Origin: a virus
Lineage: Duplodnaviria > Caudoviricetes
Reading direction: 5' to 3' (one strand)
Virus record (IMG/VR): IMGVR_UViG_3300038393_002209
Location: 372 to 64,371 of that record
DNA length: 64,000 nt
Made by a program: the position numbers and the translations under genes
Shown: positions 1-64,000 of the stretch, in pieces
Position numbering within the stretch: position 1 is the first letter of the stretch
Layout: every line of letters begins with the position of its first letter
The notes under the pieces: model-generated
What the model was told of the DNA's origin: nothing
Databases searched by the model: none
The model's input: only the letters and a program-made list of their open reading frames with translations

Positions 1-268
1 CGGCGTTGTGGAGGGTCTTCACGACCTCGTAGAGCCGCCTGGCCCGGCCCTCCTCGTCCTGCCAGGCGTCCGCGTTGGCCGCACACTGGGCCTCTCCGGA
101 CGGGTTGTGCTTGAAGGCGTTCTGGCGTCGCTCCTGCCACTCACGCTTCATCCGGCCCGAGTATCCGATCCGCTGGCTGAGGGCCTCCGCGATCGTCCGC
201 AGGTCCCCGATGGGCAGGGTGGCCAGGTCGGTCCTCGCCTCCTCGATCTGTTCGGCTTGGTCCGTCAT
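1..268 (-). CDS. hypothetical protein, partial (runs off left edge)
   Basis: ATG at 268 (MTDQAEQIEEARTDLATL...), open to the window edge, co-directional with neighbours. Confidence 0.5.
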   Translation of the reverse strand, partial: MTDQAEQIEEARTDLATLPIGDLRTIAEALSQRIGYSGRMKREWQERRQNAFKHNPSGEAQCAANADAWQDEEGRARRLYEVVKTLHNA

Positions 269-294
269 CGGAGTGTCACTCCCCAAAAAATGAT

Positions 295-534
295 TCAGAC
301 CTGGGCGGTTCTGGCGTACTTGCGGAACATCATGGTCGAGATGAAACGCTCCTGGCCGTCCTGGAGCACCGACACCAGGGACGAGCCCCGGCCGTTGACC
401 TCGTGGATCTCGGCGTCGTCCGACCCGCCCTGGAGGGCTAGGCTCCAGCGTGCAAGGCGTACCGCCGCGGGGTAACTCTCGATGCCGCCGCGGTCGTAAG
501 TCGGCGAGTCCGGGAAGTGGACCTTGAACGTCAT
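295..534 (-). CDS. small hypothetical early protein
   Basis: MTFKVHFPDSPTYD..., GGAGG RBS and a consensus promoter directly upstream. Confidence 0.65.
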   Translation of the reverse strand: MTFKVHFPDSPTYDRGGIESYPAAVRLARWSLALQGGSDDAEIHEVNGRGSSLVSVLQDGQERFISTMMFRKYARTAQV

Positions 535-576
535 CGCGGGGCCTCCTGGTCTGGGTTGCGTCCGTCCGACAGGGGT

Positions 577-604
577 ATTATACGAGTTGACTACCACAGA
601 TCAA
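577..604 (-). promoter_or_regulatory. sigma70-type promoter TTGATC-16-TATAAT
   Basis: Minus strand reads TTGATC tgtggtagtcaactcg TATAAT; near-identical copy at 2009-2036. Confidence 0.75.
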
Positions 605-906
605 GCGAGTGCTGGAATTTTCCTGGAATAGTCGCAAGCCTCACGCCCGCGGTAGCTTGGGAAGTCGTCGCAGGTCGGGGCCTGGGTCGGCATCATGCGG
701 TAGATGGCGTCCTCGGCCGCGCGGATGGCCTCGGACCGGGTCTTCGAGCGGCCGTGGGCCGGCATCTCGCAGGAGTCGACGTAGCGGAAGACCCGCCACG
801 CCACGTTGCCGCCCGGGACGAGCCGCTCCAGCTCGACCAGGAGGTTGACGCAGCCGATCGTCAGCCTGGCACGCTCGAACTCATTCTCATTCGAGAACTC
901 GAACAC
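601..906 (-). CDS. hypothetical protein
   Basis: 101-aa ORF with normal composition and AGGAGG RBS. Confidence 0.6.
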   Translation of the reverse strand: MFEFSNENEFERARLTIGCVNLLVELERLVPGGNVAWRVFRYVDSCEMPAHGRSKTRSEAIRAAEDAIYRMMPTQAPTCDDFPSYRGREACDYSRKIPALA

Positions 907-921
907 AGCAACACCTCCTGG

Positions 922-1092
922 TCAGTTGGACTCCGCCTCTTCCTTCGCCTCCGCCCTGCCCTTCTCGTCCAGACTCCTCCGCCGCTCCCGGGTCCGATCG
1001 ACCTCGTGGCCGCAGTCGCGGCAGAGCATCCGGTTCGTGGCCGCCACCTGCATGGGGCGGACCATCTCGCCGCCGCACTCGGGGCACTTCAT
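922..1092 (-). CDS. small Zn-ribbon protein
   Basis: MKCPECGGEMV...NRMLCRDCGHE, two CxxC pairs. Confidence 0.6.
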   Translation of the reverse strand: MKCPECGGEMVRPMQVAATNRMLCRDCGHEVDRTRERRRSLDEKGRAEAKEEAESN

Positions 1093-1310
1093 GGGATGCA
1101 CTCCATCCTGTTGACCGCGGCCTCCGCCTCGTAACGACGGTGGCATCGGTCGCACAACGCGGCGGTCGGCGGCTCGCCCTTCCCCTCGGGCCAGGACTCG
1201 CGGCCATCCCCCACCCGTTCCCCGCAGGCCGCCCTCCGCGAGTCGGGCGACTCGACCGCGTGGAGGAGCGTCGGATTCCAGGCGCCGTTCCACCACCAGA
1301 TCCACCGCAT
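1089..1310 (-). CDS. small hypothetical protein (Cys/His-containing)
   Basis: 73-aa ORF, start/stop coupled to both neighbours. Confidence 0.5.
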   Translation of the reverse strand: MRWIWWWNGAWNPTLLHAVESPDSRRAACGERVGDGRESWPEGKGEPPTAALCDRCHRRYEAEAAVNRMECIP

Positions 1311-1558
1311 CAGGCACTCTCTTTCCTGGAAAGGTGGTCGTCGAACGCCTCGCGGCAGTCCCGCCCGTCGATGTAGCCCTGGTCGAACTCGGCCCGGTCG
1401 CCGTAGTAGGCCCGGAGAACCTCCGCGGCCAGCTCCGGCGCGTACTGACGGAGGTATCCGGCCGCCCAGCCCTGGACGTAGCTCATGCTCATCCGCGGGG
1501 CCTCGGCCTGGTCGCCGCGGATCATCGCCAAGAACAACTCCGGCGTGAACCTGCTCAT
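1310..1558 (-). CDS. hypothetical protein
   Basis: MSRFTPELFLAMIRG..., coupled to neighbours. Confidence 0.6.
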   Translation of the reverse strand: MSRFTPELFLAMIRGDQAEAPRMSMSYVQGWAAGYLRQYAPELAAEVLRAYYGDRAEFDQGYIDGRDCREAFDDHLSRKESA

Positions 1559-1560
1559 GG

Positions 1561-1758
1561 TCACTTCCCCCTCTTGACCCGGACCACGTTGGTGCCGTCC
1601 GCGATGGCCGGCGTGCCGTACTTGCCGCCCATGTTGAGGACCCAGCCGGCCGGCCCCTTCATCACCGCCCGGCCCGTCGAGGACTGGCCGAACCGGTTCA
1701 CGATGGTCACGCGGTCGCCCGCCTTGATGCCGTCCGCCAGGTTGAGCTGCTGACCCAT
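1561..1758 (-). CDS. small beta-rich hypothetical protein
   Basis: 65-aa ORF IKAGDRVTIVNRFGQSSTGRAV (SH3/KOW-like look). Confidence 0.6.
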   Translation of the reverse strand: MGQQLNLADGIKAGDRVTIVNRFGQSSTGRAVMKGPAGWVLNMGGKYGTPAIADGTNVVRVKRGK

Positions 1759-1770
1759 CGCCGTGCCCCT

Positions 1771-1968
1771 TTAGACCGTGGCCTCTCGACCGCAACCCAG
1801 GCAGACCATGCGGTTCTGCCACGTCGGCTTGCCCTCGTGGACCATCTCGCCGCCGCACTCGAAGCACGTCGGCTTGCCGCCACGCCAGACCGCCAGGGTC
1901 CGGCCCGGCCTGGGCTTCCTGGCCCGCCTGCGGGCCGGCTTCTTGTCGCGCATCGCATCCATCTCCAC
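1771..1968 (-). CDS. small Zn-ribbon protein (paralogue of 922-1092)
   Basis: CFECGGEMV...NRMVCLGCGRE. Confidence 0.6.
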   Translation of the reverse strand: MEMDAMRDKKPARRRARKPRPGRTLAVWRGGKPTCFECGGEMVHEGKPTWQNRMVCLGCGREATV

Positions 1969-2008
1969 TGGTCAACCGATCGCTTGAGCGTCCGCCGCCC
2001 GTGGGGGT

Positions 2009-2036
2009 ATTATACGAGTTGGCTACCATGCGTCAA
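2009..2036 (-). promoter_or_regulatory. sigma70-type promoter TTGACG-16-TATAAT
   Basis: Minus strand reads TTGACG catggtagccaactcg TATAAT. Confidence 0.8.
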
Positions 2037-2171
2037 GGGTCGACTGGAAATTCGTAGGAAGACAACTGGTGGGAACGGCGGCAACCCGAGCCGCCGCCCC
2101 GGCTTGGGCGTCGCCTAGGCGCCACGATTCCCCTGGTCAAGACCCCGGAGTCCCGGGGAGGGAGTGTCCCG

Positions 2172-2894
2172 ATGGCCGTCGAGGATGTCCGCCCCTGGGA
2201 CCGTCGCCCGGATGAGTCCGAGGGTGCCTATCGCACCTTCCTCGTGTACCTCAAGCTCGGTCCGACCCGGACCTTCCGGAAGGCCCAGCTCCGCCTCCGG
2301 AAGATCCACGCCAGGGCCGAGAATTCGGGTTCCCAGACCGAGAACTCTGGTGCTCAGTCCGCGAACGAGGGTGCTCAGAAACGGGGCCAGGTCTCGGCCA
2401 GTGGGCATGTCAATTCCCTGGCATCACGATATGCCTGGACCGAGCGGGCTCGTGCCTACGACGATCACATTCTGATGCGTCGGAGGGAGGAGGAGGCCCG
2501 GCTGATGGAGCAGGACATCGCCCTGGGGCTGATGCGGCGTCGCCTGTCGCGGGGCCGGAACTGGAAGCTGGCCACGGCGTTCCTGAAGAAGATCAATGAG
2601 ATGATGGCCAAGGGGGGGACGCCCATCCGGGACGACAACGGCCAGCCGCTCAAGGACAAGGACGGCAACGTCCTGATCGAGCCCTGGGCTCCCAAGGACT
2701 TGCGGGAGCTGGGCATCCTGGCGGACCGCCTCGGGATGGTCGAGGAGCGGGCGTTCAAGGGCCTGCCCGAGGAGGGGATGGACGCCGCCATGACGAAGGT
2801 GGGGGAGGGGCTGGCCCGGGCCTTCGACCAGTTCCGCCGCAACCAGCACCTGGCCGACGAGGGGATCGACCCGGGGCTGATCGAGGGGCTGTGA
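2172..2894 (+). CDS. putative terminase small subunit / packaging DNA-binding protein
   Basis: PWDRRPDESEGAYRTFLVYLKLGPTR...YAWTERARAYD resembles a common phage TerS-like N-terminus; helical C-terminus; lies upstream of TerL. Confidence 0.5.
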   Translation: MAVEDVRPWDRRPDESEGAYRTFLVYLKLGPTRTFRKAQLRLRKIHARAENSGSQTENSGAQSANEGAQKRGQVSASGHVNSLASRYAWTERARAYDDHILMRRREEEARLMEQDIALGLMRRRLSRGRNWKLATAFLKKINEMMAKGGTPIRDDNGQPLKDKDGNVLIEPWAPKDLRELGILADRLGMVEERAFKGLPEEGMDAAMTKVGEGLARAFDQFRRNQHLADEGIDPGLIEGL

Positions 2895-2920
2895 GGGGCC
2901 ATCCCGGCCTGCCAGGCAGT

Positions 2921-2933
2921 GGAAACCGTTACC
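2921..2933. promoter_or_regulatory. 13-bp dispersed palindrome, copy 1
   Basis: GGAAACCGTTACC; abuts terminator. Confidence 0.8.
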
Positions 2934-2958
2934 ACCCCGGGGCGACCCGGGGTGTTTT
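2933..2958 (+). terminator. intrinsic terminator
   Basis: CACCCCGGG-GCGA-CCCGGGGTG followed by TTTT. Confidence 0.8.
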
Positions 2959-3045
2959 CGTTTCCATAAGCGTCCGCTGATCCCAGCGGTGGGTACGGAA
3001 TCCCCGTCTCCAACGGGGAATCTTCCCGGGCGGTCCCTGCGGGGA

Positions 3046-3091
3046 CCATTCAGATCCGGCCCGGCGTCGGGCCTCCATTCAGATCCGGCCC
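3046..3091. repeat. 17-bp direct repeat x2
   Basis: CCATTCAGATCCGGCCC at 3046-3062 and 3075-3091. Confidence 0.85.
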
Positions 3092-3369
3092 TTTGGGGCC
3101 TCCATCCGGAGTCGGTCTTCGGATCGAACGTTCGATCCTACGCCCGGATCTTCCTTCGTCTTCGACTCAGTCCAGAAGGTACACCTGCTACGAACCTCGG
3201 GAACCGGTTTACGGTGTTACGCATCAATGCGTAGTGCATGCGTATGACCGAAGTCGTTGCGGCCCCGGGGGCAAAGAATTTGTATAAAACTTGGCTGATT
3301 CGGTAGATTATCGGACGTTGCAAGACATGGTGTCTGACCATTTGGGGGCCGGATCGGGCCACGCGCTCC

Positions 3370-3410
3370 CAAAAACGGGGGCCTCGCGTGGGTCTCAAAA
3401 ACGGGGGCCT
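3370..3410. repeat. 15-bp direct repeat x2
   Basis: CAAAAACGGGGGCCT at 3370-3384 and 3396-3410. Confidence 0.85.
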
Positions 3411-3768
3411 TGAGTCACGGGCGGACGCACGCACGCGGGCACGGGCGGGCACGCGGGAACGCATCCATGCACGCATGCATGACTGGTTCGATGGACCGGC
3501 CCGGGTCGGCGGCCTCGCTCCGCTCATTTCAGTCTAGTCTGAACGGACCGTCAAGACAAGCGGGACCGTCCAAACTGGCCGATCGGACGGCCGGCCGGCG
3601 CCGGCCCTCTTGACGGAACCCGAGACGGGGCTTGACTCGCCTGTTGTCCCGCGTCCCAAGTGTCCCAACGGCCCTTCTTGTCCCATCAGACAAGTCGCAT
3701 ACGGCGTGGCGCGCAACGACTTGCGTCCGTTCCGACCAGCGTTCCACCACGATTTTTCCAGCGTCCGC

Positions 3769-3796
3769 TTGACGACCAGTGCAGTGGAGCTATACT
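3769..3796 (+). promoter_or_regulatory. sigma70-type promoter TTGACG-16-TATACT
   Basis: Consensus hexamers, followed by palindrome GGCCGGAC-G-GTCCGGCC at 3806-3822. Confidence 0.75.
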
Positions 3797-3856
3797 GGTG
3801 GTGTCGGCCGGACGGTCCGGCCCATGTGGAAGCCAACGCGGAGCGGAGTCAGAGCC

Positions 3857-4903
3857 ATGCGGACGATCGAGACGGGAACCCTGACGGTCAAGGTGGACGG
3901 CCGGCCCTACGCGACCTGCAACACGGCCCATCGTGCGGCCCTCGCCTACCTCCAAGCCAATGACCCGGATGGCACGTTGGTCATCCGCATGGTGGAGACG
4001 AACGGCGGATGGGGGTTCATGCTGATCGACTCCGCCCCGGCCGGCCCGGCCATCGTTATCGATCCGGCCGACGACGACGCCATCCCGGACGTCAAGCGGC
4101 CCGCGACCGTTGACGAGACGCTGGCCGCGGAGGCGGAGGCGGAGGCCAAGCGAGCCAAGGGGCGGGAACGCTACGCGGCCCGCAAGCGGTCGGCCCTCGC
4201 CCGGATCGTGGCCACCGTCAAGGCGGAGTCCGAGACGGCCGTTGCCGTGGCCGAACCCGCCCGGACCGTTCCCCGCGGTTGGGACGTCATCGAACCCGAG
4301 CCGACCGACGACGACGGGCCGGCCGACGCCAAGATGAGCGGCAACGCGGTCCGCATCCTCCGGACGTACTACGCGGCCACTCCGGAGGAGATGGCGGAGG
4401 GGATGACGTGGTACAGGACCGCCGCCCAGGAGATTCGGCGGAGGCTCGTGCCGCTCGGTGTCACGTTCCGCCAAGCGTGCGGCATCGTGGCCGCTCTCTC
4501 GCCGCAGACGCCGTGGGCACGGAACATCCTGTACGCGGAACGGTGCTGCCGTGGGGAGAACACTCCAGCCACGGGGGACCGCCGTAGGCTGGCCGAGTCC
4601 ATCCGGGATGGGGCCGATCCGGTCAAGGTCGTCAAGGGACTGAAGACGGGCGAGTTCCTGGCGTGCCTCCTCGACCAGAGGACCGACCGCGTTTGCATCG
4701 ACGGCCATGCATATAGCATATGGGTCGGGCGTCGGATCGAGACGTCCAAGGTCCCCACCCTCCGGGCCTCGGACCACGCCATCATCCGGGAGGACTACCA
4801 ATCGGCCGCCTACGCGGCCGGGGTCCGGCCCCACCAGATGCAGGCGATCACATGGCTGGCGTGGCGGCGCCTGCACGCGGTCCGTCGGGACCGGCCCCAG
4901 TGA
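3857..4903 (+). CDS. phage protein with C-terminal HhH/DNA-glycosylase-like fold domain (DUF7178-like)
   Basis: GMTWY...GIVAALSPQTPWARN...VCIDGH...QMQAITW motif set; GGAG RBS supports ATG 3857. Confidence 0.5.
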   Translation: MRTIETGTLTVKVDGRPYATCNTAHRAALAYLQANDPDGTLVIRMVETNGGWGFMLIDSAPAGPAIVIDPADDDAIPDVKRPATVDETLAAEAEAEAKRAKGRERYAARKRSALARIVATVKAESETAVAVAEPARTVPRGWDVIEPEPTDDDGPADAKMSGNAVRILRTYYAATPEEMAEGMTWYRTAAQEIRRRLVPLGVTFRQACGIVAALSPQTPWARNILYAERCCRGENTPATGDRRRLAESIRDGADPVKVVKGLKTGEFLACLLDQRTDRVCIDGHAYSIWVGRRIETSKVPTLRASDHAIIREDYQSAAYAAGVRPHQMQAITWLAWRRLHAVRRDRPQ

Positions 4904-4928
4904 TGCATTTTTGCTACATGGTAGCGAC

Positions 4929-4956
4929 TTGACTACTAGTCGGCCGATGCTACAAT
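4929..4956 (+). promoter_or_regulatory. sigma70-type promoter TTGACT-16-TACAAT
   Basis: Consensus hexamers, followed by palindrome CCTCGCGGGAC-G-GTCCCGCGAGG at 4965-4987. Confidence 0.75.
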
Positions 4957-5026
4957 TGAGCAAGCCTCGCGGGACGGTCCCGCGAGGGTCGGAAGCCAGA
5001 GCGAACGAACGAACGGAGCCAGAGCC

Positions 5027-6034
5027 ATGCGAACCGTCCTGCGATCCCGCGATGAGGTCTGCCACGTCTGGGCGAGCCAGAGCCAGAGCCACGGCCGGAA
5101 CAGCCAAGGGTCCCTGTCGTTCGACGGGCCGGACCTCATCAGCTACTCGACCCGCGTCGCGTCCATCCGGACGGACGTCAACGGCCGGACCGTCGTGCTG
5201 ACGAGCGGCCATCGCTACTCCGTCACGACGTCGGGCCAACTGACCGCCGCATGGCGTGCCACTCGGCATCTCGACCATCTGACCGTGCCCACGCTGGACG
5301 GGTCCCGTTACGACTCCGCCGAAGGCATCCGGGAACGCTGGTCGGCCGACATCAGCGACGCCGCGGAGTCCGTCCGCACGGCCCGGAACAAGGTGAGCCG
5401 GGCCAAGCGATGGCGTGCCTACCTCGCCCGGGTCGACTCCGCCAACGTCTTCTGTGTCCGGTTCGGCGTGCCCACGTTCGCGGTCCCCGAGACGGACGCC
5501 GACATGGCCGAGTCCATCGCGGCTATGGAGTCCCGCGAGTACGCTCTGGCCGAGCAAGCCAGGGAGCGGCGTGTTCAGTACGTGGCCCAGTTGGAGGCGG
5601 AGGCTCTGGCCGTGGCGGAGGCATGGAAGGCCGGCCGCTCCCATCAGCGGCCCGTGGGCCTCCGCCAAGCCTACATGCGTCTCACTCCGGACGGCCGGAC
5701 CGTGCAGACGTCCCAAGGGGCGGATGTCCCCGCGGCCCACGTCCGTCGGCTCGTCCCATTCGTGCTCAACCTCGTCCGCTCCGGCGAGGGATGGACCGCC
5801 GACGACAACCGGCCCGTGCGGTTCGGCCCGTTCACCCTCCGGTCGGTCGACTGGGATGGGACGGTTCGCGTCGGCTGTCACGAGTTCAGCCGGGATGAGA
5901 TCGAGCGGTTCGCGGTCGTGCTCAACCAGAGCGGCCCCATCGGTGCGGAGGCCGGCCCGGTCGAGTCCGGCCCGGCCGATCCGGACCGCATGCCATCAGG
6001 GATCACCGATGTCTTCGAGGCACTGGGCGTCTGA
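5027..6034 (+). CDS. conserved-looking hypothetical phage early protein
   Basis: 335-aa ORF (HVWASQSQSHGRN...YSVTTS...QTSQGADVP...VRVGCHEF); own promoter, RBS and downstream hairpin. Confidence 0.7.
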   Translation: MRTVLRSRDEVCHVWASQSQSHGRNSQGSLSFDGPDLISYSTRVASIRTDVNGRTVVLTSGHRYSVTTSGQLTAAWRATRHLDHLTVPTLDGSRYDSAEGIRERWSADISDAAESVRTARNKVSRAKRWRAYLARVDSANVFCVRFGVPTFAVPETDADMAESIAAMESREYALAEQARERRVQYVAQLEAEALAVAEAWKAGRSHQRPVGLRQAYMRLTPDGRTVQTSQGADVPAAHVRRLVPFVLNLVRSGEGWTADDNRPVRFGPFTLRSVDWDGTVRVGCHEFSRDEIERFAVVLNQSGPIGAEAGPVESGPADPDRMPSGITDVFEALGV

Positions 6035-6171
6035 ACACTCCGGGGGGTCGGCCGGCCCGGCCCCCCATCCCATCGACGGGCGTCGATGAAAGCGACGACC
6101 CCATGCATGCACTCGGGGGGCGGCGATGGTCCACGAAAATTTCCCAGTACCCCCTCGTGAGGCCCTCGGGT

Positions 6172-6184
6172 GGTAACGGTTTCC
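6172..6184. promoter_or_regulatory. 13-bp dispersed palindrome, copy 2
   Basis: GGTAACGGTTTCC; 6168-6186 is a perfect 19-bp inverted repeat of 2919-2937. Confidence 0.8.
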
Positions 6185-6449
6185 ACCAGGAAATGCGAAT
6201 CCCACTGATGGTGACATCATAAGGGGGAGGGGCGGCCGGACCCGGGCGGGAGGGGACGGGGACGCACTCCCTATGTTGACTCTCCCGCATTCGCATCCCT
6301 GGATTTCTGGACCCCCCACCCCCTTAGACTCCTAATTATTTCGGGGAAACCGGGCATCGAGAGGCCCCTCCCCTGGCGGAGACGCAAGCACCCGACGCCG
6401 GGTTCGTAGGACGGGCGGGACGCCGAATTCCGGCGTCGAGGACACGCCC

Positions 6450-6794
6450 ATGAAGACCGCGACCCTCAAGACCTCGGACGGCTCACTGACGCCGGAGTGG
6501 ACCCAGGCCCATGAGGCCCAGTGGAAGCCCACGCACGCCGCCCTGGGCTCCCGGGTCTTCATGGAATACCTGCCCCCTACGGGCGTCGATCCGGTCGAGG
6601 GCTGGCGATTCGAGGCCAGGGTGCTCTGGCACGGCCTGGAGTTCCCGATCGGGGGGTTGGTCCACGCGGGGCGGCTCGTCCTGATGCAGCCCGTGGTCGC
6701 CCCCCTGAACTCCGTCGTGGAGATGCAGGAGGGGGGCCGGCGGATGAAGCGGCCCGACGACGTGGTCATCACCGTGCCTGTCCTGGAGGACTGA
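6450..6794 (+). CDS. hypothetical protein
   Basis: 114-aa ORF with genome-typical codons. Confidence 0.65.
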   Translation: MKTATLKTSDGSLTPEWTQAHEAQWKPTHAALGSRVFMEYLPPTGVDPVEGWRFEARVLWHGLEFPIGGLVHAGRLVLMQPVVAPLNSVVEMQEGGRRMKRPDDVVITVPVLED

Positions 6795-7015
6795 TGGCCT
6801 ACTCCGCCTACCCCGTCCGGGTGCTGTCGGTCGAGAACGCCGACTTCGGCGGTCCGGCCGAGGAGGGCTCGCTGGAGGTCGGGACCGAGTGCCTGACGCT
6901 CTGGTTCGAGCTGCTGCCCTCCGGGGAGACCCGGACCGTCGCCATCGACCTCGCACAAGCCCGGGAGCTGGTCGCCATGCTCGCCTCCGCCCTGGAGCGG
7001 GCGAACGACCCCTGA
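6794..7015 (+). CDS. hypothetical protein
   Basis: MAYSAYPVRVLSVENADF..., TGATG coupling. Confidence 0.6.
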   Translation: MAYSAYPVRVLSVENADFGGPAEEGSLEVGTECLTLWFELLPSGETRTVAIDLAQARELVAMLASALERANDP

Positions 7016-7028
7016 AGGGAGGACTGAC

Positions 7029-7232
7029 GTGTTCCGACGACTCATCGCCGCCGCCCGGGGGGAGGCCGCCTGGCCGGAGGAGTACCGCAGCCGGGCCGAA
7101 CGCGACCCCGAGCTGCGGGCCGGCATGGAGCGGGCCGAACGCCTGGGCCAGGGCCGCAGGGGGCCGGCCGAGATCCTCATGCTCATCAACCTGATCTGGC
7201 AACTGATCCGGTTGTTCCGCAAGCCGAAGTGA
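7029..7232 (+). CDS. small protein with hydrophobic/amphipathic C-terminus
   Basis: ...EILMLINLIWQLIRLFRKPK; GGAGG RBS. Confidence 0.6.
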   Translation: MFRRLIAAARGEAAWPEEYRSRAERDPELRAGMERAERLGQGRRGPAEILMLINLIWQLIRLFRKPK

Positions 7233-7282
7233 CGCGGGCTCAGGACCCCGAGGACCCGGCCGGAGGCCGCGAGGCATCCCCC

Positions 7283-8092
7283 ATGAAGCGACTGATCCCC
7301 CTGGCCCTGGCCGCCGCCTTCCTGGTCGGGCCGGGCCAGGCCCACACCCTGGGCCAGGACCCGCCGCCGGCCCCCGTGCCGGCCCCATTCGTCCCGCCGG
7401 CCCTCGAAGGGCCGAGCGAGGTCGAGCCGTACCACTTCGTCCTGATGAACCTGACCGGCGGCCCGGTCAAGTGGGTCACTTGGGATATCGAGCCCGCGGA
7501 CGACGACGCCGAGGTGGAGCGGGTGCCCGGCCTGCCGCAGACCACCCTGGCGTTCGTGGCCCCGCCAGGCACCTACAAGGTCGTGGCCTTCGCCACGTCC
7601 CCGGACGGACCGCCCTCGATCCTGCGTCGCAAGGTCACGATCCTCCCGCCGCCCGGACCGCAGCCGCCCCCTCCGCCGCCCGACCCGGCCCCCGGCCCGA
7701 CCCCCGGCCCGACCCCGGGGCCGACCCCGCCCCCGCCCGGTCCGGTGAAGGTGTCCCTGCTGAGGGTGCTCGTGGTCTACGAATCCGGGGCCGTGCTGCC
7801 CAGGGGCCAGGTCGCCGCGATCGGCTCCACGAAGGTCCGGGCGTACCTCGACAAGGTCTGTGCCAAGGACAGCGACAACCGCCCCGCCTGGAGGATCTGG
7901 GACAAGGACATGAACGCCGGCAACGCCTCGGCCTCCTGGCAGGAGGTGTGGGCCACCTACAAGGGCTTCGTGACGAAGTCCGACGTGCCGATGATCGCCG
8001 TCTTCGACGGCTCGAAGATCGTGGCGGTCCGGACCCTGCCGGACGGAGTGGACGAGACCCTGGCCTTCCTCAAGCAGTACGGGGGTGAGTGA
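7283..8092 (+). CDS. exported two-domain protein with Pro-rich linker
   Basis: Signal peptide MKRLIPLALAAAFLVG; (PX)n linker; alpha/beta C-terminal domain. Confidence 0.7.
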   Translation: MKRLIPLALAAAFLVGPGQAHTLGQDPPPAPVPAPFVPPALEGPSEVEPYHFVLMNLTGGPVKWVTWDIEPADDDAEVERVPGLPQTTLAFVAPPGTYKVVAFATSPDGPPSILRRKVTILPPPGPQPPPPPPDPAPGPTPGPTPGPTPPPPGPVKVSLLRVLVVYESGAVLPRGQVAAIGSTKVRAYLDKVCAKDSDNRPAWRIWDKDMNAGNASASWQEVWATYKGFVTKSDVPMIAVFDGSKIVAVRTLPDGVDETLAFLKQYGGE

Positions 8093-8865
8093 TGAATCGC
8101 CTGCACATCATCCACGACACCTCGCCCTCTCATATGTTCGAGCCCCCGAAGGGCTACGGGCGGGGCCTGGAACTCGACCTCCGCGGCCCCGAGGGCTACG
8201 CCGGGGTGGCCGACCCGTTCCCGGATGAGCTGCTCATCCCCGAGTCCGACTGGCAGGCGATCATCGAGGAGAAGGACGCCCAGAAGTCGTGGATCGACGA
8301 CGTCTGCGACCTCGTGGGCCTGCCGGTCAAGAACCAGCAGCAGACCAACTACTGCTGGGCCAACGCCACGACCCACAGCCTGGAGGTCGTGAGGGCTCTC
8401 CAGAACGAGGAGAAGGTGATCCTCTCGCCGGCCTCGGTGGGCGGGCCGATCACCAACTACCGGAACGTCGGCGGCTGGGGCAAGCAGGCCCTGGAGCGGA
8501 TCATCTCGGACGGGGCCGTCCCGGTCGACCTCTGGCCCGCCAACGCGATCTCCAGGCAGTACGGCACGGCCGAGAACTGGGCCGTCGCCAAGCGGTATCG
8601 GGTCGTGGAGTGGTTCGAGCTGGAGCCCCGCAACCTCAACCAGTTGTTCTCCTGCGTCCTGCGGGACATCCCCGTGCCGATCGGCCTGAACTGGTGGGGG
8701 CACGAGGTGCTGGCCACCCGCCTCCGCTACATCGACCGGACCTACGCCCTGGGTATCAGGAACTCCTGGGGGCCGCAGTGGGGCGACAACGGGTGCGGCG
8801 TCCTCCAGGGCCGCAAGATGTACCCCGACGACGCCGTGGCGCCCCGGACGGCCGTCGCCGCCTGA
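8089..8865 (+). CDS. papain-like cysteine peptidase (C1 family)
   Basis: KNQ..TNYCWA (Gln/Cys), WWGHEV (His), IRNSWG (Asn). Confidence 0.85.
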   Translation: MMNRLHIIHDTSPSHMFEPPKGYGRGLELDLRGPEGYAGVADPFPDELLIPESDWQAIIEEKDAQKSWIDDVCDLVGLPVKNQQQTNYCWANATTHSLEVVRALQNEEKVILSPASVGGPITNYRNVGGWGKQALERIISDGAVPVDLWPANAISRQYGTAENWAVAKRYRVVEWFELEPRNLNQLFSCVLRDIPVPIGLNWWGHEVLATRLRYIDRTYALGIRNSWGPQWGDNGCGVLQGRKMYPDDAVAPRTAVAA

Positions 8866-8884
8866 CACCCGAAAGGGGACCCCG

Positions 8885-9220
8885 ATGCCGGACCGCATCC
8901 TGGCCATGTTCGCCGCGTTGGTCCTGGGCTTCACCGCCCGGGGCCTCCTGCGGCGTCCGGCCGAGAACACCCTGGAGATCGAGCTGGACGAGGGCGAGGA
9001 CGAGGACGAGGAGGAGGGCGACGAGCCCGCCCCCGAGGCCCCCGCGACCAAGCCCGCGGCCGAGCCCGCCGACCCCGACGGCTACGAGGGGCTCTGGGCT
9101 CAAGGCCCGATCCACTGCCTGGTCTGCAACCACCGATGGGTCGCGGTGTACCCGGCCGAGACCGACCCGACCACGCTCCAGTGCCCGAGCTGCGACCTCT
9201 GGATGACCGAGCCGGAGTGA
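8885..9220 (+). CDS. membrane-anchored acidic protein with Zn ribbon
   Basis: N-terminal hydrophobic helix, D/E tract, CLVC...CPSC. Confidence 0.65.
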   Translation: MPDRILAMFAALVLGFTARGLLRRPAENTLEIELDEGEDEDEEEGDEPAPEAPATKPAAEPADPDGYEGLWAQGPIHCLVCNHRWVAVYPAETDPTTLQCPSCDLWMTEPE

Positions 9221-9224
9221 GGCG

Positions 9225-9641
9225 ATGCCCGAGCACCTGACCCCCATCGACGCCCTGGAGCCGATCTCGCCGGCCGACCTCGGGACCACCGAGGACTACG
9301 CCCGGGAGTTCGCCGAGGACCCGCCCGGCCCCGGGATCGCGGGGGACGCCGACAACCCGTTCTCCAAGATCCTGAACGCGGCCCTGGAGCGGCTCAAGGC
9401 CGGTAACGGTTTCCAGGCCCCCGCCCCGGCCGTCGAGGTCGCCTCGACCCTGGAGCAGCTCACCCAGGCCCTGGAGGGGGCCGCCTCCGGCGGCGGAGCC
9501 CCCAGGGCGATCACCGTGTCCCCGGCCGCCGCGGCGGCCCTCCTGGTCCGGCTCCGCGTCGCCGAGGCGGCGGGCCGGGACGCCGAGCACGAGCGAAGGA
9601 TCTCGATCCTGGCCCTGGGGAAGATCCTCGGGGTCGAGTGA
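9225..9641 (+). CDS. hypothetical protein
   Basis: 138-aa ORF immediately before TerL. Confidence 0.65.
   Translation: MPEHLTPIDALEPISPADLGTTEDYAREFAEDPPGPGIAGDADNPFSKILNAALERLKAGNGFQAPAPAVEVASTLEQLTQALEGAASGGGAPRAITVSPAAAAALLVRLRVAEAAGRDAEHERRISILALGKILGVE
9402..9414. promoter_or_regulatory. 13-bp dispersed palindrome, copy 3 (intragenic)
   Basis: GGTAACGGTTTCC. Confidence 0.75.
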
Positions 9642-9650
9642 GACCCGCCC

Positions 9651-11261
9651 GTGAGCCGCCACGACCCGAACTCCGGCCGCAACTTCCGGCCCCGCGACCG
9701 CAAGGAATTGTGGACCTGGATCTACCTGTACACGGGGGTCAAGGTCGCCACCAATCCGGTCTGCGACGGCCACTGCGCGCCGTTCGATGCCATCGCCTGC
9801 TGGCAGCTCGACCGCCCCGGCCACGCCCTCCTGGAGGGCTCCCGCGGCTCGGGCAAGTCGTTCCTGTCCTCGATCGACACCCACCTCGACTCCCGCCACC
9901 TGCCCCGGCACGGCACCCGCATCCTGGGCGGCTCCAAGGCCCAGGCCCAGCAGGTCCACCAGGGCCTGAAGGAGGCCGTGCTCGACGGCCGGGGACCCTC
10001 GGGCGGCAACGACAAGGACACGATCGACCACTTCGGCGTGCAGATGACCCGATATCACAACGGGTCCGAGGTGTCGATCCTGGCGGCCAGCCCGCTCTCG
10101 GTCCGCGGCCCGCACGTCCCATGCTTGAAAATGGATGAAGTGGATGAGATCGACCCGAAGATCCGGGACGACGCCCACGGCATGGTGATGGACAAGGGCA
10201 AGGGGGCCGAGCGGTACAAGCCCAAGATCGTCATGACCTCGACCCACCACAACCTGGGCGGGCCGATGGAGGAGCTGAAGGCCCAGGCCATCGCCTCGAA
10301 CGAGGCCCACCCGGGCAGCTACCCCCTGCACCGCTTCTGCGTTTGGGAGGTGTTGCAGCCCTGCCCCGAGGAGGTCTCCGGGCGGTACGTCGGCGGCCAC
10401 GACGCCTACGAGAACTGCCCCCAGTGCCCCCTGGTGAAATACTGCCACGAGGGCCGCGAGCGGCACGGCGGGGTCCCCAAGGCCAAGCGGGTCTCCCCGT
10501 TCGGCCACTACACCGTGGGGTCGCTGCTGGACAAGGTCCACGGCGTCTCGAAGCGGGTCCTGGAGGCCGACTACTTCTGCCTCGGCCCCAAGGCCGACGG
10601 GATCTGGTTCAGCGAGTTCGACGCCAACCTCGGGGCCAACGTCCGGGAGATCGAGTTCAACCCGAACCTGCCGCTGCGGATCGCCGGGGACGCCGGCTCA
10701 TCCTGCCACACCGGGGCGGCCTACTACCAGGCGTGGCTGGACCCGGTCACGGGCCGCCCCTGCCTGGGGTTCCTGGCCGACTACTACGCCGAGGGGCTCC
10801 ACAGCCAGCAGAACGCCGAGCGGATTCAGGAGGCCGGCCGGGAGGCGGGCCTGTCGGTCGATCGGGTCGCCCGGGTCTGCCTGGACCCGGCCGCCGGGGT
10901 CGAGTCGGGCCTCGGGCCGGCGGCCCTGGGCGAGTACAAGCGGGTCTTCGGGGACTACCGGGTCGGCCTGGCCCCCCGCCGAGGTGTCGTGCAGGGGCTG
11001 GACTTCGTAGAGATGCTTGTGCGTCTCGCGGACGGCACCCGCACGCTCTACGTCCACCCCCGCTGCCAGCACATCATCCGGGCGTTCTCCGGCTACCGCC
11101 GGAAGAAGGTCCGGGGCCAGTGGACGGGTACGCCGGAGGACCCGCAGCACCCGTTCGAGGAGATGATCGACCTCATCCGCTACGGCGCCTGGGACGCCTT
11201 CCCCAAGGGATACCCGCAACCGGATCAGATGCAGAGGGCTCACGCCTCGAACCTCCTGTGA
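9651..11261 (+). CDS. terL: terminase large subunit
   Basis: Walker A EGSRGSGKS, Walker B LKMDEVDE, RNase H-like nuclease (IAGDAG...DLIRY); followed by portal. Confidence 0.9.
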   Translation: MSRHDPNSGRNFRPRDRKELWTWIYLYTGVKVATNPVCDGHCAPFDAIACWQLDRPGHALLEGSRGSGKSFLSSIDTHLDSRHLPRHGTRILGGSKAQAQQVHQGLKEAVLDGRGPSGGNDKDTIDHFGVQMTRYHNGSEVSILAASPLSVRGPHVPCLKMDEVDEIDPKIRDDAHGMVMDKGKGAERYKPKIVMTSTHHNLGGPMEELKAQAIASNEAHPGSYPLHRFCVWEVLQPCPEEVSGRYVGGHDAYENCPQCPLVKYCHEGRERHGGVPKAKRVSPFGHYTVGSLLDKVHGVSKRVLEADYFCLGPKADGIWFSEFDANLGANVREIEFNPNLPLRIAGDAGSSCHTGAAYYQAWLDPVTGRPCLGFLADYYAEGLHSQQNAERIQEAGREAGLSVDRVARVCLDPAAGVESGLGPAALGEYKRVFGDYRVGLAPRRGVVQGLDFVEMLVRLADGTRTLYVHPRCQHIIRAFSGYRRKKVRGQWTGTPEDPQHPFEEMIDLIRYGAWDAFPKGYPQPDQMQRAHASNLL

Positions 11262-11268
11262 GGCCCCC

Positions 11269-13089
11269 ATGCCCCAGCTCGATCCGGACGTCGTCGAACG
11301 CCGGGCCGCCGGCCACGCCGAGTACCGGCGTTGCTACCTGACCCAGCGTCGCCTCCTGGACAGCCTGGTGGGCGGCCAGGTCTACCGGGACGCCCGCTAC
11401 GGCTCCGACGTCTACGGCCTGCCGGTCTACAACCTCGTCCGCCACAAGCGGGAGCGGCCCAACCCCCGCTCGCGGAAACGGCGGGACCCGATCCCCTCGG
11501 CCACCTACATCGACCTGGCGTTGCCTGCCGACATCAAGTCGGCCTACTCCCAGGTCGAGCCCGAGCACGACCAGGCCGCCAACGCCGGGGTCGACGACTT
11601 CGAGCTGCGTCGCGCCCGCACCCCCGTGCCCGAGATCATGACGGACATCATCGGGGAGCACATCGCCCGGATCACCCGCCACGAGATCACCCGGACCGGC
11701 CCGGCCGAGCTGGAGCGGTTCTGGGGGGACGTGGACGGCCTGGGCCACTCGATCGAGCAGTTCGTGAAGTCCGAGGTCGGCCCGACCTACTTCGCCTGCG
11801 GCCGGATCGACCTCCTCTTCGACCGCCCCGTGGTCGCGGGGGACCCCGTGGTCGTCAGCAAGGCCGACGAGGTCAGGCTGGGCCTGGACCGGGTCCACGT
11901 CACCCCGATCCTGCCCGAGAACATGCTCTGGTGGCGGCTCGACGCCCGGGGCAAGGACTACGCCGAGGTGCTCTACCGGGAGTGGGGCGAGGACGAGCTG
12001 GGCAACCCGGTCGAGCAGTTCCGCCACTGGGACGCCGAATCCACGTCCCTTTATGACTCCAAATACCAGCTCGTGCCCGGCACCCTCCTGAGCCACCCCT
12101 ACGGCGCCTGCCCGGTGAAGTGCGTCATGGACGGCCGCGTCCCCGGCACCCGACGCATGCCCAAGAGTGCCTATGAGGGGGTCTCGGAACGCATGCGTGA
12201 GGTGTACAACCTCATGTCCGAGGTCGTGCTCTCGGACACCCTCCAGGCCCACCCGATCCTGTGCCTGCCGCAGGAGTGGTGCCAGGAGAACGCCGAGGTC
12301 CCGGTCGGGCCGAACTTCGTCCTGCCGATCAAGATCGTGGACGACGGCACGTCCAAGCTGGCCATCCCCCCGATGATCCTCGACATCCCCAAGGGGCCGA
12401 CCGACAGCCTGCGGACCTCGATCGCCGGCCACCTGGCGATGGCCTACTGGTCGGCCGGCCTGGAGCCCCCCTCCCCGGTCTCCGACTCGGTCGACCGCCA
12501 GAGCGGGATCTCGAAGGAGCTGGACGTCGAGAAGCTCAACGGCATCCTCGTGGAGCGGGCCAAGGCCCTCCAGGCCCTGGAGACCGCGATCGTCGAGGGC
12601 TGGAAGCTCGTGACCCGCACGCCCGACGCCGAGGCCGCGGTCCACTACCCCAGCAAGTTCGGCAGCTTCTCGGCGGCCACCCTCACCGGCCTGTTCGTCG
12701 CGTTCCAGGCGAGCTACCCGGCCGTGGGTGCCCTGCCCGAGAACGACAAGGCGGTCCTGCGGCTGATCGTCCGCGAGATCGACCCCGGCCGCCCGGACGA
12801 CGAGTACAAGGTCCGCGACCGCGAGATCGACGAATTCGTGGACAAGCAGGCGAAGCAATTCCAGGCCCAGTCCGAGGCCAAGCTGGCCCTGGCCGTCGCC
12901 CAGAAGGACAACCCGATCCCGAGCCCGGCCGGGGGCGTGCCCGGCGGCGGGCCGCCGAAGCACGTCCCCGAGGGGGCCGGCCAGCCCGAGCGGACCGGGG
13001 TCAACGGGACCCCGGACGGCCAGGCGAAGAAGTCCGGGAAGGGTTCCCGGGCGAAGAAGAAGCCCGCCGCGGAGGCCCCCAAGAAATGA
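11269..13089 (+). CDS. portal protein
   Basis: 606 aa directly after TerL; QSGISKELD and HPYGACPV segments resemble SPP1-type portals. Confidence 0.8.
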   Translation: MPQLDPDVVERRAAGHAEYRRCYLTQRRLLDSLVGGQVYRDARYGSDVYGLPVYNLVRHKRERPNPRSRKRRDPIPSATYIDLALPADIKSAYSQVEPEHDQAANAGVDDFELRRARTPVPEIMTDIIGEHIARITRHEITRTGPAELERFWGDVDGLGHSIEQFVKSEVGPTYFACGRIDLLFDRPVVAGDPVVVSKADEVRLGLDRVHVTPILPENMLWWRLDARGKDYAEVLYREWGEDELGNPVEQFRHWDAESTSLYDSKYQLVPGTLLSHPYGACPVKCVMDGRVPGTRRMPKSAYEGVSERMREVYNLMSEVVLSDTLQAHPILCLPQEWCQENAEVPVGPNFVLPIKIVDDGTSKLAIPPMILDIPKGPTDSLRTSIAGHLAMAYWSAGLEPPSPVSDSVDRQSGISKELDVEKLNGILVERAKALQALETAIVEGWKLVTRTPDAEAAVHYPSKFGSFSAATLTGLFVAFQASYPAVGALPENDKAVLRLIVREIDPGRPDDEYKVRDREIDEFVDKQAKQFQAQSEAKLALAVAQKDNPIPSPAGGVPGGGPPKHVPEGAGQPERTGVNGTPDGQAKKSGKGSRAKKKPAAEAPKK

Positions 13090-13378
13090 CGGCGTGGGGG
13101 AACCGGGCCATCGCCTCGGCACGCCCGAGGGCGTCCAGTTCCCCCCACCTCTCGACCGGGCAGATCACGAACGCCTCCTGGACCCGGCCGTCGGAACCCC
13201 GGGCCTCCGCCCAGGACCGCATCGCGTGGCGTTCGATGTCGAAGCCGACCTCGCGGAGCCAGGCATCCAGCTTCTCCCGACGCTCGGCCAGGTGCTCGGG
13301 GGTCAAACCCGAATGACAAGCGGGCACACCTGCGACGAACGGATAGACGAGGGACAGGAAATCATCGGTTTCCGGCAT
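13001..13378 (-). CDS. antisense hypothetical protein between portal and scaffold
   Basis: MPETDDFLSLVYP...; protein-like composition and fills a 330-nt gap, but 3' end overlaps portal tail. Confidence 0.45.
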   Translation of the reverse strand: MPETDDFLSLVYPFVAGVPACHSGLTPEHLAERREKLDAWLREVGFDIERHAMRSWAEARGSDGRVQEAFVICPVERWGELDALGRAEAMARFPHAVISWGPPRRASSSPGNPSRTSSPGRPGSR

Positions 13379-13419
13379 GGCGGGCACCTCCCGCCTCCCT
13401 ACGGACCACCCACGAAAGG

Positions 13420-14139
13420 TTGACGATGGAACCGGAAGAGAAGCCCGACGACAAGCCTCCGGTGGAGACGCCGCCGGTCGAGAAGCCGGCCGACCCGACC
13501 GTCACCATCTCCCAGGCGGACCTGACGAACCTCTGGACCCAGCTCAACCAGGCCCGGAGCCGGATCGAGGAGATCGAGACCAAGTCGAAGAAGGAGGCCG
13601 AGGACGTCAAGGCCAAGGCCCTCCAGGAGCTGGCGGCCAAGGACGGGGCCGCCGCCGCGTTGCAGCGGCAGAAGGAGGAGCTGGAGGCCGAGGGCCGGAC
13701 GGTCAAGGGGGAGCTGGCCGAGGTCGTGGACGGCCTCAAGGCCGCCTCGAAGCGGTCGGTGGTGGACGGCGCCCTGGTCGCCCTGGCGGACCGCCTGGTG
13801 GACCCCAACGCCGCCGACTACATCCGCTCCCAGCTCGAAGGCCGCTACACGGTCGAGGCCGTCGAGGGCCAGAAGCACCAGTTCCGGGTCCGCGACTCCA
13901 AGACGGGCCAGATCGTCTCGGCCGAGGCCGCCAAGGCCCAGGTGCTGGCCGACCCCAAGCTCGCCTGGGCTCTGAAGGCCGAGGCGGCCCCGGGGGCCAC
14001 CAAGGGGAACCCGGGCGGACGCCCCGAGGCCACGCCGGAGGACGAGCCCAAGGACGCCGGGAGCCGGGCGTTGAAGAAGGCCGCCGCCCGCAAGCAGGTC
14101 GCCGGCCGCCTGGGCCTGACGCCCCCCTCGGCCAACTGA
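13420..14139 (+). CDS. capsid scaffolding protein
   Basis: Acidic/Pro N-terminus, coiled coil, lies between portal and MCP. Confidence 0.75.
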   Translation: MTMEPEEKPDDKPPVETPPVEKPADPTVTISQADLTNLWTQLNQARSRIEEIETKSKKEAEDVKAKALQELAAKDGAAAALQRQKEELEAEGRTVKGELAEVVDGLKAASKRSVVDGALVALADRLVDPNAADYIRSQLEGRYTVEAVEGQKHQFRVRDSKTGQIVSAEAAKAQVLADPKLAWALKAEAAPGATKGNPGGRPEATPEDEPKDAGSRALKKAAARKQVAGRLGLTPPSAN

Positions 14140-14244
14140 CAATCGGTGTTCGGCGGTCGTAGAGACTGCATCGGACGCGAGTCCACCACGCGAAGCCATC
14201 CCGCGAAGCCTCACCCATCACCCTTCTAAGGGGGTCCGAGGCTC

Positions 14245-15423
14245 ATGGCCTACAAGCGTGGCTTCCTCCAGGACGTCGACTTCTCGGGCGAGCACGTCGA
14301 GGACATCAGCGCCCTGACGCGCGAGGTGTTCTTCAACCAGCATCCCCTGCTCTCGCGGTTCCCGCACGTCGATGGCGACGCCATCGAGTTCAAGATCCTG
14401 ACCTACGCCTTCCGGCCCCGCACCTACACCCTCACCGCCGCCATCGCGGACGGCGTCGCCACCTCGGCGAGCCTGAACGACGTCAGCCCCCTGGTCGAGG
14501 GCGACGTGCTCTGGTTCCCCTCGGGCGAGCGGGTCGAGGTGACGGCGGTCAACGTGACCAACGCCTCCACCGGGGCCGGCACGGTCACGATCGTCCGCGG
14601 CGTCAGCGGCAGCACGGCCGCCGCCCAGGCCAGCGCCGGCACCGTCCGCCTGGTCGGCAACAGCCAGCGGGGTAACGAGGTCGCCCAGTCCTCGGCCCGC
14701 ACCGCCCGCACCGCGAACGTCCAGTGGCACCAGCGGTCCCGCCGCCGGGTGTCGATGGGCGGCGAGACGGCCGCGGTCAAGAACGTGGTCCTGCCGGGCG
14801 GCTACACCGACCCGTTCGACCTGGAGAAGGAGGTCAAGCTCGTCGAGATGCTCGACGACGCCGAGTCCTCGATGTACTTCGGGATGGGCGAGGCGCCCAC
14901 GGCGGGCGGCAACCGCCGCAAGCAGAAGGGCCTGCGGCAGCTCGTCGGCCACCTGACCGACGCCTCCGACATCACCGACGAGGCGGCCTACACCCCCGAC
15001 AGCCTGATCCGCGACCTCTTCCAGCCCATCATCGACAACGGCGGCGAGCCCGGCGTGGTCCTGATGTCGACCGGCTGGGTCTCGGGCCTGCACAAGTGGG
15101 GCTACCTCAAGACCGGGTCGGTCCCCCTCGGCAGCACCCAGAACCTGGGCATCCGCATCAGCGGCTACGTCCTGCCGTTCTCCAACCGGGACATCGTCTT
15201 CATCCCGGCCCCGCTCCTGAACGCCCCGGACAACTCCCACTCGGCGATCTGCCTGACCACCGAGGAGGTGGCGATCTCCGACCTGGAGAACGAGAGCTGG
15301 CACCCGGTCGCCCGGACCGGCGACGTCCGCGAGGGCGAGTGGATCTACGACGGCTGCATCCGGCTGGAGAACCCCGAGCACCACTCGATGGTCGAGGGGA
15401 TCACCGGCTTCTCGGCCTCCTGA
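14245..15423 (+). CDS. major capsid protein (DUF5309/SU10-like, with inserted beta-domain)
   Basis: Position after scaffold; EKEVKLVEMLDDAESSMYFG...RKQKGLRQL and C-terminal IRLENPEHH pattern. Confidence 0.8.
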   Translation: MAYKRGFLQDVDFSGEHVEDISALTREVFFNQHPLLSRFPHVDGDAIEFKILTYAFRPRTYTLTAAIADGVATSASLNDVSPLVEGDVLWFPSGERVEVTAVNVTNASTGAGTVTIVRGVSGSTAAAQASAGTVRLVGNSQRGNEVAQSSARTARTANVQWHQRSRRRVSMGGETAAVKNVVLPGGYTDPFDLEKEVKLVEMLDDAESSMYFGMGEAPTAGGNRRKQKGLRQLVGHLTDASDITDEAAYTPDSLIRDLFQPIIDNGGEPGVVLMSTGWVSGLHKWGYLKTGSVPLGSTQNLGIRISGYVLPFSNRDIVFIPAPLLNAPDNSHSAICLTTEEVAISDLENESWHPVARTGDVREGEWIYDGCIRLENPEHHSMVEGITGFSAS

Positions 15424-15449
15424 TCCGACATCCCGGCTGAAATCGTCGC

Positions 15450-15482
15450 GGGCCTGGGTGGTAACGCTTACCGCCCAGGCCC
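15450..15482 (+). terminator. stem-loop after MCP containing 13-bp palindrome copy 4 (15460-15472)
   Basis: GGGCCTGGGTGGTAA-CGC-TTACCGCCCAGGCCC. Confidence 0.75.
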
Positions 15483-15513
15483 GTCGCCTAGACCGACCGA
15501 CCCCCAGACCGGA

Positions 15514-16092
15514 GTGACCGCCTTGGACGCCCCGTTCAAGTTCCCGGGCATGCCGCCCTTCCTCAGCCAGGCCGCCCAGGTCGCCGGGGCCGCCCGCGAG
15601 GCCGTGGGCAAGGCCGGCGTGCTCATGCCCGTCAGGATCGGCGGGGACCTCGTGTCCCAGGCCGTGGGCCACGCCCGCAAGGGCAACCTCGCCAACGCCC
15701 TCAAGGCCCTCAAGGCCGCCGAGGCCCAGCTCAAGATCGTGGAGGTCGCGGGCCGAGCCCTCGACGACGCCATCTCCCGCGTCGCCTCCTACGTCGAGTC
15801 CCTCCAGGCCCCGCGGAGCCCGGTCGCCCAGGCCGCCGCCCCGGCCCCCAACTTCGTCCCCGAGGACGAGACCGAGACCCCGCCCGAGGAACTCCCGGTC
15901 GACGAGCCCGAGCCTGAGCCGGAGCCCGAGCCCTCCAAGGCCCAGCGGATCGCCGCCGCGATCCATCAGCGGACGGTGGTTCAGGGCATGGGGCTCCCCG
16001 AGGCCCTGGCCGAGGTCAAGGCCGAGTTCGAGGGCCAGCCCCAGGCCGAGCCGGCCCCCAAGCCGTCGCGTCGCAACCGCAAGGCCGACTGA
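15514..16092 (+). CDS. hypothetical virion-associated protein
   Basis: 192-aa ORF, GTG start with GGAG RBS. Confidence 0.6.
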   Translation: MTALDAPFKFPGMPPFLSQAAQVAGAAREAVGKAGVLMPVRIGGDLVSQAVGHARKGNLANALKALKAAEAQLKIVEVAGRALDDAISRVASYVESLQAPRSPVAQAAAPAPNFVPEDETETPPEELPVDEPEPEPEPEPSKAQRIAAAIHQRTVVQGMGLPEALAEVKAEFEGQPQAEPAPKPSRRNRKAD

Positions 16093-16115
16093 CCACCTGA
16101 TCGGGAGGGCGGGAC

Positions 16116-16796
16116 GTGGCGGACTTCCTCGAAACGGTCTACGCCGACGACGAGGCGATCCACCGGCAGTTCCCCGGGGACTTCGCCCCGCTGATCCCGC
16201 CCGCCCAGGTGATCGCCTCCGGCACCGACGGGGCGTTCGCCAACGGCTCCCCCTGGACCCTCAACTCCTCGGTGGACTTCGCCGCCCGGGGGGTCAAGGC
16301 CGGCATGCTGGTGACGCTCAGGATGGCCCAGGCCGCCTCGCGGCCCGCCCACTGGGTCCCCTCCGGCATGGCCTACGCGGTGGACGCGGCCCCCTCGGGG
16401 GGCTCCCTGGCGTTGCGGGTCGTGGGCCAGCCCAGCGGAGCCGGCCAGCCCCCGGCCCCGACCGCCGGCCTGTCGGGGGTCTTATTCGAGATCCGGACCT
16501 TCTACCCGCAGATCGAGGACGCCTCCTTCGACCTGAACCGGGAGTTCTCGATCGACCCCGACGACCCGGCCCGCTCGCCGGCCAACCTCACGGACCTGCG
16601 GGACCTCCGGCGGGCCTGCGTCCTGCTGGTCGTCAAGCGAGCCCTGATCGCCTCGATCCAGAACAAGGACGACCGCTGGGCCACCCTGGAGCCCAGGGTC
16701 TGCGAGATGTTCGAGCACGAGATGCAGCGGCTCCGGGTCCGGTGGATCGACGACCAGGACGGCCGCCCGTTCTTCGGGATGCGGGTCGTCCGATAA
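16116..16796 (+). CDS. putative head-tail adaptor / head completion protein
   Basis: Position after MCP and size; no diagnostic motif. Confidence 0.45.
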   Translation: MADFLETVYADDEAIHRQFPGDFAPLIPPAQVIASGTDGAFANGSPWTLNSSVDFAARGVKAGMLVTLRMAQAASRPAHWVPSGMAYAVDAAPSGGSLALRVVGQPSGAGQPPAPTAGLSGVLFEIRTFYPQIEDASFDLNREFSIDPDDPARSPANLTDLRDLRRACVLLVVKRALIASIQNKDDRWATLEPRVCEMFEHEMQRLRVRWIDDQDGRPFFGMRVVR

Positions 16797-16808
16797 ACGA
16801 GGGAACTC

Positions 16809-17780
16809 ATGAGCGACCGACCCTCCGTCGCGGCCCTGGCCCGGATGCACGGCATCCCCTGGCACCAGGCCAACCGCCGCTACGACGAACTCACGGCCGC
16901 CGGGTCCCCCGAGCCCGCCCCCGCGGTCGCCGGGTCCGCCCCGGTGGACTCGATCGTCGAGGCCGTGCTGGCCCGCCTGGGACTGGGGACCCGGGCGGAG
17001 GCCCCGGCCTCCAGGGTCGAGCCGAGGGGCCTGACGGTGCGGCACGAGGGGCGGCCCGCCCGCGTGGGGGTCGTGACCGATACCCACTATCCCTACCAGG
17101 ACGAGCGGGCGATCTCGGTGGCGATGCAGATCCTGGCCGACTTCAAGCCCGACCTCGTCGTCCACCTGGGGGACGTGTTCGACTTCTACATGATCTCACG
17201 CTTCGCAAAGGACCCGAAGCGGGGCAAGGCGGTCCGCGAGGAGATCGACTCGGCGAAGCCGCTCTGGAGTGCCCTCGACGCCCTCGGGTGCGACGTGGCG
17301 GTGATCGAGGGCAACCACGACCACCGCTTCGACCTGATGCTGAACTCGACCGGCGGCATGTCCGGCCTGGTCTCGGTCCGGGACCTGACCGGGTGCCCGG
17401 AGCGGTTCTGGTGGCTGGCCAACCAGTCCCACCTCCTGGTCGGCCCGATGGCCTTCCTGCACGGCGACGTCCGGGGGACCAATGGGGGCAAGCACGCCGC
17501 CCGGACCCTGATGTCCAAGCTCCAGATCAACTTCGTCTGCGGCCACTTCCACCGCGAGGACCGGGTCGGCCTGGCCGACTACCACGGCGTCCCCCACCAG
17601 GGGGTCGTGGTCCCCTGCCTGTCCCGGGTCGAGGAAGCCTACGAGTACAACCGGGTCCCCGACTCGGTCAACGGCCTGGCCACCGTCGAGATCGACCACG
17701 ACGAGAACCTCGCGGAGGTCCGGACCCACGTCATCGACCGGGGCCGCTGCCGGGCGTTCGGCAAGACCTACCGGGCCTGA
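16809..17780 (+). CDS. calcineurin-like metallophosphoesterase
   Basis: DTH, HLGDVFD, GNHD, HGD, GHFHR motifs. Confidence 0.9.
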   Translation: MSDRPSVAALARMHGIPWHQANRRYDELTAAGSPEPAPAVAGSAPVDSIVEAVLARLGLGTRAEAPASRVEPRGLTVRHEGRPARVGVVTDTHYPYQDERAISVAMQILADFKPDLVVHLGDVFDFYMISRFAKDPKRGKAVREEIDSAKPLWSALDALGCDVAVIEGNHDHRFDLMLNSTGGMSGLVSVRDLTGCPERFWWLANQSHLLVGPMAFLHGDVRGTNGGKHAARTLMSKLQINFVCGHFHREDRVGLADYHGVPHQGVVVPCLSRVEEAYEYNRVPDSVNGLATVEIDHDENLAEVRTHVIDRGRCRAFGKTYRA

Positions 17781-17785
17781 TCGGC

Positions 17786-17798
17786 GGTAACGGTTTCC
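17786..17798. promoter_or_regulatory. 13-bp dispersed palindrome, copy 5 (intergenic)
   Basis: GGTAACGGTTTCC. Confidence 0.8.
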
Positions 17799-17817
17799 AG
17801 CCACCAGGGGGCCTCCC

Positions 17818-19263
17818 ATGCCCGTCGGACCTTCGGCCGTCTACGACAAGCTGGAGCAGTTGTCGACCTCGCTGGCCGGCCTGGTGAAGGCCCAGGGCGG
17901 ATCGTTCGTCGCCGCCTCGGCCGGGGTGGACTACGCCGCCGCCGCCCACGTCCACGCCATCGCCGACGTGACCGGCCTCCAGCCCGCCCTCGACGGCAAG
18001 TCGGACGTGGGCCACACCCACACCGCCTCCGAGGTCACGGACTTCGCCACGGCGGCCGACGCCCGCATCACCGCCCAGAAGGGCATGGCCAACGGCCTGG
18101 CGACCCTGGGCTCGGGCGGCAAGATCCCCTCCGCCCAGCTCCCCTCGATCGCCATCAGCGACTTCCTGGGCTCGGTCGGGAGCCAGGCGGCCATGCTCGC
18201 CCTCAACGGCGAGCGGGGCGACTGGTGCATCCGCAACGACATCCTCAAGACCTACATCCTCACCGGGGACGACCCCTCGGTCCTGGCCAACTGGCAGGCC
18301 CTGGTGACGCCCGAGGACGTCGTGCTCGCGGTCAACAATCAGGTCGGCGACATCCACCTCACCACGACCGACATCCCCGAGGGGGTGAACCCCTACTTCA
18401 GCGACGCCCTGGCGGACGGGCGGATCGCCGCCGCGGTCGGGGCTACGGTCCAGGCTTGGGACGCCGACCTCGACGCCGTGGCCGCCGTCGCCACCACCGG
18501 CTTCGTCCGCCGGACCGGGCCGGCCGCCTGGGCCGCCTCGGCCCTGGTCGCCGCCGACGTGCCGCCCCTCGACGCCGCCAAGATCACGACCGGGACCGTG
18601 GACACCGCCCGCCTGGGCTCGGGCACGCCCGACGCGACCAAGTTCCTGCGGGGCGACCAGACCTGGGCGGTCCCGACCGCGGCCCCCACCCCGGCCGGGT
18701 CGGACACCCAGGTGCAGTTCAACGACGCCGGCGCCCTGGCCGGGGACGGCAACTTCATCTGGGACAAGGTCGCCCAGAGGGTCACGGTCAAGGCGGCCGG
18801 CTCGGCCGGCTCGACCACCGGGCTCCTCATCAAGGACTCCAACGGCAACAACCGCTTCGACGCCCGGGACAACGGCACCGTCAAGCTGTCCAACCTGGAC
18901 GGGGCCAACGGCGACGGCCTGATCCTGTCGGTGGCCGGCACCGGCCGCGGCAAGTGCACGAACGCGGCCAACTGGGGCTTCGGCTCGAACGCCATCAACG
19001 ACTCGAATCAGCACATGCTGGTCGTCAGCGAGAGCACCACCAAGCCCACCCTGGTCCTCAAGCTCCGGGCGAGCCAGACGGCCGACCTCTTCGCGGTGCA
19101 GGACTCCGCGGCCAACCCCCTGGCGGCGATCGGCAAGGTCGGCGAGTACCGGCCGGCGTCGATGGCCGACGCCTCGGCCCCGAACAACTCGGTCTATTAC
19201 AGCACCACCGCGTCCAAGCTCGTCTACAAGGACTCGGGCGGCGTCGTCAACGTCCTCTACTGA
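17818..19263 (+). CDS. fibre-like structural protein
   Basis: HVHAIADVTGLQPALDGKSDVGHTHTASEVTDF repeat and ARLGSG...TKFLRGD segment typical of fibre proteins. Confidence 0.75.
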   Translation: MPVGPSAVYDKLEQLSTSLAGLVKAQGGSFVAASAGVDYAAAAHVHAIADVTGLQPALDGKSDVGHTHTASEVTDFATAADARITAQKGMANGLATLGSGGKIPSAQLPSIAISDFLGSVGSQAAMLALNGERGDWCIRNDILKTYILTGDDPSVLANWQALVTPEDVVLAVNNQVGDIHLTTTDIPEGVNPYFSDALADGRIAAAVGATVQAWDADLDAVAAVATTGFVRRTGPAAWAASALVAADVPPLDAAKITTGTVDTARLGSGTPDATKFLRGDQTWAVPTAAPTPAGSDTQVQFNDAGALAGDGNFIWDKVAQRVTVKAAGSAGSTTGLLIKDSNGNNRFDARDNGTVKLSNLDGANGDGLILSVAGTGRGKCTNAANWGFGSNAINDSNQHMLVVSESTTKPTLVLKLRASQTADLFAVQDSAANPLAAIGKVGEYRPASMADASAPNNSVYYSTTASKLVYKDSGGVVNVLY

Positions 19264-19282
19264 TCCCAACCGAGGTCAACCG

Positions 19283-19627
19283 ATGGCCCTCCAGACCGTC
19301 CTGAGCGACCCGTTCGACGCCGCCGACCTGTCGTCGGCCTACATCCGGGTCATCCAGATCAACCTCGCCCTGGCCGACGACCTGGGCCGGGTCTCGTTCG
19401 GGGTCTACCGGGACGAGGCGGCCCGGCTGGCCGGCAAGCCCCCCGTGGCGACCTTCGACGTCCCGCTCCTGCCCCACGACCAGCCGGCCGAGGGGGGCCG
19501 CGGGGCGATCCCGTCGATGCCCGCGGTCCTGGCAAACTGCCAGGCCGCCTACGACCAGATCCGATCCACCTGCTACGCGCTGGCCAAGGCCGTCTTCCCG
19601 GAGCTGACCCAGGCCCTGGACGTCTGA
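19283..19627 (+). CDS. putative fibre assembly chaperone
   Basis: 114 aa directly after the fibre gene. Confidence 0.45.
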   Translation: MALQTVLSDPFDAADLSSAYIRVIQINLALADDLGRVSFGVYRDEAARLAGKPPVATFDVPLLPHDQPAEGGRGAIPSMPAVLANCQAAYDQIRSTCYALAKAVFPELTQALDV

Positions 19628-19666
19628 GACCCGGCCCGCCGGCCGACCCCTGACGAGGTGTGAACG

Positions 19667-20212
19667 ATGGCTTATCACTGGATCGGTACGTCGAACCTGG
19701 GCTCGTCCAAGGCCGCCGCCGCGATCACGGCCGAGCTGACCGACCTGGCCGGCGTGGCGGCCGGCACCCAGCCGGCGTTCACCGTCACGAACAAGGACGG
19801 CGTGGTCGGGGTCTCGACCGCCGCCATGCCCGACGGCCAGGAGGGCTACGTCTGGCTCAAGGACGGCTCGACCTACCTCTCGGCCCTGCCGGTGGCCCCC
19901 CGGGAGTCCGAGGGGTACGCCGACGTGCAGTGGATTCTGGGCGACCCCGACGTGGCCTCGTTCTTCTCGGGCGGGGCCTCGGGGGCCGCCGTGGCCGACG
20001 CCCTGCTGGCCAAGGTGATGCGGGGCGGCTACTCGTTCGAGCAGTTGTTCCTCCTGACGGCCGGGGCGATCGTCGCCGGCAAGCTGCTGGAGGGCACCGG
20101 AGGCCGGACCACCGAGATCCACCTGCCCGGGGACGACACCAAGATCCTCGGGACCACCACCAACGCGGCCGGGCAGCGGACCTTCGCCGCCGGCCCGGAC
20201 CTGGCGGGGTGA
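19667..20212 (+). CDS. hypothetical structural protein
   Basis: 181-aa ORF in late operon. Confidence 0.55.
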   Translation: MAYHWIGTSNLGSSKAAAAITAELTDLAGVAAGTQPAFTVTNKDGVVGVSTAAMPDGQEGYVWLKDGSTYLSALPVAPRESEGYADVQWILGDPDVASFFSGGASGAAVADALLAKVMRGGYSFEQLFLLTAGAIVAGKLLEGTGGRTTEIHLPGDDTKILGTTTNAAGQRTFAAGPDLAG

Positions 20213-20217
20213 TTCCC

Positions 20218-20802
20218 ATGCCCTACGGACCCTACCGCTACGGCCTGTTCCGCAACCCCCGGGGGCGTCGGCTCCCGGGGGGTCCGCTCGCCTACGGGGC
20301 CTGGCAGTCCGGCCTGGCCGAGGCCCCGCCGTTCGCCGCCCGGGACCGCGACGCCTTCCTGGGCACCACGCTCGGGCCTGGCATCGTGGGCCTGATCCAG
20401 GACGCCGGCCTCTTCGACGTGGTCGCCTACGCCGACCGGTCCGACGTCGCCCCGATCACCTCGGCGGCCCGCACCTGGGCGATCGTCCGGCCCACCGGCC
20501 AGGCGACGAAGAAGGAACCGGCCCCCGACCGCAAGGTCCGGCTGGTGCAGTACGCCGTCGAGATCCAGACCGACGTGCCCGACGGCCCCGAGGCCGAGGA
20601 GCAGCTCGGGTACATCTTCGCCGTGCTCTACAACGCCCTGCACAACGCCCCCTTCGGCGGCTTCTGCCTCTTCGACTGGTCCCAGGTCGAGCGGGATACC
20701 GCCGACGTCGGGGCCAACCCGGGCGGCAAGCTCCTGCTCATGGGCCAGTTCGCTTATGTGGTGGCGTTCAACCCCACCGGGCTGTTCTCGCCGACCCCCT
20801 GA
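20218..20802 (+). CDS. putative tail completion/terminator-like protein
   Basis: Alpha/beta ORF two genes before tail tube. Confidence 0.45.
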   Translation: MPYGPYRYGLFRNPRGRRLPGGPLAYGAWQSGLAEAPPFAARDRDAFLGTTLGPGIVGLIQDAGLFDVVAYADRSDVAPITSAARTWAIVRPTGQATKKEPAPDRKVRLVQYAVEIQTDVPDGPEAEEQLGYIFAVLYNALHNAPFGGFCLFDWSQVERDTADVGANPGGKLLLMGQFAYVVAFNPTGLFSPTP

Positions 20803-20814
20803 CCCGAGGGACCC

Positions 20815-21315
20815 ATGCCCGCCCCACTCCTGGCCGCCACGCCCGGACCCGAGGAACGCTCGGTGGACGCCATCCTGGGGGCGATCTCCGCGGGCACGCG
20901 GCTCGCCGCCCTCGGCGTCACCCTCTTCGAGCCCGACGGCGAACGCCGCAACCTCGACCAGTTCGAGCCCGAGGGCTCGGAGCTTCCGGCCGTCGTCTTC
21001 GTGGGCGAGACGGCGACCCCCTGCCGGTGGATCGACGAGCGGGCCGAGGGGGCCGAGATCCACCTGCGGTTCCAGCTCTGGACCCCGGGGACCAACTGGC
21101 GGGACCGCCGCCGCCTCTTCGAGGCGTTCCGCCGGGACCTGGGCATCGGAGACGACAGCCGCACGGTCTACGACGTACTCAACGGTATCGACGCCGTGGA
21201 CGAACTCCGGTCCTTCACCCTCATCGACGGCGGGGGCCGGTGCAAGGTCCGCGGCGAGGACGCCTACGCCACGGTCTCCGAGGTCACGATCAAGCTGCTG
21301 ATCGACCTCATCTGA
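20815..21315 (+). CDS. putative tail terminator-like protein
   Basis: ELPAVVF motif; position before tail tube. Confidence 0.45.
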   Translation: MPAPLLAATPGPEERSVDAILGAISAGTRLAALGVTLFEPDGERRNLDQFEPEGSELPAVVFVGETATPCRWIDERAEGAEIHLRFQLWTPGTNWRDRRRLFEAFRRDLGIGDDSRTVYDVLNGIDAVDELRSFTLIDGGGRCKVRGEDAYATVSEVTIKLLIDLI

Positions 21316-21377
21316 CCGCCGGCACACTCGACGAGGCATGAGCGAAGTCCCCCGACCCGACTGACGGGAGACGGCCC

Positions 21378-22310
21378 ATGCCCGCCGGACACGATCGATG
21401 GATGGCCTTCCGCGAGGAGGCGACCTACGGCGTCTACGACGTCGCGGGCACCGACGTCCTCGCCCGGATCGACGACCCCGCCTTCGCCCTCGACCCCGTG
21501 CCGGCGTACTACGTCATCCGCACGGCCGACTCCGGGAACGAGCCCGTGCTCGAACTCTCGGGCCGCAAGGTCATCGCGGGCGACTTCAACACGTTCTTGT
21601 TCGCCGATGGGTCCGCCCCGGACGACTGGGCCGGCTCGATCCTCAAGTGGGCGACCGACATCTCCTCGGGCGACCTGCCCAGCTTCAGCGTCACCGAATG
21701 GGACGGCGTCCGGTTCCGCCGCTCGCTGGGCTGCAAGATCGGCTCCCTGAACCTCTCCTGCGCCGCCGAGACCCAGGAGGGTGGCCTGCGGTGCCGGATG
21801 CAGATCCTGGGCATGAAGCCGGACACCGACCCGGTCGGCCTGACGGCCCCCGCCGCCTCCGCCTACCCCAAGCTGATCTACCGCCACGTCGAATCCAAGG
21901 GCGGCCTGATCTTCCGGGCGACGGGCTCCAGCGTGCGGGCCAAGTACCGCAGCTTCAGCCTCGACATCAAGAACATGGTCTCGGCCAACTTCGACGAGGA
22001 CAGCTACGCCACCGACATCACGTATGAGGGCCGGGACATCAGCGGCTCGTTCTCGGTCCGGTTCGAGTCCAAGACCGACCGGGACAGCTTCGAGGGCCGC
22101 AGCACCCACACCGCCTCGATCCTCTTCAGCAAGCTGACCACGACCCCCAAGCACACCCTCTCGCTCGACCTCCAGACCCAGTGCCGCATCACCGGCCTGG
22201 ACCGGGAGCGTCCGCTCGACAAGCGGCAGTACGAGATGGTCAAGTTCATGGCCTACCTCGACCCGACCTCGGGCAAGACCATCGGGTTCACGACCGCCAA
22301 CCCGGCCTGA
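21378..22310 (+). CDS. major tail tube protein
   Basis: 310 aa beta-rich; EEATYG N-terminus and GRDISGSFSVRF segment typical of tube proteins. Confidence 0.7.
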   Translation: MPAGHDRWMAFREEATYGVYDVAGTDVLARIDDPAFALDPVPAYYVIRTADSGNEPVLELSGRKVIAGDFNTFLFADGSAPDDWAGSILKWATDISSGDLPSFSVTEWDGVRFRRSLGCKIGSLNLSCAAETQEGGLRCRMQILGMKPDTDPVGLTAPAASAYPKLIYRHVESKGGLIFRATGSSVRAKYRSFSLDIKNMVSANFDEDSYATDITYEGRDISGSFSVRFESKTDRDSFEGRSTHTASILFSKLTTTPKHTLSLDLQTQCRITGLDRERPLDKRQYEMVKFMAYLDPTSGKTIGFTTANPA

Positions 22311-22316
22311 CCCGCG

Positions 22317-22345
22317 GGGGACCCGGTAACGATTACCGGGTCCCC
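22317..22345. terminator. perfect hairpin between convergent genes containing 13-bp palindrome copy 6 (22325-22337)
   Basis: GGGGACCCGGTAA-CGA-TTACCGGGTCCCC. Confidence 0.8.
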
Positions 22346-22677
22346 TTCGCCGGCCGCAGGTACTTCCGGAAGGCCGTCGCGGAGCCCTGGTACTCGGGGG
22401 TGTCCACCCCCAGCCTCACCTCCCGCAGCAGGTCGTCCTCCGGGCCGGGGTCCTCGACCACGACGGCCTTCGACCCGACCGGGACGTTCAGGACCCCCAT
22501 CCCGGTGGGGATGCGGGCGATCGAATACTGGCCGCCGTCGTAGGACACCGCGAAGAAGACGTCCTGCCCCTCCGACAGCAGCGACCGGTCGGTGGGGGCC
22601 GGGGCCTCGGTCTCGGAGCACCCGCAGAGGGCCGCCAGGGCCAGGGCGATCGGGAGTGACGGTCTGATGATCTTCAT
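22333..22677 (-). CDS. predicted lipoprotein (antisense to tail operon)
   Basis: MKIIRPSLPIALALAALCGC signal peptide with lipobox-like Cys. Confidence 0.7.
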   Translation of the reverse strand: MKIIRPSLPIALALAALCGCSETEAPAPTDRSLLSEGQDVFFAVSYDGGQYSIARIPTGMGVLNVPVGSKAVVVEDPGPEDDLLREVRLGVDTPEYQGSATAFRKYLRPAKGTR

Positions 22678-23215
22678 CGCGGCCACCTGGGACGATCACG
22701 GGGTCGACATCTCGGCGGAACTCGCCCGGATGGGGCGGTTCCGGCCCGACCTATCCGTATTAGTACAACCAATCACGCAATTCGTCCAGTCCTCGAACCG
22801 GGAGCTTCGGCTCGCGGGGCTCGGTGCCAACGGCGAGGTGCTGCCCGACGTCACCGAGTCCACCCTGGAGCGGAGACGCCGCCGGGGCGACGGCGACGGC
22901 CCGCCCCTGGTGCCCAACGGGTCCGAGTCCCGGGCGATCCGCAACCTCGTGGTGGACGTCCGGGCGGGCGTCTCGACCCTCACGGTCCAGTCCGGCGTGA
23001 TCGGTGCCCCCTGGCTGGCCTACCACCTCGTCGCCACGCCCCACCGGCCCCGCCGCGACGTGCTGGGCCTGCCCCCGGCCTACTGGCAGGTCGTGGACGC
23101 GATGGTGGCCGACGAGGTCCAGCAGCAGTTCGACAACAGGCCCCGCGGGTTCTTCGGCCGTGCGGCCGGGGCGGCCGGCGGGTTCTTCGGCCGACTCCGA
23201 GGAGGTCCCCGATGA
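22667..23215 (+). CDS. phage virion morphogenesis / neck-type protein
   Basis: STLERRRRRG..PPLV...YHL...RPRRDVLGL resembles the virion morphogenesis family. Confidence 0.6.
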   Translation: MIFIAATWDDHGVDISAELARMGRFRPDLSVLVQPITQFVQSSNRELRLAGLGANGEVLPDVTESTLERRRRRGDGDGPPLVPNGSESRAIRNLVVDVRAGVSTLTVQSGVIGAPWLAYHLVATPHRPRRDVLGLPPAYWQVVDAMVADEVQQQFDNRPRGFFGRAAGAAGGFFGRLRGGPR

Positions 23216-25635
23216 ACGGCGTCCCCGAATCCCTCCTCCGCGAGGTCGAGTTCCGCGTCAACACCCAGGGCACCGCGGCCCTGGCCGACCTCTCGATCGC
23301 CATCACGGACGTCGAGGGCCGGATGACGGCCCTGGCGACCAAGATGCCGGCCAACGGGCAGGAGGCCCGCGAGATGGCCTCCGACATGGCCTACCTCAAC
23401 GCCGAGCTGGGCCGGCTCCAGCAGACCTTCCGGGCCGTGGACAACGCCCTCTCGGGGGCCGGCAACGTCTCCGTGGCCGCCCTCAAGCGTCAGGAGGCCG
23501 CCGCCCGGGCCGTGCTGGAGATCAGCCGCGGCCTCGAAGACTTCAGCATGGCCGGATGGCGTGGCGCCCTCAACAACATCCCGATGCTCATCATGTCGAT
23601 CGGCCAGGCCGCCGGCATGACCGCCACCCAGGTCAGCGTCCTGACCGGCGGGATCTCGATCCTGGCGACCCTGGGCACCCTGGTCGTCCAGAACTGGAGG
23701 CACTTCCAGAATTTCTTCACGGATATGTTCACGAATCCCCAGCGTGCCCTGGACTCGTTCAAGGCCGGCATGCAGGGGCTGGGCGACGGCATGGTCAACG
23801 CCTTCTCGGCGACCTTCGACAACACCCTCAAGACCAAGGTCGAGATCCTCACCGAGTCCTTGAAGAAGGCCGAGGACCGGACCAAGGATCTCGCCGGCCA
23901 GGCCCGGCTCACCGAGTCCGAGATGAGGGAGCTGACCTACGGCCGGGGCAACGTCGAGCGGCTCAAGAAGGCCCTCGAAGAGGCGAAGGAGGCCCAGGAG
24001 CTGCTCAAGTCGGCCAGCAAGCCGACCCGGGACGCCGCCGCCGCCTTCGAGGAGGGGGTCGAGACGGTCGGGGGCCAGAACCTCGGCCCGATGCTGGAGA
24101 AGGCCCTCGCCACGATGGCCGGCGGCAAGGACAAGGTGCTGTCCAACGCCCGGCTCGGACTCCGGGGCACCCCCAAGGAGATGGTGGATGCCCTGATCGG
24201 CAAGGCGTCCAACCAGGCCGACCCCCAGAACGCCTCGGCCTTCAAGTCGATCCTCACCGCCCTGGAGGTCGGCGGCTTCGGCGGCACGTCGGCCTTCTAC
24301 GAGTTGGCGACCCGCCACCCCGACTACGTGAAGGCCCAGGAGGCCGCCGAGAAGCAATACGCCCAGACCCTCCAGGAGGCCAAGGCCACCCAGCAGAAGG
24401 CCAACGACCTGACCGGACCCCTGCGGTCCAAGGCCGCCGAGGACATCCTGGCCCGGATGGCCGGGGTCGAGGCCGGGGGCGGCAGCGGCAAGGCCGTCGA
24501 GATGGTGGCCCGCGAGTCGGTCAACTTCGCCATCCAGCAGGCCGGCGTGCCGGCCGAACTCCGGGGGGCCGCCTCCCAGGACTTCCTCAAGGAGATCCTG
24601 ACGCAGTACCGCTCCCAGCGGACCGCCTCCTCGCCCCGCGAGATCATGGCCCAGGCCGCCGACCCGGACGCCCTCCGCGAGGCGTCGAGGCGGATCGACA
24701 CCGCCGTGCGGGTCGCCCTCGGCAAGGCGGTCCTGGCCGGCCTGTCGGACGAGGAGGCCGTCAAGGCCGCCGAGAAGGCCGCGTTCCAGCTCCTGGAGCC
24801 CGAACTCGGCGGGGCCGAGGCCCGCAACGTGGCCGCCTCGCTCACGATCGACGCCGAGGCCGCGTTCCGCTCGAAGCGGGGCGGGGGCGACCCCCGGCGG
24901 GCCGCCACGGCCTTCATCGCCGAGAGCGAGGCCGAGGGCCGGTCCCGCAAGACGGCCCTCCAGCGGGAGGACGCGGCCAAGGCCAGGGCCGCCGAGCGGG
25001 CCGAGAAGGCCGCCAAGCGGGAGGATGACGCCGCCAAGCGGGAGCGTGCCCAGGAGATCAGCCGGTTCTCCAAGTCGTTCGAGGGTGAGGTCGGGCCGGC
25101 GATCGAGACCGCGATCACGGCCAACCAGCTCCGCAACCAGGCCCTGGCGGACATGGACCCGACCCAGCGGTCCATCGCCCTCCGCCAGATGCGGATGGAG
25201 GCGGCCCAGTACCGCAAGCAGGTGGCCTTCCAGCGTCGCGGCCTGAAGGGGGAGGCCCTCCGTCGCTTCGACGAGGTGGCGGCCCTGGGAGCCCCCCTGG
25301 CGGCCCCCATGAGCGACGAGGCGTTCCAGGTCGAGATGGCCAACCGGGTCGGCGGCATGATGCAGGCCCGGGGCGCCCGGGACAACTCCGGAGACGTCGC
25401 CCCCTCGGACACGATCAAGGCCGGGGCCGAGGAGATCGTCGGCCGGTCCGCGAGCGACGTATCCCAGAAGGTGACGGCCGCGTTGTTCAACGCCGTCTCG
25501 GCCCAGGAGGCCCTGGCCGGCCTGCTCGCCTCCCAGCAGGCCGAGCTGGGACGCCTGCTCGAACGCCAGGGCGGCCTGAACCGAGCCCTCGACGGCATCG
25601 GAGCCCAGAACACCCGACTCCGCAGGACCCGATGA
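23212..25635 (+). CDS. tape measure protein
   Basis: 807 aa, Ala/Glu/Gln-rich helical, internal hydrophobic segment, position after tube gene. Confidence 0.8.
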   Translation: MNGVPESLLREVEFRVNTQGTAALADLSIAITDVEGRMTALATKMPANGQEAREMASDMAYLNAELGRLQQTFRAVDNALSGAGNVSVAALKRQEAAARAVLEISRGLEDFSMAGWRGALNNIPMLIMSIGQAAGMTATQVSVLTGGISILATLGTLVVQNWRHFQNFFTDMFTNPQRALDSFKAGMQGLGDGMVNAFSATFDNTLKTKVEILTESLKKAEDRTKDLAGQARLTESEMRELTYGRGNVERLKKALEEAKEAQELLKSASKPTRDAAAAFEEGVETVGGQNLGPMLEKALATMAGGKDKVLSNARLGLRGTPKEMVDALIGKASNQADPQNASAFKSILTALEVGGFGGTSAFYELATRHPDYVKAQEAAEKQYAQTLQEAKATQQKANDLTGPLRSKAAEDILARMAGVEAGGGSGKAVEMVARESVNFAIQQAGVPAELRGAASQDFLKEILTQYRSQRTASSPREIMAQAADPDALREASRRIDTAVRVALGKAVLAGLSDEEAVKAAEKAAFQLLEPELGGAEARNVAASLTIDAEAAFRSKRGGGDPRRAATAFIAESEAEGRSRKTALQREDAAKARAAERAEKAAKREDDAAKRERAQEISRFSKSFEGEVGPAIETAITANQLRNQALADMDPTQRSIALRQMRMEAAQYRKQVAFQRRGLKGEALRRFDEVAALGAPLAAPMSDEAFQVEMANRVGGMMQARGARDNSGDVAPSDTIKAGAEEIVGRSASDVSQKVTAALFNAVSAQEALAGLLASQQAELGRLLERQGGLNRALDGIGAQNTRLRRTR

Positions 25636-25636
25636 C

Positions 25637-28600
25637 ATGGCGACCGAACTGAAGGTCAACGGGTCGGTCGTCAACCGGGCGACCTCCCGGATCAGCCTCG
25701 GCCGGTGGGTCGTCTTCGAGCGGGGCGGCATGCCCCGGCTCTCGTTCCGCCGCTACGCCCAGAGCCTCCAGACCCTCCCCTACCCCGGCGAGGGGGACGA
25801 GGTCCAGCTCCTGGTCGACGGCGTCCTGCGGTTCACCGGGGACGTCCGGGCGTGCGAGCCCGTCAAGCAGGCGAAGCGTCGCTGGGAATACCGCTACGAG
25901 GCCGAGGGCATCCGGGCCAGGGGCGACCGCTTCCCCGTCACGGAGGAGCAGGACGGCTCCGACCGGATCGTCTACAACCGCCCCCGGCTCGACCCGCTCT
26001 GGCTCCCCGGCCGGGCCGGCCGATCGGTCGGCCATATCATCACCTCCGCACTCGAACAGGCGACGAACAAGGCCAACCTGATCCGCTACGGCCTAGGCAA
26101 CCTCGTGCCCGGCGACGGCGGGGCGGCCCACGCGGTCCTGTCCGGCTACGCGGTCGGCTCGGTGGTGGTGGACGCCGGGGGCTCCGGCTACGACCCCGCG
26201 AATCCCCCCACCGTGCTCCTGGTCGGCGGCGGGGGCTCCGGGGCCACGGCCACGGCCACGGTCTCCGGGGGCGTCGTCACCGGGATCACGGTCACGTCCG
26301 GCGGCTCGGGCTACCGGTGGCCGCCGATCGTCGTCGTCTCGACCCTGCCCCCCACGACCCTCAACGACCTCGCCCGGATGGACCTCGTGCCGCCGAGGAG
26401 CGTCACCGTCGGGGGCGAGCGGTTCCTCCAGGCCGTGGGCGACTTCGCCCGGGACTGGTATCCCAACCACGACCTGCACGTCGAGCCCGACGGCACGATC
26501 CGGTTCCTCGACCAGCGGCGTTCCGCCGGCCCCGAGGTCGTCGTCTCGGGGGACGGATTCGGGGCGGTCGTCCGGGCGGTGGTGGACCCCCTGACGGGCG
26601 GGCTCACCGGGGCCGAGGTGATCGACGGCGGCGTGAACTACACGACCGCCTCGGCGTCCGTCGTGGGCGGCGGTGGCACCGGGGCGACGGTGAGCGTCAC
26701 CGTCTCGGGAGGCCAGGTCGTGACCGCCTCGGTCGGGACCGCCGGCTCGGGGTACTACGAGGGCTCGACCCTCACGCTCTGGCACGGCATCCAGCCCATC
26801 GAGGCCCCCGCGATCCAGCGGAACCACTCGGACTGCTACGGCCGGGTCGTGGTGCGGGGCCACGACTACGTCCTGGGGGCGTTGCTCACCCAGGGGGCCG
26901 GCCAGCTCGTGGAGAAGTTCGACCACGACGGCCTGACCTCGGCCCAGGCCAAGACCAAGTACGACCCCCGCGAGGCGTTGACGCCGGGCCAGGGTCCGGG
27001 CGGGGCCAGGGCCACCGCCATCATGGCCAAGGCCGCCGTGGCCTCGGTGACGGTGACGGCCGGCGGCTCGGGATTCACCTCGGCGCCCACCCTGAAGTGG
27101 ACCGGGGGCGGCGGCACCACCCTGACCATGACGGCCACCGTCTCGGGCGGCAAGATCACGGCGGTCACGGTCAACTCCTCGTCCTCGGACTTCAGCCTGC
27201 CCCCCACGATCTACATCGACAACACCGCCAACGGCGGGGGCTGGGGGGCGACCTTCACCGCCAACCTCGCCGCCCGGGCCGTGTCCTCGATCCAGCTCGA
27301 CGCGGGCGGATATGCTTACACGTCCGCCCCCCAGGTCCGGATCAAGGGGGGCGGCGGCAGCGGGGCCACGGCCACGGCCGCCCTGACCGGCGACGCCGTC
27401 TCGTCGCTCACCCTCACCGCGGGCGGCACCGGCTACACGACCGTCCCCCGCGTCGTGATCGGAGCCCCGAAGGGACCAGGCTACGACACCGGGGCCGTCC
27501 TGTCCGTCACGGACTTCTCGAACATCGTCGTCCAGTCGGATGATGATACGAAGATCTGGCCGGCGAACCACTGGGACCAGACGGACGCGGGCCGGCACGG
27601 GGTCCTGCTCCTGACCGAGACGACCGGGACCGGGATCGACAACCACTACCAGACCGAGGTGATCTCCAACGGCGGCCTGGCGGCCGGCGGCTCGACCACG
27701 CTCACCCTCGACCCGCCCCTGCCCCACAACCGGTTCGACCGCTACGAACTCTACGGCGTCTCCGGGGGCTCGTCGGTGGTCTACCGCCGCTACACCGTGA
27801 ACGACCCGGTCGCGTCATCGATGACGAATGAGCAATTCACGTTCGCGGCCCCGTTCCACGACCCCAGCGGCAACGCCGCCACCCTGACGTGGTTCAACAC
27901 CGCGGCGATCCTCTGGAGCAGCACGGGCCAGCCCCCGTACATGAGCGGCCCCCTGGAGTTCGAGATCGACCCGGACGCCGGGACGATCACGTTCGCCCGC
28001 CCGGTCTACACCCTCTTCGGCACCCCCTCGAAGCACCGCAAGGGGGAGCTGGACGGCGTCCCATCGGACATCGCGGTCCTGGTTGGCGTGAACCAGAAGG
28101 CCCTCACCACGGCCTACCCGCCCGACGACGCGATCACGGGGGACCCGGTCTTCGAGGGCTCGGCCTTCGACCTCCTGGGCCTCCAGGAGACCCTCACGGT
28201 CACGGTCGACGGCTGGAGGGACAAGGTCGGCACCGACAACATGGCCAAGCTGGCCAAGGAATGGCACGACGCGGTCAAGGACATCCATGTGGATGGCGTC
28301 GTCCAGTGGCTCGGGTCCTACTTCCCGCCGGCCCTGGCCCCGGGGCTCGCCCTGTCGGTCCGCGGCTACAACGGGGCCGAGTACGACACCGGCATGGAGT
28401 CGATGGCCATCCCCGTCACCCGGGTCGAGTGCGAGTTCTCTCCGGACGGCCCGCTGCCGGTAACGGTTTCCATGCAGGTGAGCAACCGGAGGTATCACCT
28501 CTCGGCCGCCGCGTTCGTGACCACGCCGGCCCAGGCCGAGCCGATCGGAATCCCGGGCGGTGTCTTCCAGGCCGCCGCGATGCAGTACGGCGGCATGGTG

Positions 28601-28891
28601 GGCGTCCAGTCCTACCGCCCCGGCGAGGTGCTCGACATGCGGGACTCCGACGCGATGGGGGCGTCCCGGTCCACGCGGCCCGACCGACGCCCCGGCGGAC
28701 GCGGAGGGCTCGCGGGCGTCCCCGGCATCGGCGGCCTGGCCGGCCTGGCCCCGACCCCCTCGCCGGCCGCCCTGGTGGCCGAGCGGACCCGGGAGCAGGC
28801 GAAGGCCAAGGCCGAGGCGACCGCCCAGGCCGAGCCCCCGCCGCGGGTCCTGCCCCCGCCCGTGCCCCCGGATGACGAGGAGGACGCCTGA
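25637..28891 (+). CDS. tail tip/hub protein with Gly/Thr-rich repeat insertions
   Basis: 1084 aa after TMP; repeated GGSGY...GGGGSGATATATV units. Confidence 0.75.
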   Translation: MATELKVNGSVVNRATSRISLGRWVVFERGGMPRLSFRRYAQSLQTLPYPGEGDEVQLLVDGVLRFTGDVRACEPVKQAKRRWEYRYEAEGIRARGDRFPVTEEQDGSDRIVYNRPRLDPLWLPGRAGRSVGHIITSALEQATNKANLIRYGLGNLVPGDGGAAHAVLSGYAVGSVVVDAGGSGYDPANPPTVLLVGGGGSGATATATVSGGVVTGITVTSGGSGYRWPPIVVVSTLPPTTLNDLARMDLVPPRSVTVGGERFLQAVGDFARDWYPNHDLHVEPDGTIRFLDQRRSAGPEVVVSGDGFGAVVRAVVDPLTGGLTGAEVIDGGVNYTTASASVVGGGGTGATVSVTVSGGQVVTASVGTAGSGYYEGSTLTLWHGIQPIEAPAIQRNHSDCYGRVVVRGHDYVLGALLTQGAGQLVEKFDHDGLTSAQAKTKYDPREALTPGQGPGGARATAIMAKAAVASVTVTAGGSGFTSAPTLKWTGGGGTTLTMTATVSGGKITAVTVNSSSSDFSLPPTIYIDNTANGGGWGATFTANLAARAVSSIQLDAGGYAYTSAPQVRIKGGGGSGATATAALTGDAVSSLTLTAGGTGYTTVPRVVIGAPKGPGYDTGAVLSVTDFSNIVVQSDDDTKIWPANHWDQTDAGRHGVLLLTETTGTGIDNHYQTEVISNGGLAAGGSTTLTLDPPLPHNRFDRYELYGVSGGSSVVYRRYTVNDPVASSMTNEQFTFAAPFHDPSGNAATLTWFNTAAILWSSTGQPPYMSGPLEFEIDPDAGTITFARPVYTLFGTPSKHRKGELDGVPSDIAVLVGVNQKALTTAYPPDDAITGDPVFEGSAFDLLGLQETLTVTVDGWRDKVGTDNMAKLAKEWHDAVKDIHVDGVVQWLGSYFPPALAPGLALSVRGYNGAEYDTGMESMAIPVTRVECEFSPDGPLPVTVSMQVSNRRYHLSAAAFVTTPAQAEPIGIPGGVFQAAAMQYGGMVGVQSYRPGEVLDMRDSDAMGASRSTRPDRRPGGRGGLAGVPGIGGLAGLAPTPSPAALVAERTREQAKAKAEATAQAEPPPRVLPPPVPPDDEEDA
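28459..28471. promoter_or_regulatory. 13-bp dispersed palindrome, copy 7 (intragenic)
   Basis: GGTAACGGTTTCC. Confidence 0.75.
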
Positions 28892-29046
28892 TGCGATCCC
28901 CGCAGTCCGACCTGATCGAGAAGCTCGAACGCCGTGTGGCCGAGTGCGAGCGACGCCTGGACGACCTCTACCGGGAACGCGAGGAACTCCGCCAGGAGGC
29001 GGAGCGGCTCCGCACCCGCGTCCGCGAGCTGGTGGGCAGGCCATGA
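28891..29046 (+). CDS. 51-aa coiled-coil peptide
   Basis: MRSPQSDLIEKLERRVAECERRLDDL...; TGATG and ATGA coupling on both sides. Confidence 0.65.
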   Translation: MRSPQSDLIEKLERRVAECERRLDDLYREREELRQEAERLRTRVRELVGRP

Positions 29047-30548
29047 GCGACCTCGAATCCCTGGAACGCCGGGTCGAGGAGGTCGAGCGACGCCTGGACC
29101 TCCTGGACATGAACCGGGGCGAGTTCGCCCGCATCCGGCAGTCCCTTCGGGCCGTCGGGTCGGCCCAGTACGTCCTGGAGGAGGACGAGACGATCCAGGA
29201 CGTCGTGGACAACCCCCCGGTCGCCCTGGGCAACGTCTGCGTCCACGTCGAGGGCCTGGAGGACCACCTGCCGGTCGCGGGGGCCACCGTCGAGATCCTC
29301 CTGAACACCGGCCCCACGGTGCTCTACAGCGGCACGACCGACGCCTCGGGGAACTACTGCACGCCGCCCAGGGCCTCGGGGGTCAACTACACGGTCAAGA
29401 TCACGACTACCGACCCCTGGGGCTCCAGCTTCTTCAAGACCTTCGGCACCTTCGGCTGGCCGGCGGCCGGCGTCACGGACACCCGGAACTACGGCGTCTG
29501 CTGCTACAAGGTGATCTTCGTCGTCAACGACACCAACGGCGACGCCGTATCGGGGGCTCTCGTGCCGACCCCCTCGAACGGGTTCTGCTCCAACATCGAC
29601 CTCTCGGCCGAGAGCCCGGCCGGGACCTACACCCGGCGGTCGCGGACCATCGTCGCCCTGCCGGCCTCGTGCACGATGCCGTTCACGCTCGACGACTGGT
29701 CGATCAGCAAGGACGTCGGGCTCTGCGACCTCGACGACCCCAATCGGCGTCTCGCCTACTGCCAGTTCGACGGCTCGGACCCGATCACGGTCCATTGCGG
29801 CGACACGATCACGAAGAACGTCACCATGCAGGCCCTCGACCCGGACTACATCCCCCTGAACTGCGGCCTCATGACCTGCACCGACATGCAGTTCGGCGGC
29901 CCGCCCGCCGACGGGACGCCGCACAACGGCCTCGACTACCGGGCGGCGGCCAAGGTGCTCCACGCCACCGTGACGGCCTCGGCCCCCTCGAACCTCTTCG
30001 GCGGCCTGATCGGGACGCCCGTCACCCTCAACTGGGCGGGGGCCGGCCGGGGCTCCGGCGGCTGCGACGCCTACATCTGGGAGTCGGGCTGCCTGGGGAT
30101 ACCCACGATCGCCTACGACTGCTGGCGGGTCTCCAAGGCCACCGGGTCCAGGGTCGACCTCTACCCGGTCTCCAGCGGCGTGTTCTCGTCCTGCCGGGTC
30201 CGGCTCACGGGCACGCAGTTGGAGTTCTTCTGCTACCCCCTCGGGGGATGCCTGTGGGGCAACCCCTGCCCGCCCGAGGACGACGTCTACCGGTACGAGA
30301 TGCAGGTCCAGAACGCCTCCCCCTGCTACGTCCAGGGCCAGTTCACCACCTACGGCTCCCAGTATTGGGACGGCACCGACCTCGTCAACAACAACCCGGC
30401 CACCTGGATCAAGCTCAACATCGTGGACGGCGTGGCGTACAACCGCTGCCACCCGACCTACCTCCCGATGGGTCCGCAGTCGGCGAACGTGCCGGGGTGC
30501 AGCCCCGCCGAGCACAACATCCCGATCCACTGCGAGGTGACGGAATGA
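29043..30548 (+). CDS. Cys-rich tail fibre / receptor-binding candidate
   Basis: N-terminal coiled coil, PVAGATVEI...GTTDASGNY beta-sandwich, about 22 Cys. Confidence 0.55.
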   Translation: MSDLESLERRVEEVERRLDLLDMNRGEFARIRQSLRAVGSAQYVLEEDETIQDVVDNPPVALGNVCVHVEGLEDHLPVAGATVEILLNTGPTVLYSGTTDASGNYCTPPRASGVNYTVKITTTDPWGSSFFKTFGTFGWPAAGVTDTRNYGVCCYKVIFVVNDTNGDAVSGALVPTPSNGFCSNIDLSAESPAGTYTRRSRTIVALPASCTMPFTLDDWSISKDVGLCDLDDPNRRLAYCQFDGSDPITVHCGDTITKNVTMQALDPDYIPLNCGLMTCTDMQFGGPPADGTPHNGLDYRAAAKVLHATVTASAPSNLFGGLIGTPVTLNWAGAGRGSGGCDAYIWESGCLGIPTIAYDCWRVSKATGSRVDLYPVSSGVFSSCRVRLTGTQLEFFCYPLGGCLWGNPCPPEDDVYRYEMQVQNASPCYVQGQFTTYGSQYWDGTDLVNNNPATWIKLNIVDGVAYNRCHPTYLPMGPQSANVPGCSPAEHNIPIHCEVTE

Positions 30549-31840
30549 TCCGCATCGACACCGGACGATGCGACCATTGCCCGGCCCGGGACCTGGGTTG
30601 GTGCCACGGATTGACGAATCCCCGCATGTGCCAGCTCGCGGAGGACGGCAAGCCCGGCAACGCCCGCATGATCCGGGGGCTCTCGGCGAACGGGCCGGCC
30701 GAGCCCGCGAGGCCGAGGTGGGCACCCCGGCCCGGGGCCGAGGGTCCGGTGTCCGTCGGGTTCCTCCGGCACTCGTGCGGCCGGCAGGGCGGGGTCGCCT
30801 CCTGGCACGACGCCCTGATCCCGGCCCTGGACCCGGCCCGCGTCCGCGTGGCCGGGGAGGCCGTCCTGGAGCCCGGCCGGGACGACGGCGAGGCCCGCGA
30901 CCTGGCCTCGCGGTGCGAGGTGCTCGTCTGCTGCGGCCTCGACCCGGCGGGGGTCCTGCCCGCGGGGGACGCCCGCCCCTGCGTCGTCATGGTCGGGCAC
31001 GGCCAGGCCGGCGACCGGCACACCGAGACCTGGATGGAGGCCGCCCGGAAGACCGGGGACCGCTGGGCCGTCGTCCACGCCTGCGGCCTGCCCACCGTGC
31101 CGATCGAGCACCGGGACCGGGCCGAGGTGCTGGAGAACGGCTACGACCCCAGCCGCGTCGAATCCACGCTCACGAGGCAGGAGGCCCGGGCGAGGCTGGG
31201 CCTGGACCCGGGCGTGTTCGCCATCGGGTTCATCGGGCGGCTCGCGTCAGAAAAACGCCCCGAACTCCTGACGGGGGCCATCCGCCATCTCGACCGGAGG
31301 CGGTTCCGCCTGGTCGTGGCCGGCGACGGCCCGGCCCGGCTCGGCGACTACGGCCAGACCGACCGCGTCCTGCGACTCGGCTGGAGGGACGACGTGGCGG
31401 ACATCCTGGCGGCCCTCGACTGCCTGGCCAGCCCCTCGGAGGTCGAGGGGTTCGGGCTCTCGATGGTCGAGGCGATGGCGGCCGGGGTGCCCGTCGTCGG
31501 CACGCCCCGCGGCGTCCTGGCCACCCGCCCCGAACTCGCCCGGATCGTGCCCGTCGAGGACGGCCCGGCGGAGTGGGCCAGGGCCTTGGCCTACGAGCGG
31601 CTGGAGGCCGGCCCGCGGGCCGAGCGAGCCGAAAAAGCCCGCGGGGTGGCCCGCCGGACCTGGAGCCCCGAGGCGTTCGGCCGGCGGTGGTCCCGGTTCC
31701 TCTGGAGGGCCGCCCGGGTCCACCCCGACGCCGAGACCGCGATGGACCTGGCCGCCCGGCGGGAGCGGAACCAGGCCCTCGGCGGCGGGTGCGGGTGCCA
31801 CGGCAAGGCGGTAACTGTTACCGCCGCACCCGTCCCTTGA
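30545..31840 (+). CDS. GT-B glycosyltransferase (GT4-like)
   Basis: FIGRLASEKRP...LVVAGDGP...SEVEGFGLSMVEAMAAGVPVV. Confidence 0.9.
   Translation: MIRIDTGRCDHCPARDLGWCHGLTNPRMCQLAEDGKPGNARMIRGLSANGPAEPARPRWAPRPGAEGPVSVGFLRHSCGRQGGVASWHDALIPALDPARVRVAGEAVLEPGRDDGEARDLASRCEVLVCCGLDPAGVLPAGDARPCVVMVGHGQAGDRHTETWMEAARKTGDRWAVVHACGLPTVPIEHRDRAEVLENGYDPSRVESTLTRQEARARLGLDPGVFAIGFIGRLASEKRPELLTGAIRHLDRRRFRLVVAGDGPARLGDYGQTDRVLRLGWRDDVADILAALDCLASPSEVEGFGLSMVEAMAAGVPVVGTPRGVLATRPELARIVPVEDGPAEWARALAYERLEAGPRAERAEKARGVARRTWSPEAFGRRWSRFLWRAARVHPDAETAMDLAARRERNQALGGGCGCHGKAVTVTAAPVP
31810..31822. promoter_or_regulatory. 13-bp dispersed palindrome, copy 8 (convergent junction)
   Basis: GGTAACTGTTACC within GGCGGTAA-CTG-TTACCGCC; contains the TAA stop of the sigma gene. 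Confidence 0.75.
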
Positions 31841-32483
31841 CGGCCCGCGTGACGTCCCGCAGGGGCACCAGGAGGGCCTCGTCGGGCTCCAGCCCCATCT
31901 CGGCCGCCCTGGCGGCCATCTTGCGGCGGCAGTCCTCCCAGATCTGGGTGATCCGCTGCCGCGAGACCTCCATGCCGGCCCGCATCTGGTCGTGGGACCA
32001 GCCCGTGACGTACCGCACCGCGACCTTCCGCTCCACGGGGTTGAGGCAGTCCAGCAGGACGTGGACGAGTTCCCGGTCGTCGATCACTGGGCCTTCCGGA
32101 CGGGACCGGTCCACGAACTCCCGGGTGTGGTTCAGGTCCGCACCACGGCCCCGCTCCCCCTTCTGGGCGGCGGCGTCGCTCCTGATCGAGACCCGCTTCG
32201 GGGCCTCCCACGCCTTGTAGATGAAGCCCCGGGGACCCTGCCTGGCGACGGCCCTCTGGAGTTCCGAGGCGATGCACTTCCGGGCGTAGCGGCAGAAGCA
32301 CACCCCCTCGTCGTTGTCCAGGTTCAGGCCGGCCCGCATCAGCCCGTCCACGGCCGCGTCGTAGAGGGCGGTCAGGAGGTGCTTGGGCTTGCCCCGGGCG
32401 AAGTCCCTGGCCATCTTGAACGCCAGCGGCCGGTATCGCTCGACCAGGGACTGGCGGGATTCGGTGAGCTGCTCCACGGCCAT
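31818..32483 (-). CDS. sigma-70-family RNA polymerase sigma factor
   Basis: Region 2 (LVERYRPLAFKMA...DGLMRA...FCRYARKCI) and region 4 HTH (LNPVERKV...VSRQRITQI). Confidence 0.8.
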   Translation of the reverse strand: MAVEQLTESRQSLVERYRPLAFKMARDFARGKPKHLLTALYDAAVDGLMRAGLNLDNDEGVCFCRYARKCIASELQRAVARQGPRGFIYKAWEAPKRVSIRSDAAAQKGERGRGADLNHTREFVDRSRPEGPVIDDRELVHVLLDCLNPVERKVAVRYVTGWSHDQMRAGMEVSRQRITQIWEDCRRKMAARAAEMGLEPDEALLVPLRDVTRAVKGRVRR

Positions 32484-32500
32484 GTCGCCGCCTCCTGATA

Positions 32501-32851
32501 TCAGCGGGGTTGAATGTTGAGGCCCAGGGCCTTGGCCGACCGGCGGACGGCCGCCAGGAACCGCTCGTACACCGGCATCGCCATGTGGAACGCCGGCCAG
32601 TCGCGGCGTCGGTAGGCGTCGTCGGCCTTGCGGCCCATGTACTGCTGCACGCGGAGCCGGGCCAGGAGGGCCGCCTCGGCCGGCGTGAGGCGGGCCATGA
32701 TGGTGGGCTCCCCCCGGTCCAGGGTGTTGCCCGTCTCGGCCGTCAGCTTCAGCCACTCGTCGAGGCCGGCCTCGCGGAGCGTCAGCTCCCCGGGGTCCGT
32801 CAGTCCGCCCGACTCCGCCTTCGACGCGATCAGGTCCAGGGAACCGATCAT
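32501..32851 (-). CDS. hypothetical protein
   Basis: MIGSLDLIASKAESGG..., GGAGG RBS and upstream promoter. Confidence 0.6.
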   Translation of the reverse strand: MIGSLDLIASKAESGGLTDPGELTLREAGLDEWLKLTAETGNTLDRGEPTIMARLTPAEAALLARLRVQQYMGRKADDAYRRRDWPAFHMAMPVYERFLAAVRRSAKALGLNIQPR

Positions 32852-32893
32852 GAGTCCGCCCTCCGCCGGGGTGAATCGCCACTCCACAGGTGG

Positions 32894-32921
32894 ATTATAC
32901 CTCCAGACTGGAATCTTTCAA
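32894..32921 (-). promoter_or_regulatory. sigma70-type promoter TTGAAA-16-TATAAT
   Basis: Minus-strand hexamers upstream of the sigma-factor operon. Confidence 0.65.
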
Positions 32922-32927
32922 GGGGCG

Positions 32928-33458
32928 ATGTCCCTGCAGGACGGTTTCGAGCGTAGAATGATCCTGTGGAGCGGACATCGACCCGTGGGAGGCCGGACGG
33001 TGCTGGAACGACACCTGACCGAGAGGGAGCTGGCCGACCTGGGGCCGCGGTTCCGCGAGGCCCTGGCGTGGCTCCGCCCGGGCAAGATGCTGGTCTTCCC
33101 CGGCGAGGACGGCCGCTCGATCCAACTGGTGATCGTCCACGGCTCGGACCTGGGCGAATACTTCGAACGGATGGACAAGGTCGCGGTCGAGATGGGCCGC
33201 CAGGAGCTGGAGGCCCGCATCGGCCGGATGGCCGAGGACGCCGAGAAACGGAGGGCCAAATGCGAGGCTGCGAGCGGAAGCACGCCATCGTCGACCCCGA
33301 GACCGGGTTCTTCGTCCAGAGGGGCGGCAAGCGGGTCGCCGCCTTCGGCGACTTCGCCGACCAGTCCGGCGTCCAGGCCGCCCTCTTCGACCGCATCCCC
33401 GAGGCCCGGTCCCGGCTCGCGTGGGCCAAGGACTGGGCGAAGCTCCGGGGGACCCTGA
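32928..33458 (+). CDS. hypothetical protein (3' third overlaps next ORF)
   Basis: First ~110 aa look protein-like; tail is S/P-rich. Confidence 0.5.
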   Translation: MSLQDGFERRMILWSGHRPVGGRTVLERHLTERELADLGPRFREALAWLRPGKMLVFPGEDGRSIQLVIVHGSDLGEYFERMDKVAVEMGRQELEARIGRMAEDAEKRRAKCEAASGSTPSSTPRPGSSSRGAASGSPPSATSPTSPASRPPSSTASPRPGPGSRGPRTGRSSGGP

Positions 33459-33541
33459 TCCAACTGGAGCGGTGCAAGATCGTCCGCGTCCGGGTGAGCT
33501 ACGAAGTCGAGGACTCGGATCAGATCAGGGGAGAATCATGA
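33260..33541 (+). CDS. hypothetical protein
   Basis: MRGCERKHAIVDPETGFF..., coupled to next gene. Confidence 0.55.
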   Translation: MRGCERKHAIVDPETGFFVQRGGKRVAAFGDFADQSGVQAALFDRIPEARSRLAWAKDWAKLRGTLIQLERCKIVRVRVSYEVEDSDQIRGES

Positions 33542-33822
33542 TCGAATTGATCTGCGTCGGCGTCGTCCTGGGCTCCGTCGCGGTCGGGGCGGTCGCCTCC
33601 TACTTCTGGACCTGCGACCTCTGCATCAAGTCGTCCGACAAGAGGGCCGAGTCGATCCACAGCCTCTACCGCGATCAACGCCGCGAGGCGGCCGGGGCCG
33701 CCATGAAGGCCGGGCGGGTCGGCTACGAGGTCGGCCTGGCCGAGGGGTTGAGGCGGGGCCGCGACGACCTGATCGGCTCGATCCGGGGGATCATCCCCGA
33801 GTTCCGGCCGCCCGAGGAGTGA
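33538..33822 (+). CDS. small membrane-anchored protein
   Basis: N-terminal hydrophobic helix. Confidence 0.6.
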   Translation: MIELICVGVVLGSVAVGAVASYFWTCDLCIKSSDKRAESIHSLYRDQRREAAGAAMKAGRVGYEVGLAEGLRRGRDDLIGSIRGIIPEFRPPEE

Positions 33823-33882
33823 ACCATGCGACGCATCGCCTCCGGTTTCCCGTAGCGGCAATCCCGCCGCGGGAGTCGAGAC

Positions 33883-34143
33883 ATGAGCTGGCGAGACAAG
33901 AATCAGCCCGTCGATCTGAATGACCACTGGTTCGGGCAGACTTGGTTCGGCGGGGTCCGCCACCGCGGGCGTTGGCTCCGCAGGCCCCGGACCACCCAGG
34001 AGCGTCGGGCCTGGGACCCCGAGTTCGGCCGGGCCAAGCGGAGCCCTTGCCGGCTCCCCCAGGCGTGGGATGATATCCTCATCCAGAGCCAGGAGAGCCG
34101 ATCCTGGAAGCGGCACCGCAGCACCCAGTACAAGGCGAGGTGA
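33883..34143 (+). CDS. basic hypothetical phage protein
   Basis: RRPRTTQERR...LPQAWDD...SWKRHRSTQYK pattern resembles a recurrent phage family. Confidence 0.6.
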   Translation: MSWRDKNQPVDLNDHWFGQTWFGGVRHRGRWLRRPRTTQERRAWDPEFGRAKRSPCRLPQAWDDILIQSQESRSWKRHRSTQYKAR

Positions 34144-34149
34144 ACGTCG

Positions 34150-34650
34150 ATGCGTCAGGCACTCCGCAAGGTGATCTCGGGCGGTCAGACCGGAGCCGAT
34201 CAAGCAGGCTGGCGGGCCGCCCGCCGCTTCGGCCTCCAGACCGGCGGGGCCATGCCCCTCGGGTTCCTGACCGAGGACGGACCCCGCCCGGACTTCGCCG
34301 ACGACTTCGGGGCCGTCCAGCACCCGAGCCCGCAGTACCCGCCCAGGACCCGCGTCAACGCCACCGCGGCCGACGCGACCATCTGGTTCGGCTCCGGCGA
34401 CAGCCGGGGCCGGGCCTGCACCCTCAAGCACGCCGGCCGGTTCCTGGCCGAGATCGCCTTCGAGGAGCAGTGGGACCCCGGCCACGTCGCGGGCCTCATC
34501 GCCTCGAACGGCGTGGCCATCCTCAACGTCGCCGGCAACCGCGAGTCGTCGTCGCCGGGGATCGGTGAATGGGTCGAGAGATACCTATGCGAAGTCTTCG
34601 TTCAGATGAGGATCTGGGGATTGATCGAGAAGGGCCAGGGCCTGGGATAG
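34150..34650 (+). CDS. SLOG-family / putative molybdenum-carrier-like (YpsA-like) protein
   Basis: KVISGGQTGAD...RTRVN...ILNVAGNRES. Confidence 0.8.
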   Translation: MRQALRKVISGGQTGADQAGWRAARRFGLQTGGAMPLGFLTEDGPRPDFADDFGAVQHPSPQYPPRTRVNATAADATIWFGSGDSRGRACTLKHAGRFLAEIAFEEQWDPGHVAGLIASNGVAILNVAGNRESSSPGIGEWVERYLCEVFVQMRIWGLIEKGQGLG

Positions 34651-34848
34651 CCCAAGGGATTCCGATCCGGTGGTTCAAGCAAGTGAGTTTCTAAGGTTGC
34701 CGAACGGCCAGACCTGCTGATACAATGGACACACTGGCCGTGCGCCCATCACCGCACCGATACGCCAACAGCACAGGGCTTCGAGCCGCTCTTCCCATTC
34801 CCCGAGGTGTGATGGCTCCCTCGTCGAACATCTTTCGCGGCAATCCAC

Positions 34849-35664
34849 ATGCAATTTCGAGTAACCTTCAAGGGCTTCGAGATCGTCTCCCAAACCATCC
34901 AGAGCACCGGACATTCCCAAGACCATCTGGTCGCTCGGGTCTACTTCGACCTCGTCGTGAACGGGCGGGAGTACACGGACGCCTGCATTGAGTGCAGACA
35001 GCCGTTCGGCACCGATTACAGTGTCGAGCCCATCGAGGTCCGGCTCGCGCCCGAATCGTCGTACAACGGGCCGTTCCCGCTCAATACGTTCAGCGGCGAA
35101 CTGGACCGGTACTACCGGGCTCACGTCGGCGGCAGTGGGAGACTGATCAAGTATGGCCTCGGCATGGAGATCAACATCGAGGAAGCGGTGATGTCCTCGG
35201 CGGACGGGCCGCACGATCTTGAGCTTGACGATGTTGCGGGCGGATGGACTCTCACCCATGACTTCGTCCGCATGCCGACGCCACCACCCGGCCAACAGCG
35301 GACCAGCCCCATCCCGAAGCTCAACCGCGAATTCAGGATTCGTTCCCTGGCGTCACGACCAACCGGTCAGCCAGAGCCGCCACTCATCGTGCACGATGAC
35401 GAGACATTCATGAACCAGACTGTCGTGCTGGACGGTCATGCATTCAATAACTGTAAATTTGTGTCATGTGTTATTGTTTACAATGGAACCCATGTAACCC
35501 AAATGGTTAATCCGTCCTTCTTTGAAGAGAATAAATGGTCTCTGGAAGGCCCCGCCAAAAGGACTCTCCAGTTCCTCCAAGCCCTGCATACCGAGGGGGG
35601 CTACATGAAGGATATGGTGGATCTGCTCGTCAACAAAATCCGAAGCGGAGTGAACGACATCTAG
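34849..35664 (+). CDS. lower-GC accessory (moron-like) hypothetical protein
   Basis: 271 aa; AT-rich codons, especially 35400-35600. Confidence 0.65.
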   Translation: MQFRVTFKGFEIVSQTIQSTGHSQDHLVARVYFDLVVNGREYTDACIECRQPFGTDYSVEPIEVRLAPESSYNGPFPLNTFSGELDRYYRAHVGGSGRLIKYGLGMEINIEEAVMSSADGPHDLELDDVAGGWTLTHDFVRMPTPPPGQQRTSPIPKLNREFRIRSLASRPTGQPEPPLIVHDDETFMNQTVVLDGHAFNNCKFVSCVIVYNGTHVTQMVNPSFFEENKWSLEGPAKRTLQFLQALHTEGGYMKDMVDLLVNKIRSGVNDI

Positions 35665-35894
35665 CCCGAATCGCCTGGGAGGCGAGTCTCTGGATCTGAC
35701 GTCAGCCAGGCCCAGGGGTAACGCTTACCGGCCAGCCACGCCCGGACCTCGGCCCAGGTCTTGCCCCGCATCCAACGCAGGATCGGGGCGGGATCGACGC
35801 ATTCGAGCCGGCCATGCATCCAACGGAACGAGGCCGCCGCGACGTAATGCGGGGCCTCGATCCGGAGCCATCGGTCGCCGGGCCGGACGTCCAT
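35661..35894 (-). CDS. small hypothetical protein
   Basis: MDVRPGDRWLRIEAPHYVAA... Confidence 0.6.
   Translation of the reverse strand: MDVRPGDRWLRIEAPHYVAAASFRWMHGRLECVDPAPILRWMRGKTWAEVRAWLAGKRYPWAWLTSDPETRLPGDSG
35717..35729. promoter_or_regulatory. 13-bp dispersed palindrome, copy 9
   Basis: GGTAACGCTTACC. Confidence 0.75.
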
Positions 35895-36277
35895 CACGGG
35901 ACCTCGATCCCGTAGACGGTGCCCGAGAGCGGCCCCCTGAAGTACCGCACCGTGATCGGGTCCCCGACCTTGAGGGACGCCCAGCGGACGGCCTTGGTCC
36001 GGGCGGTGCCGGCGTCGCCCGGCACGCGGAAGACGACCAGCCACCGCTCCGCCGTCGAGGACGACATGACCACGGGCCGGACCCGCCCATTGCTGCCGAA
36101 GGTCACGCCCGAGGACACGGCATGCGAGCCCGCCTGGTGCTCCAGGGACACCACCTCGCCCGGGACGTCCTCGGGCTGCGCCGAGGCCGCGTCGTAGGCG
36201 CCCAAGCCGACCATCGCCAGGATCATCAGGATCACCAGGACCACGGCCAGCTCGATCAGGGTGAAGCCCCGTCTCAT
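35894..36277 (-). CDS. prepilin-type N-terminal cleavage/methylation protein with small beta C-terminal domain
   Basis: MRRG|FTLIELAVVLVILMIL: class III signal with G-1, F+1, E+5. Confidence 0.8.
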   Translation of the reverse strand: MRRGFTLIELAVVLVILMILAMVGLGAYDAASAQPEDVPGEVVSLEHQAGSHAVSSGVTFGSNGRVRPVVMSSSTAERWLVVFRVPGDAGTARTKAVRWASLKVGDPITVRYFRGPLSGTVYGIEVP

Positions 36278-36281
36278 CGGA

Positions 36282-36500
36282 TCATCCTTTCCCGTCAGTG
36301 GTGTGACGATACAGCCGACTCAGGAAATCCGCGGCCAGGTCGTACTCCTGGACCGCCTTCTCGGCCTCGTCGATCGAGGCGAACCGGGTGGGCCTCCACG
36401 GCCCGTTGTGGCCGACGCGGACCTGGACGGACCCGTCCTCCGCGTCCCGCAGCTCGATCTGGTGGGGAGTGCCGAAGTGGAAGCGGTGGCAGATCAGCAT
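36282..36500 (-). CDS. small hypothetical protein
   Basis: MLICHRFHFGTPHQIEL..., GAGG RBS. Confidence 0.55.
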   Translation of the reverse strand: MLICHRFHFGTPHQIELRDAEDGSVQVRVGHNGPWRPTRFASIDEAEKAVQEYDLAADFLSRLYRHTTDGKG

Positions 36501-36694
36501 CGCGGCCTCCTCTTCAGCTTGAGCCTTCGGAGGGCACGGTAGCGGACGAAGAGGATGAACTCCCGGGTCATCCGGAAGTGCCGGAGGAGGCGTTCCTCGC
36601 ACCATGACAGCAGCATGAAGAACAGCATCACGCCGCCGAGCATGGTGGTCATGAAGCCCACGAAGAAGACCACGCCCAGGAGGGTGGAGATCAT
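36494..36694 (-). CDS. small membrane protein
   Basis: Long hydrophobic N-terminus, basic tail. Confidence 0.6.
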   Translation of the reverse strand: MISTLLGVVFFVGFMTTMLGGVMLFFMLLSWCEERLLRHFRMTREFILFVRYRALRRLKLKRRPRC

Positions 36695-36804
36695 CAGAGC
36701 CCCCTGGTGAGTTCGTTAATGAACCAGATGATGCCGCCGACGACGCCGACCAGGACCCCGAGGATCAAGGCCAGGGCGATGGCCACGCAGGACACGACGG
36801 TCAT
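36694..36804 (-). CDS. 36-aa single-TM peptide
   Basis: MTVVSCVAIALALILGVLVGVVGGIIWFINELTRGL; coupled. Confidence 0.55.
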   Translation of the reverse strand: MTVVSCVAIALALILGVLVGVVGGIIWFINELTRGL

Positions 36805-36974
36805 CGGGCCTCCTTCGCGGCGACGGTCCGGGCGGCGATGGCCAGGGTGATGAGGCTGAACCCCACGGCCCCGGTGAACATGCCGGCCGAGAAGCCCAGG
36901 AACGGGCTCCACCCCTGCTGCCAGAACCCCACGGCCCCCAGCAGGCCGTGGACGTAGGGGGCACTCAGTTTCAT
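36801..36974 (-). CDS. 57-aa membrane peptide
   Basis: MKLSAPYVHGLLGAVGFW...FSLITLAIAA; ATGA coupling. Confidence 0.5.
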   Translation of the reverse strand: MKLSAPYVHGLLGAVGFWQQGWSPFLGFSAGMFTGAVGFSLITLAIAARTVAAKEAR

Positions 36975-36989
36975 CACGATCTCCTCATA

Positions 36990-37217
36990 TCAGGGGATGA
37001 ACCCGGCCAGGCCCAGCAGGGTGACGATGGCGGCGGCTGCGACCAGGAGGGCGGGGAGGCCGACGAAGGCCGATCCGCGGTGGTCGCTGTCGTCGATGCT
37101 CAGGCGGAAGCGGAAGGTCAGGCCCGGCGGCCTGGAGTCGGCGAACCACGCCGCGAGGTGGACGACGCCGGCCAGGAACAGCAGGACGGGGCAGGCGACA
37201 AGCAAGGACATGAGCAC
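36990..37217 (-). CDS. two-TM small membrane protein
   Basis: Two hydrophobic stretches; GGAGG RBS. Confidence 0.6.
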   Translation of the reverse strand: MLMSLLVACPVLLFLAGVVHLAAWFADSRPPGLTFRFRLSIDDSDHRGSAFVGLPALLVAAAAIVTLLGLAGFIP

Positions 37218-37221
37218 CTCC

Positions 37222-37234
37222 GGTAACGATTACC
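37222..37234. promoter_or_regulatory. 13-bp dispersed palindrome, copy 10
   Basis: GGTAACGATTACC; overlaps the ArsR stop and the next RBS region. Confidence 0.75.
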
Positions 37235-37514
37235 TCGACACGGCGACCTCGGCCGCCTCCAGCAACGCCGCACCCAGGCTCGTGACGCGGTAGAGACGCA
37301 GCTTGCCCTTCCGCCGCCTCTCGACCGCGGCGGCCCGCTCCAGCTCGATCAGGTGCAGGCTGGCCACGGCCTTCGACTCCCCGGTCACGACCGCGACCTC
37401 GCCGCTCGCCATCTCCTCGACGTCATCCAACGCCAGGAGGATCTTGAGCCGGGTCGGGCAGGAGACCAGCGAGAGCCTCGTCGCCGCCATCAGGACCTGA
37501 TCGGGATACAGCAC
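37230..37514 (-). CDS. ArsR/SmtB-family winged-helix regulator
   Basis: CPTRLKILLAL...MASGEVA...SLHLIELERA..VERRRKGKLRLY; start uncertain. Confidence 0.75.
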   Translation of the reverse strand: MLYPDQVLMAATRLSLVSCPTRLKILLALDDVEEMASGEVAVVTGESKAVASLHLIELERAAAVERRRKGKLRLYRVTSLGAALLEAAEVAVSR

Positions 37515-37554
37515 GCCACCACTCCCCGGGGCCGACACGACCGACCACGCAGGG

Positions 37555-37643
37555 ATTATACCACCAGTCCGCCGGTCGTCCAGTGGTTGACCGGAACTTT
37601 TTTCCGGTGGACCGTTGACTCTTCACCAGTGGACAGGTATTAT
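37555..37643. promoter_or_regulatory. divergent promoter pair with operator-like sites
   Basis: Minus: TGGACG-16-TATAAT (37555-37582); plus: TTGACT-17-TATTAT (37615-37643); ACCAGT-N2-ACTGGT-like sites in both spacers. Confidence 0.7.
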
Positions 37644-37649
37644 TCCCAT

Positions 37650-38080
37650 GCCGAGCGGCGAGAGGGCCGATCGGGGGGACCTCCCGGGCGTGCCGGGGGG
37701 CGGGTTCGTCAGGCCGGCAGCGGAAGCGGTTGCCGGCCGGGCCACGCTCCTTCACCCGACCCAAAAGCGAGCGGGTTAATCGCCGTTGCCAGGTCCAAAC
37801 CTCCCTGGCGACCGGGTGCCTAGGCCGTGCGGGGGCGGCCGTAGTCTGCGAGCCAGTAGGCCGTGCCCTGTCCGGGAATCCCGGGCGGGGAGAAACCCGG
37901 GCGACGCGGAGGTAATCGATCCTCCATCCGGCAGCGTCCCGGTCACAAGCCATGCCTGCCCGATCCGGGCGGGACGAACAAAGGCGGCCCCAAGGCGAGC
38001 AGGCGGGAACCCGGGAGCGGCATCCCCCCGAGACTCAGACATTCACAGCCTGCCAAGTAACCCACTCCTAACGAGTGAAT
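37650..38080 (+). ncRNA. candidate structured non-coding RNA or long leader
   Basis: No credible ORF after a consensus promoter; at least seven stem-loops; no known family recognised. Confidence 0.35.
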
Positions 38081-38109
38081 ACATGGCGGGGGAGCCCGGA
38101 GTATTGGCC

Positions 38110-38946
38110 ATGTGCAACGACAAGTGTCAGAGGACGGTGGTCCGGTCGGTGGACGGCCTGCCCGACTTCGAGCTGCTGGAGATCCTCACCGAGCCCGGAG
38201 ACTGGAGGGCGGTCCGCTACCGCGTCGGCGGGGCCACCTACCGCCACGACGAGGGCACGATCCGGACGATGGCCCAGTCCGGCTACGCCCCGGACCGCCT
38301 GCTGGGCCGGACCCTCCTGGCCGCCCTGGAGGGCCGTGTCGCCCCGGACACCTCCACGGCCGGGCTGGTCCGCAACCCGGTCGAGATCGTCAGCCTGGGC
38401 GACCGCCAGGTCCACTACCGGGTCTGCCCGGGCGGCGACGTCGAGACGTGGTGGCTATCCTCGGTCGCCGAGCACCGCGACTGCGACGGCGACCTCTCGA
38501 CCCTCGCCGCCTACCTGATCTCCGCAGCCATCGACGACTACCGCAAGGCCAAGTCGAGCACGCCCTGGTCCGAGCACCGCGACAAGCCCGTCATCGAGCT
38601 GATGGGCGACGAGATCAAGCTCCTCGTCCGGGGCGACACTGCCGTCATCACCCCGCACGCGGTCGTGACCCCGGCCCCGGGTTACAGGCCCGACCCTGAG
38701 CCATCCAGGCCCGCCCAGCCCTTCGAGGCCGTCGAGCAGTACGCCGTCGTCAACCTCGGCCACGAGGTTCTGAACTTCAAGGTCTGGCACGGCGAGGAGG
38801 CCAAGGCCGAGGCCGAGGCCCGCCGCCTCACCCGCGTCCACGGCGGCGAGTTCGCCGTCCTCAAGAAGATCGGCCAGACCCGCCGCCTGCCCGGCCCGGT
38901 CGAGTACGCCGAGACCATCCCCGAGTCGGAGGCCATGCCCTTCTGA
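38110..38946 (+). CDS. hypothetical protein
   Basis: GGAG RBS before ATG 38110; genome-typical codons. Confidence 0.65.
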   Translation: MCNDKCQRTVVRSVDGLPDFELLEILTEPGDWRAVRYRVGGATYRHDEGTIRTMAQSGYAPDRLLGRTLLAALEGRVAPDTSTAGLVRNPVEIVSLGDRQVHYRVCPGGDVETWWLSSVAEHRDCDGDLSTLAAYLISAAIDDYRKAKSSTPWSEHRDKPVIELMGDEIKLLVRGDTAVITPHAVVTPAPGYRPDPEPSRPAQPFEAVEQYAVVNLGHEVLNFKVWHGEEAKAEAEARRLTRVHGGEFAVLKKIGQTRRLPGPVEYAETIPESEAMPF

Positions 38947-38954
38947 TCCGGGGT

Positions 38955-38967
38955 GGTAACGGTTTCC
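38955..38967. promoter_or_regulatory. 13-bp dispersed palindrome, copy 11 (intergenic)
   Basis: GGTAACGGTTTCC. Confidence 0.8.
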
Positions 38968-39007
38968 AGTCCACATTCCTTCACCGACTGATTCGAGGAG
39001 ATTGAGC

Positions 39008-39340
39008 ATGAAAGCGTTCGACGTCGCGGCCCGCAGGATCGCCCTCGCCGCCCAGGCCATCGCCCTCGCCGCCTCGAAGGAGGACGTCGAGAAGCGGACC
39101 CGCGAGGGCCGGATCTCCCGCAAGGCCCGCGGCCTCCGCCCCCTCGGCTCCCTGCCGAACCGGGCGGCCGACTACTACGGCCACCGCCGCCGTCCGGCGA
39201 TCACGCCGGAGCGTATCAAGGCCACCCGGAAGCACTGGGAGGCCGACGCCGCCTTCGGGCGGCAGGAGCGGGCCTTCTTCCGCCGCTCGGCCTGCGTCCG
39301 GCGTTACCTCCTCGCCCAGGCCGAACTCGCCTCCCGTTGA
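39008..39340 (+). CDS. basic hypothetical protein
   Basis: GAGGAG RBS; Arg/Ala-rich. Confidence 0.6.
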   Translation: MKAFDVAARRIALAAQAIALAASKEDVEKRTREGRISRKARGLRPLGSLPNRAADYYGHRRRPAITPERIKATRKHWEADAAFGRQERAFFRRSACVRRYLLAQAELASR

Positions 39341-39405
39341 CCCGACCCGCACCGCATCGAAGGTATCCGCGAAGGGAACCTCACCACGTATCAGGACTCG
39401 ATGAC

Positions 39406-41490
39406 GTGAAGAGATTCTCGCTCCTAGGCACCCTGGCGGCCGTCGTCGCCCTCGCCCTGCCGGGCGTGGGCCAGGCCCAGGACCCCGCCCCCGCCCCGCA
39501 GTACCAGGAACGCTACGACATCCGGAAGTTCGGGGCCGTGCCCGGCCAGCTCCTCGACCTGCCGGCGGCCGACCGGGCCGCCCAGTTCGAGAAGAACGCC
39601 CGGGCCGTCCAGGCCGCCGTGGACGCGGCCTACGCCGACCTCCTGGCCAACGGCGGGGTCGGCAGCTACCGCCTGGGCCTCAAGGCCCAAATCTACGTGC
39701 CGCCGGACCCCCAGGGCTTCCGCCTCTCCCGCCCGGTCTTCCTCGACAAGGGGGTCGGCATCCGGGGGGTGGACGGCTCGTGCCTCACCTTCCTGGGCGG
39801 CTACGGCGTCTACGCCGGTGTCCCCCGCCGTGCCGAGAACGACGCGGCGTATGTCGATGCGTTCGGGGTCCTGGACGCGACCGCGGTGCCGGCGGCCGGC
39901 AAGGCTTACGGCATCAACCTCGGCGGGGTCCGCTCCCTCTCGTTCCGCGGCTCCCCCTTCGACCTGGGCCGGCCCAAGCCGCACCCGGAGACCGGCCCCG
40001 GGTTCTTCCGGAACGTCGGGAAGTTCACGATCGAGTACGCCTTCGTCTTCGGCCCCAACTTCACCTCGGGCGAGGTCAACGGGTCCCGGGGGTGGTTCAA
40101 CGGCCCTCCCGGCCCGTTCCAACTGTTCTACAACAAGGTCAACGGTCGATGGGACCTCCACATGACCGGCCGGGGCGGGGCCTCGGACCGCACGGTGGTC
40201 TCGTGGTACACCTCGACGGCCCCCACCCAGAAGGGGGCGGTGGTCCTCGACTTCGACTCCGCGGCGGTCCAGGCGTATGACCACGCCACCGGGGCCGTGG
40301 CCACGAACGTGTCCAAGGCCGGGGCGACCTGGAAGCCCGGCTACCGGCTGTTCGAGCCCCTCTGCGGCGAGAACGGCGTGGGGATGACCAACGCGGGCAG
40401 CGAGGCGGCCAGGGACTTCGCGGTCTACGGGCTCAAGTACATCGACCTGCTCCGGTATCCCACCGGGGTCGCGGTCGGGACGCCAGCCGTCCGCAATGAC
40501 GGCCAGCCGAGGAACGACTACACCTCGTATGTCCGCCCCTTCGCCGGGGACTTCGCGGTCCTGGTGCTGCCGGCCAAGGCGACCGGCAACGACGGCCTGG
40601 TGCAGTGGAAGAGTTCCCCCTCGGGCCACACCAACTCCGACGGCTTCGGGTTCCTGCTCGACAACCGCTGGGGACCCTGGTGGAGTTCGGCCCCCGCCAA
40701 CATCACCGGGATGCGGATCGAGCACCAGGGCGGCAACCGATACGGCTCGGCGATCACGATCGGCCAGCAGTACGACCTTCATATCGAAAAGTGCCAACTC
40801 TTCGGGTTCGCCCGCGGCGCCGATCAGGTGCTGCGGAACACGGTCTACACGACCTACATGGATGAGGTCGAGTTCAAGTTCCAGGGGGATTGCGGCGTCA
40901 GCCTCGACACCGGCCTGTTCGTCGCCCAGCGGCTGAACATGCAGGTGACGGGCCGGACCCTGTTCCGGACCCGGGAGACGGAGTTCCGGATCTCGGACGT
41001 GTTCGGGGCGGACACCCACCTCGAACTCGGGTCCGAGTTCTACATGATTACGAATAAGTGCTCGATCGAGCGTTGGGGGATCGACGCCGAGACCTCCCAG
41101 TTCCCGATCGGCATCAAGATCAGCCGGGGCGGCACCCTGGGCAAGAGTTCGCTCAGGCTGGTGGACTTCGACACGACCGGGGTCGGGGACGGCGGGGTCA
41201 GCCTCTGCACGGTCGGGCAGCAGTGGGGTCCGATGAAGGCGACCCCCGCGACCCTGATCCTCGACAACGCCTTCGACGCCGCCGTGAACCCGGATGCCGC
41301 CGGGATCGTGGACGTCAACGGCGAGCCGGGCTGGGCGGTGGACGTCCGCGACACCCCGGTCCACTGGGGCGGCTCGGCCCAGCCCCAACTCTTCAAGCCC
41401 GCCCCGGTCCTCCCCGAGGGCGGGGCGATGATCCTGCCTATCGACCCCCTGGTCGCCCCCTCGCCTTCCCCCCGCCGCAAGGCGGCCTGA
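39406..41490 (+). CDS. exported pectin-lyase-like (beta-helix) protein
   Basis: Sec signal (V)KRFSLLGTLAAVVALALPGVGQA; YDIRKFGAVPG...AVQAAVDAA...IYVPP is typical of the pectate_lyase_3/tailspike cap. Confidence 0.6.
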   Translation: MKRFSLLGTLAAVVALALPGVGQAQDPAPAPQYQERYDIRKFGAVPGQLLDLPAADRAAQFEKNARAVQAAVDAAYADLLANGGVGSYRLGLKAQIYVPPDPQGFRLSRPVFLDKGVGIRGVDGSCLTFLGGYGVYAGVPRRAENDAAYVDAFGVLDATAVPAAGKAYGINLGGVRSLSFRGSPFDLGRPKPHPETGPGFFRNVGKFTIEYAFVFGPNFTSGEVNGSRGWFNGPPGPFQLFYNKVNGRWDLHMTGRGGASDRTVVSWYTSTAPTQKGAVVLDFDSAAVQAYDHATGAVATNVSKAGATWKPGYRLFEPLCGENGVGMTNAGSEAARDFAVYGLKYIDLLRYPTGVAVGTPAVRNDGQPRNDYTSYVRPFAGDFAVLVLPAKATGNDGLVQWKSSPSGHTNSDGFGFLLDNRWGPWWSSAPANITGMRIEHQGGNRYGSAITIGQQYDLHIEKCQLFGFARGADQVLRNTVYTTYMDEVEFKFQGDCGVSLDTGLFVAQRLNMQVTGRTLFRTRETEFRISDVFGADTHLELGSEFYMITNKCSIERWGIDAETSQFPIGIKISRGGTLGKSSLRLVDFDTTGVGDGGVSLCTVGQQWGPMKATPATLILDNAFDAAVNPDAAGIVDVNGEPGWAVDVRDTPVHWGGSAQPQLFKPAPVLPEGGAMILPIDPLVAPSPSPRRKAA

Positions 41491-41565
41491 CCCGCCCCGA
41501 GCCCCCGCCGCCCTCGGGCGGGGGCGTCCCCTCACGCATCGACATTCATCAGGAGGATACCGAAC

Positions 41566-42156
41566 ATGATGGTGGAAACGGATACCGCGGTCGAGTACCG
41601 GCCGATCCCCGGGTTCCCGAACTACGAGATCGGCTCGGACGGGGTCCCCTACTCGTGCTGGCCGGGCGCCCCGAGGACGCCCCTGAAGTCGCGGCTGATC
41701 CGGGGCTATCCGGCCTTCGACCTCCGGCGGGGCGGGAAGAAGTTCACCCTCAAGGTCCACCGGGTCGTCATGCTGGCGTTCGTGGGTCCGTGCCCCGAGG
41801 GCCAGGAGGTGCTCCACGGGGACGGCGACCCGACCAACCCACGCCTGGGCAACCTGCGTTACGGGACCAAGCGGGAGAACGCGGCGGACCGGGACCGCCA
41901 CGGCACCCACGGCCGGGGCGAGCGGTCGGGCCGGGCGAAGATCAGCAACGCCGACGCGGCCTACATCCGCTACCTCAAGGACGGGGGCTGGAAGCTCCGG
42001 GAGCTGGAGGATCGATACGGCATCACCAAGGCCAGCCTCAGCTACATCATTAATAGGAAGACGTTCACCGAGGTCCCGGACTACGTCCCCGCCGAGGGGG
42101 AGGTCTGCCCGGCCCCCGGCGGCCCGGGATTCGCGGGCCAGCTCTCGGCGGCTTGA
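41566..42156 (+). CDS. HNH homing endonuclease (NUMOD4-HNH type with C-terminal HTH)
   Basis: YRPIPGFPNYEIGSDG; VHRVVMLAFVGPCPEGQEVLHGDGDPTNPRLGNLRYGT. Confidence 0.9.
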   Translation: MMVETDTAVEYRPIPGFPNYEIGSDGVPYSCWPGAPRTPLKSRLIRGYPAFDLRRGGKKFTLKVHRVVMLAFVGPCPEGQEVLHGDGDPTNPRLGNLRYGTKRENAADRDRHGTHGRGERSGRAKISNADAAYIRYLKDGGWKLRELEDRYGITKASLSYIINRKTFTEVPDYVPAEGEVCPAPGGPGFAGQLSAA

Positions 42157-42198
42157 AACCGGCCCGGCCCCCCATAGGATTGCCCAGTCGCTTTGGCG

Positions 42199-42231
42199 GC
42201 CGGATTCCTAGCCGGATTCCTAGCCGGATTC
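42199..42231. repeat. 12-bp tandem repeat (x2.7), putative integrase arm sites
   Basis: GCCGGATTCCTA x2 plus GCCGGATTC. Confidence 0.75.
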
Positions 42232-42345
42232 GCCGCGTGGCGGGTCCGGTTTCCGGCTTCCTGGAGCAAGGGGGCCTCGCCCCGGAACGTCCGGAACCCC
42301 AGACGCAAACCGATTTCCTGTCTGGATTTATGGGCTCGTGGCATG

Positions 42346-42420
42346 GAGAGTCGAACTCACATGGGGGTAGCCCCCCGGAGGATTTTAAGTCCTCTGCGTA
42401 TCCCGTTCCGCCACGTCGGC
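42346..42420 (-). tRNA. tRNA-Leu(UAA) lacking the 3' acceptor strand (attP core candidate or pseudo-tRNA)
   Basis: GCCGACG acceptor 5' strand, D arm TGGCGGAACGGGATACGC, GAGGA-CTTAAAA-TCCTC anticodon arm, long variable arm, GTGAG-TTCGACT-CTC; sequence then diverges with no CGTCGGC partner. Confidence 0.8.
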
Positions 42421-42477
42421 CACGGCCTTGAATCCTAGGGAATTTGAGGGGATGGGGGTTGGGATCGGGCGACGATA

Positions 42478-42497
42478 GCCGGATTCCTAGCCGGATT
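42478..42497. repeat. second cluster of the 12-bp repeat (x1.7)
   Basis: GCCGGATTCCTA GCCGGATT on the other side of the tRNA fragment. Confidence 0.75.
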
Positions 42498-42528
42498 GGA
42501 CCGGGAAGAGGCCCCGCGGAGGCGGGGC

Positions 42529-43704
42529 ATGGGACGACAGCCGCAGGTCCGTCCACGTCAAGGGTACTGGTACAGCGAGGCGGGGGGCAAGGGCCGGAAC
42601 TACGGCCGGGTCGGGGAGGTGTCCAGGCTGGAGGCCCAGCGTCGCCTGCTGGAGGCCCTCCACGCCCCGCCGGAGCCCTCCGAGGCCCCGGGAGGGCCTG
42701 GACGCCCATCCACGCCCACGATCGCCCCTGGGGGCTTCCAGGGGGCTTCTGCGGGGCCGTCCGTGGACGCCCTGGCGGAGACCTACCTGGAGTGGGTCGC
42801 CAGGCACCGGGCGGCCAAGTCCCTCTCGGTCCAGCGGGGGCACCTGAAGCGGTTCCGGGACGCCTACGGGACCCGGCCGGCCCTGTCCATCACCGCCGAC
42901 GACCTGGAGGCGTTCCAGGCGGATCTGGCCCGTGCCTACCCGCCCGTCTACGTGCGGAAGCACTCGGTCACGGTCCGGTCGATGGTCCACCTCGCCGCCC
43001 GGCGTGGCTGGCTCCCCCCCGGGTTCGACCCGTTCCGGACGGCCGAGCACGTCAAGGTGGGGCCGAGGCCCCTCCTGGAGTCCGACCTACCCACGCCCGG
43101 GGAGGTCGCGGCCCTGGAGGCCGAGTGCGTCCCCTGCATGCTCGACATCCTGCGGTGCTACCACGCCACCGGCGCCCGGACGTCCGAGCTGATCGACGCC
43201 AGGGTCCGGGACTACCAGGCCGGCATCCAGGCGCTGGTCCTGGGCCGGCACAAGCGGGAGAAGACGCTCAAGGACCCCCTGCCCCGCACGGTCCAGCTCA
43301 ACGCCGAGGCCGCCCGGATCATCGGCCGGCTCTGCGGGGGCCGTCGCCCGGACGACCCGATATTCCGCCGCGAGGACGGCAGGGCCTGGACCCTCGAAGC
43401 CCTCAACCACCGGGTCAAGGCCGCCACGGTCCGGGCGGGGTTGCGGGAGGGTATCACCCCTTATTCATTCCGCCATCTTTGGATCAGCGAGGCGTTGATG
43501 GCGGGCCTGGACATCGCCCTGGTGGCCCGGATGGCCGGCACCTCGGTGGCCATGATCGAGAAGGTCTACGGGCATTTCCGGGGGCAGGCCCTTGCCGAGG
43601 CCCAGGCCCGTGTGGACCGTTACCGGAGACAACTCGCTACCCCCGAATCCCCGGAGGACCCGAATCCGGATTCCGAACCCAAGTCCTATCGGCGAAAGGG
43701 TTAG
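42529..43704 (+). CDS. int: tyrosine recombinase / phage integrase
   Basis: TGARTSEL, PYSFRH, MAGTSVAMIEKVYGH catalytic motifs; N-terminal core-binding domain. Confidence 0.92.
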   Translation: MGRQPQVRPRQGYWYSEAGGKGRNYGRVGEVSRLEAQRRLLEALHAPPEPSEAPGGPGRPSTPTIAPGGFQGASAGPSVDALAETYLEWVARHRAAKSLSVQRGHLKRFRDAYGTRPALSITADDLEAFQADLARAYPPVYVRKHSVTVRSMVHLAARRGWLPPGFDPFRTAEHVKVGPRPLLESDLPTPGEVAALEAECVPCMLDILRCYHATGARTSELIDARVRDYQAGIQALVLGRHKREKTLKDPLPRTVQLNAEAARIIGRLCGGRRPDDPIFRREDGRAWTLEALNHRVKAATVRAGLREGITPYSFRHLWISEALMAGLDIALVARMAGTSVAMIEKVYGHFRGQALAEAQARVDRYRRQLATPESPEDPNPDSEPKSYRRKG

Positions 43705-43736
43705 GGCAATGGACGATTTTGTCCAGAGGTAGCTAC

Positions 43737-43765
43737 TTGACGACGGTTGCACGGACTCCTATGAT
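43737..43765 (+). promoter_or_regulatory. sigma70-type promoter TTGACG-17-TATGAT
   Basis: Consensus hexamers upstream of the 43884 ORF. Confidence 0.6.
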
Positions 43766-43883
43766 CGGGTGCATTCAGCCTGCCGTGTGCATGCAATGCG
43801 GCGTCGATGGGCTGATGGGACCCCGGGGCGGCGATGGCCCCGGGGACGCATCCGGGTGGACGCTTAAAATTGGAGGGGGATCG

Positions 43884-44219
43884 ATGGGGCGACGGGAGGA
43901 TCGTCGGGGGCCGGGCCTGTTCCTCGTGGGCTCGGACGGGGCGAGGACGCACCTCGGACCCCGGCCGATCGCGGTGCACGTCGATGAAGTGCCCCCGACG
44001 GCGGGCACTCCGCCCTGGACGACGGTGGTCCGGGTCTGGCGGACGTGCGACCTGGGCTCAGGCGGGTGCGGCCTCTGCCCCCTGTCGGGCTGCAAGGCCG
44101 TGCACCACGCCTCGGGGCTCTCGACCTGTCACATCCGGGGGATCGGGCACCTGACCGACGAGGAGGCGGTCACGGTCTCCCGGGACCCCGAGGTCACTTC
44201 GCTGCCTTCCGCCGGCTGA
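43884..44219 (+). CDS. small Cys/His-rich hypothetical protein
   Basis: CDLGSGGCGLCPLSGCKAVHH..STCH; GGAGG RBS. Confidence 0.55.
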   Translation: MGRREDRRGPGLFLVGSDGARTHLGPRPIAVHVDEVPPTAGTPPWTTVVRVWRTCDLGSGGCGLCPLSGCKAVHHASGLSTCHIRGIGHLTDEEAVTVSRDPEVTSLPSAG

Positions 44220-44694
44220 CGCCCGCGAGCCCCGCGGTCCCGACCGGGCCTGGTGCCGCCGCGGGTGCCGGCGGCACGTCCACCTTGCGGGTCTCCGAGG
44301 GGACGGGGACGAACCCGCCCGGGCTCGGGAGTTCGCGGTCCTCGGGGACGCCGAGCACCCGCTTGAGGGCGTACTCCTCCCCCATCATGGCGGCGGCCGA
44401 GAGCAGACGCTCCTGGATGGGGGTGAGGGGCGGCCGGGCGGCCGACTTGTCCCGCAAGGGCGGCGGGTAGTCCTGGTCGTCGTCCACCAGCCAGTCCAGC
44501 GACACCGCCCGGTCGGGCAGGCCGGCGGCCAGGGCGTCGGCTAGCGGCTTCAGGTACTCGATCGAGACCAGGCGGAACCGCTCGGCCACGATGTCGGCGG
44601 CCCGGTTCGAGCCGATGTTGGCGGCCCGCCCGAGCTGGGCCGGCTTCCACTGCTTCTCCGCCAGGAAGGCGTTGAGCTTCTCCACCGTCGTCAT
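44194..44694 (-). CDS. CI-like XRE HTH repressor
   Basis: KLNAFLAEKQWKPAQLGRAANIG...LKPLADAL...VSLDWL; near integrase and divergent from replication genes. Confidence 0.7.
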   Translation of the reverse strand: MTTVEKLNAFLAEKQWKPAQLGRAANIGSNRAADIVAERFRLVSIEYLKPLADALAAGLPDRAVSLDWLVDDDQDYPPPLRDKSAARPPLTPIQERLLSAAAMMGEEYALKRVLGVPEDRELPSPGGFVPVPSETRKVDVPPAPAAAPGPVGTAGLAGVSRRKAAK

Positions 44695-44991
44695 GGTCCG
44701 CTCCTCTCCGCGTTGCTGCCGTCCGGGGGAAATCCACCCGGACACGGCAATACTGGTGAAACTACGCCCTTAAGTCAAGGGAAGTCGGGGCGGAATAATC
44801 CACCCCACCACCCCAATACGACCTTCGGCTTGCGTTGTGCCATCCCACTGGCAGAATTTTCCGACCACCAACGATTTTCCTGTCACGGTGTTGACTTTCC
44901 ACCCCACTGGAGCAATAATGGTCGTGTCGGGGCGAGGTTCGCCCAGCACCACACCATCGGGCCGGCAGGCCCGCCCAGGGGGAACGAGACG

Positions 44992-45843
44992 ATGTCCCAA
45001 GAGACGCAGTTCGCGGACGTCTTCGCGGCGTTGGCCCAGGAGTTCGACCAGGGGGAGGTCAAGCAGCGTCAGGGGCAGCGGGGGACGATGCTGTCCTACA
45101 TCACCGCCCGGACGGCCATGAACCGGCTGGACAACGTCGTCGGCCCGGAGAACTGGGAGGACGACTACGAGGTGATGCGGGACAACTCGATCAAGTGCAA
45201 GCTGACCCTCAAGCTGGTCGACCCGGCCACCAAGGAGTGGGTGTCCGTCACCAAGGCCGGCATCGGGGTCACGGCCTCCAGCGTGGGCGAGGACGCCGAG
45301 AAGGGCGGCGAGTCGGACGCCTTCAAGCGGGCGGCGGCCAAGTTCGGCGTGGCCCGCTACCTCTACCGCGACGGCGTGCCCGACTTCGTCCGCGATGCCA
45401 ACGGCGGCCAGGAACCCCAGGCCCCTCCGGCCCAGGCGCCACGCGGCGGCGGTAACGGCGGGGGCGGCTACCGCAACGGCAACGGGGGCGGTAACGGCTA
45501 CCAGGGCGGCGGGAACGGCGGGGGCCGGCCGCAGGGCAATGGCGGCGGCAATGGCGGCGGCCAGGGCGGAGGCCGGGACTTCGGGCCGCCCAAGACGGCC
45601 AAGCACCTCTGGGCTCGGGCCAAGGCCGAGGAGGAGAAGCTCGGCCCCGACGGCAAGGGGGAGCTGATCGAGTTCCTCGTCGGCTGGACCGAGAACGCCA
45701 TCGGCACCAAGAAGATCTACGACCTCCCGGACAACGCCATCCCGGACGCCTTCGAGGCCCTCATGGGCAAGGTCGCGTCGATGCGGGGCGTGCCGTCCGG
45801 CGGGGGCGGCGAGCAGTGGGAAGGGGACCGCGGGGGATACTGA
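44992..45843 (+). CDS. Rad52/Rad22-family single-strand annealing protein (Sak-like)
   Basis: LSYITARTAMNRLDNVVGPENW...EKGGESDAFKRAAAKFGVARYLY; Gly/Asn-rich linker. Confidence 0.9.
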   Translation: MSQETQFADVFAALAQEFDQGEVKQRQGQRGTMLSYITARTAMNRLDNVVGPENWEDDYEVMRDNSIKCKLTLKLVDPATKEWVSVTKAGIGVTASSVGEDAEKGGESDAFKRAAAKFGVARYLYRDGVPDFVRDANGGQEPQAPPAQAPRGGGNGGGGYRNGNGGGNGYQGGGNGGGRPQGNGGGNGGGQGGGRDFGPPKTAKHLWARAKAEEEKLGPDGKGELIEFLVGWTENAIGTKKIYDLPDNAIPDAFEALMGKVASMRGVPSGGGGEQWEGDRGGY

Positions 45844-45901
45844 GCCCCCGGCCGACCGGCCCGAGCCGGCCGGGGCACCGGAGCCGCCGTGGTCCCCCGA
45901 C

Positions 45902-46216
45902 CCGGCGGCCCGGAACCTCCGGGCAGAGCTGCTGAAGCTCCTCGAAGAGATCGCCCGCCTCCAGAACCCCCTGTCCAGGGCCAGGAAGATCGACGGCAAG
46001 CAGATCGGCCAGGCCCTCTCGGGGGTCGCCCACCTCGTCAAGCAGGCCGGCGGGCCGGAGATCCACTCGGTCTCGCTGTGCGACGACGTCGCCCTCCTGA
46101 CGCCCTACCTCGAAGAGGCCCGGGCGATGAAGGCCAGGCTCATGGGGTGCTCCCTGGAGCCCGGACCCGACGGCCCATCCGACGCCACGCGGGCCTTGCA
46201 GTCCTCCCTGTTCTGA
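45902..46216 (+). CDS. hypothetical protein, start codon not identified
   Basis: Open frame NLRAELLKLLEEIARLQ...SSLF* with typical codons but no ATG/GTG near the 5' end. Confidence 0.4.
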   Translation, partial: PAARNLRAELLKLLEEIARLQNPLSRARKIDGKQIGQALSGVAHLVKQAGGPEIHSVSLCDDVALLTPYLEEARAMKARLMGCSLEPGPDGPSDATRALQSSLF

Positions 46217-46266
46217 CGCTGATGTCTCTCCCATCACGATAATTTCATTCGACGGAGAACGACGCG

Positions 46267-46767
46267 ATGCCCTCGACCAACGCCACCCGGCTCGTCAACC
46301 TCGCCTCCGAGCGGGACTACCCCCGGCTCTCGGACGTCCTGGAGATCGCCGGCCCGGCCGCCTCCGACCGGCAGGTCCGGGACGCCCTGGCCGAGCGGTC
46401 CGACGCGATCCTGGCCGGGGCCGGCCACTGGGCCGACGTGATCCTCTCCAGCCTGTCCCGGGACACCTCCCTGACCGAGACGCAACGCAACCTCGTGGAC
46501 TACGCCCGGGACTGCCGGGACCAGGGCCTGCCCGAGGTCGCCATCGCGGTCTGCGTGGCGATCCGGGCGAGGCGGGAGCGGATGCACGCCGGCCTCTGCG
46601 AGACCCTCCGGTGGTTCGCCGAGTGGGCGACCGCCGCCCGGCACCTGGCCCCCGACCTCGTGCCCGACCTCCCCCGCACGGACGTCGGGTTCTTCGCCGC
46701 ATGCCGCCGGTTCTGGAGGAACCGCAAGGTCGCCCGCCGACGCTACGCCCGCGAGCTGGGCATCTGA
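46267..46767 (+). CDS. hypothetical protein
   Basis: 166-aa ORF with GGAG RBS. Confidence 0.6.
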   Translation: MPSTNATRLVNLASERDYPRLSDVLEIAGPAASDRQVRDALAERSDAILAGAGHWADVILSSLSRDTSLTETQRNLVDYARDCRDQGLPEVAIAVCVAIRARRERMHAGLCETLRWFAEWATAARHLAPDLVPDLPRTDVGFFAACRRFWRNRKVARRRYARELGI

Positions 46768-46843
46768 GTCAGGCGGCCCGTCCGGCGACGTAGCAAGGGT
46801 TCCGGCCCCGGCTTGTGCGGGGCCGTTTCCACGGGGCGGAGAC

Positions 46844-47788
46844 ATGATCGATACCGAATCCCAGAGGGCCAAGGCCCTCCCCTTCGCCCGCTGGTATCAC
46901 GCCCGCGGGTACAACCCCCTGCCCTCCTGCCCGGGCCGGCGGATGCCCTGGTGGGAGGGCATGGAGGGGTACACCGAGGTCCGGGATGACGGCATCCCGG
47001 AATCCTTCCTCGGCGGGCCGCTCTGGCCCAACGGCAACATCCAGCTCGCCACCGGGGTGAAGTGGGGCCTGGTGGTCGTGGACCTCGACGGCGAGGCCGG
47101 CCGGTCCTGCTGGGCCTGCTGGGCCGACGTGCTCGGGTGCCCGCGGACCTGGGCCGTGCGGACGCCCCGCGGCGGCCTGCACCTCTGGTTCCGGCCCCCG
47201 GCCGGCGTGGCCCGGGTCCCGTCCCGGGAACTCTGGAAGGGTCCGGGCGAGCACCAGGGGGTCGAGCTGATCGGGTGCGGCAAGCTGGCCATCGCCCCGC
47301 CGTCGTACAAACGCATCGACGGAGTCAAGCGGCATTACGAGTTCATCCCCGGGCGTTCCCCGGGGGACCTCGACGAGCCCGCGACGCTGCCGAGGTGGGT
47401 CCTCCAGGTGAACGCCCCCCGCGAGCGGAAGGTCGAGCCGATGCCCCCGGCCGGCCCGCGGATCACCTACCGGGGCAAGCGGCACCACGACCGCAGGGAA
47501 GTCCTGGACGCGATGTCGCCCGAGGCCAAGACGTGGTTCGCCGTGGACTGCGGCCTGCGGCTGGCCTCGACCCGCCCGAACCCGGCCGGCTGGATGGACG
47601 CCCACGCCATCGACCGCCCGGACCGCCACCCCTCGGCCCGGTTCCACCCGGCCAAGGGCCTGTACAACGAACCCGGCAAGGGCCTGACCCTCTCGCTGTT
47701 CGACCTGGGGGCCGCCCTGGGCCGGTACTCGACCTGGATGGACGCCTGCAACGCGGCCGGCGACAGCGTCCTGGTCGGAGCCCGGTGA
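46844..47788 (+). CDS. bifunctional DNA primase/polymerase (Prim-Pol) domain protein
   Basis: GYNPLP...NIQLATG...LVVVDLDG...VRTPRGGLHLWF. Confidence 0.85.
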   Translation: MIDTESQRAKALPFARWYHARGYNPLPSCPGRRMPWWEGMEGYTEVRDDGIPESFLGGPLWPNGNIQLATGVKWGLVVVDLDGEAGRSCWACWADVLGCPRTWAVRTPRGGLHLWFRPPAGVARVPSRELWKGPGEHQGVELIGCGKLAIAPPSYKRIDGVKRHYEFIPGRSPGDLDEPATLPRWVLQVNAPRERKVEPMPPAGPRITYRGKRHHDRREVLDAMSPEAKTWFAVDCGLRLASTRPNPAGWMDAHAIDRPDRHPSARFHPAKGLYNEPGKGLTLSLFDLGAALGRYSTWMDACNAAGDSVLVGAR

Positions 47789-47816
47789 ATTTTTCCTGTC
47801 CACCGGAAGTTTTTTC

Positions 47817-47844
47817 TTGATTACCACCAGTACACTGGTATAAT
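47817..47844 (+). promoter_or_regulatory. promoter TTGATT-16-TATAAT with operator ACCAGTACACTGGT
   Basis: Operator at 47826-47839 in the spacer; T-tract upstream. Confidence 0.8.
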
Positions 47845-47873
47845 ACCCACGTCGGACGGAGAACAACTGGAAG

Positions 47874-48992
47874 ATGGAAACGATTACCGGGAGCGACGCG
47901 ATGGCCAGCAGCGAACTGAAGGTCAAGATCAAGGCGGCCCTGGCCGAGTGCGAGGCCGAGGGCAAGGCCGTCCCCAGCGTCCGCGAGATGGCCGAGAAGG
48001 TCGGCGGCTCGGCCGGTGCGGTCGCCGCCCTGATGAAGGAGATCCGCGAGGGCGTCCCGACCCTCCTCAAGGTCGAGGAGATCAAGCGGGACCCGCGGTG
48101 CCAGCTCCGGTGCCGCCAGGACGACGAGACGGTCCAGAGCTACCTGGCCGTCATCCAGGACGGCGGCGAGCTGCCGCCCCCGGTCGTGTTCTTCGACGGC
48201 CGGACCCTCACCTACTGGCTGGCCGACGGGTTCCACCGGCTGGCCGCCATGATCCTGGCCGGCCTGACCGAGGTCACGGTCCTGGTCAAGGAGGGGGACC
48301 TCGACGACGCGATCCTCTACGCCGCCTCCTGCAACCTCCAGAACGGCCTCCGCGTCACCAACGCGGACAAGAAGAAGGCCGTCATGGTCCTGCTGGCGAA
48401 CTCCCGCTGGAAGAAGCTCTCCAACCGCAAGATCGCCGAGGCGTGCGGCGTCACCCACCCGTTCGTGGCCAAGGTCAAGGACGAGCTGTCCGGCGTCGTC
48501 AAGGACAAGCCCGCCCCGGCCCCCAAGCCGGCCCCGGACGCCTCGGACGACGAGGGCGAGGACGAGGAGGAGGGCGACGAGGGCGACGAGGGCGACGACG
48601 AGGCCCCGGCCCCGAAGCCCGGCAAGGGCAAGGGCGACGACTCGGGCGACGGCGAGATCCCCGAGGAGGACATGACCTTCGAGGAGTGGTGCGAGTCCAT
48701 CCCAGCCTACTCCCTGGTCTCCGGAGACGCCCGCAAGGCGGTCGAGCGGGAGCTGCGGCTCTACTGGACCTTCGCCAAGAGCCTGCCCTGCGAGCAGGCG
48801 GCCAAGCACGCCCGGACCCTGCTCAAGGCCAACGCCAACCCGGGCGACGTCGGCCCGATGTCGGGCCTGATGCGGCACCTCGTCGCCATCCCGCACCCGC
48901 GGACCTGGAAGGTCTGCCGCGACTGCAACGGCTCCGGCAAGGGGTCCAAGGGGACCTGCTCGAAGTGCTGCGGCAACGGGTTCACGGGCTGA
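47874..48992 (+). CDS. ParB-like protein with extra N-terminal HTH and C-terminal Zn finger
   Basis: PSVREMAEKVGGS HTH; YWLADGFHRLAA ParB-N motif; SNRKIAEACGVTHPFV HTH; acidic linker; CRDCNGSG...CSKCCG. Confidence 0.8.
   Translation: METITGSDAMASSELKVKIKAALAECEAEGKAVPSVREMAEKVGGSAGAVAALMKEIREGVPTLLKVEEIKRDPRCQLRCRQDDETVQSYLAVIQDGGELPPPVVFFDGRTLTYWLADGFHRLAAMILAGLTEVTVLVKEGDLDDAILYAASCNLQNGLRVTNADKKKAVMVLLANSRWKKLSNRKIAEACGVTHPFVAKVKDELSGVVKDKPAPAPKPAPDASDDEGEDEEEGDEGDEGDDEAPAPKPGKGKGDDSGDGEIPEEDMTFEEWCESIPAYSLVSGDARKAVERELRLYWTFAKSLPCEQAAKHARTLLKANANPGDVGPMSGLMRHLVAIPHPRTWKVCRDCNGSGKGSKGTCSKCCGNGFTG
47876..47888. promoter_or_regulatory. 13-bp dispersed palindrome, copy 12 (5' end of ParB-like gene)
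   Basis: GGAAACGATTACC. Confidence 0.8.
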
Positions 48993-49011
48993 TCGGGGCG
49001 GGCGTCCGGGC

Positions 49012-49024
49012 GGTAACGGTTTCC
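49012..49024. promoter_or_regulatory. 13-bp dispersed palindrome, copy 13 (intergenic)
   Basis: GGTAACGGTTTCC. Confidence 0.8.
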
Positions 49025-49043
49025 ATCGCGGGGGAGTGGAAGG

Positions 49044-50921
49044 ATGCAGCCGAGCCTCTTCGACATGGCCGACCTCGACCACTCCCTGCTGGGCGGGGAC
49101 GTGACCGACCTGGACTTCACCCCGGGGGCGTCGTCCCCCGGGGCCTTCCTGGCCCCCGAGCGTTGGCTGGCCGAGTCGTCCCTGCCCCTGACGCCCCACC
49201 CGCACCAGACCGCGACCTTCCTCAAGACCTGGAAGGCCATCCTGGACGACGGCGGCGAGGCCGGGCTGGTCGTCAAGCCGACCGGCACCGGCAAGTCGGT
49301 CGAGATCGCGTTGCACTGCCGATACGCCTGGGAGGCCCTGGGCTGGCGGACCCTGGTGTGGGTCCACCGTGACAAGCTGGTCAAGCAGTTGATGGGGACC
49401 CTGGAGTTCATGGGGGTCCACTGCGTCCGCGAGCAGGGGAGCCACTGCGGCCGGCGGGCCATCGAAGACTCGTCCACCGGCATGTTCGCCCGGCCCGTCA
49501 TGGCCGTCGTCGCCTCCGCCCAGACCCTGCACCCCGGCCGGATCGCCCGGTGGGACCGGGGGATGTTCGGCCTGGCGGTCCGCGACGAAGCCCACCACAT
49601 CACCGCCAAGGGGGACCGACGCATCCTGGCCCACTTCCGGGCCGGCTCCGGCGGGGCTCGCCTGCTGGGCTACACCGCGACCCCCGAGCGGGCGGACGGC
49701 TCGAACCTCGGCGAGGTCTTCCCGGCCGTCTTCGACCAGATGACCCTGCCCGAGGCGATCGGGATCGGAGCCCTGGTCAGGCCCATGTTCGTGAAGAGTG
49801 ACGTCAAGATCGACCTCCGCGGGATCTCGACCCGGGGCGGCGACTACTCCGACGAGGAGCTGGCCGACCGGGTCTCGATGCGGCTCGGGCCGATCGTCAA
49901 GTCGGTCGTGAAGGAGGCCGGCGACCGCAAGACGGTCCTGTTCCTGCCCGGCGTGAAGTGCTCGAAGATGGCGGCCGAGGCCATCAACCGCCACGTCCTG
50001 GGGGACGCCTGGGTCCCGGGCGAGAACGACGTCGCCAAGGCCGTCTGGGGGGACCGGCCCGGCCTGGACGACATCCTCGACGACTTCGACGCCGGCAAAT
50101 TCCAATACATCTGCAACTGTGACCTACTGACCGAGGGCTGGGACTGCCGCTCGGTGCGGTGCGTCGCCCTCTGCCGGGCCACCTGCTCCGCGGCCCTCCT
50201 CGCCCAGATGATCGGGCGGGGCACCCGCCGCGACGACGCCAACGGCAAGGACCATTGCCTCTACATCGACTTCGCGTGGCAGACGGACAGGAACCGGAAC
50301 AAGCTGGTCTCCCCCTATGGACTGGTCGTGCCCGACGGCACGGCGACCAACCTCCTGGAGGAGATGGAGCGGCAGGTCCAGGCGATGGTCGAGGCCGGCT
50401 CCGGCCCGGTCGACCCCGAGGAGGCCCTCCGCAAGGCCGAGGAGGCGGTCCGCAAGGCGGAGGAGCTGGAGAAGGCCAAGGCCGCGAGGGCGGCCAAGGC
50501 GGCGGCCGAGGCCGAGGAGGAGACCGGGGTCGTCGTGACCAAGGCGGACGCCAAGATCAAGTTCGATGCGTTCGACCCCCTGGCCGGGGCCGTGATCGGC
50601 AAGCACAACGGGGAGAAGGTCCGCAAGGATCTGAATGCGTTCAAGACGATGGTCTCGGGCAAGCAGGCCGAGTACCTCGTGAAGCTCGGGATGCCCGAGC
50701 GTGAGGTGAACCTCCTGACCCGGGACGAGGCGTCGAAGTGCATCGACACCCTCCAGGTCCGGAAGAAGCACGGGCTGGCGACGTACAAGCAGGTCAAGCT
50801 GCTGATGCGGCATGGCATGCCACGCACCGAGGCGATGGGGCTCAGGATTTCCGAGGCTTCCGAGGCCATCGACGCTCTCATGAGCAAGGTGTCCCGGTAC
50901 GCGGCAAAGGCCGCCAGGTGA
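49044..50921 (+). CDS. superfamily II DEAD/DEAH helicase
   Basis: KPTGTGKS, DEAHH, GYTATPER, LTEGWD, QMIGRGTR. Confidence 0.92.
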   Translation: MQPSLFDMADLDHSLLGGDVTDLDFTPGASSPGAFLAPERWLAESSLPLTPHPHQTATFLKTWKAILDDGGEAGLVVKPTGTGKSVEIALHCRYAWEALGWRTLVWVHRDKLVKQLMGTLEFMGVHCVREQGSHCGRRAIEDSSTGMFARPVMAVVASAQTLHPGRIARWDRGMFGLAVRDEAHHITAKGDRRILAHFRAGSGGARLLGYTATPERADGSNLGEVFPAVFDQMTLPEAIGIGALVRPMFVKSDVKIDLRGISTRGGDYSDEELADRVSMRLGPIVKSVVKEAGDRKTVLFLPGVKCSKMAAEAINRHVLGDAWVPGENDVAKAVWGDRPGLDDILDDFDAGKFQYICNCDLLTEGWDCRSVRCVALCRATCSAALLAQMIGRGTRRDDANGKDHCLYIDFAWQTDRNRNKLVSPYGLVVPDGTATNLLEEMERQVQAMVEAGSGPVDPEEALRKAEEAVRKAEELEKAKAARAAKAAAEAEEETGVVVTKADAKIKFDAFDPLAGAVIGKHNGEKVRKDLNAFKTMVSGKQAEYLVKLGMPEREVNLLTRDEASKCIDTLQVRKKHGLATYKQVKLLMRHGMPRTEAMGLRISEASEAIDALMSKVSRYAAKAAR

Positions 50922-50925
50922 TGCG

Positions 50926-51327
50926 ATGTTGCGGGGCGACCAGATCCAGGTGACGAGGGTCTTCCTCCAGCCCACGGAGGGGACCCGGGCGGCGGGCAGC
51001 AGGGTGAAAGCCTTCGCGGCCGTCGTCCTGAACGACTCGGTTCAGATCAACAACCTCAAGTACGTGGAGGCGTCCAAGGGGCTGGTGGTGGCGATGCCCG
51101 ACGCGGAGATCCAGGCCCCGTGCCCGGGCTGCGGCCACTCGAACAGGATCACGGCGTCCTACTGCAACGCCTGCGGCGAGGCGTTGCCGGCCTCCGGCCC
51201 CGTGCCCGCCCGGGACCGGTTCCGCGAGGTCGCCCACCCGGTCAAGCTGTCGGCCCGCCAGGAGATCCAGCGGGCCGTGGCCGACGCATACGCCCGCCGA
51301 CGCGACCCCGTCGTGGAGCCGGTCTGA
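50926..51327 (+). CDS. spoVG: SpoVG-family nucleic-acid-binding protein with Zn ribbon
   Basis: VKAFAAVVLNDSVQINNLKYVEASKGLVVAMP...CPGCG...CNACG...FREVAHPV. Confidence 0.8.
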   Translation: MLRGDQIQVTRVFLQPTEGTRAAGSRVKAFAAVVLNDSVQINNLKYVEASKGLVVAMPDAEIQAPCPGCGHSNRITASYCNACGEALPASGPVPARDRFREVAHPVKLSARQEIQRAVADAYARRRDPVVEPV

Positions 51328-51818
51328 TGCCCGCCCGCAAGGCGGCCAAGCGTGGCAACGCACGGGGGCCTCGGCCCCCTGCGTTCACCTTCGGACGCCA
51401 GAAGTACAACGCCCAGAAGACCGTCTACAAGGGGGAGACCTACCCCTCGAAGTCCGAGGCGGCCTGGGCCGAGGTGCTCGACCGGGACCCGGTCGTCTTC
51501 GAGGTCGTCCGCCAGCCCCGGTTCGTCCTGGGCACCGAACCCGACGGCACGCCCCACACCTACCGCCCCGACTTCCTGGTGATCCTGAACCCGTTCGAGC
51601 CCCTGGGCGCCTACCTGGGCCAGATCGTGGCCGCGACCGGCCTGGCGTTCTGCGCCGACGAGGTGAAGGGGGCCGAGACGCCCGAGTTCAAGAAGAACCG
51701 CCAGGCGTGGCTGGCCAACGGCAGGATGGCCCTCCGCATCATCAAGCGGGGCAAGGTCGTCGAGGTGCTCATCCCGGACAGGTTCGTGGAATCCAAAGAT
51801 GAAGATTCCAAGGTGTGA
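51327..51818 (+). CDS. DUF1064-like PD-(D/E)XK endonuclease
   Basis: KYNAQKT...SKSEA...QPRF...YRPDF...EVKG. Confidence 0.75.
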   Translation: MPARKAAKRGNARGPRPPAFTFGRQKYNAQKTVYKGETYPSKSEAAWAEVLDRDPVVFEVVRQPRFVLGTEPDGTPHTYRPDFLVILNPFEPLGAYLGQIVAATGLAFCADEVKGAETPEFKKNRQAWLANGRMALRIIKRGKVVEVLIPDRFVESKDEDSKV

Positions 51819-52089
51819 GGATTACTCCTGGTTCATCGTCCTCGTGGACGCCCGGGAGACCGGACGCCCCGTCCGCCTGCTGTCCAGGGGACGCCGGGCG
51901 GTGGACGACCGATCGGAGGCCCTCCCCTTCTGCTGCGAGTCCGACGCGGAGTGGTTCCTGCGGCGAGGCCCCGTGCCCGCCGGCTACCGCGGCTACTGCG
52001 AAGAGATCCCGCCGCCGCCCCCGGCCCAGGCTCCGGCCTACCGGGTCCAGGAGCTGTTCCGTGAACCACGCGATCCCGATCCCGAATGA
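51799..52089 (+). CDS. hypothetical protein
   Basis: 96-aa ORF overlapping both neighbours. Confidence 0.5.
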   Translation: MKIPRCEDYSWFIVLVDARETGRPVRLLSRGRRAVDDRSEALPFCCESDAEWFLRRGPVPAGYRGYCEEIPPPPPAQAPAYRVQELFREPRDPDPE

Positions 52090-52636
52090 CGCCCCGATGG
52101 CGGAACTCGTCACCCTCGACGCCCCGGACGCCACGCCCGGGGACCCCTTCATCGACTTGCCCACCAACGCCCTGCACGTCTACGACGCCTGCATGCAGGT
52201 CATGCACGGCACCAAGGTCGGACCCGTGGACGTGGTCGCGGTGTCGAACGCCTGCGGGCTCCGCCGGCCGGCCGTGCTGCGGCACCTCAAGGCCCTCGCC
52301 GCCGCCGGCATGGCCTACTGGTGGGCTCCCCGGCTGATCTACCCCCGGCCCGCCAACGGCGAGAACGCCCCCAAGCTGGACGCCCGGCTGGCCGCCGAGA
52401 TCCGGGCGGCCTTCGAGGCGATGGGCCGACGCTACGGCGCCCAGGTCGAGCTGGCGGCCCACTACGGGGTCTCCCGCCAGGCGATCTCCAACGTCCTCTG
52501 CGGCGTCACCTACCCCGAGGCCGAGCCCGCCACGGCCGAGCCCGAGGCCGTCCCCGACGACATCCTGGACATCATCCGCGGGGCCTCCGCCCGGGAGGCC
52601 GAGGAATCCGAGGAAGGGGGCGATTCCACCCCTTGA
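52061..52636 (+). CDS. double-HTH DNA-binding protein
   Basis: VSNACGLRRPAVLRHLKAL and QVELAAHYGVSRQAISNVL. Confidence 0.7.
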   Translation: MNHAIPIPNDAPMAELVTLDAPDATPGDPFIDLPTNALHVYDACMQVMHGTKVGPVDVVAVSNACGLRRPAVLRHLKALAAAGMAYWWAPRLIYPRPANGENAPKLDARLAAEIRAAFEAMGRRYGAQVELAAHYGVSRQAISNVLCGVTYPEAEPATAEPEAVPDDILDIIRGASAREAEESEEGGDSTP

Positions 52637-52660
52637 CTTACCAGTCCACTGGTGTATCAT
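52633..52660 (+). promoter_or_regulatory. promoter TTGACT-16-TATCAT with operator ACCAGTCCACTGGT
   Basis: Operator at 52640-52653 in the spacer. Confidence 0.8.
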
Positions 52661-52706
52661 TGGTCTGTCAGTGGTAACAAAGACCCTCTGACGCGGAGCA
52701 ACGACC

Positions 52707-53750
52707 TTGGGACTGGAAGGATTGACCAACCAAGCGGCCTTCGAGGAGCTGAAGGCCAGCCCGATCCCGGTGCTCGACAAGGGCTACCTGCGGGTCGAGG
52801 ACGTGATGGGGGACGACCGCTCGATCTGCCGGGCGGCCTGGACGACCAGCGGCGTCGAGCTGGAGGGGAAGGGCGAGGACGACTACCGCCGGCTGATCCA
52901 CTCGCTGATGCGTCGGCGGGAGATGAGCCCCTTCGAGTTCGCCCAGGTCGTCATCGAGTGGAAGGTGCCCCTGCACACCTGGGGCCAGGTCAAGCGGTAT
53001 CGCACGGCCTCGATGGCCGAGCGGTCCAACCGCTACCGGGAGGCCCTCCGCGAGTTCCAGGAGACCGGCCCGGGCGAGTGGCGGAAGCAATCCGACTCCC
53101 GCAAGCAGGGCTCGGCCGGGTTCGTCACCGAGGTCCCCGAGGGCACGACCCTGGAGTTCACCGGCTGGGAGAACCAGCGGGTCGCCTCCCTGACGGACGA
53201 CAGGACCCACGACCTCCTGGGCATGACGCTCCCCCACGAGGGGGACGAGGAGACGGCCGGCGCCTACCTCTCCGCCCGCCAGGAGGACGCCCGGTCCTTC
53301 GCCGTCGCGGTCTACGACGAGGCGATCCGATTCGGCGTCGCCAAGGAACAGGCCCGGGCCTGCCTGCCTCAGTCGCTCTACACCCAGACCTTCTGGCGGA
53401 TCGACCTCCGCAACGCCCTGCACGTCCTGACCGAGCGGGTCGGCCTGGACTGGGTCAACGCCTCGGCCGGCCACGCGGCCCAGCACGAGGCCCACAGCTA
53501 CGCCAGTGCTTTCCTCCAGATCCTGGAGCGGCTGTTCCCGATCACCCTGGCGGCCTTCAAGACCTACGTCCTGGGGGCCGTCACGCTCTCGACCAGGGAC
53601 CGCGAGGCCATCGGCCTCTACTTCGGCGAGGTCGGCATCGGCAACGCCGCCCGGCTCGACGACGCCCTCACCTTCGTCTTCGGCAAGTCCTCCGCCGAGC
53701 GGGAGGAGTGCCGGGCCAAGCTGCACTACCTCGGGTTCCCCGGGGCCTGA
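52707..53750 (+). CDS. thyX: FAD-dependent thymidylate synthase
   Basis: VLDKGYLRV...EMSPFEFA...RYRTASMAERSNRYRE...KEQARACLPQSLYTQ. Confidence 0.88.
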   Translation: MGLEGLTNQAAFEELKASPIPVLDKGYLRVEDVMGDDRSICRAAWTTSGVELEGKGEDDYRRLIHSLMRRREMSPFEFAQVVIEWKVPLHTWGQVKRYRTASMAERSNRYREALREFQETGPGEWRKQSDSRKQGSAGFVTEVPEGTTLEFTGWENQRVASLTDDRTHDLLGMTLPHEGDEETAGAYLSARQEDARSFAVAVYDEAIRFGVAKEQARACLPQSLYTQTFWRIDLRNALHVLTERVGLDWVNASAGHAAQHEAHSYASAFLQILERLFPITLAAFKTYVLGAVTLSTRDREAIGLYFGEVGIGNAARLDDALTFVFGKSSAEREECRAKLHYLGFPGA

Positions 53751-53790
53751 TCCCCTTCCATCCACACTCCAGCATTCGAGGACGTTGCTC

Positions 53791-54951
53791 ATGTGCGGGA
53801 ATGCCCAGGTCGTCCGGGAGGGCGACTTCATCCAGACGTCGAGGGGCGAGCGGTTCTGGCCGCTCGACGCCCGGCCGTATGAGATTTACATCGAGGACAT
53901 CGCCCACGCCCTGGCGGCCATCAACCGCTACACCGGCCACACCAAGGTCCCCTACAACGTCGCCCAGCACTCGGTCCTGGTCGCCCGCCTGGTCGAGCAC
54001 CTCGGCCCGATGATCGCCCTCAAGGCACTCCTGCACGACGCCACCGAGGCGTACCTCAACGACATCAGCCGGCCCCTCAAGGTTCTCGACGAGTACCTCC
54101 ACTTCCGCGAGGCCGAGGCCCGCCTGGAGGCGGTGATCGCCGTGACCTTCGGCCTGTCCGACGACGCCGCCGCGGACCGGATCATCAAGGACGCCGACCG
54201 GGCGTTGCTCTGGTGGGAGGCCAAGGCCCTCATGCGTCGCCCCGACGGCACGCTGCCGGACTGGTGGCACAAGTGGGAGCGGTACGCGGCCCTGTTCCCG
54301 CACGCCGGGACCGACCTCCGCAACCTCGAAGCCTGGGACTCCGAGGACGCCGAGGCCGTCTTCCTCAAGATGTACGACCGCCTGCGGCGTGAGGCCGGGT
54401 TCGTCGAGCCCCACGAGCAGGCCGTGGCCGCGCCCCCCGCGGAAACCGTTACCACCCCCGAGCCCGACGCCCTGCCAGACTTCGTCGCCTCCAGCGGGGC
54501 GGTCCGGTCGGCCGACGTCTCGGACCTCGACTTCGCCTCGATGCCCCTGGTGGGCCTCCTGGGCGTCCTCAAGGTGGCCGGGTGCGGTGGCATCAAGTAC
54601 GGCCGGTTCAACTACGCCAAGGGGTTCCCGGTCCACGAGACCCTGAACCACATGGCGGTCCACATGATCCGCTGGGCCTGCGGGGACCGCTCCGAGCCCC
54701 ACATGGAGAAGGTCGCCTGGGGTGCGATGGTGATCGCCCAGACCCAGGCCCTCCAGCCCGAGCTGGTCGCCCCGCACGTCCCCGGCCCCGGGTTCACGCT
54801 CACGCCCGAGCTGCTGGCCGAGATGGACCGCGGCAAGCCCGAGCGGGACGCGGCCCGCAAGCGGGGCGAGTTCGAGGCCCTCTTCCACTGGGAGGCGAAG
54901 GACATCCCGGCCGTGGCCGAGATCGTCGCGTCCCGCGGCGGGGCCTCGTGA
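53791..54951 (+). CDS. HD-domain (YfbR-like) nucleotidase fused to DUF5664-type dATP/dGTP diphosphohydrolase
   Basis: NRYTGH...VAQHSV...LLHDATEAY; then GIKYGRFNYAKG...HMIRW..GDRSEPHMEKVAW. Confidence 0.75.
   Translation: MCGNAQVVREGDFIQTSRGERFWPLDARPYEIYIEDIAHALAAINRYTGHTKVPYNVAQHSVLVARLVEHLGPMIALKALLHDATEAYLNDISRPLKVLDEYLHFREAEARLEAVIAVTFGLSDDAAADRIIKDADRALLWWEAKALMRRPDGTLPDWWHKWERYAALFPHAGTDLRNLEAWDSEDAEAVFLKMYDRLRREAGFVEPHEQAVAAPPAETVTTPEPDALPDFVASSGAVRSADVSDLDFASMPLVGLLGVLKVAGCGGIKYGRFNYAKGFPVHETLNHMAVHMIRWACGDRSEPHMEKVAWGAMVIAQTQALQPELVAPHVPGPGFTLTPELLAEMDRGKPERDAARKRGEFEALFHWEAKDIPAVAEIVASRGGAS
54441..54453. promoter_or_regulatory. 13-bp dispersed palindrome, copy 14 (intragenic linker)
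   Basis: GGAAACCGTTACC. Confidence 0.75.
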
Positions 54952-55280
54952 CCCGGGCGTTCAAGCTGCGGAGCTACCGCGAACGCCCCTGCCTGACCGC
55001 GACCCTCACGAGGTCGCTCAAGCTGACCTGCTACAGCGACCAGGGTGCCCGGGGGGTCTTCGTGCCCCCCGGGGCATACCCGGCGGCGTCCGCCCCCTGC
55101 CCCCGAGGGACCGAGGCCGAGTGGCTGGTCCTGGCCTACCGGGGGGTCCTCCTGGGGACCAGGCGGGTCCTGGCCGCGATCAAAGGAATCGAGATCACCG
55201 AATACGAGCCCGAGCCGCCGGAGGCATCGGGAGATCCACAAGATAACGGGAGTGCATGCGATGACGACGTCCCCTTCTGA
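54948..55280 (+). CDS. hypothetical protein
   Basis: GTGA coupling; ends in DDDVPF. Confidence 0.5.
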   Translation: MTRAFKLRSYRERPCLTATLTRSLKLTCYSDQGARGVFVPPGAYPAASAPCPRGTEAEWLVLAYRGVLLGTRRVLAAIKGIEITEYEPEPPEASGDPQDNGSACDDDVPF

Positions 55281-56193
55281 CGGCCTCCGCACCTCGACCA
55301 TCGACGCCCGGGTCGACCCGTCCGACCGGGAGCCCTACATCCAGCTCCTCCAGAGGACCCAGAGCCGGGAGCAGGTCGATTCCATCAAGGCCAGGCTCGA
55401 AGCCCTCAAGGCCGAGCACGAGGCCAAGAGGGCCGCCTCGGAGGCCGGGATCTCGGCCGAGGCCCGGGCCATCCTCCGGTGCGAGGAGGCCGCCAAGGGC
55501 ATCGATCGCATCCGCGAGCTGGCCGCCATCCGGCAGTCCAAGGCGGAGGCCGGCGGCAACGCGGTCCTCGACAGCCTCAAGCCGGCGGGGGACCCGGACG
55601 GCCACGCCTTCACCCAGATGGTCGGCCGAGCCCGCCGACCCGGCCTCGACCTGGCCGACCTCCAGCGTCGCCACGCCGAATGGTCGTCGAAGCGGTTCGG
55701 CCCCGACCCGATGAAGCACAAGGTCTACGGCCTGACGACCGCCCTGGCGTTGGCCGGCCACGTCGGCCGGATCTGCCACCACCACCTCAAGCAGGAGCAG
55801 TCGATCCGCGGCGGCCCCGAGCACCACGACAAGGGCGGCCGGGCCGCGGTCGGGACCCTCATGGAGTCCGCCCGGGAGTACGCCGCCACCCGGCACGAGA
55901 TGAACGCCCCGGCCCCCTACCACAGCCCCGGCCTGCTGATGGTCCTGGGCGTCGTCGAGGAGTCCGGCGAGCTGGCCAAGGCGGCCCTCCAGCGGGAGTG
56001 GTCGCTCCGCGAGGGGAACCTCCTGGCGGCCGAGGGTCACGCCCACGAGATCCGCGACGCCGTGGGCGACATCTTCCTCTACCTGTGCGACGTCTGCACC
56101 AAGAACGGCTGGGACCTGGCCTCGATCGTCGGCCGGGTGGCCGATCAGGTCTTCGCCCGCGTGCCGTCCGAGCTGCCCCCCACCGAGGCGTGA
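55261..56193 (+). CDS. MazG-like NTP pyrophosphohydrolase
   Basis: LGVVEESGELAKA...IRDAVGDIFLYLCDVCTKNGWDL. Confidence 0.75.
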   Translation: MTTSPSDGLRTSTIDARVDPSDREPYIQLLQRTQSREQVDSIKARLEALKAEHEAKRAASEAGISAEARAILRCEEAAKGIDRIRELAAIRQSKAEAGGNAVLDSLKPAGDPDGHAFTQMVGRARRPGLDLADLQRRHAEWSSKRFGPDPMKHKVYGLTTALALAGHVGRICHHHLKQEQSIRGGPEHHDKGGRAAVGTLMESAREYAATRHEMNAPAPYHSPGLLMVLGVVEESGELAKAALQREWSLREGNLLAAEGHAHEIRDAVGDIFLYLCDVCTKNGWDLASIVGRVADQVFARVPSELPPTEA

Positions 56194-56258
56194 GCCGCCA
56201 CGCCGATCCGTCGTCACCGTCCCATCCACACGTCCACGATTTCGAGGTCGAGTCCGCG

Positions 56259-59200
56259 ATGAACCAGATCAGCAAGCGTCAGGGCATGGGGATCGAGCGT
56301 CACTTCTCCCTCTTCGGCGGGGCGATGCCCCGGGCCAGGCAGGTCCGGGCGGAGATCAAGGGGGACAGCGGCGTCCCCCTCTTCTCCCAGGAGGTCAACG
56401 TCCCCGAGACCTGGGGCGACGACGCCGCCAACATCGTCGCATCCAAGTATCTCTACGGGGACGCCTCGAAGGGCTTCGACCCCTGGAAGGGGGGACGGGA
56501 GACCTCGGCCTACCAGCTCGTCGATCGGGTCTCCGGCCAGGTCGCCCAGTGGGGGCTCGACGGCGGCTACTTCGCCTCGGAGGTCGAGGCGTTCACGTTC
56601 CAGGCCGAGCTGCGGGCCATCTGCCTCGGGCAGGTCGCCGCGTTCAACTCCCCGGTCTGGTTCAACGTCGGCCTGCACCGCAGCTACGGCGTCTCCACGC
56701 CCGGGACCGGGTTCCAGGCCCAACTCCACACCTGGGTCGAGGGCACCGACCAGAAGGAGTGGATCACCTTCCGGGTCCAGGACAACTACCAGAGCCCCCA
56801 GGGCTCGGCGTGCTTCATCCAGAGCCTGTCCGACGACATGGGCTCGATCATGGACCTCGCCCGCTCCGAGGCCATGCTGTTCAAGTTCGGCTCGGGCACC
56901 GGCACGGACCTCTCGACCCTCCGGTCCACCCGGGAGAAGCTCTCCGGCGGCGGCAAGCCCTCCGGCCCGGTGTCGTTCCTGGGCGTCTACGACTCGATCG
57001 CGGGCGTCATCAAGTCGGGCGGCAAGACCCGCCGGGCCGCCAAGATGAACACGCTCCGATGCCACCATCCCGACATCCTGGAGTTCATCCGGGCCAAGTC
57101 GGCCGAGGAGCGGAAGGCCCGGGCGTTGATCGCGGGCGGCTTCGACGGGTCCTGGAACGGGGAGGCATACGCCTCGGTCAAGTACCAGAACGTGAACCTG
57201 TCCGTGGGCGTCACGGATGAGTTCATGGACAAGGCCGCTGGCGGACTCCTCGCCTACCCGACCGTCGCGGTCACGACCGGGCAGAACGTCGAGTGGCTCG
57301 ATGCCCGCGAGGTGCTCAACGAGATCGCCCTCGGGACCTGGACCTGCGGGGACCCGGGCGTCCATTACGTCGACACCATGAACCGCTGGCACACCTGCCC
57401 GAACAGCGGTCCCATCAACACCTCGAACCCGTGCTCCGAGTACGTCTTCCTCGATGACTCGGCCTGCAACCTGGCCTCGATCAACCTGCTTAAGTTCCGC
57501 AGGGACGACGGCACGTTCGACGCCGAGGGCTTCCGCCACGCGGTCCGGGTGATGCTCACCGCCCAGGAGATCCTGGTCGGCGGCGTCAGCTACCCCACCG
57601 AGAAGATCGCCATCAACTCCGCCCGGTTCCGCCCCCTGGGCCTGGGCTACGCCAACCTCGGGGCCTACCTGATGGCCTCGGGCCTGCCCTACGACTCCGA
57701 CGAGGCCCGCGAGCTGGCGGCGGCGATCACGGCGCTGATGCACGCCGAGGCCCTCCTGCACTCCGCCCGGATGGCCGAGGTCACGGGTCCCTTCGACGGG
57801 TTCGCCGAGAACCGCGAGCCGATGATGGGCGTCGTCCGGCAGCATTTCGAGGCCGCGGTCGCCCTCACCCTCGGGGCGGTCCCGGGGACAGAGGCCGGAC
57901 GGCTCGCACGCCTGGCCTCGGACGTGATGAACGAGGCCAGGAGGCTCGGGGAGGTTCACGGCTACCGCAACGCCCAGGTCACGCTCATCGCCCCCACCGG
58001 CACGATCGCGTTCATGATGGGCTGCGACACCACCGGGATCGAGCCCGACTTCGCCCTGGTCAAGATCAAGACCCTGGCCGGCGGCGGGTCGATGACGATC
58101 GTCAACCAGACCGTCCAGGCGGCCCTCAAGCACCTCGGCTACGAGCCCAAGGACATCGACGACATCCTGGGATACATCTACAGCTTCGGCACAGTTGACG
58201 GGTGCGAACTCCTCAAGGATGAGCACCGCAGGATCTTCGACTGTGCCAACGACATCTCGATGGGTGGCCACATCCGCATGATGGCCGCGGTGCAACCCTT
58301 CCTCTCCGGGGCGATCTCCAAGACGGTCAACGCCCCGCACGACTGCACGCCGGCCACGATCGCCGCCGCCTACGTCCTGGGCTGGAGGCTCGGCCTCAAG
58401 GCCCTGGCGATCTACCGGGACGGCTCGAAGGAGTCCCAGCCGCTCAACGCCAAGACCAAGGGGGACGACGATGGCGATCGGGCTGATGATGAGGCTGGTC
58501 GTGATGGGGGCGACGGCGTTGCTCCCGCTCCTGGTGGACATGGGGATCTCCCGCAGGTCATCAAGGCGGGCGACTGGTACGTCCCAGGGGAGCCGGGCAT
58601 GCACCCCGCGATCCGGAAACTCGCCGACGACGACTGCGTCGCCATCCCCAGCGACGACCCGGACCTCGGTCAGATCGTCGTGAGGGGCGACCGGCTCCGG
58701 GCCTTGATCTGGACGCTCGGCCCCCATCGCCTGCCCGGCGAGGGCACGGTCGAGGCCCTGGGCCGCATCCTCAAGCCCTGGACCCCGGCCCAGCTCAAGA
58801 CGGCCGAGGCCGTGGCGGATCGGCTCCGGCCCGCCCGGGAACGCCTGCCCGAGACCCGGGACAGCGTGACCCACAAGTTCGAGGTCGGGCAGCACGAGGG
58901 GTACATCACCGCCGGCATGTACCCCGACGGCCGGCTCGGCGAGCTGTTCGTCGAGGTCTCCAAGGAAGGCTCCACGGTCGGCGGCCTGATGGACTGCCTG
59001 GCGACCATGATCTCGATCGGGCTCCAGTACGGGGTGCCCCTGGAGGCCCTCACCTCCAAGCTGAGGCACCAGAAGTTCGAGCCCTCTGGGTTCACCCGAA
59101 ACGACCAGATCCGAACGGCCACCAGCCTCGTGGACTACCTCGCGGCCTGGCTGGATCAGGAGTTCCCGGGCGGTTGCAGGCGTGCCTCCGCGGGCACGAG

Positions 59201-59516
59201 GTTCACGGTCCTGGACCTGGCCCGGGTGATCGCCTCGGCGGCCGGTAACGGATTCCACGAGTCGGCCGAGGGACTCGCCGCGGACGTCGCCGGGGCCTCG
59301 AAGGAGTCCCTCCTCAACAACCTGGCGTTCCTGGCCAAGGCCGCCCAGTCCGAGGCCGAGCACACGGACGACATGGGCTTCGGCATCGTGCCCGAGGCCA
59401 GGCGGGAGTCCACCGGGGACGCCTGCCCGTCCTGCGGCAACCTGATGGTCCGGGTCTCGAAGACCTGCTGGAGCTGCCCGCGGTGCGGTGACGGTGTGGG
59501 CGGGTGTGGCGGCTAA
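56259..59516 (+). CDS. nrdJ: class II (B12-dependent) ribonucleotide reductase with C-terminal TSCPD domain
   Basis: FNSPVWFN, SACFI, NPCSEY, IAPTGTI, ISKTVN; THKFEVG.HEGY TSCPD; CPSCG Zn ribbon. Confidence 0.95.
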   Translation: MNQISKRQGMGIERHFSLFGGAMPRARQVRAEIKGDSGVPLFSQEVNVPETWGDDAANIVASKYLYGDASKGFDPWKGGRETSAYQLVDRVSGQVAQWGLDGGYFASEVEAFTFQAELRAICLGQVAAFNSPVWFNVGLHRSYGVSTPGTGFQAQLHTWVEGTDQKEWITFRVQDNYQSPQGSACFIQSLSDDMGSIMDLARSEAMLFKFGSGTGTDLSTLRSTREKLSGGGKPSGPVSFLGVYDSIAGVIKSGGKTRRAAKMNTLRCHHPDILEFIRAKSAEERKARALIAGGFDGSWNGEAYASVKYQNVNLSVGVTDEFMDKAAGGLLAYPTVAVTTGQNVEWLDAREVLNEIALGTWTCGDPGVHYVDTMNRWHTCPNSGPINTSNPCSEYVFLDDSACNLASINLLKFRRDDGTFDAEGFRHAVRVMLTAQEILVGGVSYPTEKIAINSARFRPLGLGYANLGAYLMASGLPYDSDEARELAAAITALMHAEALLHSARMAEVTGPFDGFAENREPMMGVVRQHFEAAVALTLGAVPGTEAGRLARLASDVMNEARRLGEVHGYRNAQVTLIAPTGTIAFMMGCDTTGIEPDFALVKIKTLAGGGSMTIVNQTVQAALKHLGYEPKDIDDILGYIYSFGTVDGCELLKDEHRRIFDCANDISMGGHIRMMAAVQPFLSGAISKTVNAPHDCTPATIAAAYVLGWRLGLKALAIYRDGSKESQPLNAKTKGDDDGDRADDEAGRDGGDGVAPAPGGHGDLPQVIKAGDWYVPGEPGMHPAIRKLADDDCVAIPSDDPDLGQIVVRGDRLRALIWTLGPHRLPGEGTVEALGRILKPWTPAQLKTAEAVADRLRPARERLPETRDSVTHKFEVGQHEGYITAGMYPDGRLGELFVEVSKEGSTVGGLMDCLATMISIGLQYGVPLEALTSKLRHQKFEPSGFTRNDQIRTATSLVDYLAAWLDQEFPGGCRRASAGTRFTVLDLARVIASAAGNGFHESAEGLAADVAGASKESLLNNLAFLAKAAQSEAEHTDDMGFGIVPEARRESTGDACPSCGNLMVRVSKTCWSCPRCGDGVGGCGG

Positions 59517-60430
59517 TCCTTCGCGGCGGCCCCGTCGGACTGATCCACGGGGCCGCCTTTGGCCTTGGCTTTCGCCCTCCGGCTGGGCGTCGCCCTCGTT
59601 TTTGGCGTCGCCCTCTCGGCGGTCAGGTCCGCGTGGGCCTTCAGGACCCGCCGACGAATCTCGCGGGCGTAGGAATATAACGCCTTGGCATATCGATTAT
59701 ACGTTGGGTGGTCCACGCCGACCGGGTCGCCCTCATCCGCGGGATGATTCGGGCACGATTCCGCGAACTTCCTGTCCGCCACCCCGAGCCGATGGACGAG
59801 CACGTTCCTGACGTTGGCGACTTCCAGGATGGTATCCCGAATATCGCCCGAGACACCGCCCCCGAGCCCGATGCAATCCAGTAGGGACTCGAAACGGCCG
59901 ACCCCGGACTTCAATGAGGAACCGAGGCTGTTCTCCAGGAGGCCGATGATGTACCGCATCCTGATCCCCTCGTCCTCCAAGTCCTCGAACTCGGAGAAGG
60001 ACACCTTGAGATTCTTCAATTTGTCGGATGCTTTCCTCGACTCACGCATGACGACTAGCCAGTTGACGGCCAGGTCTCGGACCGAGGTCTCAAGGGCGCC
60101 CCAATGAAATATCGTGGCGTAATTATAAAGATTTGTGAATCCAATATCCTGTTCCGAGGCAGCCTGGGTGACGATGTCGTCCCAATTCTGCTTGACCCGC
60201 TTGTCCTTGGCCATTCTCCCGAGGAATTCCCCGTGGTTGGCGAGCCATTTGGTGGCCGCCCAGACCATGCCGGTGAATTTATGGAACTCGTTGATGCGTT
60301 TATCGTAGTCGTCGAGCGGCTCCAGGATGATGGATAGGCCAGTCGCCATCAGACTCCGATCTTCGCCGTCCATAACCATGCTCGGCACTCCCGGGGACGC
60401 GGCGAGGCGGGTCATTCCGAAGTCGCCCAT
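59513..60430 (-). CDS. lower-GC protein with HEPN-like RxxxxH motif
   Basis: LEVANVRNVLVHRLG; helical; AT-rich codons; antisense to flanks; start uncertain. Confidence 0.6.
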   Translation of the reverse strand: MGDFGMTRLAASPGVPSMVMDGEDRSLMATGLSIILEPLDDYDKRINEFHKFTGMVWAATKWLANHGEFLGRMAKDKRVKQNWDDIVTQAASEQDIGFTNLYNYATIFHWGALETSVRDLAVNWLVVMRESRKASDKLKNLKVSFSEFEDLEDEGIRMRYIIGLLENSLGSSLKSGVGRFESLLDCIGLGGGVSGDIRDTILEVANVRNVLVHRLGVADRKFAESCPNHPADEGDPVGVDHPTYNRYAKALYSYAREIRRRVLKAHADLTAERATPKTRATPSRRAKAKAKGGPVDQSDGAAAKD

Positions 60431-60583
60431 CGGGCGACCACCTAGGTCGTTCATACCGTTGGATATGGACACCGTCAAGCTCCGGCGGTTCACGCCGCCT
60501 CCCCGCGGAATCCCAATCGTTCCGACCCCCGGCTCGACCCCGGGGGTCGCTTGCGTCTTGGGAGCGTAGTACGGGTGGGCACG

Positions 60584-61570
60584 ATGAGCCGTCAATCACG
60601 CCGCCAACCCCGGGGGACCGATGCCGTGGAATTCCCGACGAACCGCCTTCTCGACCTGATCGGCAAGGACCGCCTCAAGGCGGTCGGGGCGGCCGTCCTG
60701 GCGGCCCTGGCGGCCCTCTTCGGGCTCTCCCAGGCCCCGAAGCCGGCCCCGGCCCCGCAGGGCTCGCAGGTGCCCCGGGTGTGCGTGGACGTGACCATCA
60801 ACCTGCCGCCCGGGACCGCCGGCCTGGCCGCGATGCGGAACCAGACCTGGAAGCCGGGCCAGGTGCTGAGGGTCAGGTTCCTGGAGGGAGGCCCCCGCCA
60901 GAAGTCATTGGCGTTCAAGTACATCTCGGCGTGGTCGAAGGTTTGCAACATCAAGTTCCGGGCGGTCGAGTCCGGGGACGCCGAGATCCGGGTCACGTTC
61001 CAGCCCGGCCTGGGGAGCTGGTCCTACATCGGCACCGGCTCGGCCGCCGTGCCCGGGGGCTCGGCCACCATGAACCTGGGCTGGCTGGAGGAGGACTCCG
61101 ACGAGTCCGAGTTCTACGTCGCCACCCACGAGGCCGGCCACGCCCTCGGTTTCGTCCACGGACAGAACGCCCCGAACAGCCCGATCCCCTGGGACGTGGC
61201 CAAGGTCTACCGCTACTTCTCCGGCCCGCCCAACTTCTGGGACCGCCAGACGATCTATAACAACGTCATCATGCGTTACAGCGGCACCGAGGCCCTCGCC
61301 GGCCCCTGGGACCGGGACTCGATCATGCAGTACCCGGTCGACCAGGCGTTGACGGTGGGGGACTTCGAGGTCGGCTGGAACACCGAGATCAGCGAGGGGG
61401 ACGCCGCCTTCGCCCGGCACCTCTACCCGTTCCCGGGCGACCCGAAGCCGGGGGACCCGAGCCCCGTGGCCCCGGGCCGCGACCACCCGTTCCCCCGCGG
61501 CCTGGCCCCGGCCAACTGCCCGGCCCCGGCCGCCTTCGTCGTGCCGAGGGACCGCCTGGGCACGCTCTGA
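60584..61570 (+). CDS. astacin-like (M12A) zinc metallopeptidase with N-terminal membrane anchor
   Basis: HEAGHALGFVH zinc motif and DSIMQY Met-turn. Confidence 0.88.
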   Translation: MSRQSRRQPRGTDAVEFPTNRLLDLIGKDRLKAVGAAVLAALAALFGLSQAPKPAPAPQGSQVPRVCVDVTINLPPGTAGLAAMRNQTWKPGQVLRVRFLEGGPRQKSLAFKYISAWSKVCNIKFRAVESGDAEIRVTFQPGLGSWSYIGTGSAAVPGGSATMNLGWLEEDSDESEFYVATHEAGHALGFVHGQNAPNSPIPWDVAKVYRYFSGPPNFWDRQTIYNNVIMRYSGTEALAGPWDRDSIMQYPVDQALTVGDFEVGWNTEISEGDAAFARHLYPFPGDPKPGDPSPVAPGRDHPFPRGLAPANCPAPAAFVVPRDRLGTL

Positions 61571-61614
61571 ATCCCGCGACGCCGGACCGAGCGGAGTCTC
61601 CCACACGTTCTCGC

Positions 61615-61836
61615 ATGGAGACCCGACCGATGGATCAGAAGTCGATCCTGATGCTCGCCCTCTCGGTGGCCTACGAGGGCCTGGCCAAGCTCGACGCCTT
61701 CAACTCCTACGCCCCGACCGTGGGCCTGGTGGCCGACGCCGTGTCCAAGTTCGTCTCGGGGGACGTCCCGGGCGCCGTCGAGGCGATCGTGGCCGCCCTG
61801 CCCAAGCCGAAGCTCCCCGGGAAGGGCGGTGCGTGA
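61615..61836 (+). CDS. small hydrophobic protein (holin-like?)
   Basis: 73 aa with apolar helices, after the protease. Confidence 0.45.
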   Translation: METRPMDQKSILMLALSVAYEGLAKLDAFNSYAPTVGLVADAVSKFVSGDVPGAVEAIVAALPKPKLPGKGGA

Positions 61837-62018
61837 TGGACGCCCGCCAGCCCCGGGAGGCCGAGGAGCGGCCCGGACCCTGGGCCGTGGCCGAGGTGGA
61901 CGGCAAGTATTACGAGCGACTGCCCCGGCGGCGACGGCGGGGCGGCAGGGTCCGCAGGAAGCGGATCGTGGACACCCCCGGGAGCTGGGACGACGCCGTC
62001 CGACTCCTGGAGGGATGA
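61833..62018 (+). CDS. small basic protein
   Basis: 61 aa with poly-Arg; GTGA coupling. Confidence 0.45.
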   Translation: MMDARQPREAEERPGPWAVAEVDGKYYERLPRRRRRGGRVRRKRIVDTPGSWDDAVRLLEG

Positions 62019-62024
62019 AACGAC

Positions 62025-62052
62025 GAAGCCCCGGGGGACCTCCCGGGGCTTC
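62025..62052. terminator. hairpin between convergent units
   Basis: GAAGCCCCGGG-GGACCT-CCCGGGGCTTC. Confidence 0.75.
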
Positions 62053-62098
62053 TCTCATTCGGTCGTCGGGGGCCGGACCCGGCTCGGCGTCGGCCCAT

Positions 62099-62467
62099 TC
62101 AGGGGACCAGGGCCGGCCTGGCGACCGGGTCGGGAGGTTCGGTTTCGGGCGAGGGCTTGTCCTTGCGGCCACCGCGGCCGTCGAAGTGAAGCCCCTTGGC
62201 CTTCCTCCCCCTGGGGGCCGTGTAGGGGGCGAAGAGGATGGCTGGGTCGTAGCCGGCCACCGAGATCAGCCGGTGGACCGCCTGGAACGAGGGGCACCGA
62301 TTGCCCGTCTCGAAGTGGTAGTACGACTGGGGGACCGGGAACCCCGCCGCCTTGCCGGCGGCGTAGGCCGTCTCGTACCCGGCCCGCTCCCGGGCCTCAC
62401 GGATGCGGCGGGCGACCTCCTCCTTCGGCATGTCGTCGTGCTGATCGGGGGGCGTCCTCTCGGGCAT
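62099..62467 (-). CDS. XRE-family HTH regulator
   Basis: RRIREARERAGYETAYAA...YYHFETGNRCPS. Confidence 0.75.
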   Translation of the reverse strand: MPERTPPDQHDDMPKEEVARRIREARERAGYETAYAAGKAAGFPVPQSYYHFETGNRCPSFQAVHRLISVAGYDPAILFAPYTAPRGRKAKGLHFDGRGGRKDKPSPETEPPDPVARPALVP

Positions 62468-62471
62468 GGGC

Positions 62472-62795
62472 TCACCTCTCTGGACGGGCCGTCGCCCGGG
62501 AGACGGCCAGCCTCATCTGGGCGGCCTGCTCGATGGGGTCGTCCGTCGGTTCGGCCAGCTCCAGCTCGGCCTCCGCGATGGACCTGGGGCCTGGTGGGAG
62601 GGACTCCAGGGCCACGACCGCGTGGTGGTACTCGGACAGTGCGATCCGCCAATGAGACCGTTCGGGCTCGCAAAGATCGGACCAGGGCCGCAGAGGACCA
62701 AAGTCCGAGTAGCGGGTCGTGACCTCGACCGGGTCCGGCCGGCCGTCGGGTCCCGGGCGTTGGACGACGGTGGTGTGGAACGGCTCGCGGTCCAT
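62472..62795 (-). CDS. hypothetical protein
   Basis: MDREPFHTTVVQRP..., coupled to neighbour. Confidence 0.55.
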   Translation of the reverse strand: MDREPFHTTVVQRPGPDGRPDPVEVTTRYSDFGPLRPWSDLCEPERSHWRIALSEYHHAVVALESLPPGPRSIAEAELELAEPTDDPIEQAAQMRLAVSRATARPER

Positions 62796-63022
62796 CACTC
62801 CGCCCCCTCCAGCCCGAGGGCGGCCAGGGCCGCGTTGCGGGAGCCGGCCTCGGTCAGGGTCTGGCCCCGGCCCAGGCACTCGTCCAGGCCCCGCCACGCC
62901 TCCCAGGACCAGCCGTAGCCGGTCTGCACGAGGACGGCCCGGAGCCGGACCCCCTCGACCTCGGCCGTTCCGACCTTGCGTGCCCGCCCGTTCTTCCAAG
63001 TCACCGGCGTCATGGTCAACAT
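62795..63022 (-). CDS. small hypothetical protein
   Basis: 75-aa beta-rich ORF. Confidence 0.55.
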   Translation of the reverse strand: MLTMTPVTWKNGRARKVGTAEVEGVRLRAVLVQTGYGWSWEAWRGLDECLGRGQTLTEAGSRNAALAALGLEGAE

Positions 63023-63147
63023 ATCACACCTCCGGCGGACCGCATGTCAAGGTCATCAGAAAAATGTCACCGTTCACTCACAGCCCGATGGGTCCCCGTC
63101 ATCATGTCGGCATGGACTTCGATGTTGAACAACTGATGGATGCCGGT

Positions 63148-63627
63148 TCAACCGGCGTCGGCCCAGGGGGAGAGGACCCCCTTGCACCGGCAGACGAAGT
63201 AGCGGCCCGGCTTGAGGGCCGGCTTCCGCCTCTTGTAGTAGGTCTTGTGGCAGAGGGTGCAGATCGCCATGAATCGGCCCTTGGGCATGAAGTCGGCTTC
63301 CTTGCACCTCGCCTCGGGCCGGGCGCCTACGGTGCGGCACCACGTCTTCCAGAGCCGGCCGTGGCCGGCCCCCGGCCCCGCCTTGGCGTGGGCGATCTCG
63401 TGGAGGATCGTGTCCCGGACCTCGGCGTCGGGGGCGTTGGCCATGTGGCGGGACAGCTCGATCCGCCGGAGGGGCTTGCCGTCGGGACGGAGGTGCCAGC
63501 AGAGCCCGAGGGCTCGCTCCCGGTCGTTGAACCGGAAGGTCCAACCGGCGGCGACCAGGCCCCACTGATCCATCAGCTCCCAGGCGAGCACCTCGATCTC
63601 GGCCAGGCGTGCGTCGCGGTCGGTCAC
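63148..63627 (-). CDS. SprT-like zinc metalloprotease
   Basis: ERALGLC...IELS...DTILHEIAHA...GHG..WK...C..C. Confidence 0.85.
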   Translation of the reverse strand: MTDRDARLAEIEVLAWELMDQWGLVAAGWTFRFNDRERALGLCWHLRPDGKPLRRIELSRHMANAPDAEVRDTILHEIAHAKAGPGAGHGRLWKTWCRTVGARPEARCKEADFMPKGRFMAICTLCHKTYYKRRKPALKPGRYFVCRCKGVLSPWADAG

Positions 63628-63628
63628 G

Positions 63629-63904
63629 TCAATACTCCTCGGGCAGGAGGACCGTGGTGGAGGAACGGTCGGCCTCGGTGATGACCCAGAACCTGACGCC
63701 GCACGACGATTCGTAGGCCGAGACGATCCGCTCGCCTTCCAGGAGGGCACGCTCATTGGCCAGGGCGTCCTCCCGGGGCACGTCGCCCCAGTCGCCGGAC
63801 TCGTGACGGATCAGGGACGCCGCGATCTCCGAAGGCAGCACCTTACCCAGTACGCCCGGGGTCACGCCCGCGAACCCGATGCTGAACTTCGACGAGGTCG
63901 CCAT
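63629..63904 (-). CDS. conserved small phage/plasmid protein
   Basis: RHESGDWG...NERAL...SAY...FWVITEADRSSTTVLLPEEY recurrent family pattern. Confidence 0.75.
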   Translation of the reverse strand: MATSSKFSIGFAGVTPGVLGKVLPSEIAASLIRHESGDWGDVPREDALANERALLEGERIVSAYESSCGVRFWVITEADRSSTTVLLPEEY

Positions 63905-64000
63905 GTCGTCACTCCCCTTTGAGCCAGAGGTACAGGCCGAGGTAGCTCACCTCCCGGCCGTCCGGCAGGATGTAGCGGCTCTCCCCACGCCCCTCCTCGA

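Follow-up and report, generated by a model that had tools for sequence, protein, structure and literature searches.

Fourteen dispersed 13-bp palindromes in a temperate phage genome as candidate DNA sites of its orphan ParB-like protein

Related systems of dispersed or embedded sites

KorB of the IncP plasmid RK2, with its 12 OB sites, offers the closest functional analogy to the array described here, in line with the precedent named in the original prediction for this DNA. In both systems, a ParB-fold N domain is followed by a helix-turn-helix (HTH), one 13-bp palindrome recurs about a dozen times over a mobile element of ~60 kb, and the gene has no adjoining canonical ParA partner. The two differ in the element (phage versus plasmid), in Box II of the nucleotide pocket (GFHR in the phage protein versus GERR), in the C-terminal region, which in the phage is an unrelated helical and zinc-ribbon module, and in the gene partner, which in the phage is an SF2 helicase; no KorA-like partner was identified in the phage. 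Many OB sites lie at promoters, whereas 1 of the 14 phage sites is promoter-proximal; long-range action of the KorB kind would be possible.

The proteins of the chromosomal ParB/Spo0J–parS and Noc–NBS systems have the domain order of the phage protein and are its top fold matches; each reads a palindromic site, and their site number, like that of the phage family, ranges from one to many depending on the genome. In Bacillus subtilis spo0J, a site lies inside the protein's own gene. These systems differ from the phage, which has neither ParA nor an LG-R/K-GL motif, in the site (16 bp versus 13 bp in a 6-1-6 arrangement), in the nucleotide pocket, which is non-canonical in the phage protein, and in the setting, which here is an early region, used in the lytic phase, of a temperate phage. 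Another parallel is found in the O protein of phage lambda, as ori-lambda is located within the linker-coding part of gene O. In the ParB-like family, too, the site lies in the reader's own gene at the part encoding an interdomain linker, and a replication partner gene comes next in the early region. However, lambda has four iterons and an AT-rich tract instead of one palindrome, the O fold is distinct from the ParB fold, and the sites of this phage are dispersed and flank the gene rather than lying inside it.

Cluster A stoperators (bound by L5 gp71) are likewise dispersed 13-bp elements located mostly in short intergenic gaps, but they are asymmetric, transcription-oriented, and bound by the immunity repressor, whereas the phage sites are palindromic and, as judged from sequence comparison, not assigned to the repressor candidates. 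Cluster O mycobacteriophages carry 17-bp dyad repeats (TGTTCGG-N3-CCGAACA) whose function was left open by the authors, and they encode a ParB-like domain protein, Corndog gp90, to which the repeats were not linked (PMC4351075). These repeats resemble the present sites in being short dyads that are dispersed, intergenic in many cases, and not tied to promoters; they differ in copy number (>30 versus 14), sequence, and host, and the link to a ParB-like protein in the present phage comes from covariation. A 2025 survey on the ParB-CTPase fold leaves open the DNA targets and roles of orphan ParB-like proteins (PMC12704722). Such proteins are common on phages and prophages, and their target may now be readable from sequence.

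The phage genome and its site array

The window, the whole stretch of 64,000 nucleotides that was analyzed, contains nearly all of an IMG/VR record of 64,371 bp with a 127-bp direct terminal repeat (CheckV 100%). The phage is temperate, with a complete 64.4-kb genome encoding an integrase. In the GenBank phage collection, neither a DNA match nor a protein match for the terminase or CI was found, and the ParB-like protein matched three metagenomic records only; a search of IMG/VR with the capsid protein gave no relative. An exact scan of genome contigs with the 68-nt tRNA-like attP piece gave no match, and homologues together with an earlier note suggest a planctomycete host. Eleven soil or rhizosphere metagenome runs contain the phage, with no RNA run listed among the holders. 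Assembly from four of these runs yielded only short contigs identical to the window, which offer no diversity for judging selection on the sites.

The original prediction had claimed 14 exact copies of GGWAA-N3-TTWCC, and the window contains exactly 14 matches to GGWAANNNTTWCC, each at the predicted position. In 100 dinucleotide-preserving shuffles, the mean was 0.02 matches and the largest number was 1, placing the window ~700-fold over chance, and the full IMG/VR record has 14 sites versus 0 for a reversed control pattern. When one mismatch was tolerated, 19 matches were found versus 1.09 expected. The predicted variants at 41574 and 59244 are present, with a further one at 45490; the GTT core is broken in all three, and the one at 41574 is probably weak or non-functional for this reason. 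Two other one-mismatch matches (37593 and 47784) look like chance. The sites and associated features are as follows, with the strand given where one is assigned.

2921–2933, minus strand: site GGAAACCGTTACC, asymmetric class in reverse; intergenic, 27 nt past the stop of 2475–2894, with a terminator hairpin (2933–2954) directly after
6172–6184, plus strand: site GGTAACGGTTTCC; intergenic, between 5027–6034 and 6450–6794 (first structural-region gene)
9402–9414, plus strand: site GGTAACGGTTTCC; within the 138-aa gene 9225–9641, just upstream of the large terminase gene
15460–15472: site GGTAACGCTTACC; tip of a hairpin with a 17-bp stem (~15448–15484, −36.4 kcal/mol), directly 3′ of the major capsid gene 14245–15423
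17786–17798, plus strand: site GGTAACGGTTTCC; intergenic, between 16809–17780 and 17818–19263
22325–22337: site GGTAACGATTACC; hairpin tip (~22316–22346, −32.4 kcal/mol), 3′ of the tail gene 21402–22310
28459–28471, plus strand: site GGTAACGGTTTCC; within the 1084-aa structural gene 25637–28891, read in frame as V-T-V-S
31810–31822: site GGTAACTGTTACC, a perfect palindrome; hairpin (~31791–31833, −25.4 kcal/mol) placed where the late region reaches its convergent end
35717–35729: site GGTAACGCTTACC; 3′ end of the leftward operon; the 80-bp window with the highest AT content in the genome is 245 nt away
37222–37234: site GGTAACGATTACC; over the stop of the ArsR-like gene 37230–37514 (minus strand)
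38955–38967, plus strand: site GGTAACGGTTTCC; intergenic, between 38104–38946 and 39002–39340
41574–41586: one-mismatch variant GGAAACGGATACC; similar variants at 45490 and 59244
47817–47844, plus strand: sigma70-like promoter (TTGATT-16-TATAAT) of the ParB-like/helicase unit, with the operator ACCAGTACACTGGT (47826–47839) in its spacer
47874–48992, plus strand: orphan ParB-like protein of 372 aa and proposed reader of the sites (from domain calls, model, and covariation)
47876–47888, minus strand: site GGAAACGATTACC; over ParB-like codons 1–5; the promoter 47817–47844 predicts a start ~25–37 nt upstream of the site
49012–49024, plus strand: site GGTAACGGTTTCC; 20 nt past the ParB-like stop and 20 nt ahead of the helicase start
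49044–50921, plus strand: SF2 (ResIII/RadD-like) helicase, immediately downstream of the ParB-like gene
54441–54453, minus strand: site GGAAACCGTTACC; within gene 53785–54951 (dNMP phosphatase-like), read in frame as E-T-V-T

The division into two classes, also predicted, is real. The asymmetric class comprises eight identical 13-mers (GGTAACGGTTTCC), six on the plus strand and two on the minus strand, and the other six sites take the forms GGTAAC/GGAAAC-N-NTTACC. A single 6-1-6 palindrome, GGWAAC-N-GTTWCC, with a weak extension (gGT...ACc), fits all 14. Eight of the 14 lie wholly between genes, although the intergenic share of the genome is ~11% by GC3-based gene calls (binomial P ~4e-5). As claimed, two sites lie at the ParB-like gene and bracket it (47876 and 49012), and a sigma70-like promoter within 50 nt was found for 47876 alone. 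The asymmetric site was also considered as an ECF-sigma promoter; this was rejected, as there is no conserved second element downstream.

The ParB-like protein and its cognate sites

The ParB-like protein begins with an extra helical domain (residues ~5–59), followed by a ParB-N fold (61–140) and an HTH (143–206) in which V-T-H195-P-F-V forms the recognition helix; the remainder consists of a disordered, acidic linker, a helical domain in the C-terminal part, and a zinc ribbon (CxxC...CxxC). The match to Pfam ParB_N is weak (E 0.007), that to phrog_1033 is at E 2e-17, and the family profile matches Myxococcus ParB and Spo0J. The AF2 model, with pLDDT > 90 over residues 10–210, matched ParB-CDP, Noc, and KorB structures with a Foldseek probability of 1.00 (top matches 6sdk, 7bnk, and 7nfu); KorB (8qa9) is among the best structural matches, with an rmsd of 3.4 Å over 150 columns. 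A canonical CTP pocket has Q..R in Box I, GERRxR in Box II, and ENxxR in Box III; in the phage protein, Q77 and R79 of Box I are conserved and N154 is invariant. Box II keeps one Arg and resembles the sulfiredoxin-like GCHR; because GFHR replaces the canonical GERR here, clamp behavior is proposed by analogy only.

Four candidate binders had been named in the original prediction (ParB-like, ArsR, CI, and XRE), and comparison across phages singles out the ParB-like protein and supports the claim that the sites bind a protein. A blind 14-mer scan of IMG/VR found four contigs with at least two sites. When the window proteins were compared with these contigs by tblastn, only the ParB-like protein, at 36–46% identity and in three of the four, and the helicase had homologues, and none was found for ArsR, CI, or XRE in the other motif-bearing contigs. 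A family set of 160 homologous loci was then considered, drawn from IMG/VR and GTDB genomes of many phyla. The 30 nt just past the HTH codons contain 36 perfect 13-bp palindromes in this set, compared with ~1.8 expected; a perfect palindrome is present in 41 of the 160 loci, and its reading frame is always the same. A separate 17-mer scan returned 77 stretches, 16 of them with a ParB-like ORF, and in 13 of these 16 the site lies inside the ORF. The ParB-like gene in the window, which has no embedded site typical of its family, is instead flanked by sites.

The residue aligned to H195 covaries with base 2 of the half-site: G pairs with His (7/7), A with Gln (5/6), C with Asp or Pro (7/7), and T with Asn (3/6). 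The mutual information is 1.55 bits, and none of 20,000 permutations was as strong. Switches of this residue and base are seen between close relatives, and different palindrome cores pair with different recognition helices. The protein tree is poorly resolved, and the number of site-class changes (21 versus a shuffled mean of 25) is marginal, with no significant clustering. From H195, the residue of the window protein, the code predicts GGWAAC. These comparisons make it quite probable that the 14 sites are the cognate parS/OB-like DNA sites of the phage's own orphan ParB-like protein.

Since most relatives have a single site, the 14-site array is, by this comparison, an extreme expansion, and any genome-wide role might be confined to this phage. 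Four related partial contigs (G015–G018, 34–76% complete) contain two to four extended sites, but a ParB-like or helicase gene was not found in their available part. The zinc ribbon was considered as a predictor of a multi-site array and rejected on the complete genome G021, which has one site; the contigs of three zinc-ribbon-type relatives (1–2.6 kb) are too short for an array search. A family that carries its own site in the gene, and in which one recognition-helix residue would predict one site base, makes hundreds of protein–site pairs available for comparison. Dispersed dyad repeats of phages that are so far unexplained, such as those of Cluster O mycobacteriophages, also gain a candidate reader, and the natural range of 1 to 14 sites provides a series in which the function of such arrays can be addressed.

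Proposed mechanism and alternative explanations

Here, we propose a mechanism for the ParB-like protein based on the family comparison and the known folds. A dimer would read GGWAAC-N-GTTWCC via the HTH, with H195 contacting the G at half-site position 2, as the covariation suggests. Because the order of ParB-N fold, HTH, linker, and small C-terminal domain is that of ParB, Noc, and KorB, the nucleotide-binding N domain probably closes on DNA at the sites, and by the same analogy local nucleoprotein complexes would form. The protein probably acts in lytic growth, since its gene would be transcribed together with the SF2 helicase from a promoter whose spacer holds an operator of repressor type, distinct from the 14 sites. 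Most relatives would manage with one site, located within the gene for the protein itself, whereas in this phage the site would have been multiplied to 14, mostly at gene or operon borders, giving genome-wide coverage.

As to the role of binding, we rank first, at somewhat less than even confidence, a platform of the KorB/Noc kind, by which the borders of transcription units would be marked or insulated or the phage DNA organized. Ranked second, and possible at a clearly lower level, the same protein would be a replication initiator or helicase recruiter, with the embedded site as origin and the 14 sites as helicase-loading or initiation points. The gene lies in a replication/recombination module (Erf, Prim-Pol, ParB-like, SF2 helicase, and RusA-like), the SF2 helicase is immediately downstream in 57 of 141 family loci, and the upstream neighbors are typical of the early region (DUF669, SSB, RusA, NinG, CII, and DnaB, for example). 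The embedded site coincides exactly with the boundary between domains, where the linker is encoded, and the C-terminal domain recurs as a portable module joined to different DNA-binding heads, as expected of a partner-recruiting domain. Among all 80-bp windows of the genome, the one adjoining site 47876 ranks second in AT content, but this tract is at the same time just the promoter. It would be unusual for 64 kb to hold 14 origins, a single 13-bp palindrome has no iterons, and three sites lie within terminator-like hairpins that end late transcription units; to our knowledge, no ParB-fold replication initiator has been described. Some other function comes third and is slightly less probable again. 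A broader view, which we regard as rather doubtful, is that an orphan ParB-fold protein and an SF2 helicase form a temperate-phage module that is very widespread among many bacterial phyla, an undescribed site-specific, nucleotide-gated device for replication or genome organization that loads at an own-gene palindrome by a one-residue/one-base code, and that in this phage the 14-site array sets lytic transcription and replication boundaries.

A partition system, one of the possibilities raised in the original prediction, is unlikely in its classical form because the complete genome has no ParA (no CbiA or AAA_31 match, with positive controls). In the family, 2 of 81 upstream neighbors are ParA-like, the LG-R/K-GL motif was not found in the N terminus of the ParB-like protein, and the phage has an integrase. 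Silencing of the prophage through stoperators or operators of a lysogeny repressor or small regulator (CI-like 44194–44694, ArsR-like 37230–37514, or XRE 62099–62467) was also part of the prediction, and we consider it highly improbable. Dispersed, mostly intergenic 13-bp elements recall Cluster A mycobacteriophages, and one site overlaps the stop of the ArsR-like gene. However, a different palindrome, ACCAGT-N2-ACTGGT, lies in the spacers of four sigma70-like promoters, including that of the ParB-like gene, and is a better repressor operator; this difference in motif leaves the stoperator reading unsupported. The divergent region near CI contains none of the 14 sites, and the regulators lack homologues in other motif-bearing phages. 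In many phyla, the motif accompanies the ParB-like gene, and its sequence changes together with the recognition helix that this gene encodes. The sites are palindromic, and the claimed co-direction with transcription of the asymmetric ones (6/8) is not significant.

The predicted hairpins at 15460, 22325, and 31810 are strong, with the site at the tip; the first follows the capsid gene, the second follows a tail gene, and the third lies at the end of the late region. The sites might thus be RNA-level terminators or stabilizers in which the motif is just a favored stem top, but this is very unlikely: the remaining 11 sites have no stable local fold, a 6-1-6 palindrome alone cannot close a hairpin, all eight asymmetric copies have a T:T mismatch, the embedded sites of relatives lie in coding sequence with no flanking stems, and no Rfam family matched in the window. 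Similarly slim chances attach to a host-factor site, a restriction-modification or methylation motif, or a small mobile repeat (REP/MITE-like). Eight 13-mers are identical, and sites 2921 and 6172 form a 19-bp inverted repeat around a two-gene cassette. Phages normally avoid restriction sites rather than accumulating them, and in five bacterial genomes (4–10 Mb, one of them a planctomycete) the motif is at a background frequency of ~1–2 per Mb, not above that of a control pattern. The flanks past ~17 bp are unrelated between sites, and phages and prophages from unrelated phyla carry the motif together with the ParB-like gene.

Array of sites and its genomic setting

The pattern GGWAANNNTTWCC has 14 matches in the window, compared with a mean of 0.02 in dinucleotide-preserving shuffles, and every exact copy claimed in the original prediction was confirmed at its coordinate. 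With one mismatch allowed, 19 matches were found (1.09 expected), and the reversed control pattern did not occur in the 64,371-bp source record. A direct terminal repeat of 127 bp is present in this record, whose completeness is rated at 100%, and the window omits only 371 of the record's bases. The sites are best written as the 6-1-6 palindrome GGWAAC-N-GTTWCC, with a weak extension to gGT...ACc. Eight copies are the same 13-mer, GGTAACGGTTTCC, of which six point one way and two the opposite way; the remaining six sites are near-symmetric forms. The GTT core is broken in all three one-mismatch variants (41574, 45490, and 59244). Of the 14 sites, eight lie wholly between genes; the intergenic share of the genome is only ~11% by our own gene calls (binomial P ~4e-5). 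Three sites, as had been claimed, are at the tips of strong hairpins: after the capsid gene (−36.4 kcal/mol), after a tail gene (−32.4 kcal/mol), and at the late region's convergent end (−25.4 kcal/mol). The other 11 showed no stable local fold.

Main genes of the phage, called by third-position GC and named with Pfam and PHROGs
~6.4–31.8 kb: late region (terminase, portal, SU10-type capsid protein, and tail genes)
42496–43704: tyrosine integrase
44194–44694, minus strand: CI-like HTH protein
47874–48992, plus strand: ParB-like protein, early region
49044–50921: SF2 ResIII/RadD-like helicase, early region
Further early-region genes: Erf, Prim-Pol, RusA-like resolvase, nucleotide-metabolism genes, and NrdJ

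The phage is temperate, with a tyrosine integrase and a CI-like HTH protein. No close relatives were found; the phage is present in soil and rhizosphere samples, and the metagenome contigs containing it are identical in sequence to the window. A tRNA-Leu-like fragment adjoins the integrase and is attP-like (42330–42425; 42158–42738), with repeats of GCCGGATTCCTA on its flanks; it was called by neither ARAGORN nor Rfam. The bin that contains it shows a roughly ten-fold peak in metagenome contig depth, which would be expected if the fragment matched host tRNA genes. ARAGORN called two overlapping, over-long tRNAs at 45823–45985 on the minus strand (Gly-tcc, 89 nt; Ala-ggc, 91 nt). They follow closely downstream of the Erf-like gene, whose last 21 bases are overlapped by one of them, and are probably false because Rfam finds no tRNA there. 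A weak ECF-sigma-like gene lies at 31818–32483 on the minus strand. Sites 2921 and 6172, which are inverted and have 19 bp in common, flank a two-gene cassette (2921–6184) of 3857–4903 (DUF7178) and 5027–6034, both of which have a sigma70-like promoter of their own. Over 80-bp windows, AT content in the genome peaks at 35432–35511 (34% GC versus 70% overall), 245 nt from site 35717 and within a stretch in which no gene could be called (34650–35660).

The ParB-like protein family and its embedded palindrome

Matches to the 14-mer GGTAACGGTTTCCA in a blind IMG/VR scan were mostly single and chance-like, and four contigs had 2–4 sites. When all 86 window proteins were compared with these multi-site contigs by tblastn, homologues were found only for the ParB-like protein and the adjacent helicase. 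The former was present in three of the four (36–46% identity); the fourth contig is a fragment, 23% complete. Relatives of the ParB-like protein are very numerous (IMG/VR, at least 574; GTDB genomes, at least 521) and occur in Planctomycetota, Pseudomonadota, Cyanobacteriota, Chloroflexota, Myxococcota, and other phyla. In 57 of 141 loci, the next gene downstream is the helicase, and the other neighbors are mixed early-region genes including DUF669, SSB, RusA, NinG, CII, and DnaB. The phage genome has no ParA, and ParA-like upstream neighbors were seen in only 2 of 81 cases in the family.

An AF2 model built from a 90-sequence alignment was confident over residues 10–210, and its best PDB matches were ParB-CDP, Noc, and KorB. 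The domain order is that of canonical ParB: an N-terminal nucleotide-binding fold, an HTH, a linker (here disordered and acidic), and a small C-terminal domain. The Gln and Arg of Box I are conserved, and Box II reads GFHR, which aligns to GERR and resembles the GCHR of sulfiredoxin; these motifs make nucleotide use plausible. The C-terminal domain (residues 262–372; window 48657–48989), helical with a CxxC...CxxC zinc ribbon, is not represented in Pfam and has no name. This portable phage domain is widespread (3,488 cluster representatives; E ≤0.001); among the best 150 of these 3,488 matches, 57 join it to ParB-N/HTH heads and the rest to other DNA-binding heads, such as DUF3102.

In 160 homologous loci, the window's motif, wherever found, lies where the conserved part of the ParB-like gene ends. 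Perfect 13-bp palindromes cluster in the 30 nt after the HTH codons (36 versus ~1.8 expected from the rate over the loci overall). A perfect palindrome follows the HTH codons in 41 of the 160 loci, and many more have one with 5/6 pairs. AAC-N-GTT, flanked by variable outer triplets, is the most frequent embedded core, and further cores include GGGGAA-N-TTCCCC and GGCGGAAACCGCC. The reading frame of the embedded site is constant, giving x-T-V-x in the AAC.GTT class, and the site falls where coding of the interdomain linker begins. An independent scan with the 17-mer GTGGWAACNGTTWCCAC returned 77 stretches; a ParB-like ORF was present in 16, and the site lay inside it in 13 of these. Most relatives have one embedded site and no second copy within 10 kb or on the whole contig, and a few have 2–4. 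The window, with 14 sites, is the largest array found; its ParB-like gene has no embedded site and is bracketed by two. In related 65%-GC partial phage contigs (G015–G018; L307:1117–6441, minus strand), 2–4 extended sites occur in each, two of them exactly 135 nt apart within a 1,775-aa ORF without a Pfam match and one or two more distant. The covered parts of G015–G018 (34–76% of each genome) contained neither a ParB-like nor a helicase gene.

Covariation of the recognition helix with the site

Where the embedded palindrome is of the AAC.GTT type (26 loci), base 2 of the half-site is tracked by the residue that aligns with His195 of the window protein, third in the recognition helix V-[ST]-X-P-F-V.

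Half-site base 2 and the residue aligned to His195 (26 loci)
G: His in 7 of 7
A: Gln in 5 of 6
C: Asp or Pro in 7 of 7
T: Asn in 3 of 6

The mutual information between residue and base is 1.55 bits, a value reached by none of 20,000 permutations, and the relation holds without duplicates. A single well-supported clade unites loci L216 (His, GGTAAC), L145 (Gln, GATAAC), and L146 (Asp, GCAAAC); L219 (Asp, GCGAAC) and L222 (Asn, GTTAAC) likewise share one. Because these switches occur between close relatives, shared ancestry does not explain the pattern. Distinct palindrome cores likewise pair with distinct recognition helices. The helix of the window protein, V-T-H-P-F-V, predicts G at position 2, in agreement with GGWAAC. 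The original prediction had named the ParB-like protein (47874–48992) among several candidate binders; the shared genes, the embedded palindrome, and the His195/base-2 covariation favor it, and the combined sequence evidence indicates that it is very probably the reader of the 14 sites.

Possible functions of the array

The closest functional analogue of the array would be the KorB–OB system of RK2, in which KorB acts with 12 OB operators; this precedent from the original prediction was upheld, with KorB also among the best matches of the model. A serious alternative, which concerns function and not the reader, is that the sites serve as an origin or for helicase loading. Such a role would suit the position of the gene's module, the conserved helicase neighbor, the AT-rich tract adjoining site 47876, and the embedded site in the linker-coding region; the analogy is ori-lambda, which is located inside gene O. 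The number of sites and their merging with terminator hairpins argue against it. Among published phage phenomena, the unexplained 17-bp dyad repeats of Cluster O mycobacteriophages come closest; these phages encode a ParB-like protein as well (PMC4351075). Many orphan phage ParB-like proteins were reported in a 2025 survey of the ParB-CTPase fold, with no DNA sites assigned to them (PMC12704722). The present analysis would add the embedded-site rule, a putative recognition code based on one residue, and an extreme array of 14 sites.

A repressor reading and the stoperator-like role in the original prediction were not borne out, since lysogeny-type operators carry a separate motif, ACCAGT-N2-ACTGGT. 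Four copies of it were found, two of them exact and two with one mismatch (0.27 expected; 3775–3788, 37625–37638, 47826–47839, and 52640–52653); all four occupy spacers of sigma70-like promoters (TTGAC-16/17-TATAAT) and are probably lysogeny-repressor operators on early promoters. One of the four promoters is that of the ParB-like gene, which suggests an early lytic function for the protein. Sigma70-like promoters numbered 16 in the early regions versus none in the 25-kb structural region (6400–31800), and a phage factor is probably needed for late transcription. Classical operator control by the 14 sites is unlikely because only one is promoter-proximal, and action at the RNA level fits only the three sites with a stable fold. 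Sites for a host factor or restriction conflict with the bacterial background: five genomes of 4–10 Mb had 4–17 sites each. Counts were at or below the control in three of the five, including a Singulisphaera, and approximately two- to three-fold above it in a Victivallales and a Myxococcota MAG. The Victivallales MAG (G012, 9.6 Mb, the genome of locus L272) had 17 matches versus 6 for the control, many of them GGTAAC-N-GTTACC and on different contigs; several prophages with the window's type of ParB-like protein may account for this excess.

Follow-up and report, generated by a model that had tools for sequence, protein, structure and literature searches.

A truncated tRNA sequence lying beside a tyrosine integrase gene in an uncultured phage genome raises the question of whether it serves as the phage attachment site (attP), and of what would become of a host tRNA gene when the phage copy holds the 5' part of the tRNA instead of the usual 3' part. 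We analyzed this locus in the window, the whole 64,000-nucleotide stretch of DNA examined, which represents nearly all of a 64,371-bp IMG/VR virus record (IMGVR_UViG_3300038393_002209) with direct terminal repeats, rated 100% complete, and has a GC content of 65–74%. Its genes encode the large terminase, the portal, the major head protein, tail proteins, an Erf-like annealing protein and ribonucleotide reductase. As the genome is complete and has terminal repeats, it is the free, unintegrated form of a complete tailed phage, which together with the structural phage genes bears out what the sequence-only reading had assumed from the letters. The region under study comprises the following features:

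42346–42420, minus strand: tRNA fragment, proposed as the attP common core and corresponding to nucleotides 1–75 of a tRNA-Leu(UAA) of Isosphaeraceae type (BLAST, ARAGORN)
42383–42389, minus strand: anticodon loop CTTAAAA inside the 5-bp inverted repeat GAGGA/TCCTC, candidate crossover segment (relatives)
42349–42355, minus strand: T loop TTCGACT, alternative crossover segment (read from the sequence; the identity block ends 3 nt after it)
42332–42345, minus strand: non-tRNA sequence CATGCCACGAGCCC replacing the tRNA 3' end (pairing by RNAfold, Rfam alignment)
42307–42328, plus strand: degenerate pair of the arm repeat (68% identity), separated from the end of the tRNA block by about 20 nt (repeat family D1)
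42197–42231, plus strand: arm-type repeats, three in tandem, on the side of the core away from int (repeat search)
42476–42498, plus strand: two tandem arm-type repeats, TAGCCGGATTCC and TAGCCGGATTGG, just upstream of the int start (repeat search)
42529–43704, plus strand: int, a tyrosine integrase of 391 aa counted from its ATG (PF00589)

The fragment reads from 42420 to 42346 and comprises 75 nt of a type II tRNA gene of about 85 nt. Since it lies on the minus strand, its transcription is divergent from int, a point on which the earlier note needs correction. Its parts are the acceptor 5' strand GCCGACG, a D arm with GG in the loop, the anticodon arm GAGGA-CTTAAAA-TCCTC, a variable arm with the 5-bp stem GGGGG/CCCCC, and a T arm with the stem strand GTGAG, the loop TTCGACT and then CTC, the first three bases of the returning strand. 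Absent are the last ~10 nt, which in a complete gene comprise two bases of the T stem, the 3' strand of the acceptor stem and the discriminator. Beyond CTC, host genes read AC-CGCCGGC-A (CGTCGGC in place of CGCCGGC in locus L072), where the window has CATGCCACGAGCC instead. All internal stems of the fragment are paired and the 3' end has been swapped in one clean replacement, so that the description of a tRNA intact from nucleotide 1 through the T loop and devoid of its 3' acceptor strand agrees with both the sequence and the BLAST comparison.

The check with tRNA-finding software suggested earlier gave a divided result, as ARAGORN makes no tRNA call on the native fragment sequence and recognizes tRNA-Leu(taa) when the fragment is extended by a host-type 3' end of 10 nt. 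Rfam applied at its gathering thresholds detected no tRNA anywhere in the window; for the fragment it returned only a sub-threshold match to tRNA-Sec with 31 bits against a gathering score of 47 (E 0.003), in an alignment that uses the pairing CGUGGC/GCCACG. The fragment does not qualify as a functional tRNA gene, which calls for a cloverleaf with a paired acceptor stem: it yields no ARAGORN call and only 31 bits in Rfam. Two overlapping ARAGORN calls at 45823–45985 were set aside as false positives, as they overlap the end of the Erf-like gene or border on it, and Rfam does not support them.

The sequence that replaces the 3' end has pairing partners of its own. CATGCCACGAGCCC can pair with GGCCGTGGC at 42419–42427 or with CGTGGCG inside the tRNA, and the fragment with its flanks has a minimum free energy of −43 kcal/mol in RNAfold, corresponding to a z-score of −2.5, with 1 of 200 shuffled sequences folding equally well. 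The alternative non-tRNA pairing pointed out before is therefore present, in the form of a 9-bp closing stem, the fold of z −2.5 and the Rfam alignment, although in GC-rich DNA the 9-bp pairing may be due to chance. It would be highly improbable, in our estimate, that the segment is an expressed tRNA-like RNA closed by the 9-bp stem GGCCGUGGC/GCCACGAGCC, with a role of its own in the free phage, for example as decoy or processing signal. Such an RNA would fit the observations that the closing stem brackets the fragment exactly, that the fold is stabler than shuffled sequence and that the Rfam tRNA-Sec model aligns over the segment end to end. The score nevertheless stays under the gathering threshold, the stability is owed largely to the genuine tRNA hairpins, a complement of 6–9 bp nearby is not rare in DNA of 70% GC, and the consensus scan found no promoter for such an RNA.

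The integrase gene agrees in type and position with an attP of the lambda type, composed of a core and arm sites, that targets a tRNA gene. Its frame is open from a TTG at 42496, and its start lies 109 bp from nucleotide 1 of the tRNA, in line with the claimed adjacency of fragment and int. The protein matches PF00589 with an E-value of 2.7e-11 and 44 bits, against a cut-off of 27.1. Residues Arg217, Lys242, Arg315 and Tyr347 are conserved in at least 90% of 28 homologues and are, by our own reading of the sequence, the putative catalytic residues. An integrase identical to that of the window (P0003) is encoded on six contigs. On the side of the attP region opposite int lies an HNH endonuclease gene (41566–42156).

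Clusters of AGCCGGATTC(CT), a unit also given as AGCCGGATTCCT, flank the tRNA fragment on both sides. Allowing at most one mismatch, AGCCGGATTC is present in five copies starting at 42198, 42210 and 42222 as well as at 42477 and 42489, and elsewhere in the 64 kb there are only three further one-mismatch matches. Direct repeats resembling integrase arm sites had been noticed on both flanks, and they are found there as 3 + 2 copies confined to the flanks; we regard the AGCCGGATTC(CT) repeats as candidate arm-type integrase sites on both sides of the core. The degenerate pair at 42307–42328 is weak and may have arisen by chance.

To place this arrangement in its family, we compared the homologous loci. 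The integrase has 257 homologues at E ≤ 1e-10, which belong to Planctomycetota wherever the source names the organism, and a scan of species-representative genomes yielded 32 int loci; where a homologue covered most of the protein, identity in the best segment was 33–55%. Viral contigs searched for close integrase relatives yielded none, and a distant phage relative recognized by its portal protein (G530, 38% identity) is devoid of an integrase of the window's family. Most loci for which the region upstream of int was recovered have two tandem 10–13-bp repeats directly before the int start, with arm motifs such as AATCCGGTAC, GAATCCGGTAA and AAAGGGGTAA, and 60–200 bp past these repeats a tRNA piece encoded on the other strand, its 5' end pointing to int. 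This geometry of int, arm repeats and tRNA is repeated in about 30 homologous planctomycete integrase loci, and repeats carrying the int-side motif are also present on the far side in L009, L074, L075, L128 and L129. The tRNA is nearly always that for Sec, Ser or Leu, and apparently Asn in L008.

Both polarities occur within this family. Eight loci (L008, L009, L010, L011, L012, L013, L077, L116) have the standard polarity, in which the int-side piece is the 3' part, beginning at the anticodon loop or slightly before it; in L008, L009 and L011 an intact tRNA marks the opposite end of a small island, at a distance of ~6.4 kb. The reversed polarity, with a complete tRNA on the int side, is exhibited with tRNA-Sec by L015–L017, L019, L021, L023–L027 and L031, and with tRNA-Ser(UGA) by L018 and L020. 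As a separate observation, the broken int of L113 (in G005) is accompanied by a full tRNA-Ser(GCU), of which another full copy occurs elsewhere. Of the 27 integrases in a maximum-likelihood tree, 13 form a clade (support 95/99) in which every member has a full tRNA next to int, and the window is placed in a separate clade of nine members (97/98) that contains both polarities. Its sister, at weak support (86/65), is the integrase of L009, whose standard-polarity island occupies the same tRNA-Leu(UAA) and uses the same anticodon loop.

Four tRNAs are found next to int in both arrangements: Leu-UAA in the window (5' fragment) versus L009 (3' fragment), Sec in the 13-member clade versus L011, Ser-UGA in L018 and L020 versus L010 and L013, and, on a tentative reading of L113 (full tRNA), Ser-GCU in that locus versus L012, L077 and L116. 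Judged from this distribution across the family, polarity appears to be a property of the attP content rather than of the enzyme.

The identity of the fragment was assessed against the tRNA genes of Isosphaeraceae, the family to which the metagenome-assembled genome of L009 belongs. BLAST detected a tRNA-Leu(UAA) match in 106 of 121 genomes of this family, the best ones (G045, G057) being 92–93% identical at an E-value of 1e-24, in the comparison with Planctomycetota tRNA-Leu(UAA) that had been suggested earlier. In a sample of 400 other Planctomycetota genomes there was no tRNA match to the fragment at E ≤ 1e-18, and Isosphaeraceae thus remain the best matches. As most Isosphaeraceae genomes yielded just one full-length match, the gene is usually present in a single copy. 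Between the fragment and the best host genes 5–6 of the 75 positions differ, namely A5 in the acceptor, three positions of the D loop, one base located between the variable arm and the T stem that also varies among hosts, and one T-loop base; they fall in the D loop or at positions variable among hosts as well. No stem is broken by these differences, and the fragment is therefore not decayed sequence.

This bears directly on the possibility that the fragment is a decaying phage-borne tRNA-Leu gene that has no role in integration and lies near int by chance, the real attP core being elsewhere. Phages are known to harbor tRNA genes and pseudogenes, the fragment is called as a tRNA by neither program, ARAGORN or Rfam, and no identical host tRNA was found in the collections scanned, all of which would suit such a gene. 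Yet the fragment occupies the place at which the relatives have their tRNA core, flanked by arm repeats and oriented with nucleotide 1 facing int, its internal stems are intact with one clean 3' replacement instead of scattered decay, and the phage hardly uses the codon TTA. We consider a decaying gene very unlikely; decay, put forward with the original proposal as an outcome that would speak against it, is at odds with unbroken stems and a cleanly replaced 3' end. An attP core taken from a host tRNA-Leu(UAA) accounts better for the fragment.

The searches for the integrated form covered several collections. The 73-nt block was absent from genome and viral contigs in an exact scan, a pattern of the 34-nt 5' half was absent from viral and metagenome contigs, and a degenerate pattern from anticodon to T arm was absent from metagenome contigs; overall, the exact-match scans of genome, viral and metagenome collections contained neither an identical host tRNA nor an attL or attR of the window phage. 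Within 1.5 kb of the 30 best-matching tRNA-Leu(UAA) genes no homologous int was detected except that of the standard-polarity island L009. The host may be unsampled, or its allele may differ from the phage copy. The sequence GAGAATCCGGAGAATCC upstream of the tRNA in G024 was considered as a set of arm sites and dropped, there being no int nearby.

Integrated relatives nonetheless exhibit the outcome of recombination at such a core. In G123, G122, G527 and G528 the int-proximal copy is a full tRNA-Sec, and the other junction is found on another contig of the same genome. This far junction consists of host DNA, the tRNA-Sec from nucleotide 1 to about 40–42, and then unrelated DNA, with the int-side arm motif recurring 110–180 bp further in. 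In G123 the displaced fragment matches the int-side copy at 100% identity, and in G122, G527 and G528 the two copies, as read, agree letter for letter. At the far junction of G123, genes for a GAF histidine kinase and a sigma-54 activator lie in the outer flank and genes for cargo-like enzymes in the inner one. The repeated tRNA block of the relatives ends 0–8 nt past the anticodon loop. L007, a whole contig of 4.6 kb, contains the closest genome homologue of the window int (50% identity) and beside it a 47-nt 5' fragment that is 100% identical to nucleotides 1–47 of a tRNA-Ser(CGA) present in intact form on a different contig of that metagenome-assembled genome, and the two form a putative attP/attB pair of the reversed type, like that of the window.

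Taken together, we interpret the region as the attP of a temperate tailed phage, probably one that infects a member of the Isosphaeraceae, with the 5' part of tRNA-Leu(UAA) as its core in reversed polarity, a reading to which we assign a probability of roughly 0.78 by analogy with the integrated relatives. The arrangement would be the reverse of the usual polarity of tRNA targets. In the proposed mechanism, the tyrosine integrase would attach to the flanking AGCCGGATTC(CT) arm repeats and carry out recombination between the 75-nt core and the tRNA-Leu(UAA) gene of the host. Because the phage copy covers nucleotides 1–75 and is devoid of the 3' end, the intact gene would re-form at the int-proximal junction, composed of phage nucleotides 1–x and host nucleotides x–85 and preceded by phage DNA. 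The far junction would keep the host promoter together with a 3'-truncated, dead copy ending in CTC-CATGCCACG that would be unable to form the acceptor stem. This outcome would be the same wherever in the block the exchange occurs. The predicted attR is CCTAGGATTCAAGGCCGTG-tRNA(full) joined to non-phage DNA, and the predicted attL is host DNA-tRNA(nt 1–75)-CATGCCACGAGCC. That the tRNA would be re-formed on the phage side had been predicted from the letters, and the same reversed arrangement in the four integrated relatives supports this by analogy. For the phage of the window itself, we infer integration in this way, the identity of the host, the point of crossover and the transcription of the re-formed tRNA from phage DNA.

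Integration into tRNA-Leu(UAA) might also proceed in such a way that the gene is not restored, either because lysogeny disrupts it or because a mismatched acceptor stem renders the tRNA defective. The phage acceptor strand is GCCGACG, versus GCCGGCG/CGCCGGC in nearly all Isosphaeraceae genes examined, and in such a host the chimera would contain an A-C mismatch at pair 5:68; a precedent is provided by tRNA-dependent lysogeny (Guerrero-Bustamante and Hatfull 2024, PMC10865867). That system is similar in having attB in a host tRNA gene and one non-functional junction copy, yet it requires a core of ~10 bp and a separate, complete phage tRNA gene of the same isotype, whereas the block here is 75 nt and no credible tRNA gene was found in the phage, which separates the window from this class. 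Moreover, a host type with a matching acceptor exists, as G024 (L072) carries GCCGACG/CGTCGGC. We thus judge an attP that leaves the host tRNA disrupted or defective to be very unlikely, and restoration of an intact tRNA at the int-side junction is preferred.

With regard to the crossover, analogy tends to place it in the anticodon loop, which is favored because the blocks of the relatives end 0–8 nt past this loop and because L009 uses the same anticodon arm. A crossover in the T loop is possible at somewhat less than even odds and is considered because the identity block ends 3 nt past that loop, which has the same stem-loop symmetry. Unlike in every relative, the block of the window reaches ~36 nt past the anticodon loop, and either its crossover site differs from theirs or part of the block may be a relic. 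If the exchange took place in the anticodon loop, nucleotides 40–75 would be dispensable and possibly a relic of an ancestor with standard polarity or with the full-length tRNA.

Transcription of a re-formed gene from phage DNA would make a phage-side promoter a logical requirement of the model. A consensus scan of 42100–42600 on the tRNA strand found no sigma-70-type promoter, a scan that planctomycete promoters may not fit; by eye, a lone TAGGAT is located 11 nt upstream of the fragment with no −35 element. Host tRNA-Leu(UAA) genes are preceded by TTGACG-N17-CAT(G/C)AT, and the full-tRNA relatives L016, L017, L019 and L024, again by eye, have TTGAC(T/C)-N17-TAAGAT upstream of the tRNA. The codon read by this tRNA is almost unused by the phage, with TTA accounting for 3 of 15,673 codons in 52 open reading frames chosen by GC3. 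The earlier suggestion that lysogeny could rewire translational control in the manner of bldA is speculative.

We next compared the locus with known systems. Standard tRNA attP sites, as described by Williams, are said to cross over in the anticodon loop or in the T loop (Islander classes A and J). The window resembles them in its tyrosine integrase, in the arm-type repeats on both sides and in the tRNA core, with relatives crossing in or next to the anticodon loop, and the family members L008, L009 and L011 are themselves ordinary 3'-fragment islands of ~6.4 kb. It differs in carrying the 5' end and no 3' acceptor strand, so that the tRNA would not be restorable at the usual junction.

The element of Zhao and Williams reportedly has an attP with the 5' part of a tRNA, re-forms the intact gene on the element side and displaces the host promoter. 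The window shares with such elements that its fragment starts at tRNA nucleotide 1 and is devoid of the 3' end, and the four integrated relatives, with the intact tRNA element-side and the 5' fragment displaced, are likewise similar; the differences are that the window is a complete Planctomycetota tailed phage and that its block covers 75 of ~85 nt and not half of a tRNA. In the passages of PMC6563490 and PMC1635311 that cite it, the reversed orientation of a tRNA target is traced to Zhao and Williams (2002, J Bacteriol 184:859). The Islander collection lists 159 islands with a 5' tDNA fragment versus 3,760 with a 3' fragment (total 3919; ~4%; PMC4383910), in agreement with the earlier statement that most tRNA-targeting elements carry the 3' part. 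Archaeal 5'-distal cases, among them CalSub-E1 in tRNA-Ser, have a polarity termed 'considerably less frequent' (PMC6563490); they are alike in polarity, with archaeal hosts and other integrase families. The attP of the window is accordingly a further case of a rare, documented kind, and the reversed polarity itself is not new. Less ordinary are the unusually long block and the use of both polarities on the same tRNAs by one integrase family.

For the phage, the analysis provides a probable, well-supported attP and a likely host family, the Isosphaeraceae, which is useful for assigning hosts to an uncultured planctomycete phage, and it offers a possible integration tool for Planctomycetota, a phylum with few genetic tools. 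Broader readings, one in which the host tRNA-Leu(UAA) comes under prophage control and a separate one in which the nearly full-length block represents an attP caught in the act of switching polarity, are unlikely. If the first were true, the single tRNA-Leu(UAA) of the host would receive its 5' body and upstream DNA from the phage, the latter with no recognizable promoter, and decoding of the very rare UUA codon would depend on the state of the prophage. For the family, the loci delineate a widespread planctomycete integrase group that uses type II tRNA genes (Sec, Ser, Leu) and once an apparent tRNA-Asn, in both polarities, and in which a whole clade makes the tRNA-Sec gene, often the only one detected, reliant on 5' sequence supplied by the element.

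Next to the integrase gene, tRNA-Leu(UAA), tRNA-Sec, tRNA-Ser(UGA) and tRNA-Ser(GCU) were each found in both possible arrangements within a single integrase family (loci L007–L013, L077, L113 and L116 versus the window), the two arrangements being a 3' tRNA fragment beside int, and a 5' fragment or full tRNA at this position. The tree sister of the window integrase (locus L009) belongs to a 6.4-kb island of standard polarity residing in tRNA-Leu(UAA).

The reversed polarity, with a complete tRNA adjoining the integrase gene, is exhibited in the integrase tree by a planctomycete clade of 13 members at tRNA-Sec or tRNA-Ser(UGA) (loci within L015–L031), whose hosts comprise Gemmataceae, Singulisphaera and others. 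For four genomes (loci L074, L075, L128 and L129) we observed that the far junction carries the displaced 5' tRNA fragment, extending from nucleotide 1 to about 40–42. The int-side copy is the sole tRNA-Sec match in each of the genomes G125 and G126.

Within the window, GGCCGTGGC, located upstream of tRNA nucleotide 1, is complementary to GCCACGAGCC, directly past the tRNA block, yielding a potential 9-bp stem that encloses the entire tRNA-Leu(UAA) fragment. This predicted closing stem is confined to attP and absent from the predicted attL and attR.

Features at and beside the probable attP block (window positions)
42419–42427 and 42332–42345: pairing segments of the closing stem, predicted pairing
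41566–42156, + strand: HNH_3 endonuclease gene, directly flanking the far arm of attP

Elsewhere in the window, ARAGORN called two overlapping long 'tRNAs', Gly-tcc and Ala-ggc (45823–45985, − strand), lying at the Erf-like gene's end, either overlapping it or directly beside it. These calls are probably false positives, as Rfam yielded no match at these positions.

At the genome level, one Isosphaeraceae chromosome (locus L109, G034:C4:2586000-2605999) contains four tRNA-Leu(UAA) pieces inside 14 kb, one of them a 5' fragment (nucleotides 1–59) downstream of three 3' fragments, an order at odds with a simple tandem array; the vicinity lacks a homologue of the window's integrase. Several Isosphaeraceae (L113, L119 and L012) display TGCTACC-N4-6-TGCTAC-type repeats directly downstream of tRNA-Ser(GCU), which may serve as arm sites for another family of elements targeting this tRNA gene at its 3' end. 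On a contig labelled Methylococcaceae (L010, CADDYU010000043.1), an integrase of the window's planctomycete family adjoins a tRNA-Ser(UGA) 3' fragment, which could reflect mis-binning or inter-phylum transfer.

Alignment of the int homologues (A1) revealed an invariant G-T-S before the putative catalytic tyrosine across the window's integrase family, the corresponding position being G-H-S in many tyrosine recombinases, and Y-S-F-R at the usual HxxR position. In our own reading of the alignment, both positions represent putative catalytic sites of this family.
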